Source: Lytechinus pictus (lineage: Eukaryota). From it: a stretch of DNA of 64,000 nt. Positions within the stretch are counted from its first letter, which is position 1; each line of letters opens with the position of its first letter. The stretch is taken from positions 41,664,001 through 41,728,000 of the forward strand of contig NC_087247.1 in the NCBI RefSeq assembly GCF_037042905.1, given 5' to 3'. This document shows, piece after piece, positions 1 through 64,000 of the stretch. A program made the position numbers and the translations under genes. The notes beneath the pieces were generated by a model. That model searched no databases and was not told where the DNA came from. It worked only from the letters and a program-made list of their open reading frames with translations.

Positions 1-3000
1 GCGAAATTAACATAGACGAATGTGAGAGCAATCCATGTTATAATAGCGGCACGTGCATTGATGGAATAAATGAATTTCACTGCTCTTGTGTGATAGGATT
101 TGCTGGAGTAACTTGTGAAACGAATATCAACGAATGTGCAAGCGACCCATGCTTTAATGACGGAACATGTGTAGACCAAGTTGCTGGATATATATGCGAA
201 TGCCTTGATGGATTCAGTGGACGTCACTGTAATAATGACATAGACGAATGTGAGAGTAATCCATGTTTAAACAATGCAACATGCATCGATCAAGTGGATG
301 GGTATGAGTGTCAATGTTTGCAAGGTTTTGAGGGCATGCACTGCGGGATTGACATCGACGAGTGTACCTCATCACCATGTAGAAATGGAGCTGCCTGTGT
401 AGATATGATAAATGGTTACAGATGTGAATGTCTATCTGGATATGAAGGAATTCATTGTGGGATAAATACAGATGAGTGCGAAAGCAATCCTTGTCAAAAT
501 GAGGCAACCTGTGTTGATAGAGTGAACAAATACAAGTGTACATGTCAAGAAGGTTTTCAAGGAAATCAATGTGAAATTGATATCAACGAGTGCAGTAGTG
601 ATCCTTGTAGCAATGGTGCAACTTGCCAGGACAGAATCAATGCATACTTCTGCGAGTGCAATCCTGGATTTGCAGGAATTAATTGTGAAACAGACATCAA
701 CGAATGCGAAAGCAGACCTTGTGAAAACGGTGCGACATGTGTGGACAAAGTGAATGGATATTATTGTAGTTGTGACCTTGGTTATGATGGCATTCTTTGT
801 GAAAATAATATCGATGAATGTGGAAGTAACCCGTGTTTGAATGGTGCTAGATGTCACGACGAGATAAATGGATTTATGTGCCAATGTACAGATGGTTATC
901 ATGGCGTCTTTTGTGAGACCAACATAGATGAGTGTGCAAGTCTACCGTGTAAGAATAACGGAAAATGTAAAGACAAAATAAATGGTTATATCTGTAAATG
1001 CCAAAAAGGGTTTGAAGGATTGCACTGTGAGAATGACATTGACGAGTGCTCCAGCTCCCCGTGCATGAATTCAGCAACTTGTGTAGACCTGATTGCTGGA
1101 TACGAATGTGAATGCAGCCCTGGATACATAGATATCCATTGTGAAACAGACATTGATGAATGCGTCAGTTTACCTTGTGAAAATGGAGCTACCTGTTGGG
1201 ATGATGTTAATGGATACACCTGTTTATGTATGCCCGGTTACCAAGGAGTCGATTGTGAAGAAGATATTAATGAATGTGGCAGTGAACCTTGTCAGAACAA
1301 TGCTACATGCGTGGATAAAGTTGACAGATATAAATGTATTTGCATTCCCGGTTTTCGTGGAAAAGAGTGCCAAACAAACTTCGACGAGTGTACCAGCAAT
1401 CCCTGTTTAAATGGCGGACAGTGCGAAGATGGTGTGAACGATTATCTATGCCATTGCACACCGGGATATACTGGTGACTTGTGTGAAATTAATATTGATG
1501 AATGTCAATCAATACCGTGTCAAAATGACGCTCGCTGTATCGACCAAATTAACGGATTTACATGTGATTGCAAAGATGGCTACGACGATACTCTATGCTC
1601 AACAGATATCGATGAATGTTCCAGTCAGCCTTGTTTGAACAATGGAAGTTGCACTGACATGATAAATCGATTCAAATGCATTTGTATACCAGGATTCGAT
1701 GGGGCACTTTGTGGACAAAACATAAATGAATGTAGAAGTAACCCATGTTTTAATAATGGAGAGTGTGTTGACGACATAAATATGTATTTCTGTCGATGCA
1801 CTCCTGGATTTGAAGGAATACAATGCGAACTTGAAATTGATGAATGTTCAAGCAATCCTTGTCGAAATGATGCCCGCTGCCACGACAATATTAACAGATA
1901 CAGCTGTGAATGTGTACCAGGTTATGAAGGAACCCACTGTGAAATTGACATAGATGAATGCTTGAGTGACCCGTGTGAGCATGGTGGGACTTGCAGAGAC
2001 ATGACAAACGAATACCAGTGTCTGTGCCGAGCAGGATACAATGGGGAAAACTGTGAGAATAACATTAATGAATGTTACAGTGAGCCTTGTTTTAATAACG
2101 GCACCTGCTCGGACAAAGTCAACAGATACAGATGCCTATGCCTGGACGGATTTGATGGTGTTCACTGTGAAGTTAATATCGACGAGTGCGCCAGCGATCC
2201 CTGTATGAATGCTGCTTCATGTTTTGACCAGATTGATAGTTATCAGTGTCTTTGTCAACCCGGATTTACGGGCGTTCAATGCGAAATTGAAATCAACGAA
2301 TGCAGTAGCTACCCATGTCAAAACAAAGCAGAATGCATAGATTTCATAAACAGATATGAATGCCGATGTAAACCAGGATATGAAGGAATTCACTGCGAAA
2401 TAGAAATTAATGAATGTATCAGCAGTCCGTGTTTGAATGATGCTACATGTATTGATAAAGTTAATCGCTTCAGGTGTTCCTGTCTTCCTGGATATGAAGG
2501 TGTGCTGTGTGAGACTAATACAGATGAATGTCAGAGCTCTCCTTGCCATAATGAAGCGAGATGTCAGGACCGAATTAACGGATATATATGCATATGCCCG
2601 TATGGATTTGATGGTGCCCAGTGCCAAGTTGATATTAACGAATGTGAAAGTTTCCCTTGTCACAATGGTGGAATTTGCCTGGACAGAGTCAATGGATACG
2701 AGTGCCAGTGTGCTGCTGGTTTTAGGGGAGTGGAATGTAAAATAGATATCAATGAATGTTCTAGTAGCCCTTGCCAACATAACTCTGAATGCGTAGATCG
2801 AATCAATGGATATAGTTGCTCATGTAATCAAGGAACTGAAGGTGTACATTGTGAGATTGACATCGATGAATGTGCAAGTCAGCCGTGTCAAAATGGAGCC
2901 GAGTGTAAGGATGGAATGAATGGCTATCAATGTCAATGTCAAATTGGATACCAAGGTGTTTACTGCGATGTCAACATAGACGAATGCGTGAGCTCCCCTT

Positions 3001-4978
3001 GTCATAATTTGGCATCATGTATAGACTTAGTGAATGGATATTCCTGTGATTGCATACCAGGATTTTCCGGACCACATTGTGAGATAAATATCGACGAATG
3101 TGTAAGTGAGCCGTGTGCTAATGGGGGCAGTTGCAGGGATCAAATCAATGGATATATCTGTGGCTGCCTTTCGGGTTATGATGGTAACCACTGTGGACAT
3201 GACATCGATGAATGTGCAAGCTCACCTTGTCAGAACGGGGCAAACTGTTTAGACCACATCGATCAATACATATGCCAGTGTTTGGATGGATTCATGGGAA
3301 CCAACTGCCAAGTTGATATCAACGAATGTGCTAGCTTCCCTTGTGTGAATGATGGGACGTGTTTTGACAAAGTGAATGGATACCTTTGTTCCTGTGCTGC
3401 AGGGTTTGAGGGATTCCAGTGTCAGGTGAATACTAATGAATGTGAAAGTTCTCCTTGTCTTAATGGAGGAAACTGCGTTGACCAGATCGATGGATTCTTT
3501 TGCCGATGTGAAGCAGGATATGGAGGAGTAATCTGTGAAATCAATATCGACGAATGTGCTAGTAACCCATGTAAATTTGCATCTACCTGTCGAGACGAAA
3601 TCGATGGATATGGATGCGAATGTCTTCCGGGGTATTATGGTGTGCATTGCCAATTTGAGGAATATGAGTGTGAGAGTAGACCGTGTGGTCATGGTGGACA
3701 ATGCATTGACGAGGTAAATGGATTCACTTGTGAATGTGCTGCTGGATACCAAGGCGTTACTTGTGAATTTGATATTGATGAATGCAACAGTCATCCATGT
3801 CAAAATGACGGAACTTGTATTGATAGGATTAATGAGTATGACTGCCAATGTGTCGATGGGTTTGGTGGTACCGAATGTCAGATAGACATCGACGAATGTG
3901 CTAGTATTCCCTGTCAGCATAACGGTGCATGTCACGACCATATAAATGGCTATAGATGTACTTGCATGGTGGGTTTTGAGGGAGATCATTGTCAAACGAA
4001 TATCAACGAATGTGAAAGCAATCCTTGCTCGAGCTATGGAAGGTGCATAGATAGAATAGATGGCTATCGCTGCAGATGTCGTCCAGGTTTTATGGGTGCT
4101 CATTGTGAAATTGATATCGACGAATGTCAGAGTGACCCTTGCTACCACGGTAGCAGATGTGTTGATGGCTTAAACGGATACACTTGTCAATGCAGATCCG
4201 GTTACCAAGGACCACGCTGTCGAGATGAAATTGATGAATGTATCAGTAATCCATGCATAAACGGTATTTGCCTCGACAGATTAAATGGGTACCGTTGTCA
4301 TTGCATTAAAGGATTTTATGGAAAAAATTGTGCGATAAATCGTGACGAATGCATCAGTAACCCCTGTCTGAATGGTGCGACTTGCCAAGATGCAATCAAT
4401 GACTATAACTGCGAATGTCCCTTGGGATATGAAGGAAAACACTGCGAAATTATTATCGATGAATGTCGGAGTAACCCTTGTCAAAATGGTGCAACCTGTG
4501 TGGATGGATTTAAAGAATATACGTGTGAATGCGTTCTTGGTTTTGAAGGAATCAACTGCAAAGTGAATATTAATGATTGCGCTAGTGCCCCTTGTCAAAA
4601 TCGAGCTACTTGCCTGGATGGAATCAACAGTTACGAATGCCAATGTGTTCCTGGCTATAAAGGAGAACACTGTGAATTCGAAATCAATGAATGCGACAGC
4701 CATCCTTGCAAAAATGACGGAACTTGCCTGAACGGAGTGAACAGTTTCTATTGCTATTGCCCACCCGGCTTTGAAGGTTGGTTATGTGAGGTACAGATAG
4801 ACGAATGCGAAAGTAGTCCTTGTCTACATGGTGGAAGTTGTGTTGATGGTACTGCAGAATTCAGCTGTCATTGTGAAGAGGGATTCTCGGGTATCAGATG
4901 TGAGACTGTTCTTAATCAATGCAAGCTTCATCCATGCTATGGCAACGCTACCTGCATCACAATACATGACGATTTCAG
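1..4978 (+). CDS. Gene A giant exon with ~43.5 tandem cbEGF repeats (38 aa/114 nt unit)
   Basis: ORF 90..5042, also open upstream to the window start. Repeating (D/N)I(D/N)EC.S.PC.N...C.D....Y.C.C..G(F/Y).G..C. Donor TTCAG|gtatat after 4978, beyond which the ORF decays into intronic sequence. Confidence 0.95.
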
Positions 4979-7900
4979 GTATATTATTATTATTTGTATC
5001 AACTTAAATAACCATGAAATGTTGCATCGAAATAAAAGATGACGGGGGCTTCAAAATTTACACTGCATGAACGAAAAATGTAATATTAATTACACTATTG
5101 AATATCTAATTGTTGGTCATTTTATGTAATCATACAGTATTTATACAGCAAACTGTGTAATCATTCATTGGTTAAGAAATGTCACTTTGCATGGTATTTA
5201 ACTAAATCTAGGTATCTGTATTTGAATATTTAAAGGTGTCTTTGCCCACCTCGATATTCTGGTCTGGGTTGTGACGATTATGATGAGGAAGGTTGTGGAT
5301 CGACAAAGTGCTTCAACGGCCAATGTATTATCGATGGGGTAACCGATAATGGCATCAAATACAACTGTAAATGCAACAACGGGTTCATCGGAACTGAATG
5401 TCAGACGTGTAAGTAACCCCAAGGCAGGTAATCATTAACAAGAGTCAAGGTAGGAAAACTGTATTTTAGTACCATACCTGCACTGATCAAGAATCAGCTT
5501 TCATTTAGGAAATTCAATATGTTAGTAGATTTAGCTGCGCTGTTCCCCATATCTAGCATACATAGGTTTACTTTAGGTAAAACTTTTAAAATTCATACGC
5601 AGATTATTGTCTATCTCGTCACAAAAGAGGTAATCGAATACTTTCTCAAAAAATATTCTTAAAACGTTTTGAAAATTATTAAATTATTTTTAGTTTATCT
5701 ACAATGAGAAGTAACAAAACTTAATAGTCCATCTGACGGTGTCTGAAACGCTGTTCTTTTTACTGTTGTTTCGCTTCTATAGATTTACTGAACGTCACAG
5801 CTAGCGTGCTAATTGAGGAAAAGCACTCACAACTGAGCGGTCTTGAGCACAAGATGAAGGAAGTGCTAATGGAAGCCATGGAGAAGACAGATGACATCCA
5901 TAATTGTTCCAATGTGGACATCGCCATTATAGATACTACGACGGGCAATGGAGCCTTATCGGGGTAATCACTACTCAATCGTGACAGTATTTCCGATTAT
6001 ATCAAGATTATGGAATAATTCCAGTTCGAAAACGAATTATAAGTAGCTTTGTCATGGTTATTATGCTAGTATAACTTTATGTACTCATACACACTAGACA
6101 CAACTTATTTATATGAACTTAATTGAATTTCATTAATACGTCTTTTAATTGTTTAAGTCAGTAGGCTGTTGATATGATCGAAACGTTTGTTATATAAATT
6201 CATGAAGATAGCATCCAGTTTAATATGTTATTTTCTTTGACATTTCTTACAGTATGGAATTTACGAACGTAACAATCTACGCAATGCTGGATGATAAGCC
6301 TGCCGATCGCGATTCTCTATCACATATGTTAAGAGCTCTCCCTCCAGCCAAAGTCAACAAACTCATCCATCCATATCGACTCTTTGTCGACAGGCAAATG
6401 CCACCTGAAGTACATACAGATATCACTGTAAATGATGAAAAGAAGAAGAAGAAGAAGGTATGAAATATAGACTACCTAATAAAGTAAACACTATTGCTCT
6501 TCTTTTGAATAAGCTACACCGGTTACCTTTTTGTGCAATTGAATTCAAGATCCTCGGCATTTTTAACTTTAAAGTGCCTATGAGTATTGGCTCTTACTTC
6601 CAGGTTGCAGCCGCATGACTGTACATGTATGAAGAAAATAAAATGCAGTAAATGAATTCCGTGGAAAAGAAAGTTGAAATTTTCGGTCATAGGCCTTCAT
6701 CAGGTAAAATGAAATTCATTAAAATTTAAAATAATTCTTTATAGAATTGATTTTCTTCATTTAATTACATTCCTTGAACGACTGTTTTGAATGAAATGGA
6801 GGCATATTTTTTTTCTCCTTTAATATTTTACTCATAGAAACAGAAGTATAAATTTGGATATTGTCCCGGAAATTTCAATGTTCGATTGACTACCTGCGAA
6901 TTGTTCTTCTGGGACCCTGTAGGAAACCTTTTGACGTTAGTTTAAAAAGGTTTCCTGATGATTCACAGTTGATGTTTCATGAGATTTACGCTGTCGTGCC
7001 TATCCAAATACACCCGCCCCTACTCAAATCATTACAGACTGAGTCTGAACAAAAAGTTTTCATATTAGCAGACGATGGTTTGCACTAATGGTGAGAGCGC
7101 TGTTCAATGTTACGAATTTCCTTCAAACTTATAGCAACAGAGTTAACTCATTGATTTAACAGTACATGGAAATGATATCTATAGTTTTTTTTATTCTAAA
7201 CTCACTTTTAAAACGGAGCATAGAAATCATCACCATTCCCATGATTAGAAAGTTAAAAGATTTAATGGCAATCAGCATATACAAAAAAATATTGTTCAAA
7301 TTTTGTTACAATTCAAATAATATTTGTGCACTTTACATTGTGTACGTTTCCCAATAATTTTCATAATTGGAGTAATCAACAATCCATTAAACCTGTAAAG
7401 TAGAGGTTTAGAGTTTTGATAAGCACGTGTTCTCTTGCTTTCCCCCAAATGCAACGATTATAAGTCAGATGTCGCCAGTCAATAAGCAAAGGCGGTTATT
7501 TGGAGCTAATTTAAAAAAAAAATGTTTCCTTTCAAACCTCTTCATACCCAAACCTAACCTGCTCAATTATCATGAAATGGAAAGACTATCCCATCATGTC
7601 CATTTTTCTTTCATTTGGAGTCAACACACAAATTTCAAACAAACATCATCCTGAAAATTTCATCAACATCGGATGAAAAATGAAAAAACTATTTGACATT
7701 TTAAAACTGCGTTTGATTCCACAAATAGCTATACGTAAAACCTAGTTGGTATGGAAAATATGATACTGTATCTTATTTTTACTTTTTCTACCTTGAACAT
7801 GTGATTCATTAGAGAGCATTTTTCTTGTAATTTAAATGGCTATTTTCCCATTTAATAAAAAAGAAATACACAGGAAATCAGGAGTGTATGAGTTACCTCT

Positions 7901-9085
7901 TTTCCTAGTTGCATATCACCCACGTCATGCGGGAAAAACGTAAAATAAAAAAAAAAATCTGAAAAGTCATAACGCTCTTATTTTACATCAAATTGTCGTG
8001 ATGTCTTTTTTAATATAATGTTCTCTCTATTTATTCAAATTTTGTTGATGGGGTAGACCTCATTTTGAACAGTTTTTGTCTTAACAGGATATCCTTGTAC
8101 GATAATTAACATTTCTGATAGCTAAAGTGATGTAAAGGGTGTAAATTAAAGTCATTGTGGGTAAACTGACATCTTACAGATAAGAAATCGTTAAAGAAAC
8201 AATAGTTTCATAGTTTCTTAATCCTTAGCTCTTAAAAAGTGAGTCTATTCAAAGGTCAGCTATACCCCTTATCTTTCATTTGAACTCATTTCCTTTACCT
8301 TAATCGTGATGAGTAAAATACTAATTACTAACAATAAAAAATGAAGTCCGCATTCTGTCCTTTAAAGAACCAGCCATTGAGCCGTTGGAAATGGGAGTTT
8401 GGGAGGGGGGTCTGTCGGAATATAAATTCTTGCCTGTTTATGAAGTTTTAATCTCTATTAAACAGTAACAATATTTATTTAAATATATAGTTTCCAGAGA
8501 ATACTAGATCATTCAAAAGGGCTGGATCTTTAGGTAGTAAATTAACATATTGATATATTGATTTTTGTCTATATAGTCCTGGGGACATCGGCATTGGTAC
8601 GTTTTCTTAATTGCCATCGTCATCCTCATTGGAATTGCATCAGCAGCGGTGTACATCGTTAGGAGGTAATTTTCCTTCCTTTAGCACCTGTAGATATGCA
8701 TTATCTTAAAGCATGGCCCTGCTAAATTTGTTGATATCCCAGTAATAGACTTTTGAAGGATAACGCAGAGATAGCATTATCTGACACATATTCATTACGA
8801 TAAGTTTTTTTTCTATAGCAACAACACAAAAATATAATGAATTATATGGCCTATCAAATCTTAATCTTGTAGTATTTCATGATTTTTCGGATTTTTATGT
8901 TTGGATAACTCAATAAATCTGTTTCTCAAATTTGAACTAACAGTTTGAATCGGGAAATAATCATCATCGGTCAATGATTCCCATATAGGCAATGCCGGGT
9001 CACTATTTTCCTCGCCTCATTTTCATATTTTATTGATATCCTTACTGTATCCAGGCAGCGGAAAGCTGAAATTCCACCCGACTAA
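1..9085 (+). CDS. Gene A (5'-truncated): giant calcium-binding EGF-repeat type-I membrane protein (Notch/fibropellin-like repeats), paralog of gene B; exons <1-4978, 5236-5408, 5783-5963, 6253-6457, 8577-8665, 9055-9085
   Basis: All introns GT-AG with compatible phases (2,1,2,0,2). From position 3 the joined exons give 5655 nt in one frame ending in TAA 9083-9085. Content: at least 45 EGF repeats, a ~125-aa alpha/beta juxtamembrane module, TM helix and tail RRQRKAEIPPD. Confidence 0.88.
5236..5408 (+). CDS. Gene A exon: end of EGF44 plus last non-calcium-binding EGF
   Basis: aaag|G TGT CTT TGC... gives CLCPPRYSGLGCDDYDEEGCGSTKCFNGQCIIDGVTDNGIKYNCKCNNGFIGTECQT; donor T|gtaagt. Confidence 0.9.
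5783..5963 (+). CDS. Gene A exon: first half of SEA/ferredoxin-like juxtamembrane module
   Basis: Acceptor ttctatag|, donor GG|gtaatc. YLLNVTASVLIEEKHSQLSGLEHKMKEVLMEAM... aligns with gene B exon 51093-51258 ([12 protein letters not shown]). Confidence 0.82.
6253..6457 (+). CDS. Gene A exon: second half of juxtamembrane module ending in poly-Lys
   Basis: Acceptor ttcttacag|, ORF MEFTNVTIYAM...DSLSHML...HPYRLF...DEKKKKKK, donor AAG|gtatga. Homologous to gene B MAFTTVAF...DSLKLAL...SPYKIF. Confidence 0.85.
6676..6703 (-). ncRNA. Penelope-type minimal hammerhead-like core (helix I missing; probably a relic)
   Basis: Minus strand reads CTGATGA-A-GGCC-TAT-GACC-GAAA-ATTTC. Confidence 0.35.
8577..8665 (+). 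CDS. Gene A transmembrane exon
   Basis: atatag|TCC TGG... gives SWGHRHWYVFLIAIVILIGIASAAVYIVR; donor AG|gtaatt. Same 89-nt length and phases as the gene B TM exon. Confidence 0.88.
9055..9085 (+). CDS. Gene A terminal coding exon (very short cytoplasmic tail)
   Basis: Pyrimidine-rich acceptor ...tgtatccag|G CAG CGG AAA GCT GAA ATT CCA CCC GAC TAA, phase-compatible; AATAAA signals follow near 9396 and 9573. Confidence 0.7.
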
Positions 9086-9662
9086 GGGGTGATTCAACTT
9101 CCAGGAGAAGGAAAAGAAGTGAGCCTAACTTACTGAAACTCTCTGGAAACACAATTTGATGAGACACTTTACTGGCTGTGCCAATTATAAAAACTGGAGG
9201 GAAATGTGAATTAGTGTCACTGGACCTACCGTCATTTATGGATAATTTGACTACGAATTTATATAACTTGATGGCTCTTCCGCATCTAAATGGATTATCT
9301 TCAACGTCCACATGGTCAGATATAATGCGGACATCAATTGAGAAAATTGAAGTCAGCGACTCGTTATTAATTACAATGCATATTTTTAAATAAGTAATAA
9401 ATAAGTATTATACTATATGCTTTATATTACAAGTATTTTATATTCTATTAACAAACGTGCACCCATGCATACTTTTTAAAGATTGCAGCAGGCTGTCCTG
9501 TTAACCGAAAAAATGGTTTGTTCTTGTAATTTTATTTTTAGCAGAAACACAATAAGAAGATGTGATATCACATAAATAAATAGAATAAGTTACTTATAAT
9601 GATACTGACTGATGGATAGGAACGCCTGAAAACGTACAGAATTGTCTCCCTGTGGACGTATT

Positions 9663-9975
9663 GACCCGTATTCTGAAGTCAGGTTTAACTTAGACTCAGG
9701 TTTAAAGTTGTGGTTTAAGTATGGGATGCCAAAAGTACCAAATTTTTTTATTAAGTTGTACGTTTCTTATGTTTACTGTGCTCTTTCCTGATTCATCGAT
9801 GGTGAAGACAATAATCTATATAATACTTCCTAGACAATTATGAATGATTTGAGAGCCAAATGAGCTGAAATATGATATCTCTACCGTTAGTGATTTATGT
9901 AACAATTGGCTGTCCATACTTAAACCACAACTTTAAACCTGAGTTTAAGTTAAACCCGACTTCAGAATACGGGCC
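9663..9975. mobile_element. MITE, PIF/Harbinger-like
   Basis: TIRs of ~60 bp (G(A/G)CCCGTATTCTGAAGTC...GTGGTTTAAGTATGG) flanked by a 3-bp ATT duplication. Confidence 0.85.
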
Positions 9976-10878
9976 ATTGTGTTTAATATGCGAATAAAGG
10001 TTGTATATGTATGCACATACATTTCATATTTCATCTTTTTTTTTACTCACATTGATTTATCGAAGCTATTTGAAAAATTATTTTCGATTCCATGTGTTAT
10101 CCTTTATAGCTTGACGATGGCAGTTTTATATGTATATGAATATATATATATATATATATGAGAATAAAATTCTTATTAGCATTTCATTCGGCTTCTTCAA
10201 AGACCCCCCCCCCCATCGGTCGATGAGAAAGAAACACAATAAGATAAGCACGAGTATACACATGGCCGAGCCCCTATTATATACCCTTTCTTTTTATTTT
10301 AAATATGAATCAAACTATGAATCCCCTCATGATAATACACCAGCTGCGCCAGCCACTGATTGCGAAACAGTCGAATATGCTTTTACAATTTACATGATTT
10401 ATAACTACATCAGACTCTCAAGGAAGTACATGAACTCGACAATCTTTACTACTGTGGTGTTCAATAACAAGTCTTAATTTTCTCGCAATTCCATTTTTGT
10501 CTTTCATGAATGTACCACAGTCACGTATTATTTGTATTGATTAAGATGTTGTACATACTTTTTCTACTTCCTTAATAAATACGTATTTTGCAAGTAACAA
10601 TTGTCGATGTTGTATGTTTCACAATATGAGAAAGAAAGGGGAAATTATTTTGAAAGATTCAGAGGAACGATCTTCCACGTGAGCTGTATTCTGACAGCGT
10701 CCTAAACACCAAAGGGTAGAAGGGGTGGGGAAGGAAGAAAAGGGGTCTAAGTAACAGCTTTTTGAAAATGTTGTCACTCTTCGGTCTCGGCCATTTTAAG
10801 AGGCAATTTAGTCTTTTTAGAGTAAAGGTGGACAATAGTGGATCTAGGGCGAGTGAGAGTCATTGCTCCTGCCTATAA

Positions 10879-11264
10879 AGCCCAGCGCACACTATACGAC
10901 TCGATGCGATCCGAATTTCAAATAAATTGTGATAACATTTAATATGAATATTCCAACAAATAGAATCTCAGCGATCAGAGTTCAGAATAGTGGTAGGACA
11001 CTAAAATCGAAATTCAGTTTAGTTCGAGCCTCCCTGTAGGAAAAAACGCAAATTCAATGTCAAATCGTAATGACGTCATCATCGGCTGCCACCTGAAGCC
11101 GAATTGGAATTTACTTCGACCACATGGCTTGCCGCAAAGCAAATTTACGATTTTATTATTATGCCGAACTTAAAAAAAATACTTCTTGGATGTATCATAT
11201 TTAATTCAAAATGCTATTTATTAAAAAGATTGTGTGGTACCGGATCGCTTAGTGTGCGCTGGCT
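10879..11264. mobile_element. Degenerate Harbinger-like MITE
   Basis: AGCCCAGCGCACACTA ... TAGTGTGCGCTGGCT inverted ends with TAA/TAG flanks. Confidence 0.6.
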
Positions 11265-11514
11265 TAGCCCAAGTTTTGCTTTTTCATCGTTTCGGCAATT
11301 GAATCTTTTTACTCTTTCTACCCTAGAACGCAATTACTTGTTTAAAATCCAATAGAACAAATCTCTTTCCAGCATGAGAGAAAAGAGGGGATGAAATGAA
11401 TGGTTGTGATTAAGAGAGAAATAAATAGATATATGAATAAATCAATATAGAGAAGGACATATAAAAGAAAGGTGGAAAGAGAAGCGAAGATGCGAAGGAG
11501 AAAAAAGCCAGCAA

Positions 11515-12594
11515 CTGGGGCGACGGGAAGGGGGGGGTGGGGTGGGCGGGGGTCACTTGCCCCAAAAATCCAAAAGGGAAAAAATGCCCTTTTTTCAAAA
11601 TGAAATGTGCCCTCTATCAAAATGAAATACCCTTTTTGAACTCAAACAATATATTTTACGTTAGAAAATCACATTTTTGGGCGCGCGTTTGCATTAATAA
11701 ATTTAGTTAGGAACTCCTCCTGTTCATCAATTATTGTTTAGTAAGGTACTCATCCTGTTCATGGTTACAAAAATGCTTATAATGTCCAGTTTCAGGTTGG
11801 AATATCAACAATTTTGGCTCGCGCTCGCATCAATGACTGTTTTGTAAGGTTCTCATTATGTTCCTGGTTACAAAAATACTTAGAATGTCCAGTTTAAGGT
11901 TGGAGTATGACATATTTTCAGCTCGCGCTTTGCGTTCGGATTATTTGAATGTTGAGGTATGTATCATACTCAATATGTTCCTGGTTACAAAAAAATACTT
12001 AAAATGTCCAGTTTAAGGTTGGAATATCACAAAGTTTCAGCTCGCGCTTTGCGTTCGCATTATTCGATTGTTGAGATATGTATTCTATTCATGAGTCACT
12101 AAATGCAGTCCTTAACAGGTTCCTTTTCAGTATAATAAAAATTTCAGATCGCGCCTCGCGTGAATTCTTTAGTAAAATACACATTTTTATATGATTAAAA
12201 AACTGCACGGAATGTTCAATTTTCATGTCTTATAAAATGTCCAAAAGTTTGAGCTCCCGATTCGCGCTCGCAACATCGCAAAAGTAAACAATAATTAGCG
12301 CCATAATTGACCCAAAATCGAGTTTTACAACTTAAGATATTGAAAAGCTTTCCGAACCGCTGGCTCTATACGTTCTCTCGCGGAAAAAATAAAGCTGAAA
12401 TATATATCTTATCAATCAAAAATCACTTCGAAAAAGGCTTTGCTCAACTTAATTACTACAAAACACACTACTACTTCATGCAGATGATAATCTCATGGTG
12501 AAAATATACGTCTGTACCAAAATGCCTATTTTGATATAATGCCCTTTTTGGCTTTGCACCACCCTCCAAACGAAAATACGTTCCGCCGCCCCTG
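11515..12594. mobile_element. Non-autonomous TIR element (C(A/T)GGGGCG ends) with internal ~105-120-bp tandem repeats carrying GCTCGCGCTT(T/C)GCG
   Basis: CTGGGGCGACGGGAA / TTCCGCCGCCCCTG ends; three copies of TGGTTACAAAAA..AATGTCCAGTTT..GGTTGGA. Same motif family as 55593-56704 in the opposite orientation. No TSD found. Confidence 0.65.
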
Positions 12595-12924
12595 CTAATT
12601 GATACACACATTTCAAATTGGATAATGATATTTGCATCATCATCACTCTGCAAATATCAGCGTCTACTTATATATAAACATTCACAATGTCGAATACATT
12701 GTTTTAAAGAAACGATTTGCTTAACGTTCATTGAGAAGTCTGAAATTCACATTTTTATTCGGGCGTGTGGGTGTGTGAAGCGAATGTGAGAAAGATATGT
12801 GTGATTAAAATACACTGTATGCCTATATAAGCGTTGTATCTATAACTGAAATAACAACTTACACCAAACTAATTTTATTTATGCCATGAACATCTTCTTT
12901 AAAAGGTAAAACTCGCACTATAGT

Positions 12925-13488
12925 GACCCTCGGTATACGGGTATACCATCGCGACGTCATGTGACTTTTTACGAGGCAATGTCATGCCGAAAATGGCTAA
13001 TTTTTATACTTTAATTGTGTACAAAGTCTATGGGACATGAAATTCATAAAAGGGTGATTATTTTTCGTTCTAATTGGTCTGCTTAATTAAGCATTAAGAT
13101 AAAAAACAAATAAAACATAAGAAATTCTAAAAACAAAGAAATACATAAGGTGAAAATTGGCTTTCGCCATTTTTCTTTGTGGAAACCATTAAATTAGATT
13201 ACAAAGATGACATCTGCAAAGAAAGAAGAAAAATTGAAGCGAAAAAGTGTGTTAAATATGCGAATAACGCTTTTCATGAATACATTTGCATATTTTATTC
13301 ATAATAATTAAAAAATTATTATTTTCAGATTTTGTTTTATACTAGCATATAGTTTACGTGGTAAAGAATGTGCGTGCCCAATTTCGGCGTGATCGCGCGA
13401 ACGGCGGCCGAGATCAGAAGGGGTGAATCATGCCCCCCGTCCTCGATACATCTCAAATAGCCCAGTCCTTTTAGCAGGTTTCGGGTTA
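12925..13488. mobile_element. Probable one-ended fragment of a TTAA-targeting DNA transposon
   Basis: Ends in ...AAATAGCCCAGTCCTTTT...GGGTTAA with CpG-rich subterminal sequence; matching left end not found. Confidence 0.35.
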
Positions 13489-15872
13489 AAGATATGGACT
13501 TCATGCAAATAAATCAATCAACAAAGTCATTTTAAAACGGTATTCCTTTCTGCATTTTAAATGATTGATATTAATCACAGAAACGAATAATGATTTTTTT
13601 TCCCCTAATAGTTATCATTTTTTTATTGAAAGTCAAAAATATGTTTACCTTCAATTGTAAACGTGATGAATTTCATGAACATGTTGCATCGGAGAAAAGA
13701 TAGTCGACAGAAAGTAAATTAGGTTTGTCGATCGTATTTACGATTTGCTTTGCATCATGGTATTAAATGTGTGCGTTATGGTGTTTTAGAACTGTAAAGA
13801 CTCAGTGCAATGTCCTTCATACCAAATTAAAGAGGGATGACGTAGCGGTTATGGGGCACTTCTCCTCCAGACGACCAAATTTTGGTTGAATTTCTAAAGA
13901 AACCTTCTTGACCCGACCACTGATACCCCCGATTCATCTCAGGCGTGAAGTTTACTTTCAAGCTGTCCAATTCAATCGCGTTCAGTGTTATTACAGTCTC
14001 TAATATATTTCCTTACCAGGATTTTCCATGAAATTAAAACTTACCCGGAGGTATACTCAATTTTACCAATCTTACTTTGATGCTTTGATGCCACTGGGAT
14101 GGCGCTTGTATTCCATAATGTCCGTATAATGTACATCTGCATGAAGAGTCGCACCAAAAATACAAATAAAAAATCACAACATATTGGCCTATTTCTTCAC
14201 TCCCAATAAAGGGACTCTCACTGCCTAAAAAGACACAGTTCCCTAAAAATTATTAAAAAGTATGATATGAAAATATACAGGCATTTCACCGTAAAATGTG
14301 TAGCAGAGAGGTGGCGCAAAATAATGAACTTTTTAAAATGAAAATCCTATTTCATAACACCTCACCCTTTTTCTTAATCAGAGACCCCTTGGGGGCACTA
14401 CCCCAAGCCCTCATCCGTACAACCTTACTTCTTGGTTTTTAAGATCTAAACATTTAGTGTACAAGATTGGGTTTTGAAACACCCAGGAAATTTTGACTCA
14501 TTATAAAGCCCGGCTTCGACGTACAATCTTTACTTTAGAACTTGTTGTAAAGTAAATTCTTCCTGAAATGAAATATTATTTATCTAAAAATAATCAAATC
14601 AATAAATTATAACTTGAACCCCAGAATTAGTTTGATGAATAAAGATTAAATAAAATTGTTGCTCTCAATATCTTGGCAAGCATTACAGATAATGTCAGTG
14701 GATAATGCCAGGAGAGTCAAGAAAATGAAAGCAAATGAGAGCGTTATTGGGTGGGGGTGGCTCTTAATATTTTCCTTTCCACGTTGGCTATCCCCATATT
14801 CTATTCTCTCTTTCCCCATGCCCTTCTCTCATATATTTTCTTTCATTCACCGTTTAACATCAGTTTTGCAAAGTCCCACTTTCCCCTGACTACTAAAGTC
14901 TGCCATATAGCTTGAAAAGATAGCAATCATTGTCATCCTGGTAACAGGAAATGCTTCCCTGCTTGAACCACGCCCCATCCATCCAACAATCAACACTACT
15001 TCACTCCTCGAGGGAGTCTGATGACCAGCTAAAATCTTTGCTCCAGACCTGCATGTCTGAGAACATGACTGGGAAAATAAACAGAAGTCTGTTGTCTAAG
15101 GTAAATATGAGAGATAAGTGAGCATGAATTGAATGCATAAATGCTCCTCAACGAAAATCATAGTAATATAAATGTCATGGTTTTATAACTACATGTGTAT
15201 ATTAAATCTGCATGATGCTACATGTACAGCAGTAACAAACACATAAACTGGGTGACTCGCTGAGGATGCATTTTTTTTATTGTTATAGTTGAACCTCGAA
15301 ACGTTAAAGAGTGTTTTTACGACTGCGTTATCATTGTTGATCAAATAAGGGGGAAGAGCGAAAAAAATTGCCATCCACATTTCACGATTGGCAGAGCTTA
15401 AAACGCTAAAAGCTTTTTTTTGGGGGGAGGGGGTCGTCCTAAAGATTGAAGTTTACGTAAATTTTAGCTATATTTTTAACAAGATAAGGTATGTAATAAG
15501 TGTAATATGTAATAAATACTGCGACCGCTATACGGTAGACTAAATATTTGGTTAATTCGTTAATTCATATTCAAACCAAAATATGGAACTTTCAAAATAC
15601 TATGAACAAATGAATGCCTAACCAAATAATTAATGCGAATGCAAAACTCGAATTGTAATTGTTAATAAACATGTATTGACCTGGACAGGAGACATATCAC
15701 AAACTGTTTGGAAGGACTAATGAAGAGTATACATATCCTACTATCTAAATGATTCGAGCGCGAAGCGCGAGCTGAAAATATTTGACATTCAGGATTGAAA
15801 ACCTGACGGTTTAAGCACGCCTTATGATTATTAACAAACTAACAATACGAGCGTGAAGCGTGAGCCAAACTA

Positions 15873-17915
15873 TACACAACAAAAAAAGTAAGTCCCCCCT
15901 TGAACAAACATCAATAATTTCCGAACCAATGCGAGTTTTTGATATATTTTTACACGAGTGTGTAGGTAATTTTATAAGCTACCCTCTGAGTAAATGTTAT
16001 GGACGTATTCTACGTCATGCTTGAGTGAGCACCGTCAGAAGGCAAAAATGTCACTTTCCAAAAGTCACAAGCCAAAAATCATGACTTTGATTCCATTTTA
16101 TTGGAACTGATTCCACATTCTCATCATGAAAAATAGTCAAAAGGCTTGTAAAAGGTACTTTCTAAAAGACGATACAATTTTTTGGGCTAAATTTCACGGT
16201 TGAATAAACACAAGTCCAAAATTTGCTATAATTGGATTTTTTACACATTTTCATCAATAAAAATGATAGAATATGATGACAGTTATTTTTGGGAAGAGTA
16301 TCTTCAACAATATTCATCGTTTCACGGTTCAATGAACAATTATTGAAAACAAAAAACACGATTTTCAAATATCATAGGCAAGTATTGTTTCATTTTGGTA
16401 ACTGAAACTGATCTTTTATCAACTTTTTCGCTATGTTCATGACCAATTAACATGCTTCAATGATTCAAAGGCGTTTAATTAAACATTCACGCTTGAATGA
16501 ACATGTGGAATGTGATTAGCTCTTGTTTACGTTATTGGAAAAAATGCAATTTGTAACTATGGATATCTGTCACAAACCTCCGTGCATGGTTCATTTGATT
16601 TGATTTTTATGAAAATCCCGATGTTTAATGCATCAGTGAGCACACAATATTCGAAAATTATGCAAATGAGAAGAAAGTTCAAGGCCTTGGCCCCACTCTG
16701 TGCCGCATCGAATTGTTATTTTGGTTTGCGCGCCTTTTGGATAGTGTTACTCTGAAGCCATGTGCGAAGTTTCATAAAATAACTGTTGGCAGAAGTAACA
16801 AAAACCGTCCATGAAACAAACCCCTTATTTCATATTTGTTGAATTTTGACTTCCTCTCTCATAGACTTGTGTACATTATGGGTGCATATGTTTAAGAATT
16901 AGTAACACCTTATTCAATATGGTGGAACTTTTTTTCAAGGCTGTCTACAGCAATGTCATTAGGCAGTAATGTTTATCAACCTATGGGCAGAATTCTGTGC
17001 AAAAATGAAATCGATTTGTTTATTTACGGATGAGTGAGCACGCATCAAAGTGAGAAAATGGGTATCTTCAATGTCACAGACTCATTTTAAAGGGTAATAA
17101 GGTGAATATTGGGGGCAAATTCGGTTTCAAATGTGACTTTAATTGCTGTTGTTTTTATTATCCATCATTTCTAATCACCACACACTTACCGAACTTAACA
17201 TTTTCATGGTTGAGCGAGCACATTCGAAAACTTAGGAATGAATACTCTTTATACTGCATAAATGCATTATATTTTCCTAACAATTTCTTATGATCAGTTT
17301 AATTTATGGACAAATCAGTGGTGGATCCAGAATTAAAAAATGGGGGAGGGGCCTATAATCGGGGGAGCCACCAACATTTTCAAATTTTAATATGACCAAA
17401 CAAGTTGTAGAGGATACTACCAAAAAACCCTATGATGATACGTCACAATACAGGGGCCGCGGAACGGTTTTCAAAGTGTGGGGAAGGGGCTGAGCCAATC
17501 TATGGTAATTTTTACATTTTTGTACATGATTTTGGAAAAAAGTGGGCCCCCCGCACCCCCGGCCCCTGCGATATTGTGCTCACTCAACCATGAACATACG
17601 ATATCAAAATTGTGTGTGGAGTGGCTAAATGATGGATAGCAAAACAGCATAACACCATAAAATTCACCTAAAAACAACTTTTGCCCAACTTTGTATTTGC
17701 ACAATCTGAAAAACGACTCTTGTGACTTTCAAAAATGGTCATTTTTAATTCAATCTTTAATTACTCATGCATGGCTCAACCGATCAATCTCATTTTTCCC
17801 CAGGAGTTGCTTAATGAGTGTAGAAAACCACCTACGAAATATCATATCTCAAAATAACTCCGTTCAAAAGTTACAGCAATTTGATTTAGGGGGGACTTAC
17901 TTTTTTTGTTGTGTA
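15873..17915. mobile_element. Non-autonomous Tc1/mariner-like element nested in a GCGCGAAGCGCGAGC-family element
   Basis: Perfect TIR TACACAACAAAAAAAGTAAGTCCCCCCT with TA flanks and repeated GAGTGAGCAC motif. The host repeat unit resumes across the insertion. Confidence 0.85.
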
Positions 17916-20719
17916 TAGATATACTGACATGAAAAGGACATCTTAATGACGGTTAGTAGGAATCCATGAAGAGGATACGTATCTTCCTAATCAAAGTATC
18001 CTACTACGAGCAAGCTTCGGTCCCTGGATCCGCCTATGGATAATATCATTATCATCATTGATGTAATTATTATTAGAAGTAGTATCAACATTTTATATTT
18101 TTAGAGTATAGGCTATAGGCCAATGTCCTTTGTATCATATTTTGCAAAACCTCTTCTTCTCTCCATCATGTCCATACAAAGACAACAATAATTGTGAAAA
18201 TTTACATGGTTTAGATATGATCAGGATAGTTTGAGTTCTCATAGGTTTGGTTTGATTTTTTTAATCAATTACGGGGAAAGGGCATGACGGTTTGATTTGA
18301 TTATCACTAATATGATTAGACTTACTGATGTGGGCGTCCAGAATCATATCGCGAGTCCAATCGGATCTGTGTTTGAATATGTTCGGAAGTTTGCTTTCAA
18401 TTTGAAGAAAGGTCAGAAGCTCACTGGGACAACTTTGTTGGGTATCAGCTCTGACAATAGGATATCCTGACTCAGGTATCCATGGAAATTATTAGTTGAG
18501 TGAATGTGTAGCTTCCGCGAAGTTTCTGCAAAATTTCCTTTCAGAAGCATGGTGATGATTGTGGTAAACTGTTGCTGCTTTGCTTAGCAGGTCTACTTTG
18601 TTCCTTTGCCAGGGATTTAATACTATGTCAGACTTGATATTCTAGAATTCTGAAAAAATAATCCTTGTTTGAATCAAGGTGAAAATTCAGTCTTCATAGT
18701 TCAGGTATACCTGACTGCAACAATATCTCTTCCGCTATTTTTAACTTAAATTAAAAAAAAACAGGTCGTTTATATTGAATGCTCAGTGTCAGTGACTATT
18801 CTAGGGAAGCCTTTAACTAGCCATGAAATTGATACATTCATAAGGTCATCCCTATAAATAACCTTCCGTGTTATGTGTAGGGCTAATAATTGATCTTCCT
18901 TTACTAGAAGCAAGTTCATTCCAGAGAGGTTTATGGACAGGTCAATTCCATGCTATAGGTTCACGCTTAGCACACTCTCGAGATTCTAAAAAAAAACTGG
19001 TAACATATACTGAATGTTCTAGCACAAATACAGTCCAGTCAATGACAAGAATCTTAGGGAACTAAGTACAGGATCTATAGCAGGAACATGAATTTAAATG
19101 GCATAATCCCCAAAATGTCAAAATTCTGAATTAAAAACTTACTAGATAACGAAACCCAGCAATTCATAAATATACACGTTACCTATCTTCGAGCAGACAT
19201 GTTGTGTAACAACTAACATAATATTGTACAAATATGCAGATGGCTATTTTTTTGAAAAAATAGAGCCAGGTGAGTGTTAGAAAATCCGCCTGATACAACG
19301 AATAAAATGATAAAAACAATGTTTGTTCAATGTTATTTCTCCTAAACTGATATGCTACAGAAGAATTGCCTATTTGATATACCAACAAGATGATTGCAAA
19401 CCATATTGTGCTTTTTGCTAAAATTAAATGCCTACATACTAAAAGATCCATAATTATTGATATTGAGAATGGTAAAACAGTGAACTAGTATGAAGCAAAC
19501 GTACCATTCTGGGTTTTTTTTTCTAAAGTATGGACAAATGGAAAGGTATTTGTAAAAAAAAACTTGACTGGAGGTCAGCATAATCTGATTAAATTATCTT
19601 CTTAAACGGGATTATACTCTATTTTCAAACTGAGCGGTATCTGTGGTTACCGCTAAGAGTATATAAATAGAATTAATGTCTGGGGATTATAATTACTTAC
19701 AGTTTGAGATATATGGTTGCATTTTTTAAGTTGGGCATGCAAAAAGGGTGGCGGATGAACAATTTTCCTTATGGTGCCATGGATAAATTGTTGCTACATC
19801 GCAGCATCTTGATCAAATTTATTGAGTAAGATCTAATTTTGAAGCTAGAACTATAGGCTAAATATATTACTATAAATTAAAAGCAGGGAACAACTAAACG
19901 TTATAAAAATCTGACAATTCTGAAAATATGCAGGAATGAAATACATGTATATGTCAGCTCTGATCAGCAACCTAATCATTGGTACTTTGGTTAATTATCT
20001 AATTTGAAAATTTAATTGAGTATAAAAGTTGTGTATTATTGCAACAAACATTTCTAGCCATGATGTAGTCGTGTCAAGTATAAAATGAACAGTGACATCC
20101 ATTTTGGGGGCAAAAATGTGAAATTAGATATTGTTAATTAATTAGTGTAATTAATATGCATACAATAACAGATAATCATTCGCTTTTTGTTACAGATTTA
20201 ATTATTGATGTTACAAGATTAAAACTGCAAAATACTAGGGTGATGCAATGTAGCATTAGGCTTTTACACCATTTTATGTGCAGCAGGTCCAATTTGAGAA
20301 AAACACATTTTAAAATTCATATTTACATTGACGTTTATGTAATAATTAGCTGTTAATTAGTAATTTTAAGGAAAAATAAAGGTATTTGAGACTTCAAAAC
20401 TTTTTCATCATTTTTTTTACAGAATGGTAATACCTATATGACATATCAAAAACCCTGTTCGCGAAATTTGACCACCTTATGAAATGCGACCATAATATAT
20501 TGAACGATAGGGTTCAATAAGAAGTTAGCGAAAGGGGCTATGTATCTTCATTGTACTAGTATATCAAAGGCCCCTTTTATTAAAGGAAACTCCATCCGCC
20601 CTCTCTCTTCATTGTTACACTCAGTGGCATTAGATATACAGTGGAGCTGTGTTTTATAGCTCCATGGATATACCAAGTTAATCAAAGTACATAATTATTA
20701 TATATGACCCGAAAGAGTA

Positions 20720-21550
20720 CACTGTAAAAAAATCTTTGAATCAGTAGTTAACACTTAATGTATTTAAGTAGAATTTACAATTTGTAATTATTTTTCGTTG
20801 TTTTTAAGTAGTTTCAACTTGTCTTTTAATTTACTTGATTTACTTGATTTATTTGGGTTCAATATACATTTAAGAAAATTCACGTATTGATAGCTTGCTT
20901 TGATTGAGTAAATCTAACTCAATTAGGCAAAGATGATTGTTACTTATAAAATCATGTTGAATGTACTTATATTTTTCAATTAACGCCATATTTAAATAAT
21001 GCATGAATATTCATTAGAGCAAGTAAATGTTTTTTTTTTTAAATAACTGTCATATCTATTTGTGTTTGAAATTGTTTTGGATAAGGGTGTGCTAACTATT
21101 GTATTCTTTTGTTGAATCAATGAAAAGGCAATATTAAATAGTCATTTAGCAGAAAATTATTCTCACTGTTTTATTTGTAAGAATGAAACGATCGCGTATA
21201 AATATAAATGTCAGTACCTATACATGTACAGGTAAGTGACAATTCACAAAGTCTAATATTTGGATAAAACATGTCTAAAATGAAAATGATGCCACCAAAA
21301 GTGGGACGATGGGGGAGTGGACTTTCGAATCACGAAAGTCCACTCCCCCATTTGATATTTTCAAATATTTTGTTGATTGTTTTACTTAATTGAATTAAGT
21401 TATTGTAACTTAATTTTCTTGAGTAAAATGGAAGCAAAGAAAATAAGTAAATTTTACTTAAAACTGCCAAAGTCATAAATACTTGAAAAAATTAAGGCAA
21501 TTTTTGCCACAATTTTATTAAGTAATTTCTACTAATTTTTTTTTACAGTG
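20720..21550. mobile_element. CACTG-ended non-autonomous DNA transposon at a TA site
   Basis: TA|CACTGTAAAAAAA ... TTTTTTTACAGTG|TA; interrupts the left arm of an older inverted-repeat element (~20705-22015). Confidence 0.8.
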
Positions 21551-22185
21551 TACCTTAATTCTCTCAAATAATTTGATACCATATGTGGTATGTGTTAACG
21601 CTCAGATAATCAGGAGCTTTTTGGTTTTTTTATTACTTTGATCTAAGTTCGATTTGCGCCAAAGGCTGCAATGAATGAATCCATGCAGGTGCCAATGATG
21701 TCATTATCCTACATAAGTTAGAAAACATATTTGAAAACCCCTTTTCAAAAGAATTAACTTGAGAATTGATACTAAAAAGTGTTTATTACACAATTCTAAT
21801 GTTAATTATTGAAAAAAGTGTTTTGCAATGGATCTTAATGCAACCCTCGTAGGATTATGACATAATTGACATCTGGATTCACTGATAATGAGTCATGCCT
21901 TACTTTGGCGCAAGTCAAAATTTACTTCACTGCAAAGCATAACTACTAATTATCCAAGCATGAAGACATACCAATATGGTATAAAATTATTTTGGAGAAT
22001 ATACTCTTTCAGGCCATTTAAAAAGGTGATGTGCTCATGTCATATTTTCCCTTAAATTTGTGATTTGTGAGGTCTCAAGTTTTCTTTTTATTCACACGGT
22101 ATAATGCTAATTAAACGTACCCACCTACATGACATATATCCCTCAAATCAATCAAGTGAATATCAGTCTTGTTTCACATGATATA

Positions 22186-22393
22186 GGAGGCGCGATAGCT
22201 CAGTCGGTAGAGCGGGGATTTCGAATTCCGGTGACCCGGGTTCGAATCCCACTTGATGCGCTAGTGCCCTTTGCCAAGGCATTAATCCTCATTACCAGGT
22301 CCCTCGGAGATGACCTTATAAGACGTCGGTCCTCTGGTTGCTTGCTCACAAGCATTCATGCTTTCTTAGCGATCAGGTAAAAGATCACCACTA
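22186..22393 (+). mobile_element. tRNA-derived SINE
   Basis: Pol III A box TAGCTCAGTCGG (22196-22207) and B box GGTTCGAATCC (22239-22249), followed by a non-tRNA body; imperfect flanking repeat TTCACATGAT/TTCACATAAT. Confidence 0.8.
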
Positions 22394-25028
22394 TTCACAT
22401 AATCGATGCATTGCTTGTAACATCAAAAGAACATACGAAATATGAAAAGGGTAAGGCAGCATAATACCTTGCCAGACTCATGTTTCATTCCCGTGGGTTG
22501 ATATGATGTTGATTGGAGAGGTCCCTGGATACTTCTACGATAAGATGTAACTGACAGGCCTAGACGAGAAAGATTGCTTTTACGTGGGCAAGAGGAAGAC
22601 ATCAAAACAGCCTTGTTGTTGCTAGACTACTGAATAACAATGACACGATTAGTGTCACAAACTGAGATGGGTGTAACATTGCTGAGTATTATTGATCAAC
22701 AGAGGGATGAAGATTTCGAGGTCATCAACTTGGATTTCAGATTCATCATCGAGGTGAGTTGAGCAAATACATGTACTTTTTGGCAGGTAAATTCAAGAGG
22801 GAAATTGTAAATTGTTTCATCCAACTAGTACTAACTAAAGGCCTTTATCAAGTATCAACTCACCATGAACTCATTATAATTAAAATCCATCCTCCTTAAC
22901 AATTTGGTAATTTTTCCATCAAATAACAAATAAGGGTAAATAAGGAAATCCTTAAAACATATATCTGTAGAAGTTTCATTGCAACATAACCAATTAAAGT
23001 TTGTTTGGGGACAGTGTGAGACAAAATTCACGGATTATTTTAGCATGTATGTTTTTGACTTGGAAGTCAAATATTTTCATGCTCTGAAAACAAAATGGCC
23101 ATTAACCAAACCCAAAGAATACGCCCTCGTCTTTACGACTGTTCAAATTCAGGGATTCTGTTGAATTTGGCAACAAAACTTCGATTCGTGATTCTGAGGT
23201 ACAGCAGAATTTATATAAAACTACATTCCAGCAAATTTGACTTATTTCTTGCAACTATGTTTTATTTCAACATGAAGAGAGTGGGTTGTTCGCAGCACCA
23301 AAAATTGTAAATTTCATGATCTTATAAATTTCATGATCAATTTAGGTAAGCGTGGGACGGCGTGAATGAGGGAAGAGGGGACCCTGGATCCCGATCATTA
23401 CATAGAGGAAAACTCAACAGTCATATCCCTTATGAAACCCTTAACATATCAAAAGCCCTATGATTGGTTAATATCGACTGAAATCGCATAAATCAATTTT
23501 TTAAATCCCTAAGGTGGTAACGAAATTGTAGATCCTACAACTATTTTCACACTTAATTTTCACATTAGTTCACTGTAACACTTTATTAGGCTCACTAACT
23601 CTTACAAACACCATCAATCCAGCAATCATTACTTAACTGTTAAAGAAATACTTAATAAGCTAAGGGCAAGATGACTAAGTGGGATTAGCATGGTTTGTAA
23701 TGACCAAACAGTGATCACTACTCACCAGGGGACCACCTGTTGGTTTAAAGGTGATTCACCTGTCTTACAAACGACACCATCGTCTGTCACTCCAACTAAT
23801 TACAACAATAGGTCCTGACCTTATCCAAGACTAGTTGACTTTTACTTTTTCAGAAACTTGCTAAAAAAAACTTTTGCATTATATGTAAATTCATATCTGC
23901 ATAATGCCTTAATTATAACAAATTTAGAACTTGTATTTATACAACAATGAGTAATGCTGTTATGTAAATTAGCTTTTGTTTGCTTAAAATTTTATTCCAC
24001 AAGACCTTGAATAGTAGAGTGGAAACATGAGTAAGTGACGGTACCTGTCCAACTAAATACCCTCTTGGACTGGTGTTGAGAGGCACAGTTACTATGTGAA
24101 CCACACAGATGTATCATTAACGACTGTTACTGCTCATTAAATCCACAGACTGCATTTATGGAAAGTACCAAAACTTGATATCTGAGATAGTAGTATTCTA
24201 GAGTAATTGCCACGTATTTGTCATAAATGTGTACCTTGTATTGTTTTTTTATGAGTTTCATGAATACTATCCATCAATAATTAAAATCAATCCAACAAAC
24301 CAACGAGCTTCAGTTTGAAACTCATACACATTTCCCGTCAACATGGTCAAAACAGCTCGTTTTACATATCTGCAAACATTCTGTGAAAATTCTGTCTTTC
24401 TATATTATATCGCCTTCTTTATAACATCCACACATTTCTAGATATCTTGGGGAGGGAAAAGTGGGTTTCTTTAAAAACTTTAGCACATGACATGTGACTC
24501 TGTATAGTGGAGTTTTCATCCGAATGGCACGCACATGCCCCTTGCCCAGATCCGTTGCTTTATTGCTACTTCCTTCAATAGGCCCAACGGTAGTTCGCAA
24601 CGATATCTTAAAATGTGGATATCATAAAAAAAAAAAATCGCATGATTTCGATCTACCCGCTTCTTCCTTCATCTATACATCTTAGCAGACGAACGCGCAC
24701 TGGGTGCCCAAACGCACGTCGTCAAGTATCATCTGTCTCCCGCAGCACCCGCGGATCTCATGACATCTTGCAAACTATCGAACACGAAAGAATAACAGGG
24801 AAAAGGAACGAAAGATTTGAAAATATATCATAATTTTTTTTAATTCAATTTCTTTGAGGGATCTCATGGCGGATAAAAGGCACCATTAGTTTTCTACTAG
24901 TTTGCCGAAATTGAAGAAAAAAACCTCATAAATTTGATGTGAGCAGAGAAGCATCCGACTAAACGCCTCCATTACGCTAGAAGTCTGTGCATCAAAAATA
25001 AATGAATGAAACCATGCCGAGCATCAAA

Positions 25029-25070
25029 ATGGCGAAAATATGGATGTTATCACTTCTGGTCATCTTCATG
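25029..25070 (+). CDS. Gene B exon 1: start codon and signal peptide
   Basis: caaaATGG context, [14 protein letters not shown], phase-0 donor ATG|gtaaat. Joined to the next exon it gives [22 protein letters not shown], a typical signal peptide. The link across a 16-kb intron is inferred. Confidence 0.65.
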
Positions 25071-28000
25071 GTAAATATTGAATTACACTTTTCTTTAATT
25101 TCGTAGAAAGTTATGTCATCAGCTATTCAACTTAAAAATATCACTGCGTGTGCTCTCATGCTCATGCCGAAGGCAGCTCTTGAATAGAACCGGGAAACAA
25201 GAGAGACTGACCTCGCGAAAAGGTGGGCTTGTACGGTTATAGCATATAAATACATAGATTGAGATTCCAAAGAAGAAATATCTCACATATAGCAATGATA
25301 TAACGTTCAATGGATAAACATGATAGAAATTGCATTATTTAATGTGGCAAATCTGAAATCATTAGGCCTAAAGTCATACTGCATCTTTTTGAATTGGCAT
25401 TTCTATTCTACACTTAGGGCAATTTTTGTTTTAAACAATGGTTTTATTGTTCGTATTGTGGCCACACGTCAGAATTATCATTCTTATATTCTCATGAAAT
25501 TCTAAATACATTTTAAACAGAGATATGCCTGAGCAAATTTTACTGCCAAATAAATACTACAATTAGCACAGATTGCTTTCTTAATTATTGCATAATGATT
25601 CCTGAAAAAAAACATTGTGTCATGGTATAAATTTTGTGACATAGTTTATTTCTCGAAAACAGAATATAATATGCCGACTCTGATGTATACATTCATGATT
25701 TTGATGTTGTTTAGGACGTCGTATTCTTAACCCAAGAACTTAATTCCCTCAAATAAACATTGGACCATTTTACAAGATAGCCTAACTAATTCAATGCTCT
25801 TGAGCGTTAGTAATTATCCGGTATTGATCAGTGTCATCGGGAATCCTAAGTAATTGCGTTTCTTAAACAAGGCATTTCAAAACATGTTTGAATAACTGAC
25901 AAGTGCCTTAATTGATAGAGGACTTCTGGCTAATTGATAACGGAACTGCGCCAGAGCCTATCCCGATTCGGCCAAGGAAAATCCGGAGGAAATTGATGGT
26001 GATGCTTTGAATCTGCATGACAGTTACCCTCCGAACTGACCCCCTTGAGTGTTTGGTTCTGGGTTATAAGAATTATGTGAGAAAAAGCTTTTGTTTTGGA
26101 AGCTTTGCATAGATCCTTACTCTCTCTGCTAAAGTTGTTTCACGCTTGCTCCCCCCCCCAAAAAAAAAAAAAGATTGTTTTTTTCCATAGACAAAAATCA
26201 TTATTAGAATAGCTGATATTAATAGATGTCTTGTCATCTGCAATAGAGTTTTTGGTTTGCTCATTTTTGATACTGTAACCGAATTTAGTCTCATTAGTTG
26301 TCTAATCAAATGCTTAAAGAAAGCTCAGATTTGTCGCATTATATTGTGCAAATTTTATGTATGGTGTTATTGTATTCGTCACTTAAATTCACTATTATAT
26401 TAACTTTCACACGCATTGTATTCAATGTTATCTAGAATTTCATTCATTTTACGATATAATTTAGCCAATATCGATTCAAAATCTATAATTATTTCAAGTA
26501 TCAAGACCATAAAGTTGACCACAAAATTGCATTAAGTTAAAATACACAATATGTTTCGATCAAATTTATATGCTCACATTTAGGTCTGTACATTGAATTC
26601 AGATCAGACCAGAACAAAATCATCACTGTATCTTCTCGAATCAAATTCAGTGGGCAATTTACAGGAGAGATGCAAGAATTAGCCTTCAAAATGTGGTTGA
26701 CTTGCGACCCTTCTCCAAGAGGCTAAAGGAAACTGACCGGATAGCCTGTCTCTCTTACTTTATCCTGGGAAATGTTACTAAGATTATACTTTGAAATCCA
26801 TCCCTAATGGCACGAAGCATGAAAGGGAATTGTCATTTGTTCTTATATCAGCTTTTTACGCCCTAACTTGTTATTATGACCGCATTCCAACTAATACCGA
26901 ATACCCCAACCAATACCTTATATCTGCCGACGTGGCCTATGAAGTTCATCTTTGTAAGTTTTTGTTGCATTCAATACCTGAATTAGTTGGATTAAAGTGG
27001 AAACGACTATGATGAATAGGATAATTCTGCGAAATACTCATGTATCATTAAAAATACGGTCCTTCTCTTTTTGTGTGTGGGTGTGTGTGGTGGTGTGTTT
27101 GTTGTAGTGGATATCCTTCTCTTGTCTGTGTTTGCTTGTATTTCTCTCTCTTTAACACACACGCGCACACGTACACATCATCCCACCTTTGGCAAACACG
27201 CACACATTCATTATACGGTATAATCTCACCAGGACTTGAATCCCATCCACCTGCCGTATTCCTTCCTATTCTCATCTTCAACCTGACCCTGAGATTGTCA
27301 TAGACCTGTCAGTCCATCCAATCAAACACAATGCACCGTCATCATCGGATGTGGTTATAACAAAGGCTGTAATGTAATCTTATTCTCAAACATGATATTT
27401 TGCCTCATCACTGTAATGCATAAAAATGCCTTTGAGGTTAATAAAAAAAATGTAAACATACTTATGTTACAGATTTCGGTGTAAAGTAGAATTCTGATAC
27501 AAACTTACCACTTAAGTGCAAGTAATTAGGTGACCTAAGCTTAATTACAAATAGCAAAGAGATATTGGGAAAAAGTAAAATTCAAGGGTCCTTATTATCC
27601 TATGTACTTGGATGGAGTTGTCGTACACAGAGATTTTGTCTATTCCTTCGTTTACAGATTACACACAGTCCGAAATTCATTTGATTTCGTAATCAGTATA
27701 TGATCATGTTGATCTATTCCTGTAATGAAAAGGGGAGCAGTACCCTTCTCAAAATATATGAAAATAGTTTTCAGTTATTCGACAGAACGAATTGGATCAC
27801 TAACGATTCACTTAAAGTACCCAAATTCACCCCTGCCCCCAAAGGCCCATATTTTCGTTTTAAATTTGGATGGTACCTTTCATGTTTGTCTATGGCTTAA
27901 TCTCCCTATTAGTCCGGGTTATAATTGAGCAAGGTGCCACACGGAAAAGGAGAAATTTTCATATAGTGCCTCTAGACCAGTTTTTTACGCTGAATATGAA

Positions 28001-31000
28001 TATATGAGGTAACCAGGCTGTATCCTGAAAATTAACCCGTGAGGGCGCTTTTTTCAAAATGGCCGCCAAATTTTCAGAACATTTGAATTTTCGTACATAG
28101 ATTTTGACATGAACATTTCATTGCCACAAAATTAGTGTCATATGAAAGACAAATAAATTTCCTACAATTTGGTACCATTTACAGGGGATAAATAAGTCAT
28201 TTGGCTGAGATTTTAAGTAGAAAACTGCATTTTTTGTCATTTTTTTCAAAAAATTGAAAATTTTGCAAATACATGATTTTACATAATTCTAAGAAAAATG
28301 AATCAATTATCTTGAAATGTTCCAAAAATCTTTATTGATATACTATTATCATGTGGATGAAATTCCAACTCTGTATCATTCTTTTTAGCAAATTTATAAG
28401 GTATCAAACTTGAATACTTCAATTTCAGAAATGTCGCTTTTTGTATGCATTTTCATAGACTAATACGTATAACATGTATAATATGTATAATGTATAGTTA
28501 CAAATTAAATGCAATTATCTCTGCTCGTTAATCACTTGGATAGTTAAAAGTAGGCTTTTCTCTATCAGCTACATAAAACAAAATGTTGGCACATCAAGGC
28601 CTAACACTCTCATGGGGTGGGGGTGTCGAAGCCCCCCCCCCCTTGGCTATATCATGTTGTTGTATATTGCCTATTTGTTGCAAAAAATCACTGTTTTTTG
28701 GAGCACCCATTGAAGCAAAAACAGGCATTTCTACTATACAGTACAACCACTTTGATTGCTTTGAAACCACTTGGATAGGAAAGAGTAGGCTTTGTTCTAC
28801 CAGCTACATCCAAAGAAGTGCCAACATCGAAGCCTACCCCTCTCGGGGGGGGGGGGGGGCTTTTGCTTAATATTGCATATTTATTTGAAAATTCACAATT
28901 TTTTTAGGCCAAAGAGCGTTTGTGCTTTGTTGTACACCCCATTTTATTGATTTGAAACCACTTAGAAAAGAGTATAGTTTGTTCTACCAGCTACATATAA
29001 ATAAGCACTGGCACATCGAACCCTAGCCCTCAGTCTCAGGGGCTGTCTAAGTCACCCCCCTCTATATCAAGTATATTGCCGATTTATTGGATATTTCACC
29101 ATTTTAGATCACCCATTGAGGCAAAAGCGCGTTCCTACTATATATATAGTACAGCCAATTTTATTTTCTTGCAATGACTTTGAGAAGAAAGAGTAGGCTT
29201 TGCTCTATCAGCTACATAAGTGTTGGCAAATCGAAGCCTATCTCCTTCAGGCGGCTTTCGAAGTTACCCCACTAATTTTCGGTATTTGGCTATTTGTTGA
29301 AAAGTCACCATTTTGGAGCCCCCATTGAAGCAAAAAGGTGTCTCTGATATATAGTTCTGCCACTTTTATTGCCTTGAAACCATTTAGAGAGGAAAGAATA
29401 GGCTTTGCTCTACAGGGTTGTTTGATTTAAATCATGTCGATTTAAATCATGATTTAAATCGCGATTTAAATCACTTGATTTTTTTCAAAAAAATCACTGA
29501 TTTAAATCAACTTTTATGAAAAAAATTAATTTTCTCTATTTTCTCTTCTTCTTAACAGATATTTTCAATGTAATCATTTTCATTTCTGTTCCACATGCTT
29601 TAGAGATACTTTAAAAGAATGATACACCCTCATGGAGTCTGATTTAACAGTAACACCACTGTTTTATTTTCAAATTGTAAAACAAGCAAAACTGATGAAA
29701 ACAACAAGTTTCCAACGAAGTAATGATAAATAACTCTTTGTATGTACACCAAACTGTTAAATCTTCAATAAAATAATATATAAAATCTACAAAGGTGCTC
29801 AAAGTCCACAACTCGGATACTTTTACAAAACAGCTGAACTACTTGTATGTACCTCCTTCTTGTTACTATTAGTACCCATTCTTTCAATTACTTAAGTTGC
29901 AAAACCCTTTGTTTATTAGCTATTACCAGCTGTTAGTTGGGAAGTCCCCCATGTGATAGTTCTAGGAAATATTCCTAGCTAAAATCCCCCATGTGATAAT
30001 TCTAGGAAATAATCCCAGCTAGAATTCCCAAGGGCAGTATAGGAACCCTAACAGGCCTTTAATAATGTCAATTTTGTTGGAAATTCTCAAGTTCTTTGAG
30101 TACTTCATGCATTGGAGTAACACTTCGGATGTTTTGAACTGACTGATATAAAAATTTCAAGAGTTTAAATGTATACATAATACATAACATTACTTGGGCT
30201 TCCATAAAATGTCCCTCTCTATAATGCAAATGAATTAAAAAAAAAAAATTACCTGTATATAAGTGGATTATTGTGTCAAATAGTACAATACACAATGTTC
30301 AAAAGACTACTTGACCACTATTATTGGTGTAAAACAGTTTAAATATAGTTTAAAACTTGTTAAGTGTGACCATTATTTTTCGTTGGAAAAAAATCCAAAA
30401 AAATCTGATTTAAATCATAAAAATCTGATTTAAATAAAAAAAAAATCAGATTTTTTTATTTTTTTTAAAAAATCAAAAAAATCAACAACCCTGTTGCTCT
30501 ATCAGCTGCATAATTTTGTGCTGGCAAATAAAAGCCTACCCCTTCCGGGGGCTGTCGAAATCAGCCCCCTCACCTCTTTGCGTTATTGCCTATTTATTGG
30601 AAATTCACAATTTTTGAGCCCCCATTGAGGTAAAGAGGCATCACTGATATATAGTTCTGCCACTTTTACTGCCTTGAAACCAATTAAGGAGGAAAGAATA
30701 TGCTCTGCTCTATAAAGAAGTGCTGGCACATTGAAGCATACCCATCTGGGTGGCTGTCAAATCTCCCCACCCCTCTTGCATTATTGCCTAATTATTTGAA
30801 AATTCACAATTTTTGAGCCCCCATTGAGGCGATATGCACTTCTGCTGTATAAAACACCCAATTTCTCTTTCTTGAAACCACTTGGAGAGGAAAGAGTAGG
30901 TTCCCCTCTTTCAGATATATATAACGAATTGCTGCCATATCGAAGCCTGACCCACTTCAGGGGACGATACATGTAGATGTTACCCCACCTTTTTTACGAT

Positions 31001-34000
31001 TTTACCCCACCTTTTTTACGATTTTTGCCAATTCATTGGAAAACTCGCCATTTTGGAGTCCATTTGAGGCAAAAAACGTGTTTCTGGTATATAGTAGAGC
31101 CACTTCTTTATATGTACCTGTTAGAGGAAAGCCTACTCTTTCCTCTCCAAGTAGTTTTAAGGTGGTAATAGTGGCAGAACTGTATATCAGAACCGCCTTT
31201 TTGCCTAAATGGGGGCTCAAAAATGGTCAATTTTCCAATAAATAAGCAATAATGAAATAGGGGTGGGGTGAATTCAACAGCCCTCTGATGGGGATAGGCC
31301 TTTTTTGCGAGCATGTCTTTATATGTAGCTGTTAAAGCAAAGCCTATTCTTTTTCTCTCCAAATGTTTTCAAGGGTGAAAAACGGCAGAAACATAATCAG
31401 AAATGACTTTCTGCCTCAATGGGGGCTCCAAAGTGGTGACTTTTTCAATAAGTAGGCAATGCAAAAGGGATGGGTGATTTCGACAGCCTCCTGGAAGGGG
31501 TAGGCTTTTATTTGCCTGCACCTTTATATGTGGCTGATAAAGCAAAACCTATTATTTCCTCCCTTAGTGGTTTCAAGGCATTAAAAGTGGCAGAACTATA
31601 TATCAGAAACGCCTTTTTGCGTAAATGGGGGCTTCAAAATGGTGAATTTTTCAATAATTATGCTATAATGCAAAAGGGATGGGGTGGTTTCAACAGCTTC
31701 CCGGAGGGGGTAGGCTTTTCTTTGCCAGCACTTGTTTATATATGTAGCTGATAGAGCAAAGCCTACTCTTTCCTCTCCAAGTCATTGCAAGAAAATGAAA
31801 TTGGCTGTACTATATAGTAGAAACGCACTTTTGCCTCAATGGGCGATTCAAAATGGTGTAATTTCCAATAAATAGGCAATATACATGATATAGAGGGGGA
31901 GGGGTTGACTTAGACAGCCCCTGAGTGGGATAGGTTTCGATGTGCCAGCGCTTCTTAATAATATGTAGCTGATAGAGCAAAGTCTAAGCTTTTCTCTCCA
32001 AGTAATTGCAAGAAAATAAAATTGGCTGTATGATATAGAAACGCCCTTATGCCTCAATGGGTGATCCAAAATGGTGAAATTTTCTATAAGTAGGCAATAT
32101 ACATGATATAGAGGAGGGGGTGACTTTGACAGCCCCTGAGAGGGCTAGGGTTCGATCTGCTAGCGCTTATTTATGTAGCTGGTAGAAGTAATTCTACTCT
32201 CTCAAAGCAATAAAATACTATAAAGCACAAACACTTTTTTACCTCAATGTTGGGTCAAAAATGGTGAATTTCCAAATAAATTGGCAATTAGCAAAAGGGG
32301 GAGGGGTGACTTCCCCAGCGCCCCCCCCCCCCCCGAGAGGGGTTGGCTACGATGTACGTGCCACTTCTTTTGATGTAGCTGGTAGAACAAAGCCTACTCT
32401 TTTCCTCTCCAAGTGGTTTGAAAGTAATTAAAGTGGCTGTATTGTATAGCAGAAATGCCTTTTGCCTCAATGGGTGCTCCAAAAAAAACAGTGATTTTTT
32501 CCAACAAATAGGCAATATACAACAACATGATATAGCCAAGGGGGGGGGGGCTTCGACACCCCCACCCCATGAGAGTGTTATGCCTTGATGTGCCAACATT
32601 TTGTTTTATGTAGCTGATAGAGAAAAGCCTACTTTTAACTATCCAAGTGATTAACGAGCAGAGATAATTGCATTTAATTTGTAACTATACATTATACACA
32701 TTATACATGTTATACGTATTAGTCTATGGAAATGCATACAAAAAGCGACATTTCCGAAATTGAAGTATTCAAGTTTGATACCTTATAAATTTGCTAAGAA
32801 GAATGATACAGAGTTGGAATTTCATCCACATGATAATAGTATATCAATAAAGTTTTTTGGAACATTTCAAGATAATTGATTCATTTTTCTTAGAATTATG
32901 TAAAATCATATATTTGCAAAATTTTCAATTTTTTGAAAAAAATGACAAAAAATGCAGTTTTCTACTTAAAATCTCAGCCAAATGACTTATTTATCCCCTG
33001 TAAATGGTACCAAATTGTAGGAAATTTATTTGTCTTTCATATGACACTAATTTTGTGGCAATGGAATGTTTATGTCAAAATCTATGTACGAAAATTCAAA
33101 TGTTCTGAAAATTTGGCGGCCATTTTGAAAAAAGCGCCCTCATGGGTTAATTTTCAGGATACAGCCTGGTTACCTCATATATTCATATTCAGCGTGAAAA
33201 ACTGGTCTAGAAGCACTATATGAAAATTTCTCCTTTTCCGTGTGGCACCTTGCTCAATTATAACCCGGACTATATAGCATGGTAAATACACGAGTGAACT
33301 CCCAATGATGCTCTTAATAATACTGTACGTTAGATTTATTAGATGTGGGTCACTGATTAGGTGGGACGCCGTTCTTGAAATATGGAGGATGACCAGCGTC
33401 CCGGCCAGCGTCGAAGAAGACACAAACCTCTCTGACAGCTCTGAAGCACGTTTTAATGTTTAACAGCATTTCATTCAAATATTGTATATTTAAGAATTAC
33501 TTATTCTAACGTAAAAATGGACTAACCACTGAAGTGTTGTTTCCATTTTCATGATCTTCGTGTCACGTTTTAAGTACTGAAACGTAAATTTATTGTATTG
33601 TTTTACCCCGAAAGGTAAATAACGGTGGGTTTTTTTCGGGAACATAATTTGGAACGATATCCTTTCTAAAAGGGGAAAATGAAATGAAATTAGCTAAAAA
33701 AAATATACATGCATATGACGGCATCAATCAATTTCATTTCTAATACTGCAGTCACATTTCCCATACAGCGGCCGTACAGCGATTTTAAACCTCCTTGGTA
33801 GCTGGTACGGCCGCCGAAGGGGCGGTGTGCCTGCACCATTAATTTAGGTTTTTTGTGTGCTCAATCGCGTTGCTCACTCACACACAAATGCCCATGTTTC
33901 AGTCATGAAGCTATTGTTTAGTAATATTATGTACAATAATTGTCAGGGGCATAAAAGGGATCATTGCCCCCCTTTTTGAGAATGCATCCTTGAGTAGGCA

Positions 34001-37000
34001 TAGATCTTCACTAAGAAAAACATATGCTTTGAAACATACAACCCGAATATACGCCAATATTGTCTGTTATTTTTAACTTCTATCACTACTTCTGTCACTT
34101 TTTAATATTTCCAAACAGAAATCTACTCGAATGATTTACTTTGTGCATAAAATCTGAAAATATCACATATAGTTGAAAGTACATGGGTGTTGCTAGCGTA
34201 TTGTACAGGTGATCTGATTAGCAGTATCTTTATAGATCGATACGGAAGTATTCGGATTGAGATATGAATCTATCAGGAAGGCATTGAACGTGCATGTGAC
34301 CATGATGAATTTTCCACCATACCCTAACACACCCACTCCAACACATATACCTGCACACCCCTGCTCTAACTCACACTTTTACACAGACACCCGTATACCA
34401 TTCCACACATATACGCACACCCCCCCCCCCCCCCCCCACACACACACACTTGTAATTTGACAATCGGGGACTAATTTTCGTTAATTGCCAAACTGAGGAC
34501 GTGGGTTTGCGGTCTCTTAAACTGGAATTCAACTAACCGGGCTCATTTTCGGATACAAGGTGAGCATAGCCCAGGCTCCATACGCACGCAACTTGAGTTT
34601 AATTGGCCGAACGCGATCTTTAAAATGGTCATGCATTTACTATATATACAGTGCGTACAAAAAAAAATTACACTTGGAAAAAATCCTGTAATATTATACA
34701 TTTGTAATATCCTGAAAATTTGTCCACATTTTAACATTGGTACAGATTAATTTAAGCAAAATGACGATATAATTGTCGAAAAATATTTCCGCTTGAGTGA
34801 GCACCGCTTACTTTTGAAAAATTAGTGAATTATGATTTGCGCAGAACTTTGAAATAGTTATGCGAATAAAAGTACACCTTAATCATGAAGAACACGTGGA
34901 ATTTAGCTAGTAAAATGGATTCGATATTATCTTTTACCTTTTTTAACTTGTTTCCTTGCCCAAAACACTTCGAAGAGTGCATCGCGCCCCACCCCACTCC
35001 CACACACACCGAGGCCATCGTGACGATATTTGCTTTACACTGAGCTGTGATTTACATGAAAAGGCTTAGGCTTGATTTTCATTTTGTTATACATTGTCAA
35101 GCTTGGAAAAAGTATGGAGAAACAAGTATTAAATGAAAAATGAATGTAAACCCAGTTTAAATGATAAAAACTTAGTAAAACAAATGCTGGAGATGTCTCC
35201 TCAGATCCAGCTAGCACAAAAAGTGTAAAAGTTGTGCTTACCAAGTGTTGAAATTTAAATTTGGCGGCAAAATTGTTACAAAATGCTTGAATGTATCCGT
35301 TTTATTTCAATTAACTAAAAGTGCAAGGGAAATGTATGAGAAATGTTTCGCAGGGTAAGTTTGATTTCGCCCTTTCCCCTTGACACAGCGTGAAAACAAG
35401 CGTTTCTGCGCAAACAGATTTTTGCGAGCTTTACAAAAATGGACAGTGCTCACTCAAGTGTAACATTCTGTCAAAACTTTTACTTTCATTAGATAGATGA
35501 GACCCATACCCAAGATAATTATGTGAAAAAATTACCTACATGTTGTATATTTTTTAATTCCCAGGGCTTTTTCAAAGTGTAAACTTTTTTTTGATACGCA
35601 CTGTATAAAACGGTTTGAAATGAGATTTAATATGAACTTAATTCGACTTAAAAATTTATCTGAAAATTTGTGTTCAATATACATATTTTTTAATTATATC
35701 ATATACCCATGTCCCCAAGAGCTACACTCTTAAAAAGGTTGGGCAAAAATGACCCAATCTTTAACCATCCCTGGGCAACATACTGTCCACACAACTATTG
35801 GTTAAAATCTGTCCAAATCTGGTAATAAAAACTAATAATTGGGTAATAAATTTGCTCAATTGGATAATAATTGCCCAGAATATATATATTTTTTTACCAA
35901 CATACATTACTCAACACAGTGGACAGTATTTTGCCCAACATTTTAATGTGTACACGGACATCAAACTTACAATAGCATATCATTTAGAATTCATTCTTAA
36001 ATTTATTTAACCAAAGAAACATTTCATTTCGGGTTATTTCAAAGAGCATAAGTCAGCCCATTGCTCTGTTTAATCATAGGTTAATAAAATTGATTAAATT
36101 TTTGAAGATGAACATTCATCATCTATTGACTTTCCTTGTCTAGTTAACCTTACACTATACCGACATTGATAAACATTGCGTCAAGTTAGTAGATTAGATA
36201 AAGCTGGTTTCCGATTGGAAAGATCTTACTATAATGACTGCAATATAGAATGTGGTTTGATCAGCAAAAGAATTAGGCTGGTTAAATATGTAATGTTATA
36301 CAATATAAACACGGATCATTAATTTATAGATTGTTTCCATAGAAGCGTGAATATGATAATGTACCATTTTTTTATATCTTTAATACATTGGAGCGGGTGA
36401 ATAAAACGACCACTAATGGAATATATAATTAAGCAATTTCCCAAAAATAATAACTATTATCTTTTGAATGATTTTCATTGAAAATTCATTCATTCGTTCC
36501 TCGCATATTTCTGCTCTTAAAAGAACCAATTTGACGAAAGGTTTGCTATTTCCCAGAGTGTCAAGAAATAAAGCTCCATAAACTAAAGTTTCTTAGCCAT
36601 CTTGATCTTGATCTTCACTTGACTTTATAAAATAATCAAGAGGTCAGCCAAAAAAGAAATCCTGAATTGAAAGTGCACACGATATAGGAAACAGGTGGTT
36701 GATTCTTTATTTCTTGATTGTCCGATTCGTTCACTTTCTTCCCCGGATGCGTAAAATTTGATGAGCCATGTTGTACCCTGCGGGAAAGATTTCGTTTGGC
36801 CTTTAAACAAAACGCCAAATGTCACGTCTGGTAAAGGAGTAGATTGTCAACATACAGTGACGGGAAGAGGGCAAAGAGGAAGCTAATCTATACTGTAACC
36901 AATTGTATTTTATTTACTTGAAAAATTACAGTACAGCTTGACAACAGCATATTGAAGAAAATCTACGATAGCTATTAAATATAAAACATAGAAAACGTAA

Positions 37001-40000
37001 AACAACGGCAAATGGAAAACATCTTATAATCCTTTTTTTTCTGTTTATGGATGGAGGGGGTGGGTTAGCCTTCATTTCAATGGACCCCAAAATAATTATA
37101 ACAACAAGTGAAAGTAATCATTTTTAACTGAGTTTCAATACTGCCCTCCCCTTGAAAAAAAATAGAAAAAAAGGATATCTTCAAAGATTCAAAATGAGTG
37201 TTCATAAAACTAATTAAGAAGTATCAGATGGAGACCAATAAATAATACAATATCAAAAGATCACAAAGCCAGAGGATTTCTTTAAAGAATATGAATATTC
37301 AAGAAAGATGATAGAAAGTAGGCCTACATAATTTCAGGTAAAAATTTGCCCAAACTGATTTAGTAATTTCGGCTCTGATATTAGAATGGATGTATTTTTT
37401 CCCCTATTTTGGGGGGGTTATTTGTAATTCTTACTTTATCAAAGTACACTTTTATTATTTCAACTAGTGAAATCTGTAAATATTTGTGATAACATATTGT
37501 GAACGGCATTTCTATGTCAAAAAATCAAGGCTCTGATCTTAAAGTCTGATTTTGATGTTTCAAATTATTTTGGTACATTCAAATTTATCCCTAAAGTTTA
37601 ATTATACCCTTTGACTGCAATGAACGTGACAAATACGGCTATTGTTTAATGTCCTCGTAAGAGAAGTAATTTAATCATCAGATCATTATCATGATTTACA
37701 ACATCCGATATCTTGCTCGTCAAGTTCCAATCAATTAGGGTACTTCCCCGTATGCAGCATATGACATCAGTTATCAATAAGCACCTATTCTTATAGATGC
37801 ATTTTCGTGACACTGGTTCGCATATAAATACTGGCGCCAAGTTTTAACAAGACGGCATTAACATTATTAACATACAAGTTCGACACGTTCCTCGATTATA
37901 TACCACTGTTTGATTTTACATTTGTGAAACACATGTTTGATGTTCTTAAAATTTTATCAATGGTTAGAAGAAGTTTTGCGCTTCAGTTCTTCATTTAACT
38001 GGTACGTTGGTGTCAAAACAGTGTATTGTTTTAAAATTATTCTTATGTATTACGTTTTTCGTACAATGGCGAAGAAATAATATTATGACAAAATATTCCA
38101 TCATTCTCAGTTGACTGTACGACAGGGTTCCTGTCATATCAACAGAAAAGGGAAACAGGCTCAAGAAAATATGCGAGCCACTATAGTATTGTTATACAGA
38201 GATTTTGAAATTCGTCTGCAAAGAAAATTGAATTGCACTTAAGCTAGATCAAAGCTTCATGATGACGTCATATATATATCGTGTAACCTGCAGTGCCCTA
38301 GAGACAGATTCAGAGACGTTGATCCAATATGAAAGATATTCATTCTCCAATTAATAACAATTAAGTGTCAAGTTTATGTGTGTCATTAGTCAAGTTAGTC
38401 CCAAGAAGCTTAAATCTATTCCTGTTTCTAACATCCCCCATTAAAGAAAATTGGGAGAAACAAATGAGTCTTTTTAGAAGTCCACACATACATCAGATTC
38501 TTATAAATCAATCAACGAAAGGAATTTCTGAACAAAATCACAAAGGATAAAACCTGCAAACATGATTCCAATTCAGTGAATTAAAATATCGGCCTCCTAA
38601 TCGTAATTACACAATATTAGACTCACATTTTTACACTTTCTTTCTCTTTTGAGCGCTTTACCATCATTAAAGTTCACATTTGAGTGGGAAATAAAGTGTT
38701 TCTTTTTTTCAGGAGCATGATCAATGTCTTGGAATTTATTCCTGTATACAACGAAGTGTACTTAAAATGCATCTAATCTTTAAAAATACAAACATTCCTC
38801 ACTCGGAATTCGAACAGGAAATATTGAATATTCGTCAATCACAATTTATTAATCGATATTAATAAGTTATGAATTGATGATGTAAAAATACATGATCTTA
38901 TTCGATCGAGATGATGTGTCAAAATGTGATCCCTTGCCTTATCTGAAGATTTTATATAGTGTTTTATTCATTCAACAACATGTTTTCAGCAATATTTGAT
39001 CGCAAGCGGTTGTATCATTTTTTCACCCGATCTAGTCTTATGGGTGACTAATAATCACAATGATTTGGGATTTTGTCCCTCTCCGTTTGTAATTGGGACA
39101 AAATTCGATTGGTCTAGACCCTTATTAGCCAAGATCTTACTCATCCAGAGTTTTGTTGATTAGATAACGAAGTCAATCGCCCAGTGGTACCACGGCACTA
39201 AATCACTCTTCTTTTATTTTAATAAGTAGCAGTTGGGTATTCATCTTTGAGCTGTAATCATAGTAATGGTATCCATGTCCCCCCCTTTTTTTACAACAAA
39301 ATCTTATTAAATTCAAAATAATACCTTTATTACTAATGTTTGAAATTTTATACTATTCATTATCTATGCGATTCAAAAGCAAAATAAAGAAAAAGGACGA
39401 TTGTGCTATTCTGATTTTTTTTGTATCCACGTATATTCAATTATGCATGCGGTGTAAAAGGGCACAGTTTGAATAATTAAACAAAAATTAATGTAAAGTA
39501 TATTACTCCTTTGTCAAAACAAACTTCTCACAGCTACTTTAATACATTCGTTGTTTTTTTTGCAATATGTAGACGTGCAAAGTTTACCTGCTGTTGAATT
39601 AGAAAAATGATAAACAAGAAGGCTGTTTACTTGCACTGTTTGTTGCTTTCGTGAGTCATAGAAAAGAGGGAAAGGATAAGGGGATATCGGCTTATTTTAC
39701 TACGGGAAGAGATGAATATTGCATAAAAATACATTACTTCAGACAATGATCGGTATTAATAATAATAATAATAATAGTGATAATAAATGATAATAATAAT
39801 AATTTATTTACCTAGGGTACCCACTTCAGGTTAAAAAAAACTGCCCTATCAGCGGGCCTTGCATTCACGCTCCAATGACATATTATTACCCTTCTTCAAT
39901 CTAAATTTTAAGCGCCTAGCAAGAAGGCAAAATGTCTCATTTTCATAAGTCTTTGGTATGACTCGGCCGGGGATCGAACCCACGACCTCCCGATCATGAG

Positions 40001-43000
40001 GCGGGCGCTATACCACTGAGCCACCATATACCAGGTGGCATTGTTTAATGAAAAATAATGGCAAAGTGATGATATCATCAAATCTAAGCCATCATCACTA
40101 GCTTCATGATATGCTGCCTATTTAATATTAATTTTATTTTGTGCCCAGTGTAATAAGTTGAGCAATTTTAACAATTTTCCTTGCATTCAAAAGCATGTCA
40201 TTTTGGCACGAGATTGACATCATGTATATTGAGAAGTTTTCAATGTTAAATTTTCGTCGACCGAGACAAAAGGTTTACTGTAAACAAAGAGAAACATTTA
40301 ACGGTACTGACAAATTTGTTGTAACCGTGCCAAACTTCAATTAAAAAGAATATTGTCATTACTTTCAACAGTGACTTTCCTCGATGAATTCGTGAATCTA
40401 TTAGACCTATTCATCCATTATATACAAGTAAAGGGTAATTGTAATCATGTATTGTTGTTTTTATGTCATGTCGAAAGGGATGATGAAATTTCCATCAGAA
40501 AGAATGTGTCCTCTGTATGAAAAGCATTTATAGAACTTGCTGTGAAACTTAAAATAAGATAATTTACATATAATGTGGTACGAACTTTCACATAATGTGC
40601 GGAATATTGCTAATTTTAGAATCCCGACAGAATCTTTCTCTATGAATAGGCCAAGAGGACCGAGCAAAATTAAGAGCATTTTTTTAATGAGAAGGATCAC
40701 TTGAAACAATATGGTTGTAATAAATGTCAAATGATCTCATGATAGATGACCTCGGCCGATAACACACAAACCCGCCTTAAGACGCCACTAAATTGTTCTT
40801 CCGTTACAAATGACTTTTTTCGCAAGTGTCCTAATTGATTGCGATCTGAAGTTGATTGTGATAATTCGCCATTAAAAAACCTGTCCAATATTTAATCGAG
40901 ACGACAAAATTGCACTGTTTGAGAACATTGAAGTAAAATTCAAATGTTCTGGTATTTTAAGAATGAAGCTGATATTTCATTAAACTATATCTTTCAAGTG
41001 AGACTTCCATTTCAGAGCATCTTTTTCTGCATCATTTAGCGATTCATTTATACTAACTATTCATCTACTAATAAGAGAGATAATGCACACATGTATTTGA
41101 TTAAATTTTGTGTTCTCAGTTAAATGATTCACTGTATATAATATAAATTTTAATTCACTGATTTTCAATATTAAAGTTCAACGTTTGTTGATAATAATGT
41201 TTTTTTTTTTTTTTTTTGGGGGGGGGTGGGGGCGTTTTTTCCTATTTCCCTGTTTGTACATACGTATATGCATGTAAAATTGTGAAATATTCTAATTTCT
41301 CTCCTGCGGATTATATAGTATTAGTTCAAGTGAAAACACTATTGAGATATAAACTAACTTCTACAATTGGTTTTATTTATATTGTTCTCGAATGTTAGAG
41401 CATCGTATACGTATCATGTGAAGTGACGGTCTCATTTAGACTGAAGGCTTACCTGAATGAGAATAGCAGATTGCTTGATGGCCAATGCTGTGATAATGTA
41501 GATCGACCATGCAGTGACAGATGTGATAACAGCTTCGATCTCTGCTTCGGGCCCCCGGGAAAGTAAGTGTTGCATTCTGGGTAACTACTATGTATGAAAA
41601 TTAGGATACAAAAATCAGCGATTATAAAGAATTTAATACTATTGTAACATTACTATTATAACTCATACGAGATAACATATACCTCTTTCATAATAATGAT
41701 AAATAAATAAATACATACATAAATTATAACAATAACACAAGGCATAAGCGATTTTGTGTCTCGCCCACTTATGAAAATAACCAAAAATATTGTCATTTGC
41801 TAGGGCACGCAACAGAATTGTATCAAAACTTCATTGTGAAATGACTGGGATAGAATAACACTTGTCATAAGAGTCTTGCCCATAAACTTTAATGTTGACC
41901 TCAAAATGAACTTTGACCATACCATGTGACCTCCGAACACAATAACATGCAGGTCTCCTAAGTACACCTACAACCCAAGTTTGGTCGAAAAGTGACTTAC
42001 GGTTGCGGAGTTAGGTGTCATAAGAGAGTCTTGCATGTAAACTTTAACGTTGACCTGAAAATGACCTTTGACCTTACCATGTGACCTCCGACTGTAGCAT
42101 AACATGCAGGTCCCCCAAGTCTATCTACCATCCAAGTTTGGTTGAAAAGTGACTTATGGTTGTGGAGTTAGGTGTCATAAGAGAGTCTTGCATGTAAACT
42201 TTAATGTTGACCTGAAAATGACCTTTGACCTTACCATGACATGCAGGTCCCCCAAGTCCATCTACCATCCAAGTTTGGTTGAAAAGTGACTTACGGTTGC
42301 GGAGTTAGGTGTCATAAGAGAGTCTTGCATGTAAACTTTAACGTCGACCTGAAAATGACCTTTGACCTTACCATGTGACCTCCGACTGTAGCATAACATG
42401 CAGGTCCCCCAAGTCCATCTATCATCCAAGTTTGGTTGAAAAGTGACTTATGGTTGTGGAGTTAGGTGTCATAAGAGAGTCTTGCATGTAAACTTTAACG
42501 TTGACCTGAAAATGACCTTTGACCTTACCATGTGACCTCAGACTGCATCCCATCATAACATGCAGGTCCCCCTAGTCCATCTACCATCCAAGTTTGGTTG
42601 AAAAGTGACCTACGGTTGTGGAGTTATGTGTCATAAGGTTTGTGACGGACGGACGACAGACGACATTTGGATCCCTAAGTCTCGCCTTCATCTCCGGTGG
42701 GCCAGACAAAAAATGATAATAAATAAATAAATGAATGAATATATAAACAAATAAATAAAGATAAGAATAATACTGATAATGGTTTTGAAAACACGAATTA
42801 AGATAAGATTTAAAAATAAAACTAAACAGTACTACTCATAAAATGACACTCGATTGAGCTAAAGAGTAATCAATATAATTATCATAATGAAGGGATGAAG
42901 GAAATGCTTTTTTTTTGTGGAAATACACTATCATAAGTTCATATTCAAACATAAATAGTATATGAATGATCGAATGCATGTGCTCCGTAAGATGCATTCC

Positions 43001-46000
43001 CAAACACTTCAATGTTATCTCAATTTAAATCTAGTATATGAATAGTGTATAATATGAGACAGGCTATGACAGGGGGTCCAAATATATGTTCATTATAGAT
43101 TAAAGATAAGATGTCTGGTTTCTGCAAAAACTTTACGGCCCCTAATATAAGGCAGTTTCCACGGCTTCCTGGTTAGTTACCAGACTATTAAACTGTCATT
43201 CCTAAAATAGCACCCTTCATCTCCTTGCTTTCAAACTAGCTGTAGATAGATGGAATGGACAACACCCAGTTGTTCATTTACATTCAGGTTATGATATATA
43301 CATGTGTATTATATTAGAAGCTTTCTAGTAATCATGAGCAAAAACATATTCATATGTATATTAGAAATTGGGTCGGAAAATGCTTGCTTCTGTAGCGGAA
43401 ATTTAGGTCCGAATATATTGAATTTCGAATAAAATATTTGGAATTTGAACAATTTAATATATACAAACCGTTTTACATAACATGTTATGTTAAAATTAAA
43501 AATTAACAATTGAAAGAAAAAACGTTTTTAAGAATGTTAGTTGTAAACAAATAAAAAATATACTGCAAACGTAAGGTGGAACGTCTTCAAAGCTATGATA
43601 TATTTTAATTTTCCTGTAATCTCCTTAACATGACCAAATAATTTTTTTTTTCAAATAATAAGGTCTGTATATTCTATAAAATTTATAATAGTGCTTATAG
43701 ATACTAACGACAAAATATAATGTCTATTTTCAGTGACATCGACATGGCGAATTGTCCTTACGGACGCTTACGAACAGGGGCTGTCTTTGACAACCAGGAC
43801 GACTTCCCATTTCCTGAAATCCTCTCTGGAAACATTCCCAATCCGATGTTGATTAAGGTCCGGGAATGGGAGGTAAGCCAATAATGTGATGATAGGTGAT
43901 TCTATTATGACTGTAATCTTAACATTTCAGTAAGAATTTAGTATTTACAAATTTAACTAGGCTGTCTGCCTAGAAACGGCGTATTATATAATGTGGGCAT
44001 GCCTCCGACGAAGATTCTGCTAGGATCGAAAGCTTATGCCCCTTATGACTTTCTAATTTACTCCATTGGCTCTCTTTTATTAGATAAGCATTTTTCAGCA
44101 GCTTCTTTTTGCCACAAATTTAACTTAGTAGAATAGACTTAGATCCAAAGGCAGCGGTGAATGGGGTTGGTGTATCCCACAGATTTAGTGTGGTATCCAA
44201 GATGATGAAGAAGTCTTAGAGATAATTTTGGATAACACTAATCGAATAAAGATAATGAAACATGTTTTGCTATAATTTGTGAACCAAATCGAAACAATTG
44301 AAAATCATCACCAGTATTATTTACCTCTGAGCTGATGGAGGGAGGTACACATGCCCACCTATTACATGGATTTCAATAATTTTGTTGCTGTCTGCCTAGA
44401 AACGGCGTATTATAAAATTTGGGCATCCAAGTGACAAATCAAATGTAGATGTATATTATTTGAACAAAATTAGTAACTTTCAGGATCTAGATTCATGTTT
44501 CAGATAATGTTTAGTTAGTGCTTAAAAAATCCAAAGAGCTAACTGGTAAGGTAGCTTAATCAAATCCGATAGAAAATCCATGCATGGTCAGGGTTGACAA
44601 GGAGCTCAGTTAGAATTTGAAAGTCACATTGTTTATATTAATACAAAAAAAGACGTCACGACATGGACAACAAGCAGCCTGTAAACTCTTCGACACTCTC
44701 TTCAGGTGTCACTTCAAAAGCAATCGGCATACAATCTGACATATACCTTTCAACGCATTACGCATAATGCCGATTTTATCTTCCATGTGTGAAGAACCTT
44801 AATTGGCAAGCATTCAAATTTGTCAGGTAGTGAAATATATGACGATAAGTATATACCACGGTTCTATTCCATTCGTTTGAAATATCTCTCAAAATTACAT
44901 AAGTTTGAAAAATAAAACATCCTTTTTGATCCTCTTAATGATTTCACTGGAATAACGGTTGTCATACCATAACTTACCATGAAGTATGACCTTATTTAAA
45001 TTAGATGAGACGACACTGTTAGGATTCACGTTTTCTCAACGGCTTGTGAACTGATTTCGAAATTGATGGTGATTTTTCGTTGATTTGAAGAAGAAAAAAA
45101 ACGTTTGTTTTATTTCATTCAAACTTATGTCATGGCATTCATATAGATATAAAGATTTTTATCTCTGTTGTCATCTGGCTTATCTCGTCTCACATGATCC
45201 TCATGGGGAGGGGTGATCTGTTTAGCTTGTAACTAGGGTAAACTGCTATTAATGATTGAAAGGATATAAAGTTTTATATCATGAAAAGGACATTAATATA
45301 TCACATAACGATGATTGATCCTATAAATGATATTCAACGATAAATATTGTACTATCAGATAAACATCATATTTCGAAATCTTTAGGGTATTGTGAGATTC
45401 TGGGGGAAAAAAAGGACAGTGTTAGGAAGTTTTTCCTCGACCAGACTCCTAGGCATTTTCCTTAACGACGGAACATAATCATTGAGACAAGGCGGATGGA
45501 TTGGGGTACTTCATCACAAAGTCAAACGGATAGACATCACGTACCGCTTGTTTTTTTAAAACCGATATGATAGTGGCCATGAGATAACCATCTTTGTAAT
45601 TCTTCAATACATTGGCTTTCTTCTTTTTCCTTTACAGAGAGGTATCAGGGTAAAGGTCGGTGTTTGGGATATCGATCTAGGGCATGAGCCAAACAGTGTC
45701 GATTTCTACACGAGGAATTTCGCCATCCGACCCGACATCAACTTGATCGAAGCGCCAATCTTTAGATACACGCTTACTGGTGATGGATACACAGAGTAAG
45801 AAATTATCCTAATTCCTATAAGGCTTCTATGTATAAAGCTGATTGCTCGGACTTGAATAAAACATATAAATAGACATAAAATCATACCTTTCGATGTTGA
45901 TTCTTCATATGACGCTGAAAGAGAAATGTGCAACTGAGAAGATTCAGCTGGTCTCGTTTTAAAGCAAGCTTAGAATAAGTGCATGGTATGCATGGCACAA

Positions 46001-49000
46001 GCAAGAATTATTTTTGGTTGTCGTATGTAAATGAAGTAATAATAACAACCAAAACGAGTCTAAAACTTACTTACCTATTTTACCCATATCATATAAGAAG
46101 ACTAAAATCATGCAATTAAGACAGTTAATTTAGTGATAGGTCCGCAGGAAATAAAAACTTCAGATCACCAATTGTGTTGAAAACTTCGTCACAAAGTCTA
46201 CTGCCTAATAATGTTCTCATCATTAACATATGAATATGTATCTTCTCTTCAATATTTATGTCTTTACCTTTTCTCACGAATATCTTCAATTTTTCCAGAA
46301 CGAAAGTGGAGATTAGAGTATATTGTTCTGAGCATTTCTATGGTGGCAGTTGCGATGTATATTGCAATCCTGGAGAAACGGGTCATTACAGTTGTAATAT
46401 CCTTTCTGGCGTGAAGGAGTGCTTCCCTGGTTGGGTTGGACCAGAATGCGATGTGGTGAGTCTTCATAATCATGATAATGAGGGTTCTATCAATAGAATA
46501 CTATCCTTGGAAAAATATTAACTCTACAAATTATCATTTGTAACCGTGTATGATCTGTAATGGCAAGAGAGTCAATGCTAGAGTATAGAAGAGTCTACGA
46601 TATCATTGATCGGATTCGGTTTTAGCTATACTTGCCGCCATCTACCCAGAAGATATTTGGATAACCAATAAAATACGAAAGCCTTGTATTATGGGAAAGC
46701 GATTTGCTATCCCTTGCTGGAAAGGTCCCGATACCAGGGTGTGGAGAAAGTTCATTCATTGTGAGCGGGCTAGCAAGCATTAGAAGGAGAAATATATTTT
46801 GCTAATAATATTTAAAAGACTAATGATCTAAATTCTCGATGTATTTGGTCGGTGTAATGATGAGTGCATAAACATATTTTCCGACTCCGACAACAATCAA
46901 AGGCATTTTCGATCGTTTATAATCATTAATCGACTGAGCATAACAATGGTATTATAGAATTGAAGACCACAAATTGCGCGATGGCGCATACACTGTTAGA
47001 AAATTTATCCTTAAAATAAAAGAAGTTCCTGCAGCAGAGTCTCGAGAACACCTGTAATCTTACCAGATTGCGTAATCTTACAGGAAATTGGTATTTGGTG
47101 TGTGGAACCTTACAAATTTCCTTAAATAAAACACAATTTTCCCCCTTTAAAACAGACCTGTTCTGTTAAATTGCAGAAAAATTCCTGTTTTATGAATTTA
47201 CAGAACGATTCTGTTATTGCTTTCTACAAAATCAGGTTTTTTTAACAGTGTACGTAGGAGCGATTATCTGGTAGCCTGAAGGAGTTGCGAGTTTAGTTTG
47301 GTCAAATGACAGGGTTATTAACCTAAAACAACATGACTTAAATTTCCCGTCTTCTGACGATAAACTGTCTAGTCCTGCTTTGTGTCTTCAATTTTGGTGA
47401 AAAAGTGAATTACTTTCAATGTATGCTATTGATAAAAATTCTTTGTTGTTCCTTTATTTTCGATTTTCTGGACAGAATGTAAATGAATGTGCATCTCGAC
47501 CGTGTATGAACGGTGGTACTTGTGTCGACTTGGAAAACGGATATGAATGTACATGTGTGGACGGAGCAATAGGTAAGGGTTCTACGATTCTAGAAAATAA
47601 GTTTATATCGTCCATCCATCTCTTTTCTTATTCTTTATATTGAGCGTAAGTAGTCAATAGAGGATAAATTTTGAAGGGGGATTTGCCCTCCAAGAAAGTC
47701 AATCACACAGCAAGTGTCATATAATAGGGATTCTTAAATGACCAAAAGGTTGCATTCTTGGAACCGGGGACCATTCGAGTAATTTAAGACATTTACCGGA
47801 TGCCATCCATGGCACTTTGACCTAAAGCTCAGCCGAGGTTAATTCATGTCAGTATTGTCAGCCGAAAGAAAACGTCTCATCCGACATGTCTGGTAAAAGT
47901 AATTTAACTACCCGAAAGGTAAATGTTTTCAGTAAGTCAATGTCGATATCAATTTATGTATTTTCAGGAACCCACTGCGAGCACAATCCTGACGACTGCA
48001 GAGGAGTCGAATGTCTACACGGCGGACAGTGCATTGATGGCTATGCGTCCTTCACCTGCCGATGCCAACCTGGTTACACCGGGATCATGTGCCAGTTGAA
48101 CATTGACGAGTGTGCATCATCGCCATGCAGAAATGGTGCGCTATGTCAAGATCAAGGAAATGCCTATTCATGCTATTGTCTGGCGGGATTCTATGGTGAA
48201 AACTGTCAACACGAATTTGATGAATGTAAAATACTCAAACCCTGCAGGAATGGAGGAACATGCTATGACAGAGTAGCATCCTTTCACTGCGAATGTATGA
48301 CAGGATTCGGTGGTCCTGACTGCTCCGTTAACCTTGATGAATGTGCAAGCAGCCCGTGTGCGAATGGCGCTCAGTGTATCGATTCGGTTGCTGGTTTTAT
48401 CTGTCTTTGCAACGAAGGGTTCCGAGGACTTCTTTGCGAGGAAGACGTCAATGAATGTGCGAGCAACCCTTGCGAAAACGGAGCGAGGTGTGTTGACTTG
48501 GTAGACTCATACGAATGCCAGTGCCTTCCAGGATATCTCGGAGAGAATTGTCAGTTGGAATCAGATGAGTGTGCTAGCAGTCCTTGCTTAAACGGAGGCA
48601 GGTGCTTGAATCGAATAAACGAATTTCGATGTAGATGTCCAGCGGGTTACAGTGGAAGCAGGTGTGAGGTCAACGTCGATGAGTGTGAAAGTTTACCATG
48701 TTTTAATAACGCCACCTGCACAGACCAAGTTGATGGTTTCCAGTGCCAGTGTACACTAGGGTTCACAGGAACAACTTGCAGGATAAATACTGATGAATGT
48801 CTCAGCTCTCCTTGTCAGAATGGAGGTCAGTGTATTGATGGTGTAAATGGATATTTATGTGAATGCAGACCAGGTTACTACGGAAAGAACTGTAGAAGAG
48901 ACATCAATGAATGCGCGAGTGATCCTTGTAAGAACGGAGCGATTTGCCGTAATTTAGTTGACGGCTACGAGTGTGAGTGCATGGTTGGGTATGAAGGGAA

Positions 49001-52000
49001 ACACTGCACAACCAACATCAACGAATGCGCCAGCAATCCCTGTCTTAACAGAGGTTCATGTATAGATCAGATCAACGGATATTTCTGTAGATGTAGGCCA
49101 GGGTGGGGTGGGCGGCATTGCGAGATCAATGCCAATGAATGTTCAACGGAACCATGCATGAATGGAGGACGGTGCATCGACGCTGTCAATGGATTTTTCT
49201 GCCGTTGTCGACCAGGATTCCGTGGTCGCCGTTGTGAGATCGACAACAACGAATGCGCAAGCAACCCATGTTTGAATGGAATGTGTTTAGATGGGATTAA
49301 TCGATTTATTTGTCACTGCATACAGGGCTTCACTGGAAAGAATTGTGAAATTAATATCAATGAATGTGCATCTCGCCCATGCAAAAATAATGGAGTCTGT
49401 CGAGATGGTGTGAGTGGTTACACTTGCGTTTGCCCAGCAGGCTACGGAGGCAAGGACTGCCACATTAACATCAACGAATGCTCTACTGGTCAGTGTCAGA
49501 ATGGAGCTACGTGCGAGGATGGAATCCATGGATTTACCTGTCACTGTGCACCTGGATTTGAAGGTATTCTCTGTGAAACGAACATTGATGAATGCGCAAG
49601 CAGACCTTGCATCAATAATGCAAGATGCATTGATGGGGTCGACAGTTACAGATGCGAATGTTTGATCGGGTATGAAGGATACAACTGTGAGGTCAACATC
49701 AATGAATGTGCTTCAAATCCTTGTCGTGGATTGTCCACCTGTGTCGATATGATAAATGCGTTCCGGTGTGACTGTATTGACGGATACTTCGGCAGCTACT
49801 GTGAGACTGAAGTCAATGAATGTCTAAGTAACCCTTGCTTGAACGATGGACAATGTGTCAATCGTTTAAATGGTTACAGATGTAGTTGTCAACCAGGATA
49901 TGAAGGCCCTCATTGCGAATTTAATATCAATGAATGTAGCCGTCAAACCTGTCAAAACAACGGCAGATGCATAGATGGCGTTGGCAAGTTCTTTTGCTAC
50001 TGTCGTTCTGGATTCCGCGGGAAACACTGTGAGGAAAATATCAATGAATGTGTGAACCACAAGTGTAAAAATGGCGCAGGTTGCAGAGATGCGTTGAATG
50101 GTTATTCTTGCATGTGTACCGAAGGTTATACGGGGATTTTCTGCGAAGAAGACATCAACGAGTGCAATTTAATGATCGAGCCTTGTCCACCTGAAACTTC
50201 ATATTGTAAAAATCTTATCGGGACCTATGAATGCTCGAACATAGCTCCAACCACAATTCCACCACCAACAACTACCGAAGACCCATGTGGGTCAATGCCG
50301 TGTGAGAATGGGGCCACCTGCATAGTCACGTCAGAAGGAAAAAGGTACACCCCCATCTCTTTATGGGTAGATATTAAACATAAACATTTATAATAGAAAA
50401 AACAATTATTTTAATTGGTACACTAAATTTTAAACCGTTTTGGGGGACAGATTTGTAAGCCCAAAGGAATTAAAACGTGATTCAGGCATTTACAATTGTA
50501 TGTAATTACAATTGTTAGAGAGATGAAATACACGACAAAGACAGAAACATATCTGACGGAAAAATAAAATTGTTTTTTTTTTCTTTTGATATATTACCCT
50601 GATATAATGTGTTCTACCATTCCATCACCCCTCACTTCCTTTACATGAAACGTAGTCTTTATGAGCAATATGTTTCCCTCTCTTTTTATTTCTGAAATAG
50701 ATGTATTTGTCCCGGTGATTTCGTGGGAGAAAATTGTGAAATTTCGTTTGGTAAGTACATAATATTTATGTCAGCCAAAATTTGCAGTCACTGTGATATA
50801 TCCATCAAGAGATGTCAAAATGGCATCTTTAGCATGACCTTTTCTCAAAGAGGTAAATTTCAATCGATACGTTAACATTCCTGCTAAACTGGTTGCCTCC
50901 GATTCGACCCCATGATATTTTACTCATTCAAAATTCGTGCAAAAATATAACAAACTGACAAAAACACTTGTATCGCCCATTGGACACGCATGATAATGTT
51001 TTGCAGGGCAATGTCTAGCAGGTGTGTTATAAAAAGAGCAAAATTTTAAGGTTCATTTCACTTGTCTTTATATTGCACATTACGACTTGCAGCTAACACA
51101 ATTACTGAGGTGACACTTGAAAATCACATCGACCCATCACTACCTGGTCTGGAGAAACGATTGGCAGAACTGATCCACACTGCTACAGGGAAAGAACCTC
51201 ATATCATGGTGGAAATCGATATCGTCAATGCCATCAACGGGTCATCATCAATCACAGGGTATGAAATAAACTATTTCTCGTAGTCAAAATATCGATAAAC
51301 CCATGATTCGAAGCATCAAAATATAACATCCTTACCAAACTGTCGGCCGCACAGAACGTCAAAGTCAAAACATTTATTTCAATGTGTAAGTAATGCATTA
51401 TTGTAACATTAGGCATCGCTGCCACATTACAGGTTGCAACAGGGCCTCAGCGCATTGCTATGCGTCAGTACAGATTGTTAAGAGACTAAACAAATGATGA
51501 CGGTACAGCTAAATTTACAGGGTTCTCGCTAAAGAAGCAATTGATGAAAATACTAGTGAGTGTTACCTCATTGGCATACGCGCACAAAGTTTTGTGGTTG
51601 CGGATCTGTGACCCGGAGTTACAACTATTGTAACTTTACCATTTTTTTGCAACTACCATTTAACATTGATTTTGATTGGCTGTTGACTCGTGTTACCATG
51701 GTAACTGTCATAATGAAAACGTTACAATAATTGAAACTCGTTGTAAAATTGGGCTCTGGACTTCACCGAGTTTACCCCCAATAGACAAATAATTCGTTCT
51801 CTCTCGCTTGTATAGGGAGTGATATAGACACGGAATGTCTGTCTAAACAGAAGCTCAATAGTCTAGTAACATAATGTATTCAATACTTAATTAGGATGAT
51901 ATGGCATTTATCTGTTATTTTTCTAGAGTGGGGCAAGAATAAATTTAGATTTAAAATGGGTGAGGCTGATAATCTGCATGCAATGCACTAAGGAGAGCAC

Positions 52001-54455
52001 TTGTAAACAGCGCACTCGTTTTCGAATGTCCACCTATACTACCGTTCGAAAGCTGCCTACAGTCTTTCAGGAGCAACTCAATGACATCCCTCCATTCTCT
52101 AAACAATGATAATAATGACAGAAACCATCGAGCGACTGTTAATTATTCGAACTTACTCTACCTGGTGCCAGAGTAGAACGTCAAGATGTTTGGTGTTTAA
52201 TGCCTTCAAAAGTTCAGAACTTTGATGGCTTCAGAACTATAATGGCACACTTATAACCAACCTTGACGATCAGGGGTGTACATATGTGACCCTGTGGGAT
52301 TCACATGGTTCAAATGGGGGATGACGCAATAGATCACCCCTACACCTTCGGAATTTAAACCAGTGTTGACGACTTAAACTCTGATTCAAGTTGCACCACT
52401 GCATCATCAGTTCATCACTATTACTCTAAAATGTGTTTAACCCGCCATCAAAATGTCTAATGAGGAACTTCATTCGAAGAGTATTACAGACATAGAGGGA
52501 ATATTTAGAACTCATCCACCACTTGATTGATATAATTACAGATAGTATTTCATTGTATTCATAAAGGATTCCTGGCCGAAGTATTTAATATACTGTTTTA
52601 CTATTTGAATTTTCTTGTACATTACAGAATGGCGTTTACAACCGTTGCATTCAACATGAGCGTCTTCAATTCAACCTTCAATGAAGACTCTTTAAAACTT
52701 GCCTTATTAACCCTCTCAAGAGAGGAACAAGATCTCATCATGAGCCCTTATAAAATATTTAATGAAACACCAGTAGTGGTTGAATTCAAGAATCCAGACA
52801 GGGTAAGTCAATGTAATAATAAGTACATAATTCAATCTTAACATTTTTCAGATTATATACATTACATAGCATTTTTGCTCTTAGAAGTTGAAAAGACTCA
52901 TTTGAACAACCAATAAATATTCTCCATTTATGATTTTTAAATAAAAAAAAAACCAACGCAAAACATGAGAAATACCTTACGATACTTCCAAGTAAATTTT
53001 GTGAGGTTTTTAGCTTGGATACTAGTACAACGTAACACAAATTCGTCACATTTGATATTTACTCCTGATCAAACCTGGGTCAAGAATATGGTTCCATTGT
53101 CATAATCGGCATTTTGATCCACGTTAACCATACGAAAAAGCATATACATGTAACTAAGCAGAGGTATCTCCATGTACATTTTCTTTTCAGACGTGGTCAG
53201 AACGGAACTGGTTTGTCATATTTCTTCTCTTTGTCTTACTAATATCAGCTGCAGTATTCGGCATCTGGTACTTGGATAAGTAAGAAATAGATTCTCTAAA
53301 AAAGTTTCTATCTACTTGTGTGTCTAATTGTTGTACTTGCACAGTACAGGAATAATAATTAACAGCTTGTCCAACCCTACCCCCTCTCTCTTTTTCTTCC
53401 TAAGCTCTGTCTATCCCTCTCTCAGCAATGAAGTTGAGGGATTGGCGAAGCATAGCGAGTGGAAAAGCATTTTCAAATTGTTATTTCAGTTTGGAAAATA
53501 TGATTTAAACAGATTAAAACTTAAAAAGCAAACACTGAAAATTTAATGAAATAAATGAAATTTGGTATTTTAAAGTTATGCACTATTTCTGTGAAACAAT
53601 TCAATGCATATCATCATGAATGTTCATTGATCGTGCTGACGATGCCCCCCCCCCCCCCCACACACACAAACTTTAAAGAAATTAATTGCATGAAATGGAA
53701 AGCAATCAACATCCTGCCCCATGCACATAAAACATTATCAATAATTAGGCCTATCGTACAGTTAGGCAATAGTTTTTGTAACTTATTTAGATACAAGGGA
53801 GAAACTAGTCAAACTAGAAACTGGTAAACCATAAATGACCAATGTAATATTTTTGTTTATACGGTCACATATGATGCAAAATCTTGAAAGGAACTTTTCC
53901 ATCCAAGTTCGATCAACTTTATAGTGTGTAGAGTTTTACATTTTGATTTATTTATTGGTATAAGTTCAGTCAGGATTTGATTTTAATTGACAGTAACTAC
54001 CAAACCCCCACACACCGATATTCAAACAGCTATTAAACTACGATCATGGGACTCTGCTCAAGCTTTAAAAAAGTAGGGTGTTCGTAATGTGTTTGCATTT
54101 TGATTGTGTGCCTTTAATACGAGTCTAAAACTACAGTACACCTTGAGGTAGACGTTGGATTCAAGGTAGTAAAAGAGTCATATCACAGGCTCACGGAATT
54201 TGCTGTCTGTACTTATACTCGGTTTGTTGTTTCTGTTGCTAAGGAGAAATGTTATGGGAATCTAATTTTTGTTCATATTGTAATTTAATGATGTTGCTTC
54301 AAAAGTGAATAGTACTTCTTAACCTCACGGTGTTCCGATTTCTCCCTCTGTTCCCTCTCTCCAGGCGATATCCGGCATGTGAAGGAGAAAGCAGAATGGG
54401 AAAATGGAAACGACTTTTAAACATCCCACAAGAGAAGGCTGCAGAAAAGAAATGA
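25029..54455 (+). CDS. Gene B: Delta/Serrate-like (MNNL/C2-DSL-multi-EGF) type-I membrane protein, non-canonical Notch-ligand-like, 1234 aa; exons 25029-25070, 41399-41562, 43734-43872, 45638-45795, 46299-46455, 47476-47572, 47968-50344, 50701-50750, 51093-51258, 52628-52802, 53191-53279, 54365-54455
   Basis: Twelve GT-AG-bounded exons join into one 3705-nt frame. Recognisable signal peptide, MNNL (CC..C..C..F.LC, CPYG, NP, W), six-Cys DSL, 21 full EGFs plus one truncated, TM helix and TGA at 54453-54455. Confidence 0.85.
27910..33272. mobile_element. Foldback non-autonomous DNA transposon, Academ-like
   Basis: TAT|TAGTCCGGGTTATAATTGAGC ... GCTCAATTATAACCCGGACTA|TAT. The outer ~700 bp of the arms are almost identical inverted copies; the inner arms are ~190-bp tandem units that switch orientation near 31110. 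TAG...CTA ends with a 3-bp TSD fit Academ. Confidence 0.85.
29413..30493. mobile_element. Non-autonomous hAT element nested in the foldback
   Basis: CAGGGTTGTT ... AACAACCCTG ends, subterminal GATTTAAATC palindromes and a perfect 8-bp TSD TTGCTCTA (29405-29412, 30494-30501). Confidence 0.9.
33747..33835. repeat. Small degenerate palindromic MITE relic
   Basis: TGCAGTCACA..GCGGCCGTAC ... GTACGGCCGC..TGTGCCTGCA inverted arms. Confidence 0.45.
34649..35603. mobile_element. Tc1/mariner-type MITE
   Basis: TA|CAGTGCGTA.AAAAAAAA.TTACACTT.GAAAA ... TTTTCAAAGTGTAAACTTTTTTTTGATACGCACTG|TA; inverted TTGAGTGAGCAC internal motifs. Confidence 0.85.
35725..35950. mobile_element. Short CAC-ended MITE at a TA site
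   Basis: TA|CACTCTTAAAAAGGTTGGGCAAAA ... TTTTGCCCAACATTTTAATGTG|TA. Confidence 0.6.
37727..37830 (+). promoter_or_regulatory. Candidate internal promoter (CCAAT plus TATA box) in gene B intron 1
   Basis: CCAAT at 37727 and TATAAATA at 37823-37830, followed ~170 bp later by donor CTG|gtacgt at 38001/38002. Motif-only evidence. Confidence 0.25.
39758..40026 (-). mobile_element. tRNA-derived SINE with (TTA)n tail
   Basis: Minus strand GGTGGCTCAGTGG (A box) ... GGTTCGATCCC (B box), then a body and an (ATT)n microsatellite at 39758-39803. Confidence 0.8.
41399..41562 (+). CDS. Gene B exon 2: N-terminal part of MNNL/C2 domain
   Basis: [54 protein letters not shown] resembles the Delta/Jagged N-terminus (L..F.N..G.L..G.CC...C...C...F.VC); donor AA|gtaagt. 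Confidence 0.85.
41737..42713 (+). mobile_element. Helentron/DINE-like non-autonomous element with five ~157-bp tandem repeats
   Basis: Starts ACAAG, with subterminal inverted repeat TGTCTCGCCCAC/GTGGGCCAGACA. Units start at 41864, 42017, 42174, 42311 and 42468, followed by a (GACG)n microsatellite, a 3' hairpin and an A-run. Confidence 0.8.
43734..43872 (+). CDS. Gene B exon 3: MNNL/C2 domain
   Basis: ttttcag|T GAC... gives [46 protein letters not shown] (C.YG...T, NP, W motifs); donor GAG|gtaagc. Confidence 0.88.
43961..44426 (+). repeat. 40-bp direct repeat (43961-44000, 44387-44426) flanking an insert that starts with a Penelope-type hammerhead-like motif
   Basis: GCTGTCTGCCTAGAAACGGCGTATTATA.AAT.TGGGCAT occurs twice with 2 mismatches. 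Confidence 0.8.
43995..44041 (+). ncRNA. Variant minimal type-I hammerhead-like motif
   Basis: CCGACGA-A, helix II GATTCT-gct-AGGATC, GAAA, palindromic AAGCTT, flanking GGGCAT/ATGCCC pairing; the core has C at the U4 position. Confidence 0.35.
45638..45795 (+). CDS. Gene B exon 4: C2 domain C-terminal strands
   Basis: Strong acceptor tttttcctttacag|; [33 protein letters not shown]...; donor GA|gtaaga. Confidence 0.85.
46299..46455 (+). CDS. Gene B exon 5: DSL domain
   Basis: [45 protein letters not shown] keeps the DSL six-Cys spacing plus the YG, GHY.C and GW.G..C motifs; acceptor ttttccag|, donor GTG|gtgagt. Confidence 0.92.
46991..47250. mobile_element. CACTG-ended MITE at a TA site
   Basis: TA|CACTGTTAGAAAA ... 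TTTTTTAACAGTG|TA. Confidence 0.8.
47476..47572 (+). CDS. Gene B exon 6: first EGF
   Basis: gacag|AAT GTA AAT GAA TGT... gives [32 protein letters not shown]; donor G|gtaagg. Confidence 0.92.
47968..50344 (+). CDS. Gene B exon 7: 2.4-kb EGF-array exon (19 full EGFs, truncated EGF, Pro/Thr linker, start of last EGF)
   Basis: Core of ORF 47886..50393; acceptor tattttcag|GA ACC CAC TGC, donor AG|gtacac. Confidence 0.95.
50701..50750 (+). CDS. Gene B exon 8: end of last EGF
   Basis: aaatag|A TGT ATT TGT... gives [16 protein letters not shown]; donor G|gtaagt. Confidence 0.88.
51093..51258 (+). CDS. Gene B exon 9: first half of SEA/ferredoxin-like module
   Basis: ttgcag|CT AAC... gives [56 protein letters not shown]; donor GG|gtatga. 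Confidence 0.82.
52628..52802 (+). CDS. Gene B exon 10: second half of juxtamembrane module
   Basis: attacag|A ATG GCG... gives [58 protein letters not shown]; donor AGG|gtaagt. Confidence 0.85.
53191..53279 (+). CDS. Gene B exon 11: transmembrane helix
   Basis: ttcttttcag|ACG TGG... gives [29 protein letters not shown]; donor AA|gtaaga. Confidence 0.9.
54365..54455 (+). CDS. Gene B terminal coding exon: short cytoplasmic tail
   Basis: Long pyrimidine tract ...ccctctctccag|G CGA TAT... gives [30 protein letters not shown] then TGA. Confidence 0.75.
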
Positions 54456-55476
54456 TCTTCAAGGGACTATTGAAAAAATAGTTTGATTTAATTAATGAAC
54501 ATTTTATGCTATCCTTCAGTTTTGAGCAGCACTTAATACGAAGTTGGCAAGAAAACTCACCCTTCATGCCCTTAGATTGCGCCTTTCAGGACATGAAATC
54601 CCAAGTGTCAAGCACACTCAGGGGGCGGATCAAGGATTTTGGAAATCGTGGATGGCAAATAATCGAATTTAAAGGGAGAGTTTCTAGTCCCCCCCCCCCC
54701 CAATTATTGTATTCGACTCCTAAAAAAATCTGATAAGTAAAACAAAAACACAGACAGGGAAAAATAATTCATTCCTCAATACAAATTATAGGGCCAAAGC
54801 CTATCACCTCCATGGGGGGGGGGGGGGGCAGTGTACACAACATTCTTCCCAATAAACATGCCCTTTCCCCTCCGGTCTTGTGCCTGTAGCTTAAACCTTA
54901 TGTTCTGAATAATGTTTGTTTCCTTACAGGAATATATGCTCTTGATTACTAGATTTTCTAGTTTGTTCCTCCCACGTGATCATAGGATATTACAGAATAA
55001 TCTAATGACTTAATTTCAATAACACTCAGAAATTGAAAAAAAAAACGTTTTATCTGAAGTGCAACTATTATGCTTTATAATGACTTTAAGCATTAGAAAG
55101 ATATGGAAAACGATGAACTTGGAGATGAATGGGGAAACAAAACATTTATTATTTTTTCACATTATACTCCTGCTTTAGATAATTTGAAGACTCCTAAATC
55201 AAAATTGTTTTATTACCCGATTCTTAATACATGGGGAAATTATACTGCATTGTTCATTTTTTGGGATTTTTTGTGAAGTTCTTGCTTGTACATAAATGCC
55301 GAGTGTGCATGTTTTTTGTATTCATACTTCAAAAGTAAGAGTTCTGAACAAACTGAAATGATTGTGGGTATTACCTGAGATAGATAAGATTGGTGTACGC
55401 AAATTGAATTCCTTGAACATGTTAAATCCAAGTATTGTATTTCATTTATTAAAATAACATTGTCAATTGAAACATC

Positions 55477-57827
55477 CATGGGTGTCGATCGGTATTCTTG
55501 GTTGGGGGGGATGATTGACACAAATGTTATTGTGGATGGGGATCTTTCAACATTACCCCCACTAAAATTGGTTGATATGCATGGTGTTCTTGCAGTGGCG
55601 TACCGTGAGTCACGGCATGGGGGGGGGGGGGTACCAGCAAAATTGTTAAGTCACTTAGTGAGCACGCGAAGCGCGCTCAGTTGCCAGGTATACTGACCTA
55701 ATAGGGACATTTTAAGGACAGTGCCATTAAACGGATATGTATCTCACTGCTCAAATAATGCGAGCGCGAAGCGCGAGCTGAAAATCTTTGATATGCAGAC
55801 CAAAAAAGGACATTATAAGCAAATTTTTGTAATCATTATACATACCTGTCTCGCTAAACAAACAATGCGAGCGCGAAGCGCGAGCTGAAATTTTTGTAAA
55901 TATTTACCCCAAACAAGGACATGTTAAGGACTATTATATTTTAGGAATCCATTAAGAGTATACATATCTCACCATAGTCATCTAATGCGAGTGCAAAGCG
56001 CTTGCTGATTTTGCTACATCTAAACACATGAAGCACTTTTTGTAGTCATTGTAATCATGATAATACGCATCTCACTCATCAAATATTGCGAGCGCGAAGC
56101 GCGAGCTGAAAATTTAGGATATTCAGACATGAAGAGAGGCATTCTAAGGCCTGTTTGTAAGAATTCACTAAGACCATACGATACGTATTTCACTAAACAA
56201 ATGATGCGATCGAACATTTTTGATATTCAGATCAGAAAAAGGGACATTTTAAGGACGGATTTTTAGGAATTCATGAAGAGCAGTCATATCTCACCAATCT
56301 GCTAGTGCGAACGTAAGCACGGACAGGAAATGTTTTATATTAACACCTTAAAATGGGGCAATCACTTTAAGAAGTCATGAAAAAGAACCATATGTCACTA
56401 CATAAAACAATAATAAGTCGAAGTGCGAGGAAATATATTTGGTGTATATTGACTTAAAAACGTTAAACAGACAATGCGAGTACCGGGAACAATGAAGAAA
56501 TCTAGGCCTGAGCAAAATAAAGTTATGAAAAAATGTTTCTTATGTATTATAACATAACATTATTATAATATAACATTATAATGAACAATAATTTCTTCAT
56601 TCCCACTACGTTTCTCTTTCTTTCTCCTCTTCCCCGTTTTTTTTTTGCCAGCCGATTGGGGGGCACGTGCCCCCATGCCCCTCCCCCCCGTAGTTACGCC
56701 ACTATGTTCTTGGAAATTCTTTCATTATTGCAGTGTACTGTACTTATTTTTTTTTTTTGAAAATTCAATTTGTGTTACAAGTAAGCCTATTCTAAACTCA
56801 TACGAAAGAAAAAATGACAAAAATTGTCTGGACCATGTACAAAGTGATCTGTTTATTGGACATGATGTATACAACTTCTCTCTTAAATCTAACCCGACTG
56901 GCGATATCTTTTTTCTTCTTAATGCATGATGATAAAATGCAGATTCGGACAAATTAAGACTAGCACAAATTACAAACTGTGTGGCTTCTCGTGCGCCATC
57001 GGGCTTACCGTCATTCCTTAGACGATTTTAACCCTGGATTTTAACATGTTTTAAATGCTTTATAAGTGCATAAAACAAAAACAAACATAAAAACAATCAA
57101 AACTCAACTGTCATGTTATGATATTTCTCCAACATTTTCTTGAATCATCAGTGTGTAATATCAGCTAACATATGTGTTAAAATGAAATTTACGTACCGCA
57201 TGAGTGTGCTCATATAGAATGCAAAACTGTCATCCCTTTCCAAACTCAAAAGAGATTTCTTTTTGCCAAAATAAGAAAGAGCCAATCAAGTTTAGATATT
57301 CAAGTCCATAATAATAACAAGAATAACATGAAAAAAATCCGATGTTCATATCCGAAAATACGCTTTAGAGAGAAATTAATGATTATTCTTTCTGAAACCA
57401 TTAATTGATTTCACTTTTTAAAAATTGTAAAAATATGATCATATTACCACTGGTGGGATGGAACACCCTATCAACAAAAGTTGTTTTTCGTCGGGGTCCT
57501 TTTATGTCATGTGTTAAAAAATATCATATACGTAAACATTTCATTCTTTTTCATCTTGAACCTCCACCCATCTGTTTAAAAGTCCCGGAAAAGAATGTTT
57601 TTATTTAATAATAATATACACAAATTGCGAGGGAAACAAACTGATTGATGGCATACTATAATCATCACTATAATCATCATGATCAAACCTTTACATTTTT
57701 TCATCATCATTATTATAAATTTTCTACCCTAAATTATTGGGGGGGGATGATAATACAGGTCATCCCCCCCACTTGAAATATTGGGGGGGATATATCCCCC
57801 CCATCCCCCCCGTGATCGACACCCATG
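55477..57827. mobile_element. Non-autonomous hAT element (outer)
   Basis: TIR CATGGGTGTCGATC / GATCGACACCCATG and a perfect 8-bp TSD GAAACATC. Confidence 0.9.
55593..56704. mobile_element. Nested non-autonomous hAT element with GCGAGCGCGAAGCGCGAGCTGAAA repeats
   Basis: CAGTGGCGTA ... TACGCCACTA ends and a perfect 8-bp TSD TGTTCTTG (55585-55592, 56705-56712). Confidence 0.9.
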
Positions 57828-58644
57828 GAAACATCGCTCCTAGGTTCCTGTGAAATGAATATAAGTTGAACATCACAGTAGTATGTTTCCTGATTAAATA
57901 AAATGAGTTTGAATTGGTTAGAATCAGTTTGATGCAATGAGCTAGAATTAAAATATTAATTGTTATACTTATATTTGTATTAAGGTAAACTTGCATGCTC
58001 ACAGTGAATATTGTAAATATCCTTTTTTTATAATTATCCTGGAGAACTTCTGGAACTTTCATATAATGTGCAATAATAAAAGTATCAAACTTAATATATT
58101 TTCTAATTACAAAAGGAATTACTAAGATATTTTGAGAAATATATTGATGTGTGTATATCTTACAGAAATAAATATGGAGATCCTTCGATATTTTATTATA
58201 AAGCTGCTAGATCAAACTTTTGTGCATTATTATCTCATCATATCGTCAACATCTTTTAGTTTCACATTGCTCATTTACATGACCCTTTTATATCTCCCCT
58301 TTGTATTTACTCTCTCCTCTCTCGTTTTCTCTGTCTCTTCAATATGATGGTGTTTATGCCATCTTTTTCTTCTTCATTTTCTAAAATAACATTTAGTTTT
58401 GACATGTATACTTATTTTGTCCAACTATCACACATAATTAGACATAATAATAGGCCTAAGAAGGAACTCTTGGGTATTTTGATGCAGGTGGGGAGGAGGG
58501 TTGAGATGAGCTAAAAATGACCCCCCCCCCCTTAATTGAATAGTACATGCAATAGACAAATCTTTTCCTTCCTTTTGTTCTGCTCTCACTGCTATCTTTT
58601 CTTCACTTTCTTTAAAAAAAATCATATAGGGGTGCGGTTCCTAC

Positions 58645-58890
58645 NNNNNNNNNNNNNNNNNNNNNNNNNNNNNNNNNNNNNNNNNNNNNNNNNNNNNNNN
58701 NNNNNNNNNNNNNNNNNNNNNNNNNNNNNNNNNNNNNNNNNNNNNNNNNNNNNNNNNNNNNNNNNNNNNNNNNNNNNNNNNNNNNNNNNNNNNNNNNNNN
58801 NNNNNNNNNNNNNNNNNNNNNNNNNNNNNNNNNNNNNNNNNNNNNNNNNNNNNNNNNNNNNNNNNNNNNNNNNNNNNNNNNNNNNNNNNN
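58645..58890. other. Assembly gap (246 N)
   Basis: Run of N. Confidence 0.99.
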
Positions 58891-59205
58891 GTAGTAGTAG
58901 TATTAGTAGTAGTAATATTAGAAGTAGTAGTAGTAGTAGAAAAAGTAGTAGTAGTAGTAGAAGTAGTAGTAATAGTAGTAGTAGTAGTGGTGGTAGTAGT
59001 AGCAGTAGTAGCAGTAATAGTATATGGTAGTAGTAGTAGTAGTAGTAGTAGTAGCAGTAGTAGTAGTAGGAATAGTATATAGTAATAGTATATAGTAGTA
59101 GTAGTAGTATTAGTAGTAGTTGTAGTAAGAGTATATAGTAATAGTATATAGTAGTAGTAGTAGTAGTAGTAGTAATAGTAGTAGTAGTAGTAGTATATAG
59201 TAGTA
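58891..59205. repeat. Imperfect (GTA)n microsatellite
   Basis: gtagtagtag tract abutting the gap. Confidence 0.97.
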
Positions 59206-60961
59206 ATCTCTTTCAAGGTCTAAATAGTTTTCAGCGCTCCACATGCCCTCTCTTTCTTGAGATCCCACATAAGTATACCCATCCAAAACTAGACACACAA
59301 AATTCCCAATGAAGAAATGAAGACAAAAAAAAGGGTCTAAATGAATTACATATCACATTTTATGAATGCAATATTCATAAGTTAATGTATATCCCATATT
59401 TTTCTATAAAATAGACGACATGTCATGAATATAAAATATTTCAAAACTTGTTTAGTTAAGAAATCATTGACAAATATACATATCTATGCTCTAATGTTTA
59501 TCTGACAGTTATTCATGAAATACATTCAATATTTTCAAAAGCAATATGATATTAAAACACTCATTCCAGTTTTGGTAAGCCCTCACAGTTTATTTCAGAT
59601 TATAGATTAGTGACTAGTAAGAAAAGGATAAAAGATGATTCTCCCATTCAAGATAAAAAGGCGAAAATATGCTGGACCTATAATAGTTTCTTTGCAAACA
59701 AGGACTGGAAGTGCATACTGGACAAGAATTCACACATAAAAGTAAAAATGTTTGTTTCCACTTTAACATTATGTTTATGAACAAGGGATTGGTAACCTAT
59801 TAAGCAGGGGTCAATTGCCCTGATAATGGTTAAAAGGGAATAATGGGTACTTGTTTAGAATACAATCTAATTCTCCATAAGACAAGAGTGGATTGTCAGA
59901 TGATTTCAATGGGCTTTTTCATATTATCTGGCAGACGATTTTACCATATATTTATTTAGTCATTTGTAGATCAATATTTATATTGCTACTAATACTTTAC
60001 ACAAATTTTCAGAAAATTTCAAAGGGAAAGACTAACAAATTGTTATTCATTACTTAAAGGCTGCTCAGCAAAGTGAGGGTCAAATATTTCTGATAGAACT
60101 GATATCACTGCTTTTGCACTTTACTATTAATTGGGAGCTTGTAAAGAGTTGTTTCCATCTCCTTCATTTTTTGGTAACATACATATTTTTATTTTAAAAT
60201 TTGAGGTAGTATTATATCATAATCAATATTTCAGGTTTATAATATGTTATACATACATGTATACATTTTCTTTACTTTATCTATGACTTATTTAGTATCA
60301 AACAACATTTATTTATCAATTTACTCATCTATTCATTCAACCTATTTGATGGGGGAAAATTTTTAACTCAATCACACAATGGACAATATAATAATTTCCT
60401 GCTGCACATAGGGGCAGAAGAAATTGATTTAAGTGACGGAAATCATTCAGTGACGTGATATACATAAAAATTCACCTCTTTGTAATAAATTGCTGTCTAG
60501 AATAAAAAAGAAAATTGTCTCTCATAACATTGCACAAGAGTACTGGTTCAGACTAGAGTACAAGATTATGTTTTACAATTGACTTTGAATGGTTAAATAT
60601 AAAATCTCACATGAAAGAGCTATTATTGAAAAGCTAGAAGAACAAGGTTTTGAAGCATCAATTTCCATCAGAACATATTGTTGACTTGAATGCCACAGTC
60701 AAGAAGTCTTCCAATCATTACATCATTTACCTAATGTTATGGAAAGAAAAAAAATTAAAAAAAATAAATTAAAAAAGAAAAGATATTGAGAGAAATAAAT
60801 GGTTGAAGAGAAATTGATTAGTCGGAGATGACTGATAGAGAGTTTAGAGACATAACCTTACAAAAATCAAATAGAGTATCAGATAGAAATAATCACACCC
60901 AGCAAAATATCTATACTTGAATCACAAAATACTTTTTTATTGTAAATTAGGCATACAATAT

Positions 60962-63900
60962 TTCAGGTCAGGTCAGGAGGCTTGTCAGGTCTGGAGACCT
61001 GACAGTTTTCTGCTACTGGTAACCTGGAAGCCAGTACTACCTGTTTCAGGGTCGAGTCGACGGCGACTAAACCGTCTCCCCCACCTTTTCCTTTTGGGTT
61101 TCGGTGTGGAGGGTGGCTGGACACCCTGATGGAATGAAAAGTAAGATCCATCTTAAAGGGCGCTGGCTTAAGAGAGCCAACAGCGGCCATCCAGCAAATC
61201 AGGGTAGATGGAACTCTCCAGCCTTGGCAGGCTTTTCATCTAGGACAAGGAAAGTCTGATGTAAAACCTACGACTCGAGGACCTCGCTGTCACCGTCCCA
61301 GCTAGCTAGGCTATGGCAGATGAACCCCGGGTGTAAAGGGTGGGGCCAGGACTGCGCACACTGTACTCCACTTTAAACCTCCATAGCGCAGGCATAAAGG
61401 ACATGTCCATGTCCAAAACGCCACCAAACTTACCAAGCCCTGTAGCGACGGGAAAGGGGCGAAATCGGCAGGTGGAAGATGTCACTGGAAGCCGCAGTTC
61501 CAATCCTGCATGCAGGCGGTTCAGGATATTGGTCGCCTGATGTTGACCCAGAGACGACGGCATCATTCGGCAGCACCCTGAACGACCGAGCAGCCTTATC
61601 TAGGGACAGCACTGCTTGCTCCACACGGAGAGGGGCCTAGAAAAGGTGGCCTAACCAAAGCTCGTCTCTCATCACCCAGTTGGCTAGCCGCGGTCAACGG
61701 GCATCTTCTCACGCGGTCGAACAACAACAACAAAGAAAAAAAGGTACACACCCACCTGTAAGGGTGTACAAACACTGAAACTAGCATGCTGGAACATCAG
61801 AACTATGCTTGACCGAACTGACAGCAACCGACCGGAACGTCGCTCTGCTCTTATCGCGCATGAACTATCAAGGCTTGATGTTGACATTGCTGCCCTAAGC
61901 GAAGTCCGCTTCTCAGAAGAAGGCAGCCTACATGAGCAGGGCGCTGGATACACCCTCTTCTGGTCAGGGAAACCTGCAACGGAAAGACGTCTAGCTGGCG
62001 TTGGTTTCATGCTCAAATCTTCCATCGCCTCCAAGCTGGAAAACCTACCAACTGGTCATTCCGACCGCATCATGTCCATGCGCCTGCCTCTAAAGAACAA
62101 GCAGCATGCAACACTTTTTAGTGTGTATGCTCCGACTCTTCAAGCCGATCCTGCAGAAAAAGACATGTTCTACTCGGAACTCCGCAGACTTCTCCAAAGC
62201 ACCCCTGCAGACGACAAGCTGTTAATTCTCGGCGACTTTAATGCTAGAGTAGGACAGGATGATGTCGCCTGGAAAGGAGTACTCGGAAGGCATGGTGTTG
62301 GAAAGTGTAACGACAACGGACGCTTGCTGCTGGAGCTCTGCATGGAACAACAACTTGTCATTACCAACACCGTCTTCCAGCAAAAGGACAGTCTCAAGAC
62401 AACATGGATGCATCCTCGTTCTAAACACTGGCACCTCATTGACTATGTCTTAGTGCGTGGACGTGACCTAAACGACATCCTTCACACCAGAGTGATGCCC
62501 AGCGCAGAATGTCATACTGACCATCGCCTAGTGCGCTGCAAACTCAGGATGCATTTCAAACCTAAGCTAAGAAAGGGAGGCCCCCGCAGGAAAAAGTTTG
62601 ATCTCAACAAGCTACAGTCAGCTGAAGTGAAAGCTGAGTTCCAGGTAGGCATACAGGCCAAGCTTGAAAACAACAGCTGCCTAGAGGATCCTTCTCCTGA
62701 AATACTATGGAACTCGCTTAAAGCTTCCATTCTGCAGTCATCTGAGGAAACTATCGGGTTTTCCATAAAGAAGAGCAGAGATTGGTTTGATGAAAACAAC
62801 AAAGAGATCCAGGAACTGCTGGAAAAGAAGAGATCGGCCCACCAGGCCCACCTGTCACATCCGTCCTGTCCTGTAAAGAAAGCTGCCTTCCGTCACATCT
62901 GCAACAACCTCCAGCGTAAGTTTCGTGTGATGCAAAATGAGTGGTGGACCAAACTTGCAGCAAGAACACAGCAGTACGCCGATGCTGGTGACTACAGAAG
63001 CTTCTATGAAGCCATCAGGGCTGTTTATGGCCCCAGACACCAGGCTCAGAGTCCATTACGCAGTGCGGATGGACTGACACTCCTCAAAGACAAGACATCT
63101 ATCCTTACCCGATGGTCTGAGCACTTCCAGGCACTCTTTGGAGCTGACCGGGTTGTCCAGGACTCAGCAACCCTCCGCATCCCCCAGCTGTCAGTCAAGG
63201 AGGAACTGGATGTACCGCCCTCTCTGCAAGAACTTACAAAAGCCATTGAGCAGATGAAGAGTGGCAAAGCAGCAGGAGTTGATGGAATTCCACCTGAGAT
63301 ATGGAAATGTGGAGGACCAGTGTTACACAACAAGCTCCATGAACTCCTTGTCTGTTGTTGGGAACAGGGCAAGCTACCAGGAGACCTCCGCGATGCAGTC
63401 ATCATTACCTTATACAAGAATAAGGGGGAAAGGTCTGACTGCTCAAACTACAGGGGTATCACTCTACTGTCCATCGCAGGAAAAATCTTTGCCCGAGTGC
63501 TCTTGAATAGGCTAGTACCTGTCATCGCAGAAGACCACTTCCCAGAAACCCAGTGTGGCTTCAGAGCAAACCGAGGTACCACAGACATGGTCTTCGTCCT
63601 CCGTCAGCTCCAAGAGAAATGCCGGGAACAAAATAAAGGACTGTACATAACGTTTGTCGACCTAACCAAGGCATTTGACACGGTGAGCAGAAAGGGCCTC
63701 TGGCTAATCTTGGAACGCCTCGGTTGTCCCCCAAGGTTCCTCAGTATGATCATCCAGCTGCATGAAAACCAGCGTGGCCAAGTTAGGTTAAACAGCCATC
63801 ACTCCGAATCTTTCCCAATCACAAACGGTGTGAAACAGGGTTGTGTCCTTGCACCGACGCTGTTCAGTATCTTCTTCAGCGTAATGCTCAAGCAGGCCAT

Positions 63901-64000
63901 GGAAGGTCTTGATGAAGACGAGGCTGTCTACATCCGCTACCGCCTCGATGGCAGTCTATTCAATCTCAGGAGACTGCAGGCCCACACAAAAACTTGTGAG
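60962..64000 (+). mobile_element. RTE/BovB-clade non-LTR retrotransposon, 5' UTR plus ORF, cut by the window end
   Basis: Abrupt rise in GC content near 60962, then ~720 bp of structured leader and the endonuclease-RT ORF. The 5' boundary is approximate. Confidence 0.9.
61688..64000 (+). CDS. APE endonuclease-reverse transcriptase polyprotein of the RTE element (open to window end)
   Basis: LKLACWNIRTM, DIAALSEVR, VYAPT, LGDFNARVG, HWHLIDY, TDH (APE) and KAAGVDGIP, NYRGITLL, QCGFR, FVDLTKAFD, GVKQGCVLAP, YRLDGSLFNLRRL (RTE/BovB RT). Both ends are in the same frame; first ATG at 61805. Confidence 0.93.

What the first reader, a model, noticed from the sequence alone, without database searches (positions are those of the whole stretch)
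1..54455. Tandem pair of paralogs with very different stalk lengths (at least 45 versus 21 EGFs)
Seen: both genes share a giant EGF exon ending in phase 2 inside an EGF. Both have a two-exon juxtamembrane module (phases 1-2-0) with matching motifs (L.GLE.., GM.FT.V, DSL, PY..F). Both also have an 89-nt TM exon beginning (S/T)W..R.W(Y/F)V and a short tail. Gene A exceeds the 36 EGFs of Notch even though truncated. Inference: a locally duplicated family varying in reach from the membrane, predicting a C2-DSL head for gene A and possibly more paralogs upstream.
Basis: partly seen in the sequence, partly recalled or inferred. Interest (0 to 1): 0.8.

Follow-up and report, generated by a model that had tools for sequence, protein, structure and literature searches.

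The report
Tandem DSL proteins with 21–74 EGFs
The window holds two of three neighbouring genes for Notch-ligand-like membrane proteins that share one head, one membrane-proximal SEA-like domain and tiny tails but carry 21, 33 or 74 EGF repeats. The family is conserved in echinoderms and hemichordates, and I found no paper describing it.

Summary

- **Gene A.** It continues 6.5 kb upstream of the window. It has a Pfam-significant MNNL/C2 head and DSL domain, and 74 regular EGF units, 72 of them in one 8.2-kb exon. RNA contigs splice its last six exons exactly as predicted and show an 11-residue cytoplasmic tail.
- **Gene B.** It has the same plan with 21 EGFs plus one 4-Cys half unit.
- **Gene C.** A third paralog with 33 EGFs lies about 40 kb upstream.
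- **Juxtamembrane module.** It has no Pfam match. It is homologous between A and B (BLASTP E 5e-16). It is also homologous to a module found only in starfish, crinoid and hemichordate proteins of the plan MNNL-DSL-EGF-module-TM (hhalign E 1e-6). A confident AlphaFold model of the starfish module (pLDDT 86) has the SEA-like beta-alpha-beta-beta-alpha-beta fold. Its best structural matches are PCDH15 MAD12, CDH23 MAD28, IA-2, MUC16 SEA and the Notch2 HD domain.
- **DSL Notch-contact loop.** It is partly kept in A and deleted in B and C. No DOS EGFs follow the DSL domain.

These are non-canonical DSL-family surface proteins on stalks of very different length. What they do remains inference. I rate this a new variant of a known kind, of moderate to high interest.

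The parts
1..4978 (+). Gene A, giant EGF exon (window part). The exon starts 3200 bases upstream of the window and is 8178 nt long in all. It ends in phase 2 inside EGF 73.
   Evidence: Continuous frame without stops. Pfam EGF matches in 67 stretches. RNA contigs cover its 3' end and join 4978 to 5236.
5236..5408 (+). Gene A exon: the rest of EGF 73 plus EGF 74. Ends in phase 1.
   Evidence: GT..AG joints 4978|5236 and 5408|5783 in RNA contigs.
5783..5963 (+). Gene A juxtamembrane exon 1 (beta1-alpha1-beta2 of the SEA-like module). Ends in phase 2 at the beta2-beta3 turn.
6253..6457 (+). Gene A juxtamembrane exon 2 (beta3-alpha2-beta4, then a Lys-rich linker). Ends in phase 0.
8577..8665 (+). 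Gene A 89-nt transmembrane exon, starting SW..R.WYV.
   Evidence: The HMM built from starfish, crinoid and hemichordate modules hits it at E 4.5e-4.
9055..10484 (+). Gene A last exon: 10 codons of tail (cytoplasmic part RRQRKAEIPPD), stop codon at 9083-9085, then 3' UTR.
   Evidence: Joint 8665|9055 (GT..AG), and the RNA contig runs on to 10484. Sequence.
25029..25070 (+). Gene B, putative exon 1 (signal peptide [20 protein letters not shown] donor, phase 0). Predicted only.
   Evidence: Scan for ATG, hydrophobic core and in-phase donor. No RNA evidence.
41399..41562 (+). Gene B MNNL/C2 exon.
   Evidence: Pfam MNNL 1.9e-6, 27.9 bits, above the cut-off. Gene model.
43734..43872 (+). Gene B C2 exon 2.
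   Evidence: Aligns to gene A and to starfish heads.
45638..45795 (+). Gene B C2 exon 3.
46299..46455 (+). Gene B DSL exon. The contact loop is shortened by 2 residues and the RDD motif is lost.
   Evidence: Pfam DSL 5.9e-11. DSL alignment.
47476..47572 (+). Gene B EGF 1 exon (calcium-binding type, no DOS motif).
47968..50344 (+). Gene B giant EGF exon. Ends in phase 2 inside the last EGF.
   Evidence: Held at 0.89-0.91 of sampled words by runs X1 and X3, which one search shows to contain spliced RNA.
50701..50750 (+). Gene B exon completing the last EGF.
51093..51258 (+). Gene B juxtamembrane exon 1.
52628..52802 (+). Gene B juxtamembrane exon 2.
53191..53279 (+). Gene B 89-nt transmembrane exon, starting TW..R.WFV.
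54365..54455 (+). Gene B tail exon with the stop codon. The cytoplasmic part is about 31 residues.

Best explanation
The window carries genes A and B of a three-gene tandem cluster (C-A-B, all on the + strand). The cluster belongs to a divergent branch of the DSL (Delta/Serrate/LAG-2) family that I could trace only in echinoderms and a hemichordate.

Each gene encodes a type I membrane protein built in this order:
- a signal peptide;
- a C2 (MNNL) plus DSL head;
- an unbroken array of Notch-type calcium-binding EGFs (C 33, A 74, B 21 plus a half unit), almost all in one giant exon;
- a roughly 120-residue SEA-like (membrane-adjacent, ferredoxin-fold) domain split over two exons;
- an 89-nt TM exon;
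- almost no cytoplasmic tail (A 11, B about 31, C 3 residues).

Shown: the architecture, the paralogy, transcription and splicing of gene A's 3' half, and the fold class of the module (modelled on a starfish homolog).

Inferred:
- The calcium-stiffened, heavily O-glycosylated rods hold the same kind of head at very different distances from the membrane. At about 2.5-3.5 nm per EGF this would be roughly 60, 100 and 200 nm.
- The tails are too short for Mindbomb/Neuralized-driven endocytosis, and the DSL contact loop is eroded in B and C. The proteins therefore more likely act as adhesive, spacing or Notch-modulating surface molecules (or bind another partner) than as classical signal-sending ligands.
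- The SEA-like domain may serve as a mechanical or shedding element next to the membrane.
For: - Gene models have no internal stops and use canonical splice sites.
- RNA contigs reproduce gene A's last five introns.
- Pfam finds MNNL and DSL above cut-off in A and B.
- A has 74, C has 33 and B has 21 regular six-Cys units. In A, 70 fit the O-glucose consensus, 42 the O-fucose consensus and 72 the Asx-hydroxylation consensus.
- Juxtamembrane plus TM of A against B: BLASTP E 5e-16.
- The heads are closest to starfish proteins, at 30-36% identity and E 1e-28 to 1e-35, against 25-29% identity to Jagged.
- Starfish, crinoid and hemichordate proteins share the plan MNNL-DSL-EGF-module-TM and the W..(N/H)W(Y/F)(V/I) start of the TM segment.
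- Profile-profile match of the ectodomain module: probability 90.8%, E 1.2e-6 over 94 columns.
- AlphaFold model: pLDDT 86.4, pTM 0.78, beta-alpha-beta-beta-alpha-beta.
- VIA-align Z-scores: PCDH15 MAD12 7.8, CDH23 MAD28 7.0, CELSR1 6.8, IA-2 6.8, GPR126 SEA 6.1, MUC16 SEA 5.5, Notch2 HD 5.0. Foldseek finds KIAA1549 and PCDH15 juxtamembrane regions.
- DSL loop alignment.
Against: - No binding, localisation or functional data exist.
- The fold was modelled on the starfish homolog, not on the window's own module. The tool refuses spliced sequences.
- Z-scores of 5-8 are middling for a common ferredoxin-like fold. The top single hit is a nucleoporin.
- An HMM of the starfish-type module detects only the TM exons of A and B, not the two ectodomain exons taken singly.
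- Gene A's 5' half, exon 1 of every gene, and all of gene C lack RNA support.
- Two rRNA-depleted RNA runs show no reads on gene A.
- Gene A keeps part of the Notch-contact loop (PR.D..H), so Notch binding is not excluded.
Confidence: 0.7

Rival explanations
1. They are bona fide signal-sending Notch ligands. The different stalk lengths set the distance over which Notch on another cell can be engaged.
For: - All three have a complete C2-DSL head.
- The heads match every solved Delta, DLL and Jagged N-terminal structure about equally.
- Starfish relatives keep a near-canonical PRDD.(Y)GHY loop and tails of about 100 residues.
- Gene A keeps P-R-x-D and His in the loop.
Against: - Cytoplasmic tails of 3, 11 and about 31 residues leave little or no room for the ubiquitin-ligase docking and endocytosis that ligand pulling needs. 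This rests on established knowledge of Delta and Jagged.
- B and C have 2- and 4-residue deletions in the contact loop, and the Phe207 equivalent is lost in A, B and C.
- No DOS-type EGF1-2 is present.
Confidence: 0.15
2. They are membrane-anchored structural or adhesive matrix proteins, working like fibropellins or Dumpy. The DSL head would be an evolutionary relic with no role in Notch biology.
For: - The EGF rods are very long and the tails minimal.
- In the same genome another DSL-EGF giant (gene D, about 66 EGFs) is followed by ZP-like exons and a TM segment.
- The DSL loop is eroded in B and C.
- EGF-stalk families of graded length occur elsewhere in this genome (note s1-313791, not checked).
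Against: - The head is retained with all its cysteines in every paralog and across starfish, crinoid and the three genes here. This argues for a function of the head itself.
- No matrix-assembly domain (ZP, avidin-like, VWC) is present in A, B or C.
Confidence: 0.12
3. The 74-EGF array is an artefact: an assembly expansion of a repeat, two fused genes, or a decaying pseudogene.
For: Long arrays of similar repeats are prone to misassembly. The 5' part of gene A has no transcript evidence here.
Against: - The units are old and distinct: mean pairwise identity 52%, maximum 75%, with no periodicity at any lag.
- There are 2726 codons without a stop, and all 74 units keep the C4-x-C5 spacing.
- RNA-like run X3 holds 0.76 of the sampled words of window 1-4978, and its 3603-nt contig runs about 1.9 kb into the exon.
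- Runs of a second organism label also hold parts of it.
Confidence: 0.03

Closest known systems
Canonical DSL ligands (Delta/DLL1/DLL4, Serrate/Jagged)
   Same: Type I membrane proteins with an N-terminal C2 (MNNL) domain, a DSL domain, then EGF repeats and one TM segment. The heads match all solved ligand heads (DLL1 1.7e-8, Drosophila Delta 8e-8, JAG1/JAG2 about 2e-6 for gene A's DSL exon).
   Different: - 21-74 EGFs, against 6-9 in Delta and about 16 in Jagged.
- All the EGFs are of the calcium-binding Notch type.
- No DOS EGF1-2 and no VWC/cysteine-rich region.
- An extra SEA-like juxtamembrane domain.
- Tails of 3-31 residues instead of about 100-150.
- The contact loop is eroded in B and C.
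- The heads are equidistant from Delta and Jagged.
Unnamed starfish, crinoid and hemichordate proteins annotated automatically as 'fibropellin-1-like', 'protein jagged-1-like' or 'Delta-like protein' (Asterias rubens P0179, Acanthaster P0159, Patiria P0241/P0252, Anneissia P0253, Saccoglossus P0243)
   Same: - The same order of domains, including the juxtamembrane module and the W..NW(Y/F)V start of the TM segment.
- The same intron positions in the head.
- They also occur as neighbouring paralogs: Asterias has a tail-to-tail pair of 984 and 988 residues.
   Different: - The relatives have only about 12-16 EGFs, spread over several exons.
- Their DSL loop is near-canonical.
- Their cytoplasmic tails are about 100 residues.
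- The window's genes have one giant EGF exon, a 3.5-fold range of stalk length, and almost no tail.
SEA and SEA-like membrane-adjacent domains (MUC1/MUC16 SEA, IA-2 ectodomain, PCDH15 MAD12, CDH23 MAD28, Notch HD)
   Same: The beta-alpha-beta-beta-alpha-beta fold sits directly before the TM helix of a long rod-like ectodomain.
   Different: - No Pfam SEA match.
- No G/SVVV autoproteolysis motif: A and B have G-M at the beta2-beta3 turn.
- An intron sits exactly at that turn.
Giant rotifer 'Delta-like' proteins (Adineta and Rotaria, 4100-4470 residues)
   Same: A C2-DSL head followed by a very long EGF array. The heads align at 22-29% identity.
   Different: No match to the juxtamembrane module. 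Probably an independent expansion.

Membership tests
DSL (Delta/Serrate/LAG-2) ligand family | N-terminal MNNL/C2 domain | tested here: met
   Pfam PF07657: gene B 27.9 bits and gene A 26.1 bits, cut-off 22.5.
DSL (Delta/Serrate/LAG-2) ligand family | DSL domain with six Cys and the (Y/F)(Y/F)G motif | tested here: met
   Pfam PF01414: gene B 42.9 bits and gene A 45.9 bits, cut-off 24.2. Alignment.
DSL (Delta/Serrate/LAG-2) ligand family | Conserved Notch-contact loop F-C-R-P-R-D-D-x-F-G-H in the DSL domain (residues recalled from the Jagged1 literature) | tested here: not met
   Gene B has CNPGE--TGH and gene C has CVDGP----T, both with deletions. Gene A has CKPRGDGIDH, partly kept, with Ile at the Phe207 position.
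DSL (Delta/Serrate/LAG-2) ligand family | DOS-type EGF1-2 (present in Jagged and DLL1, absent in some ligands) | tested here: not met
   EGF1 is an ordinary calcium-binding EGF preceded by E/N-I/V-D/N-E. Checked by inspection of the units listed.
DSL (Delta/Serrate/LAG-2) ligand family | Intracellular domain long enough for Mindbomb/Neuralized docking and ubiquitination | tested here: not met
   Tails are 11 residues in A (supported by RNA), about 31 in B and 3 in C.
DSL (Delta/Serrate/LAG-2) ligand family | Binding to and activation of Notch | not testable with these tools
   Needs binding and reporter assays.
SEA domain (Pfam PF01390) and SEA-like fold | Sequence match to the SEA profile | tested here: not met
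   No Pfam family at E up to 1 for the modules of A and B, other than chance TM-like hits.
SEA domain (Pfam PF01390) and SEA-like fold | Beta-alpha-beta-beta-alpha-beta fold next to the membrane | tested here: met
   Tested on the Asterias homolog, which is linked to A, B and C by hhalign E 1.2e-6. Model pLDDT 86.4. Z 5-7.8 to MAD12, MAD28, IA-2, GPR126 SEA, MUC16 SEA and Notch2 HD.
SEA domain (Pfam PF01390) and SEA-like fold | G/S(V/I)VV autoproteolysis site at the beta2-beta3 turn | tested here: not met
   A has ..LSG/MEF, B has ..ITG/MAF and the starfish have no G-S. Gene C has G-S-P, which is unclear.
Ambulacrarian DSL-EGF-module-TM family (unnamed) | Head, juxtamembrane module and TM-start motif homologous to the starfish, crinoid and hemichordate members | tested here: met
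   Intron positions in the head are shared.
Fibropellins (the name automatic annotation gives to the relatives) | Secreted EGF protein with a C-terminal avidin-like domain | tested here: not met
   The C-terminal exons encode the SEA-like module and a TM segment. No avidin-like Pfam hit.

The most novel reading that the evidence does not exclude
A length-coded set of Notch-ligand-like proteins. The same C2-DSL head would be displayed about 60, 100 or 200 nm from the membrane, so that different paralogs reach partners across different thicknesses of extracellular matrix. A SEA-like domain on the ligand side would mirror the SEA-like HD domain of the Notch negative regulatory region, acting as a force-bearing or force-released element. 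This would be ligand-side mechanics in a pathway thought to place its mechanosensor only in the receptor.
Probability: 0.1. Interest if true: 0.85.

Novelty: new variant of a known kind. Interest (0 to 1): 0.6.

Why it matters
Reviews of the pathway treat Delta and Serrate/Jagged as the Notch ligands of bilaterians. This genome has at least 12 DSL exons. Most belong to a family that joins the ligand head to very long calcium-binding EGF rods and to a SEA-like domain of the same fold class as Notch's own HD domain.

If these proteins touch Notch, they are a natural experiment on how ligand length, the lack of an endocytic tail and a ligand-side juxtamembrane domain affect a force-gated pathway. 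If they do not, they show how the ligand head was re-used for adhesion or matrix anchoring.

The family is hidden in databases under misleading automatic names such as 'fibropellin-1-like' and 'jagged-1-like'.

Tried and rejected
- **Homolog searches with giant exons.** Word-indexed searches with the giant exons of A and B returned only generic EGF proteins of at most 54% identity. They returned no self hit and no clear ortholog. The useful starfish relatives were found only by re-screening those hits with the heads.
- **Search for other giant DSL proteins.** A third search, restricted to the DSL part of gene D's 2565-residue frame, found nothing.
- **Structure of the window's own module.** They were not sent again, and the starfish homolog was modelled instead.
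- **Exon fragments as alignment rows.** Aligning single exon translations as separate rows gave a useless alignment.
- **Starfish-type HMM.** An HMM of the starfish-type module finds only the TM exons in the window. Only the profile-profile comparison links the ectodomain parts.
- **Exhaustive profile search.** The search over 1.84 billion proteins gave just 11 representatives, none from a sea urchin.
- **Foldseek against PDB.** It gave no hit below E 1e-3. VIA-align and AlphaFold DB gave the SEA-like/MAD matches instead.
- **Raw RNA runs.** X37 and X38 showed no reads on gene A.
- **Literature.** Walton et al. 2006 (PMC1880897) is not held. No paper holds DSL, SEA domain and Notch ligand together. 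Gazave et al. 2009 (PMC2770060) state that Delta EGF numbers range from 0 to 75 but do not name the species in the text.
- **Exon 1.** Exon 1 of genes A and C could not be identified.
- **Organism.** Its name is coded. 'Echinoderm' is inferred from the closest relatives only.
Full report
**Where the window lies.** The window is G000:C3:41664001-41728000 of an 812-Mb genome. Organism names are coded. The closest relatives of the specific domains are starfish, crinoid and hemichordate proteins, so the genome is most likely an echinoderm. That is an inference.

**Checking the observation.**
- Gene A's open frame runs from the first base of the window to 4978. It is followed by exons 5236-5408, 5783-5963, 6253-6457 and 8577-8665 (89 nt), with phases 2, 1, 2, 0.
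- Gene B has the matching set: 47968-50344, 50701-50750, 51093-51258, 52628-52802, 53191-53279 (89 nt) and 54365-54455, ending in a stop.
- The TM-start motif occurs only twice in the six-frame translation of the window, at these two exons.
- The juxtamembrane-plus-TM regions of A and B are 29% identical, BLASTP E 5e-16.
- Logan contigs of runs X1 and X3 were laid on window 4700-10699. They join 4978|5236, 5408|5783, 5963|6253, 6457|8577 and 8665|9055, all with GT..AG ends, and in X3 on one 3603-nt contig.
- This proves that these runs contain spliced RNA and that my exon borders are right. It also shows that gene A ends with a 10-codon tail exon (stop at 9083-9085) and a 3' UTR running to about 10484.
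- The same two runs hold 0.89-0.91 of the sampled words of gene B's giant exon and 0.38-0.76 of gene A's.

**Extending the genes.**
- I fetched 120 kb upstream and 40 kb downstream.
- Gene A's giant exon starts 3200 bases before the window and is 8178 nt long. Upstream of it lie an EGF1 exon, a DSL exon (Pfam 7e-12), two C2 exons and an MNNL exon (Pfam 7e-6). These sit at the same positions and in the same phases as gene B's exons 41399-41562, 43734-43872, 45638-45795, 46299-46455 and 47476-47572 (Pfam MNNL 1.9e-6, DSL 5.9e-11).
- The gene A model is 3178 residues without a stop. Exon 1 is not found, and the 10 tail codons come on top. Gene B is 1220 residues.
- A third complete paralog, gene C, lies at window -62269..-40608. 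It is 1615 residues with no internal stop. Its TM exon has lost the donor site and stops two codons later.
- No further member lies within -120 kb to +104 kb.

**The stalks.**
- Grouping the cysteines between the DSL domain and the module into sixes gives 74 regular units in A, 33 in C, and 21 in B. B also has one 4-Cys half unit followed by a Thr/Pro linker.
- In A, 55 units have the strict D/N-x-D/N-E/Q calcium-binding signature, and most of the rest have E-x-D/N-E.
- In A, 70 units fit the O-glucose consensus, 42 the O-fucose consensus and 72 the Asx-hydroxylation consensus. These are Notch-type EGFs.
- The 74 units are on average 52% identical and at most 75%. Similarity does not depend on distance along the array. 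The array is therefore old, and is neither a recent amplification nor an assembly artefact.
- EGF1 (on its own exon) and the non-calcium-binding EGF2 (N-P/H-D/N-D before the first Cys) are shared by all three genes, as are the last units. Where units were gained or lost was not mapped.

**The juxtamembrane module.**
- Pfam finds nothing.
- I re-screened the hits of the homolog searches with the heads. This found starfish proteins (Asterias rubens P0179, Acanthaster P0159, Asterias amurensis P0176) at 30-36% identity, E 1e-28 to 1e-35. That is clearly better than Jagged at 25-29%.
- These proteins have the same overall plan, with about 12-16 EGFs. Between the last EGF and the TM segment sits a roughly 120-residue region, and the TM segment starts (S/T)W...(N/H)W(Y/F)(V/I) as in A and B.
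- A profile of that region was searched against 1.84 billion representative proteins. It found only 11 at E up to 1e-3. Those that carry a name are from Patiria, Acanthaster, the crinoid Anneissia and the hemichordate Saccoglossus.
- A profile of the ectodomain part of A, B and C matches a profile of those proteins with probability 90.8% and E 1.2e-6 over 94 columns, with the TM segment excluded.
- An AlphaFold model of the Asterias module built on a 10-sequence alignment is confident: pLDDT 86.4, pTM 0.78. Its topology is beta1-alpha1-beta2-beta3-alpha2-beta4.
- Apart from a nucleoporin ferredoxin-like domain, the top matches of an all-against-PDB structural scan are extracellular membrane-adjacent domains. 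They are PCDH15 MAD12 (Z 7.8), CDH23 MAD28 (7.0), CELSR1 (6.8), IA-2 (6.8), GPR126 SEA (6.1), MUC16 SEA (5.5), TMPRSS6 (5.3) and Notch2 HD (5.0).
- Foldseek against Swiss-Prot models finds KIAA1549, PCDH15, cadherins, PTPRN2, MUC1 and ACE2/collectrin juxtamembrane regions. A language-model look-up gives the same classes.
- I therefore call the module SEA-like. It lacks the G/SVVV self-cleavage motif. In A, B and C the intron between its two exons sits exactly at the beta2-beta3 turn where SEA domains cleave.

**The head.**
- In the DSL alignment the canonical loop C(R)PRDD.(F/Y)GHY is near-intact in the starfish and crinoid members.
- In gene A it reads CKPRGDGIDHFY. In B it is shortened by two residues, and in C by four.
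- The later GW.G motif is GY.G in A and C but kept (GWVG) in B.
- No DOS-type EGFs follow the DSL domain.
- The heads match the solved heads of DLL1, fly Delta, DLL4, JAG1, JAG2 and Serrate about equally. The family is neither a Delta nor a Jagged.

**The family in this genome and elsewhere.**
- The genome has at least 12 DSL exons. Nine lie on contig C3: five at 33.28-33.55 Mb, genes A and B, one at 46.07 Mb and one at 47.03 Mb. Two 66-bit hits on C7 are probably the canonical Delta and Serrate. Gene C's DSL exon is not among the 12.
- Gene E at 33.28 Mb has the same exon plan with about 20 EGFs, and recognisable juxtamembrane exon 2 and TM exons.
- Gene D at 47.03 Mb fuses the DSL domain to a 2565-residue frame (about 66 EGFs) and continues into ZP-like exons.
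- In Asterias rubens two family members of 984 and 988 residues lie tail to tail. Their EGFs are spread over several exons, and the head introns sit at the same places as here.
- Local duplication is therefore shared across these groups. The giant exon, the 3.5-fold spread of stalk length and the loss of the tail were seen only in this genome among the few compared.
- Rotifers have 4100-4470-residue 'Delta-like' proteins with a similar head but no such module.
- Gazave et al. 2009 (PMC2770060) mention 'Delta' proteins with up to 75 EGFs without further study. I found no paper describing a DSL protein with a SEA-like domain.

**How it may work (inference).**
- Runs of calcium-binding EGFs form stiff rods. 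At about 2.5-3.5 nm per unit (my own knowledge of fibrillin and Notch fragments), B, C and A would extend roughly 60, 100 and 200 nm.
- The C2 domain of Notch ligands binds lipid as well as Notch (PMC5538765, abstract only, listed).
- With tails of 3-31 residues the proteins cannot be expected to recruit Mindbomb or Neuralized. Classical pulling activation is therefore unlikely.
- Adhesion, spacing, cis- or trans-modulation of Notch, or another partner are more likely.
- The SEA-like domain may bear or release force, as in mucins, tip-link cadherins and the Notch NRR.
- None of this is tested.

**Verdict.** This is a new variant of a known kind, and its function is open.

Noticed in passing
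window 9660-9975: A 316-bp element with 71-nt terminal inverted repeats (92% complementary) sits in gene A's 3' UTR. The transcript contigs of runs X1 and X3 skip it exactly (9659|9976, non-GT/AG ends), and it has enormous depth in all RNA runs. It looks like a polymorphic MITE-type insertion of an abundant repeat.
   Followed up: partly
window 41863-42637, 31109-32099, 11724-12083: Three tandem arrays: units of 157 bp (5 copies, gene B intron 2), 214 bp (4.7 copies, gene B intron 1) and 103-119 bp (between genes A and B).
   Followed up: no
G000:C3:47026625-47034319 and flanks (outside the window; L021-L024, L028): Gene D on the minus strand: an MNNL exon, then the DSL domain fused to about 66 EGFs in one 2565-residue frame, followed by exons that look like a ZP domain with an RRRR site and a TM segment. 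It is a DSL-EGF-ZP protein, reminiscent of Dumpy.
   Followed up: partly
G000:C3:33.28-33.55 Mb (outside the window; L025-L027): A second cluster of five DSL exons. The first gene (E) has the same exon plan as A, B and C, with about 20 EGFs and matching juxtamembrane and TM exons.
   Followed up: partly
L008:9297-9392 (window -40703..-40608): Gene C's TM exon has no donor site after 89 nt and reads into a stop two codons later, leaving a 3-residue tail. Its module has G-S at the beta2-beta3 turn, where A and B have G-M.
   Followed up: no
L029 (Asterias rubens LR699094.1:8311717-8346591): Two family members of 984 and 988 residues lie tail to tail 3 kb apart. Their EGF array is split over several exons, unlike the single giant exon here.
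   Followed up: partly
window 58645-59205: An assembly gap (246 N) is directly followed by a (GTA)n microsatellite of about 109 copies. The long 'ORFs' listed there are artefacts of it.
   Followed up: no
proteins P0002, P0010-P0012, P0014, P0019-P0023, P0027: Bdelloid rotifers (Adineta, Rotaria) encode 'Delta-like' proteins of 4100-4470 residues with a C2-DSL head and a very long EGF array. This looks like an independent case of giant DSL proteins.
   Followed up: no

What the first reader, a model, noticed from the sequence alone, without database searches (positions are those of the whole stretch)
25029..54455. Complete non-canonical Notch-ligand-like gene: C2-DSL head on a 21-EGF stalk with a SEA-like module and a short tail
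Seen: signal peptide, MNNL/C2, DSL, 20 EGFs, truncated EGF and Pro/Thr linker, one EGF, alpha/beta module, TM and a ~31-aa tail. Known: Delta has ~8-9 EGFs; Serrate/Jagged has ~14-16 plus a vWC domain; both have long tails. This protein fits neither. Its N-terminal exons are small and mostly absent from the ORF track, so automated annotation would probably label it fibropellin-like or Notch-like. Inference: it belongs to a distinct DSL family acting as a decoy, adhesion or cell-surface coat protein.
Basis: partly seen in the sequence, partly recalled or inferred. Interest (0 to 1): 0.85.

Follow-up and report, generated by a model that had tools for sequence, protein, structure and literature searches.

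The report
Non-canonical sea-urchin DSL membrane protein gene
This is a real, expressed sea-urchin gene for a membrane protein with a Notch-ligand head (C2 + DSL) on a long 21-EGF stalk and a SEA/MAD-like domain next to the membrane; it belongs to an uncharacterised family, found in echinoderms, molluscs and a nemertean, that is neither Delta nor Serrate.

Summary
A 12-exon gene on the + strand (ATG 25029, TGA ending 54455) has AG/GT at every intron. It encodes 1234 aa: signal peptide, MNNL/C2, DSL, 20 calcium-type EGFs, a 4-Cys truncated EGF, a Pro/Thr linker, one EGF, a ~120-aa alpha/beta module, a TM helix and a 30-aa tail. Transcript contigs from two sister species join exons 4 to 9 directly.

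The genome, a Lytechinus-like sea urchin, has its own Delta and Jagged genes on another contig. It also has at least nine non-canonical DSL loci, including a tandem neighbour with a giant exon of about 72 EGFs.

Sea-star, crinoid, sea-cucumber, urchin, mollusc and nemertean proteins share the head. Many also share the juxtamembrane module and a W-x4-W-[YF] motif just before the TM helix. A sea-star module folds confidently as a ferredoxin-like SEA/MAD domain.

The DSL receptor-binding face, the DOS-type EGFs and a long tail are missing, so a non-activating or adhesive role is likeliest. That role is untested.

The head tree places the protein outside Delta+Jagged, but the AU tests are weak. 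Relatives are already in databases under misleading automatic names, so this is a new variant of a known kind.

The parts
25029..25070 (+). Exon 1: start codon and first 14 aa of the signal peptide. In-frame ATGs also lie at 25002 and 25014.
   Evidence: GT donor at 25071 and good Kozak context. The X1 contig extends about 250 nt 5' of this by length arithmetic.
41399..41562 (+). Exon 2: end of the signal peptide and first part of the MNNL/C2 domain, with the CC..C...C cysteine pattern.
   Evidence: Pfam MNNL E 1.9e-6. Aligns to sea-star and abalone heads. AG/GT.
43734..43872 (+). Exon 3: middle of the C2 domain.
   Evidence: tblastn to P0054, P0084 and P0043 at 32-47% identity. Alignment A1. 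AG/GT and phase fit.
45638..45795 (+). Exon 4: last part of the C2 domain.
   Evidence: Present in transcript contigs of X1, X15 and X5 and joined to exon 5. Aligns in A1.
46299..46455 (+). Exon 5: DSL domain (6 Cys, aa 177-218). The loop matching JAG1 R201-F207 is two residues shorter.
   Evidence: Pfam DSL E 5.9e-11. Joints 45795>46299 and 46454>47475. Alignment A1.
47476..47572 (+). Exon 6: most of EGF1, an ordinary calcium-type EGF and not a DOS-type short EGF.
   Evidence: Pfam EGF and hEGF; no EGF_DL_JAG or JAG1-like_EGF2. Joints seen.
47968..50344 (+). Exon 7 (2377 nt): end of EGF1, EGF2-20, the 4-Cys truncated EGF, the Pro/Thr linker and the first two thirds of the last EGF.
   Evidence: Pfam gives 20 EGF stretches. 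Cysteine-based repeat table. Covered end to end by transcript contigs. Listed differences to organism B are 19 synonymous and 9 non-synonymous.
50701..50750 (+). Exon 8: last third of the final EGF and start of the juxtamembrane module.
   Evidence: Joints 50342>50699 and 50749>51092 in three runs.
51093..51258 (+). Exon 9: first half of the juxtamembrane alpha/beta module (strand-helix-strand).
   Evidence: Present in transcript contigs. Aligns in A2. hhalign of the whole module to the family profile gives 88.7%.
52628..52802 (+). Exon 10: second half of the juxtamembrane module (strand-helix-strand).
   Evidence: AG/GT and phase fit. Aligns in A2. hhalign. The junction was not seen directly.
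53191..53279 (+). Exon 11: W-x4-W-F motif and the transmembrane helix.
   Evidence: Motif plus hydrophobic stretch. Weak tblastn to sea-star TM regions. AG/GT.
54365..54455 (+). Exon 12: 30-aa Lys-rich cytoplasmic tail and the TGA stop (54453-54455).
   Evidence: AG acceptor and phase fit. Words of 54365-54833 are held by the runs that hold the other exons.

Best explanation
**Shown.**
- The locus is an intact, transcribed gene under purifying selection.
- It encodes a type I membrane glycoprotein of a non-canonical branch of the DSL (Notch-ligand) superfamily. The same genome has separate canonical Delta and Jagged genes.
- The order of parts is C2 + DSL head, then 20 consecutive calcium-type EGFs, a truncated EGF, a Pro/Thr linker, one EGF, and a ~120-aa module next to the membrane. 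After these come a W-x4-W-F motif, the TM helix and a 30-aa tail.
- The module is homologous to one that folds as a ferredoxin-like SEA/MAD domain.

**Inferred mechanism.**
- The calcium-EGF array forms a stiff rod that holds the C2-DSL head tens of nanometres from the cell surface. There the head can engage an EGF-repeat partner, Notch or a Notch-like protein, on a neighbouring cell or in cis.
- Four of the five DSL receptor-face residues are changed or deleted. The DOS-type EGF1-2 are absent. The tail is too short to resemble the long tails that drive ligand endocytosis.
- The membrane-adjacent fold is of a kind reported to be mechanically weak.
- The protein therefore probably does not deliver the pulling force that activates Notch. 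It would act as a non-activating binder (competitor or cis-modulator) or as an adhesion/spacing molecule.
For: - **Gene model and transcription:**
- **Purifying selection:** among the listed differences to organism B, 19 are synonymous and 9 non-synonymous, over about 377 and 1513 sites. That gives pN/pS of about 0.12.
- **Head is a true C2-DSL:** Pfam MNNL and DSL. The head profile matches solved Drosophila Delta (94.6 bits), JAG1 (88.9), JAG2, DLL1, DLL4 and Serrate over positions 6-200.
- **Not the Delta or Jagged orthologue:** own-genome Jagged and Delta loci lie on contig C7. In the ML tree Delta+Jagged form a clade (SH-aLRT 99). The window protein sits in an echinoderm group with urchin, sea-cucumber, crinoid and sea-star proteins.
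- **Family signature:** W-x4-W-[YF] followed by a TM helix occurs in 17 fetched relatives and in no Jagged or Delta. The relatives are echinoderms, bivalves, gastropods, a cephalopod and a nemertean.
- **Module:** the window's module matches the family profile, built without it, at 88.7% probability (E 2.5e-6). Thirty shuffles reached at most 0.9%.
[quoted passage not shown] Best structural matches are PCDH15 MAD12 (Z 9.0), CDH23 MAD28 (8.7), CELSR1 (7.3), IA-2 (6.2), MUC16 SEA (5.8) and the Notch2 HD domain (5.6). Further matches are KIAA1549 (TM 0.66) and SEA or mucin-like entries.
- **DSL face:** the JAG1 residues F199, R201, R203, D205 and F207 form the Notch-binding face (PMC3415683). Here they are Y, N, deleted, G and T (alignment A1).
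- **Missing canonical parts:** no DOS-type EGFs and no VWC.
- **Mechanics:** MAD12 is reported as mechanically weak (bioRxiv 10.1101/460097).
Against: - No functional or binding data exist for any member of the family.
- The AU tests cannot exclude that the head is sister to Jagged (p 0.19) or to Delta+Jagged (p 0.49). The window row is a long branch of 1.54.
- The fold was predicted for a sea-star homologue that is only about 15% identical to the window's module.
- Canonical urchin Delta and Jagged also vary at some DSL face positions, so loss of Notch binding is not proven.
- The tail has several lysines that could still be ubiquitinated.
- Junctions of exons 1-4 and 9-12 were not read directly.
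- No close orthologue of this exact gene was found among annotated proteins.
- Very few reads were found in the one raw RNA run that was laid.
Confidence: 0.6

Rival explanations
1. It is a working Notch ligand, a long, lineage-specific Delta/Jagged paralogue. It binds Notch through its C2-DSL head and activates it in trans, with the tail lysines sufficient for ubiquitin-driven endocytosis.
For: - The complete C2 and DSL domains keep all their cysteines and the conserved G-H-Y...G-W-x-G-x-x-C core.
- The gene is under purifying selection.
- The tail holds several Lys residues.
- AU tests do not exclude a position beside Jagged or beside Delta+Jagged.
- Some accepted ligands (DLL4, the C. elegans DSL proteins) also lack DOS motifs (my own knowledge; PMC3415683 for the DOS definition).
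Against: - Four of the five DSL face residues are lost, and the loop is two residues shorter (PMC3415683).
- The 30-aa tail has no PDZ motif and is far shorter than canonical tails.
- The genome already has canonical Delta and Jagged.
- An extra SEA/MAD-like module sits in the force path.
Confidence: 0.2
2. It has nothing to do with Notch. It is a cell-surface coat, adhesion or matrix-anchoring glycoprotein, like transmembrane mucins or fibropellins. The EGF rod and the SEA-like domain do the work, and the C2 domain binds lipid or another partner.
For: - The C-terminal layout (Pro/Thr linker, EGF, SEA-like fold, TM, short tail) resembles membrane mucins. Fold matches include MUC16 SEA, MUC1 and mucin-like proteins.
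- The family has expanded in this genome to at least nine loci, with EGF numbers from a few to about 72. The loci lie in tandem and in clusters, as expected of surface or matrix proteins.
- The DSL face is degenerate.
- Notch-ligand C2 domains are known to bind lipid (PMC3888931, PMC5538765).
Against: - The C2-DSL head is kept intact across phyla, which suggests a conserved binding function.
- There is no avidin-like fibropellin end and no Pfam SEA hit.
- There are no expression or localisation data.
Confidence: 0.2

Closest known systems
Serrate/Jagged (canonical DSL ligand)
   Same: Signal peptide, C2/MNNL, DSL, a long run of more than 16 EGFs and a single TM helix. The head profile matches JAG1 and JAG2 structures at 84-89 bits.
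   Different: - No DOS-type EGF1-2 and no VWC/cysteine-rich domain.
- Tail of 30 aa.
- Extra SEA/MAD-like module and W-x4-W-F motif.
- The genome has a separate Jagged gene.
Delta / Delta-like (canonical DSL ligand)
   Same: The order SP-MNNL-DSL-EGF-TM-tail. It formally meets the minimal 'Delta' domain list of PMC5356439. The best PDB sequence match is Drosophila Delta, 94.6 bits.
   Different: - 21 EGFs rather than about 9.
- No DOS-type EGFs and no ATEV end.
- Its extra domain makes it 'DSL-like' under that paper's scheme.
- The genome has a separate Delta gene.
- Grouping with Delta is rejected at p 0.038.
Unnamed non-canonical DSL proteins of echinoderms, molluscs and nemerteans. Automatic names include fibropellin-1-like, jagged-1-like and delta-like protein A/C/D. 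Examples: Acanthaster P0043, Asterias P0084 and P0054, Patiria P0125, Haliotis P0121, Mytilus P0169, Tubulanus P0149.
   Same: - The head is 30-38% identical.
- Ordinary EGFs follow the DSL directly.
- A module of about 120-130 aa lies before the TM helix.
- The W-x4-W-[YF] motif is present.
   Different: - EGF number: 3-17 in most relatives, 21 here, about 72 in the tandem neighbour.
- The tail is usually 50-180 aa, against 30 aa here.
- The module is very divergent, 12-25% identity.
SEA domains (mucins, IA-2, Notch HD) and cadherin membrane-adjacent domains (PCDH15 MAD12, CDH23 MAD28)
   Same: [quoted passage not shown] KIAA1549 juxtamembrane domain, TM-score 0.66.
   Different: - No Pfam SEA hit.
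- No conserved G/SVVV autoproteolysis motif. The window has N-G-S-S-S-I at the matching turn, but relatives do not.
- Sequence identity is 10-19%.
Fibropellins (sea-urchin EGF-repeat apical-lamina proteins)
   Same: Long arrays of calcium-type EGFs. This is the name automatic annotation gives to relatives.
   Different: This protein has a C2-DSL head and a TM anchor, and no avidin-like C-terminal domain was seen.

Membership tests
DSL superfamily (C2/MNNL + DSL head) | N-terminal MNNL/C2 domain | tested here: met
   Pfam MNNL E 1.9e-6 on exon 2. The head profile aligns over positions 6-200 to solved C2-DSL structures of Delta, JAG1/2, DLL1/4 and Serrate.
DSL superfamily (C2/MNNL + DSL head) | DSL domain with six cysteines | tested here: met
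   Pfam DSL E 5.9e-11, above the cut-off. Cys at aa 177, 186, 190, 200, 209 and 218.
Canonical activating ligand (Delta or Jagged) | Conserved DSL receptor face (JAG1 F199, R201, R203, D205, F207; PMC3415683) | tested here: not met
   Alignment A1 gives Y, N, deletion, G and T. The loop is two residues shorter.
Canonical activating ligand (Delta or Jagged) | DOS-type short EGF1-2 directly after the DSL | tested here: not met
   The first EGF is an ordinary calcium-type EGF. There are no EGF_DL_JAG or JAG1-like_EGF2 hits after the DSL. The own-genome Delta does have these short EGFs.
Canonical activating ligand (Delta or Jagged) | Long cytoplasmic tail with E3-ligase docking sites or a PDZ end (ATEV in Delta; PMC5356439) | tested here: not met
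   The tail is 30 aa and ends in E-K-K. Docking motifs were judged by eye only.
Serrate/Jagged | VWC / juxtamembrane cysteine-rich domain | tested here: not met
   No VWC hit on any exon. The juxtamembrane region is cysteine-free.
Serrate/Jagged | Orthology: groups with Jagged and is the genome's only such gene | tested here: inconclusive
   A separate Jagged gene exists and the ML tree places the window protein elsewhere. However, the AU test for grouping with Jagged gives p 0.187.
Delta | Orthology: groups with Delta | tested here: not met
   A separate canonical Delta lies at C7:24.27 Mb. AU test p 0.038, delta lnL 44.7.
Non-canonical C2-DSL-EGF-module-TM family (unnamed) | Juxtamembrane module of about 120 aa homologous to the family's | tested here: met
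   hhalign of the window's module against a 23-sequence family profile gives 88.7% probability, E 2.5e-6, over 113 columns. Shuffles reached at most 0.9%.
Non-canonical C2-DSL-EGF-module-TM family (unnamed) | W-x4-W-[YF] motif abutting the TM helix | tested here: met
   W-S-E-R-N-W-F at aa 1177. The motif occurs in 17 relatives and in no Jagged or Delta among about 300 fetched proteins.
Non-canonical C2-DSL-EGF-module-TM family (unnamed) | Head closer to the family than to canonical ligands | tested here: inconclusive
   Family representatives score at least 112 bits against the head profile, canonical heads 44-97 bits. The profile, however, contains the window's own exons. The ML group has SH-aLRT 83-89, and the AU test leaves the position beside Delta+Jagged open.
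SEA domain (Pfam PF01390) | Sequence match to the SEA profile | tested here: not met
   No Pfam hit on exons 9 or 10 at E up to 1.
SEA domain (Pfam PF01390) | Ferredoxin-like SEA fold next to the membrane | tested here: met
   Shown for the sea-star homologue: pLDDT 89.5; Z 5.2-6.2 to MUC16 SEA and IA-2, and Z 7.3-9.0 to cadherin MADs. Carried over to the window by homology.
SEA domain (Pfam PF01390) | G/SVVV autoproteolysis site | tested here: inconclusive
   The window has N-G-S-S-S-I in the strand 2-3 turn, which is also an N-glycosylation sequon. The motif is not conserved in relatives. Cleavage itself is not testable here.
Fibropellin | Secreted EGF array with an avidin-like C-terminal domain | tested here: not met
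   A TM helix is present and no avidin hit was found.

The most novel reading that the evidence does not exclude
These proteins form a third, ancient bilaterian class of C2-DSL transmembrane proteins, alongside Delta and Jagged. The class is defined by a SEA/MAD-like juxtamembrane domain and a W-x4-W-[YF] motif. It is retained in echinoderms, molluscs and nemerteans and expanded in sea urchins. The mechanically labile module would act as a fuse, so that the ligand binds Notch, or Notch-like EGF proteins, without transmitting the activating pull. That would make it a built-in, force-limited antagonist.
Probability: 0.15. Interest if true: 0.8.

Novelty: new variant of a known kind. Interest (0 to 1): 0.5.

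Why it matters
Sea urchins are a classic model for Delta-Notch signalling, and reviews list only Delta and Serrate as their ligands (PMC10970066). This genome has at least nine further genes with a Notch-ligand head, and this one is expressed and under purifying selection.

If these proteins bind Notch without activating it, they would be unrecognised modulators of a pathway central to urchin endomesoderm and neural patterning. The shared juxtamembrane SEA/MAD-like domain also gives a concrete signature for sorting the poorly resolved 'Delta-like/DSL-like' proteins of invertebrates. It would help correct the misleading automatic names these proteins now carry.

Tried and rejected
- **Annotated copy or orthologue.** A search with the large EGF exon gave only generic EGF proteins at 52% identity or less. 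A search restricted to the unique linker region found nothing. No annotated self or close orthologue of 440-1496 aa is in that collection.
- **Direct sequence comparison of the tail module.** blastp and phmmer against all fetched proteins found nothing significant. Only the profile comparison worked.
- **Pfam on the module exons.** No family.
- **Foldseek against the PDB.** No hit at E 0.001 or better, though cadherin MADs ranked first. The exhaustive aligner and the AlphaFold DB were clearer.
- **Earlier scan notes.** Nothing for this place.
- **Window 56-64 kb.** No informative gene, only an N gap, low-complexity sequence and ORFs with no obvious gene.
- **Window's own module.** It was not folded, because it is split over exons and cannot be given by reference. 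For the same reason no complex prediction with Notch was sent.
- **Raw RNA run X24.** About 6% of the run was read, and it gave too few reads on this gene to show junctions.
- **Pseudogene or assembly artefact.** Rejected because the frame is intact, all splice sites are canonical, transcripts occur in two species, and pN/pS is about 0.12.

Full report
**1. What is in the sequence**

Scanning the + strand of 24-56 kb for stop-free stretches showed a 2.5-kb EGF-rich frame and several short cysteine-rich pieces.
- Pfam put MNNL on 41399-41563 (E 1.9e-6) and DSL on 46234-46518 (E 5.9e-11).
- It put an EGF on 47401-47640 and 20 EGF stretches in 47826-50390.
- It found nothing on the pieces downstream.

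Sea-star and abalone proteins found with the big exon (P0043, P0054, P0084, P0036) aligned colinearly to four head exons, including one at about 43.7 kb that the ORF list missed. They also aligned weakly to a TM exon near 53.2 kb.

**2. Gene model and transcription**

Public transcript contigs laid on 45500-51499 show five GT..AG joints. These link 45636-45795, 46299-46454, 47475-47570, 47966-50342, 50699-50749 and 51092-51258.
- The joints appear in two runs of the window's species (contigs of 4333 and 4064 nt) and in a sister species about 2% diverged.
- Intron words are absent from these runs. Their share of sampled words was 0.45, close to the exonic fraction.

Concatenating these exons gives an open frame. 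Extending it by splice-site and phase logic gives twelve exons, all AG/GT, from ATG 25029 to the TGA ending at 54455. The CDS is 3705 nt, or 1234 aa.

The contig lengths fit this model with about 250 nt of 5'UTR and about 378 nt of 3'UTR. The same runs hold words of 54365-54833.

The junctions of exons 1-4 and 9-12 were not read directly. In-frame ATGs also lie at 25002 and 25014.

**3. Protein anatomy**

| Region | Position or detail |
|---|---|
| Signal peptide | N-terminus |
| C2/MNNL | six cysteines |
| DSL | aa 177-218 |
| 20 complete EGFs | aa 221-978, nearly all with the calcium-binding consensus |
| Truncated EGF | four cysteines |
| Pro/Thr linker | follows the truncated EGF |
| One complete EGF | ends at aa 1057 |
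| Juxtamembrane region | cysteine-free, about 120 aa |
| W-S-E-R-N-W-F motif | aa 1177 |
| TM helix | aa 1182-1204 |
| Tail | 30 aa, Lys-rich |

**4. Selection**

Of the 28 listed differences between the window and the sister species' transcripts, 19 are synonymous and 9 are not. With about 377 synonymous and 1513 non-synonymous sites, pN/pS is about 0.12. The list is partial, because the tool keeps only the best-supported differences.

**5. Genomic context**

A whole-genome six-frame search for DSL found 11 loci in this 812-Mb assembly.
- One DSL exon is 98% identical to Lytechinus pictus jagged-1b-like. The genome is therefore a Lytechinus-like sea urchin, and this locus (C7:39.29 Mb) is its Jagged.
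- C7:24.27 Mb is a canonical Delta, with an MNNL exon, a DSL exon and short DOS-type EGF1-2.
- The other nine DSL exons are nearest to non-canonical proteins. Five are clustered at C3:33.28-33.55 Mb, one is at C3:47.03 Mb and one is on C5. The remaining two are this gene and its tandem upstream neighbour.

The neighbour has the same head exons at window coordinates -6565 to -3911. It has a giant EGF exon from -3258 to 5039, an open frame of 2766 aa with 431 Cys. After that come an EGF exon (5234-5413), a module exon (5737-5964), and a W-x4-W-Y motif plus TM exon at about 8580.

**6. The family**

A profile of the head (alignment A1) was run against 1.84 billion representative proteins. It found 2674 proteins at E 1e-3 or better, 688 at 1e-10 and 122 at 1e-30.

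Named members of the top hits:
- sea urchins (L. pictus, Diadema)
- a sea cucumber
- crinoids
- sea stars
- gastropods, bivalves and a cephalopod
- a nemertean
- cnidarians

Their automatic names include fibropellin-1-like, jagged-1-like, delta-like protein A/C/D and draper.

The same profile matches solved C2-DSL structures of Delta, JAG1/2, DLL1/4 and Serrate at 63-95 bits over its full length, so the head is a true C2-DSL. Canonical Jagged and Delta heads score 44-97 bits, against at least 112 bits for the listed family representatives. The profile includes the window's own exons, so this contrast is partly built in.

**7. Phylogeny**

A maximum-likelihood tree was built from 116 heads and 211 columns with the quick search.
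- It gives a Delta clade (SH-aLRT 95) and a Jagged clade (99), joined at 99.
- The window protein lies elsewhere, in a 15-row echinoderm group (SH-aLRT 83-89).
- That group is next to a 74-row, mostly spiralian group (98).

The window row is a long branch. AU tests:

| Constraint | Delta lnL | p |
|---|---|---|
| Grouped with Delta | 44.7 | 0.038 |
| Grouped with Jagged | 31.6 | 0.187 |
| Sister to Delta+Jagged | 0.67 | 0.486 |

The tree alone therefore does not settle a 'third class'. Orthology to Delta or Jagged is excluded mainly by the separate canonical genes and by the domain architecture.

**8. The juxtamembrane module**

Many relatives have 112-137 cysteine-free residues between the last EGF and the TM helix. 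Seventeen of them, plus the window protein, have W-x4-W-[YF] abutting the TM helix. No Jagged or Delta in the set does.

The modules are only 12-25% identical but share a strand-helix-strand-strand-helix-strand pattern. The window's module, taken from the spliced model, matches a profile of 23 family modules built without it. The match is 88.7% probability, E 2.5e-6, over 113 columns, and thirty shuffles gave at most 0.9%.

AlphaFold2 on the Acanthaster module with this alignment gave pLDDT 89.5 and pTM 0.80. Structural matches:
- PCDH15 MAD12, Z 9.0
- Nup54 ferredoxin-like domain, 8.9
- CDH23 MAD28, 8.7
- CELSR1, 7.3
- IA-2 ectodomain, 6.2
- MUC16 SEA, 5.8
- Notch2 HD, 5.6
- GPR126 SEA, 5.3 (all)
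- the KIAA1549 juxtamembrane domain, TM-score 0.66
- SEA-domain and mucin-like entries

Cadherin membrane-adjacent domains are the nearest solved folds.

**9. Mechanism (inferred)**

Canonical ligands use a conserved DSL face, which in JAG1 is F199, R201, R203, D205 and F207, together with DOS-type EGF1-2 (PMC3415683). Here that face reads Y, N, deleted, G and T, and the loop is two residues shorter. The first EGF is an ordinary calcium-type EGF. The tail is 30 aa with no PDZ end.

MAD12-type folds have their two ends close together and are predicted to unzip at low force (bioRxiv 10.1101/460097). I therefore think the protein most likely presents its head on a stiff calcium-EGF rod without delivering an activating pull. 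It would act as a non-activating binder or modulator, or as an adhesion molecule.

A working ligand and a Notch-independent coat protein remain live rivals. None of this was tested.

**10. Known or new**

The literature recognises 'Delta-like' and 'DSL-like' proteins of untraceable origin (PMC5356439). It also reports DSL expansions and a mollusc 'Delta2' in lophotrochozoans (PMC8166818). A review lists only Delta and Serrate for sea urchins (PMC10970066).

One full-text search on five terms, requiring four of them, listed no paper that holds the term 'SEA domain' together with the DSL and Notch-ligand terms. That library is incomplete.

Relatives are already deposited under automatic names. 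I rate this a new variant of a known kind. The architecture and the family signature are the new points; the existence of odd DSL proteins is not.

Noticed in passing
window 1-8700 and about 6.6 kb upstream of the window (G000:C3:41657400-41672700): Tandem upstream paralogue with the same plan. Its MNNL, C2 and DSL exons lie at window -6565 to -3911. Its single giant EGF exon runs from -3258 to 5039 (2766-aa open frame, 431 Cys, about 72 EGFs). After that come an EGF exon at 5234-5413, a module exon at 5737-5964, and a W-x4-W-Y motif plus TM exon near 8580. Its DSL loop keeps more of the canonical face (K, R, D, I).
   Followed up: partly
G000:C3:33.28-33.55 Mb (L003-L006, L008); C3:47.03 Mb (L009); C5:53.41 Mb (L011): Seven further non-canonical DSL loci in this genome. 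Five are clustered within 270 kb, and two of those are near-identical copies that match L. pictus LOC129282693 at 90-91%. One DSL lies inside a 2565-aa open frame.
   Followed up: partly
window 46900-47300 and 51300-51499: Intronic stretches with very high depth in the transcript-contig sets (thousands, against about 29 for the exons) and many loose ends. They are probably expressed interspersed repeats inside introns 5 and 9.
   Followed up: no
window 28583-28870 (+) and 32288-32599 (-): Two ORFs in the 16-kb first intron begin with nearly the same about 35 residues in opposite orientation. Similar Gly/Pro-rich ORFs recur at 30.9-31.8 kb. This looks like a repeat family. My quick DNA comparison did not align the two copies, so the point is unresolved.
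   Followed up: partly
window 58645-58890 and flanks 58.5-59.2 kb: A 246-base run of N flanked by low-complexity Ser/Thr/Tyr-coding simple repeats.
   Followed up: no
window 60000-64000: GC rises to 0.41-0.50, and there are many overlapping ORFs of 70-120 aa, mostly on the minus strand, with no obvious gene. Possibly a transposable element or the edge of another gene.
   Followed up: no
window 51222-51236 (aa 1109-1114): N-G-S-S-S-I sits in the turn between strands 2 and 3 of the module, the topological place of the G/SVVV self-cleavage site of SEA domains. It is also an N-glycosylation sequon and is not conserved in relatives.
   Followed up: partly
window 48450, 50199, 51149 and others: At several sites (N414D, S997P, L1081M) the transcripts of both species agree with each other and differ from the assembly. 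The assembled individual carries the minority allele there.
   Followed up: partly

What the first reader, a model, noticed from the sequence alone, without database searches (positions are those of the whole stretch)
46299..46455. DSL domain has lost the canonical Notch-contact loop, and no DOS EGFs follow
Seen: [15 protein letters not shown]. Known: Delta/Jagged have C...C-RPRDD.FGHY.C, and these Arg, Asp and Phe residues are part of the Notch-binding face. All six Cys and the structural aromatics are kept, but the loop is shortened and has lost both arginines. The next EGF is a standard cbEGF, not a short DOS-type repeat. Inference: the fold is conserved while the partner is changed or Notch affinity is weak.
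Basis: partly seen in the sequence, partly recalled or inferred. Interest (0 to 1): 0.72.

Follow-up and report, generated by a model that had tools for sequence, protein, structure and literature searches.

The report
Sea urchin Delta-like gene, eroded loop
This exon encodes the DSL (Notch-ligand) domain of an expressed sea urchin gene from a little-studied family of Delta-like membrane proteins; in this copy the loop that normally touches Notch is shortened and rewritten, so it is probably not a standard Notch ligand.

Summary
Window 46299-46455 (+) is exactly one exon, with both splice junctions seen in RNA-derived contigs. It encodes a true DSL domain (Pfam 44 bits; AlphaFold model matches DLL1/Jagged/DLL4 DSL domains). 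The Cys3-Cys4 loop is NPGETGHYS, 9 residues against 11 in Jagged-1 (RPRDDFFGHYA). It lacks the equivalents of R201, R203, D205 and F207. The transcript joins this exon directly to a calcium-binding-type EGF, so no DOS EGFs follow.

The gene is not a degenerate Delta or Serrate. The same genome has both of those, with 11-residue loops and DOS EGFs. This gene belongs to an echinoderm clade of DOS-less "Delta-like" proteins: MNNL/C2, DSL, about 21 cbEGFs, a juxtamembrane module, a TM helix and a short tail. This genome holds about 10 loci of the kind. Sea stars have the same architecture, and molluscs have DOS-less Delta-likes of their own, though the tree does not join them to this clade. Lack of DOS is family-wide and old. 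The loop shortening is recent, arising stepwise in the local tandem cluster (11, 9, 7 residues).

Loss or weakening of the canonical Notch contact is plausible (DLL3-like precedent) but untested. The urchin's own Delta also lacks both arginines, so arginine loss alone proves little.

The scan had noted this gene before on this same window only (s1-306782), not on other DNA. Moderate interest.

The parts
25014..25070 (+). Exon 1, start codon and first part of the signal peptide ([19 protein letters not shown]), donor GT at 25071
Evidence: Sequence only. The 4333-nt spliced contig of run X1 leaves about 290 nt upstream of exon 2, which fits. Inferred.
41399..41562 (+). Exon 2, end of the signal peptide and N-terminal part of the MNNL/C2 domain
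   Evidence: Pfam MNNL PF07657 28 bits against a cut-off of 22.5. Splice phases fit.
43734..43872 (+). Exon 3, middle of MNNL/C2 ([10 protein letters not shown]...REWE)
   Evidence: Phase-consistent GT/AG sites. Homologous exons are found in the paralogues. The head aligns with sea-star P0039 over residues 1-250.
45638..45795 (+). Exon 4, C-terminal part of MNNL/C2
   Evidence: The 3' junction 45795|46299 is seen in spliced contigs of runs X1, X15 and X5.
46299..46455 (+). Exon 5, the DSL domain (the finding)
   Evidence: Pfam DSL 44 bits. Aligned to PDB chains. AlphaFold model and Foldseek matches. Both junctions are supported by RNA contigs.
46366..46392 (+). Codons of the shortened Cys3-Cys4 loop NPGETGHYS (canonical Notch EGF11 contact loop)
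   Evidence: Alignments. Loop-length census.
47476..47572 (+). Exon 6, first EGF after the DSL, calcium-binding type ([10 protein letters not shown]...)
   Evidence: Pfam EGF, hEGF and EGF_CA match; no EGF_DL_JAG or JAG1-like_EGF2. Junctions 46455|47476 and 47572|47968 are seen in RNA contigs.
47968..50344 (+). Exon 7, about 20 tandem EGFs, almost all cb-type
   Evidence: Pfam EGF in 20 stretches. 21 EGF patterns and 21 cb-type N-terminal motifs in the whole protein. Covered by spliced contigs.
50701..50750 (+). Exon 8, end of the last EGF ([16 protein letters not shown])
   Evidence: Junctions 50344|50701 and 50750|51093 are seen in RNA contigs.
51093..51258 (+). Exon 9, first half of the juxtamembrane module (no Pfam family)
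   Evidence: RNA contigs. No Pfam hit. An equivalent module is present in gene 1 and in the sea-star proteins.
52628..52802 (+). Exon 10, second half of the juxtamembrane module
   Evidence: Phase-consistent acceptor and donor. Inferred from sequence.
53191..53279 (+). Exon 11, TM helix with the conserved motif (T/S)W..(R/E)NWFV
   Evidence: tblastn with sea-star P0056 hits here and at the TM exon of gene 1. Splice sites.
54365..54455 (+). Exon 12, short Lys-rich cytoplasmic tail ([30 protein letters not shown]) and stop codon
   Evidence: Strong polypyrimidine acceptor and matching phase. The lead came from s1-306782. Inferred.

Best explanation
The stretch is exon 5 of an intact, transcribed 12-exon gene (25014-54455, + strand; predicted 1239 aa) in a Lytechinus-type sea urchin genome. 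It encodes a correctly folded DSL domain. The gene is neither Delta nor Serrate. It is one of about ten loci in this genome of an echinoderm clade of DOS-less 'Delta-like' type-I membrane proteins. Their layout is: signal peptide, MNNL/C2, DSL, about 21 calcium-binding-type EGFs, an unassigned juxtamembrane module, a TM helix and a short Lys-rich tail. The clade's ancestor had a canonical-length PRDD-type loop, which sea stars and several urchin paralogues still have. After tandem duplication in the local cluster the loop was cut from 11 residues (gene 1) to 9 (this gene) and 7 (the next paralogue upstream). [quoted passage not shown] The most likely consequence is that the canonical DSL-Notch EGF11 contact is lost or strongly weakened. 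The protein would then not be a conventional activating ligand. It would act either as a weak or cis-acting modulator of Notch through its C2 domain and EGFs (as DLL3 does), or on another EGF-repeat partner. Shown: the anatomy, transcription, family placement and derived state of the loop. Inferred: the effect on binding and the function.
For: DSL and MNNL score above the Pfam cut-offs. The loop alignment to Jagged-1, Jagged-2, DLL1 and DLL4 structures shows the two-residue deletion and the substitutions. The conserved-face residues F199, R201, R203, D205 and F207 and their role in cis and trans interactions are taken from PMC3415683. GT..AG spliced contigs from three runs under two organism labels show transcription and a direct DSL-to-cbEGF junction. 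The genome has a Delta and a Serrate with 11-residue loops and DOS EGFs. There are nine further non-canonical DSL loci; seven of them, like this gene, have MNNL exons and a single cbEGF exon in the same exon layout. The head of this protein is closest to sea-star proteins P0039 (E 2e-43) and P0059, which have full-length MNNL plus DSL and no DOS. In the ML tree the echinoderm DOS-less clade has 97/93 support, gene1+gene2+pF 98/94 and gene2+pF 94/80. Loop lengths are 11, 9 and 7. Of 29 listed differences to organism B's transcript, 20 are synonymous and 9 are not, which suggests purifying selection on the stalk. There is a precedent for a divergent DSL that does not activate Notch, namely DLL3 (PMC2171428, PMC4391858).
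Against: No binding or signalling data exist. DLL4 lacks DOS and is a strong ligand (PMC6986876). MNNL/C2 contacts Notch EGF12 independently of the DSL loop (PMC6202052). The urchin's own Delta has T and Q in place of both arginines, so the 'face' is not strictly conserved in echinoderms. F207 is already replaced in most members of the clade and in urchin Serrate (L). The AlphaFold model rests on an alignment of DSL domains, so its likeness to them is partly built in. Exons 1 and 10-12 are not confirmed by reads. No orthologue from a more distant urchin was found, so it is unknown whether the new loop is itself conserved.
Confidence: 0.6

Rival explanations
1. It is still a working, activating Notch ligand. 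Binding is carried by the MNNL/C2-EGF12 contact, the kept aromatic at position 199, the GHY core and downstream EGFs. The shortened loop only tunes affinity or Fringe sensitivity.
For: MNNL and DSL are both present and above the Pfam cut-offs. The protein is membrane-anchored with a Lys-rich tail that could be ubiquitinated. DLL4 works without DOS. Swapping contact residues between DLL1 and DLL4 had little effect in vivo (PMC6202052). Urchin Delta itself lacks both arginines. The gene is expressed and apparently under purifying selection.
Against: Four of the five residues shown by mutagenesis to matter in Jagged-1/Serrate are absent, and two backbone positions are deleted. The sister paralogue has lost four loop residues and falls below the Pfam DSL cut-off at 20.8 bits, which points to relaxed constraint on this surface in the subclade. 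The tail is only about 35 residues.
Confidence: 0.2
2. It has a Notch-independent role as an adhesion or matrix-organising surface protein. The long cbEGF stalk does the work, and the C2-DSL head is a structural cap or lipid-binding module.
For: About 21 cbEGFs make up over 60% of the protein. Database names of relatives are 'fibropellin-1-like'. The stalk shows the synonymous excess. The loop varies freely among paralogues.
Against: The DSL scaffold (six Cys, GHY, G-W-x-G) and the MNNL are kept across sea stars and urchins, which implies constraint on the head. True fibropellins carry an avidin-like domain (P0329, PF01382) that is absent here.
Confidence: 0.15
3. It is a redundant tandem duplicate drifting towards pseudogenisation, and the loop deletion is the first neutral damage.
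For: It lies in a tandem cluster of three. The sister copy has an even more eroded loop. Raw RNA-seq run X24 showed almost no reads on the exons.
Against: The predicted 1239-codon ORF across 12 exons is intact, with canonical splice sites. Full-length spliced contigs occur in several runs under two organism labels. All EGF cysteine patterns are intact, and the synonymous to non-synonymous ratio is 20:9.
Confidence: 0.05

Closest known systems
Delta and Serrate/Jagged (canonical DSL ligands; PDB 2VJ2, 4CC0, 4XBM, 4XL1, 5UK5)
   Same: [quoted passage not shown] DSL cysteine pattern, YG and GHY motifs are kept. The predicted DSL fold superposes at 2.0-2.8 A.
   Different: The loop is 9 residues, not 11, and lacks the R201, R203, D205 and F207 equivalents. 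There are no DOS-type EGF1-2 and no VWC. It has about 21 cb-type EGFs, a different juxtamembrane module and a roughly 35-residue tail. It forms a separate clade in the head tree.
Echinoderm 'fibropellin-1-like / Delta-like protein' entries (Acanthaster P0039, Asterias P0056 and P0059) and the paralogues in this genome
   Same: Same architecture from signal peptide to TM, including a cbEGF directly after the DSL, the juxtamembrane module and the (S/T)W..NW(F/Y)V TM motif. Same exon layout in the urchin paralogues. Clade support 97/93.
   Different: Sea-star members and most urchin paralogues keep an 11-residue PRDD/RDN-type loop, whereas this copy has a 2-residue deletion. Sea-star tails are about 100 residues with NPxY-like motifs, whereas the tail here is predicted to be short.
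Mammalian DLL3 (divergent DSL ligand)
   Same: The DSL domain is divergent at the Notch-binding surface and there is no DOS motif. It is a precedent for a DSL protein that does not trans-activate Notch but acts in cis (PMC2171428, PMC4391858).
   Different: DLL3 is a vertebrate Delta paralogue with 6 EGFs, so the origin is independent. Nothing is known of the function of the urchin protein.
DOS-less ligands: DLL4 and C. elegans DSL proteins; mollusc 'delta-like A/B/D' proteins
   Same: No DOS EGFs after the DSL. The mollusc proteins (Physella, Lymnaea, Pomacea, Babylonia, Sinanodonta, Haliotis) likewise have a cbEGF right after the DSL, and Haliotis has a 9-residue loop.
   Different: DLL4 keeps the canonical loop and is a strong activator. 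C. elegans ligands use separate DOS co-ligands (PMC2504490, seen in the listing and not read here; the DOS motif itself is described in PMC3415683). The mollusc proteins form their own clades in the tree.
Sea urchin fibropellins (SpEGF I/III)
   Same: Long arrays of cb-type EGF repeats. Automatic annotation gives relatives of this gene that name.
   Different: Fibropellin-1 carries an avidin-like domain (PF01382 in P0329) and has no MNNL/DSL or TM. This gene has no avidin domain.

Membership tests
DSL domain (Pfam PF01414) | Profile score above the gathering threshold | tested here: met
   44.0 bits against 24.2, E 2.8e-11; 43.9 bits in the genome-wide scan.
DSL domain (Pfam PF01414) | Six conserved cysteines plus the YG and GHY/G-W-x-G motifs | tested here: met
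   C9, C18, C22, C32, C41, C50, G37 and G47 are invariant and Y30 and G44 nearly invariant in 39 aligned DSL domains.
DSL domain (Pfam PF01414) | DSL three-dimensional fold | tested here: met
   AlphaFold2 model pLDDT 85.6. The top 22 Foldseek PDB matches are all DLL1, Jagged-1/2, DLL4 or fly Delta, with TMq 0.64-0.69 and rmsd 2.0-2.8 A. Caveat: the model is driven by the alignment.
Canonical Notch ligands (Delta/Serrate/Jagged) | N-terminal MNNL/C2 domain before the DSL | tested here: met
   MNNL PF07657 scores 28 bits against 22.5 on exon 2. Sea-star homologues match the full model (39-41 bits).
Canonical Notch ligands (Delta/Serrate/Jagged) | Conserved Notch-binding face of the DSL (Jagged-1 F199, R201, R203, D205, F207; 11-residue loop) | tested here: not met
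   Only the aromatic at position 199 (Y) is kept. N, G and T replace R201, R203 and D205, and F206-F207 are deleted. Residues per PMC3415683.
Canonical Notch ligands (Delta/Serrate/Jagged) | DOS-type EGF1-EGF2 after the DSL (absent in DLL4, DLL3 and C. elegans ligands) | tested here: not met
   No EGF_DL_JAG or JAG1-like_EGF2 hit after the DSL. RNA joins the DSL exon to a cbEGF exon. Positive controls in the same genome and genus do hit.
Canonical Notch ligands (Delta/Serrate/Jagged) | Binds Notch EGF11-12 and trans-activates or cis-inhibits | not testable with these tools
   Needs binding and reporter assays. Complex prediction was not run (see Tried and rejected).
Serrate/Jagged subfamily | Juxtamembrane VWC/cysteine-rich domain and about 16 EGFs | tested here: not met
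   Exons 9-10 have no Pfam family and few cysteines. The Jagged clade is separate at 99/97.
Echinoderm DOS-less Delta-like clade (defined here) | MNNL-DSL-cbEGF array, shared juxtamembrane module and TM motif; monophyly of the heads | tested here: met
   Architecture and exon layout are shared with seven urchin paralogues and with sea-star proteins. Clade support 97/93, and the label needs one change on the tree.
Fibropellin (name given to relatives by databases) | Secreted EGF array ending in an avidin-like domain | tested here: not met
   No avidin domain in any exon; a TM helix is present. S. purpuratus fibropellin-1 P0329 carries PF01382.

The most novel reading that the evidence does not exclude
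The echinoderm DOS-less C2-DSL family is a diversifying recognition system rather than a set of spare Notch ligands. Under this reading each paralogue's Cys3-Cys4 loop (7 to 11 residues, very different chemistry) specifies a different EGF-repeat receptor among the many Notch-like and fibropellin-like proteins of echinoderms. The shortened loop of this gene would then be a gain of a new partner rather than a loss.
Probability: 0.12. Interest if true: 0.75.

Novelty: new variant of a known kind. Interest (0 to 1): 0.4.

Why it matters
Sea urchins are a classic model for Delta/Notch signalling in mesoderm and neural specification, and that work assumes one Delta and one Serrate. This genome also carries about ten expressed or intact-looking loci with a C2-DSL head. 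Comparative papers either lump such proteins with 'Delta' or leave them out (PMC2770060, PMC5356439). If some of them still touch Notch in cis or trans, they are unaccounted modulators of a much-used pathway. If they do not, they show naturally which parts of the DSL domain are scaffold and which are receptor contact. The local series of 11-, 9- and 7-residue loops is a ready-made set of variants for testing what the loop contributes to binding.

Tried and rejected
1. Orthologues in other urchins. Two searches with the big EGF exon (whole; unique C-terminal part) found nothing above 52% identity in the 435-1384 aa range. Whether the short loop is conserved beyond the two closely related organism labels is therefore unknown.

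2. phmmer of the DSL exon against 1.84 billion representatives. It gave 620 hits. The top ones are multi-DSL proteins, and the single-stretch hits checked by name are mollusc Delta-likes; none is a close orthologue (at most 52% identity). P0246, with a similar loop (NPGASDRYS), is an unrelated low-complexity protein.

3. Cytoplasmic tail. tblastn with sea-star C-termini found the TM exon but no tail exon. The tail model rests on splice signals only.

4. Raw RNA-seq run X24. It gave almost no reads on the exons, with about 6% of the run read. This is not evidence of silence, because spliced contigs exist in other runs.

5. A missed DOS exon in the 1-kb intron 46456-47475. Rejected, because there is no Cys-rich ORF there, the RNA junction is direct, and the intron holds a dispersed repeat.

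6. Rfam on that repeat: no family.

7. Complex prediction with Notch EGF11-12 was not run.

8. Pseudogene reading: rejected (intact ORF, splicing, 20:9 synonymous excess).

9. 'Fibropellin' identity: rejected (no avidin domain; a TM helix is present).

10. Rows left out of the tree: pC (near-copy of pB), pG (no head found), pH (head incomplete) and P0056 (N-terminally truncated). The urchin Delta head was only partly assembled and sits on a long branch, so its position is not reliable.
Full report
**What is at the coordinates.**
Window 46299-46455 on the + strand, read from 46300, gives [52 protein letters not shown]. An AG acceptor precedes the stretch and a GTGAGT donor follows it. Pfam calls it a DSL domain at 44.0 bits, E 2.8e-11, against a cut-off of 24.2. 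HMMER alignments to the solved Jagged-1, Jagged-2, DLL1 and DLL4 chains pair '[11 protein letters not shown]' with 'crprddffghyac'. On Jagged-1 numbering this gives N=R201, P=P202, G=R203, E=D204 and T=D205, with F206 and F207 deleted. MAFFT on 39 DSL domains places the same gap. In that alignment the six Cys, G37 and G47 are invariant and Y30 nearly so.

**Gene model and transcription.**
The exon belongs to a 12-exon gene:
- Exon 1, 25014-25070: start of the signal peptide.
- Exons 2-4, 41399-41562, 43734-43872 and 45638-45795: MNNL/C2. Pfam MNNL scores 28 bits on exon 2.
- Exon 5: the DSL domain.
- Exon 6, 47476-47572: one cb-type EGF.
- Exon 7, 47968-50344: about 20 EGFs.
- Exon 8, 50701-50750: end of the last EGF.
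- Exons 9-10, 51093-51258 and 52628-52802: a juxtamembrane module with no Pfam family.
- Exon 11, 53191-53279: TM helix.
- Exon 12, 54365-54455: short Lys-rich tail and stop codon.

The predicted protein is 1239 aa, with 21 EGF patterns.

Contigs of three public runs, under two coded organism labels, skip 45796-46298, 46456-47475, 47573-47967, 50345-50700 and 50751-51092, each with GT..AG ends. One contig is 4333 nt long. Such joints can only come from spliced RNA. The gene is therefore expressed, the finding's coordinates are exact exon borders, and the DSL exon is joined directly to the cbEGF exon. Exons 1 and 10-12 rest on splice signals, phase and contig length only.

Of 29 differences listed between the window and organism B's transcript, 20 are synonymous and 9 are not. 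This is a rough sign of purifying selection, because the list is incomplete.

**No DOS EGFs.**
The EGF after the DSL starts [10 protein letters not shown]. It matches EGF, hEGF and EGF_CA but not the DOS-type models EGF_DL_JAG or JAG1-like_EGF2. Those two models work as positive controls. They hit the exon after the DSL of this genome's Delta (38.9 and 35.7 bits). They also hit the Lytechinus pictus Serrate P0109 (59.6 and 31.8 bits).

**Organism and the canonical ligands.**
A genome-wide DSL scan gives two top hits of 66-67 bits. One is 98% identical over 117 aa to L. pictus 'jagged-1b-like', so the genome is a Lytechinus-type sea urchin and this hit is Serrate. Its loop is TPRDDLLGHYT. The other has MNNL, DSL, DOS EGFs and about 8 EGFs, and is Delta. 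Its loop is TPQDDIFGHFV. However, the urchin's Delta itself has T and Q where Jagged-1 has R201 and R203. Loss of the arginines is therefore weak evidence. What sets this gene apart is the deletion and D205->T.

**A family, not a one-off.**
The scan finds nine further non-canonical DSL loci:
- five at C3:33.28-33.55 Mb (here pA to pE);
- two beside this gene: 'gene 1', whose DSL lies 4 kb before the window and whose 1679-aa EGF exon opens the window, and 'pF', 53 kb before the window start;
- one at C3:47.03 Mb ('pH'), inside a 2565-aa open frame;
- a lone DSL exon on contig C5 ('pG').

Seven of them (pA-pF and gene 1), like this gene, show the same exon layout: MNNL exons, a DSL exon, a single cbEGF exon and then a large EGF exon.

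Their loops are QPTNSDRGHYS, LARDNNQGHYD (twice), LGRDDALGHYD, LARNDDLGHYD, KPRGDGIDHFY (gene 1), VDGPTYT (pF), RAPTFYDRYT (pG) and QDTNGDSGHYT (pH).

Sea-star proteins named 'fibropellin-1-like', or 'Delta-like protein' in UniRef (P0039, P0056, P0059), have the same architecture down to the (S/T)W..NW(F/Y)V motif at the TM. They have full-length MNNL and DSL matches and no DOS, and they keep 11-residue loops: VPTDDQNGHYR, KPRDNTQGHYG and SPRDDAYGHYT. The 250-residue head of this gene matches them best (P0039 E 2e-43).

An ML tree of 29 heads puts the seven urchin paralogues and two sea-star proteins in one clade (97/93), apart from Jagged (99/97). Inside it, gene 1, this gene and pF form the local tandem clade (98/94), and this gene and pF are sisters (94/80). 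The shortening is therefore derived and stepwise, 11 to 9 to 7 residues, whereas absence of DOS is a clade-wide, old trait.

DOS-less MNNL-DSL-cbEGF proteins are also common in molluscs. They occur in Physella, Lymnaea, Pomacea, Babylonia, Sinanodonta and Haliotis under the names 'delta-like A/B/D' and 'fibropellin-1-like'. Haliotis has a 9-residue loop.

**Fold.**
An AlphaFold2 model of the 52 residues, built with the 39-sequence alignment, has mean pLDDT 85.6. Its first 22 Foldseek matches in the PDB are all DSL domains of DLL1, Jagged-1/2, DLL4 and fly Delta, with TMq 0.64-0.69 and rmsd 2.0-2.8 A. 'Fold conserved' is supported, with the caveat that the alignment drives the model.

**What it most likely does.**
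Mutagenesis of Jagged-1/Serrate showed that F199, R201, R203, D205 and F207 form the face needed for both trans-activation and cis-inhibition (PMC3415683). In the complexes the DSL contacts Notch EGF11 and MNNL contacts EGF12 (PMC6202052). This gene keeps only the aromatic at position 199. I therefore think the canonical DSL-EGF11 contact is lost or much weakened, and that the protein is not a conventional activating ligand. DLL3 is a precedent for a divergent DSL protein that does not activate Notch but acts in cis (PMC2171428, PMC4391858).

Four things argue against overconfidence:
- DLL4 lacks DOS and is a strong ligand (PMC6986876).
- Exchanging contact residues between DLL1 and DLL4 changed little in vivo.
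- Urchin Delta lacks both arginines.
- The C2 contact may remain.

The rivals are a still-active ligand (0.2), a Notch-independent adhesion or matrix role (0.15) and a decaying duplicate (0.05).

**Literature and novelty.**
Comparative papers either call every VWC-less DSL protein 'Delta' or set aside 'Delta-like/DSL-like' proteins without analysis. The first kind reports 0-75 EGFs and at least three such sequences in S. purpuratus (PMC2770060). The second kind is PMC5356439. DSL expansions in molluscs are noted in PMC8166818. I found no functional study of the echinoderm clade in the library searched. I rate this a new variant of a known kind. It is a real and accurately described feature of moderate interest. 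The more interesting object is the family and its loop series rather than this single exon.

**Earlier notes of the scan.**
The same window carries notes on the whole gene (s1-306782) and on the juxtamembrane module (s1-306873). Nothing was noted on other DNA.

Noticed in passing
window 3-8700 (+), continuing upstream to G000:C3:41657300: Gene 1 is a tandem paralogue with the same architecture. Its MNNL and DSL exons lie 4-7 kb before the window (loop KPRGDGIDHFY). A single 1679-aa open exon of about 44 cbEGFs runs into the window start. It is followed by the same EGF/juxtamembrane exons (5234-5413, 5737-5964, 6224-6460) and a TM exon at about 8577-8666.
   Followed up: partly
window 46989-47233 (intron 5): A dispersed repeat of about 245 bp. 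There are at least 1,710 candidate copies genome-wide and the 40 scored are 94-96% identical. It has very high depth in all four runs laid and no Rfam family. It is probably a young SINE- or MITE-like element.
   Followed up: partly
window 41863-42637 (intron 2): A tandem array of 5.1 copies of a 157-bp unit with 78% matches. It gives a repeated pseudo-ORF ([31 protein letters not shown]) that is not part of the gene.
   Followed up: partly
window 61688-64000 (+): An open frame of 771 aa that runs off the window end. Read by eye it has endonuclease and reverse-transcriptase motifs of a non-LTR (LINE-like) retrotransposon; no family search was run on it. It lies downstream of the gene.
   Followed up: no
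window 58645-58890: A run of 246 N (gap or masked), flanked by Ser/Val-rich low-complexity sequence.
   Followed up: no
G000:C3:47034143-47034265 (L009, L040/L050): Paralogue pH. Its DSL (loop QDTNGDSGHYT) lies at the start of a single 2565-aa open frame packed with EGFs, with MNNL-like exons upstream. It may correspond to the many-EGF 'Delta' sequences (up to 75 EGFs) reported by PMC2770060.
   Followed up: partly
G000:C5:53411356-53411490 (L011, L038/L048): A lone DSL exon (loop RAPTFYDRYT, 37 bits). No MNNL or EGF exons were detected within 10 kb on either side. It may be a relic or a gene with very long introns.
   Followed up: partly
window 51093-51258 and 52628-52802; P0039 about 655-800: The juxtamembrane module of about 115 aa is shared by both window genes and the sea-star proteins and has no Pfam match. 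This was not tested structurally here.
   Followed up: no
P0039, P0056, P0059 C-termini: The sea-star family members have tails of about 100 residues with NPxY-like and YxxL/I-like motifs (NPAY, NPLY, NPVY, NDYIQL), read by eye. The urchin gene here is predicted to have only a 35-residue Lys-rich tail. Cytoplasmic signalling may therefore differ between classes.
   Followed up: no
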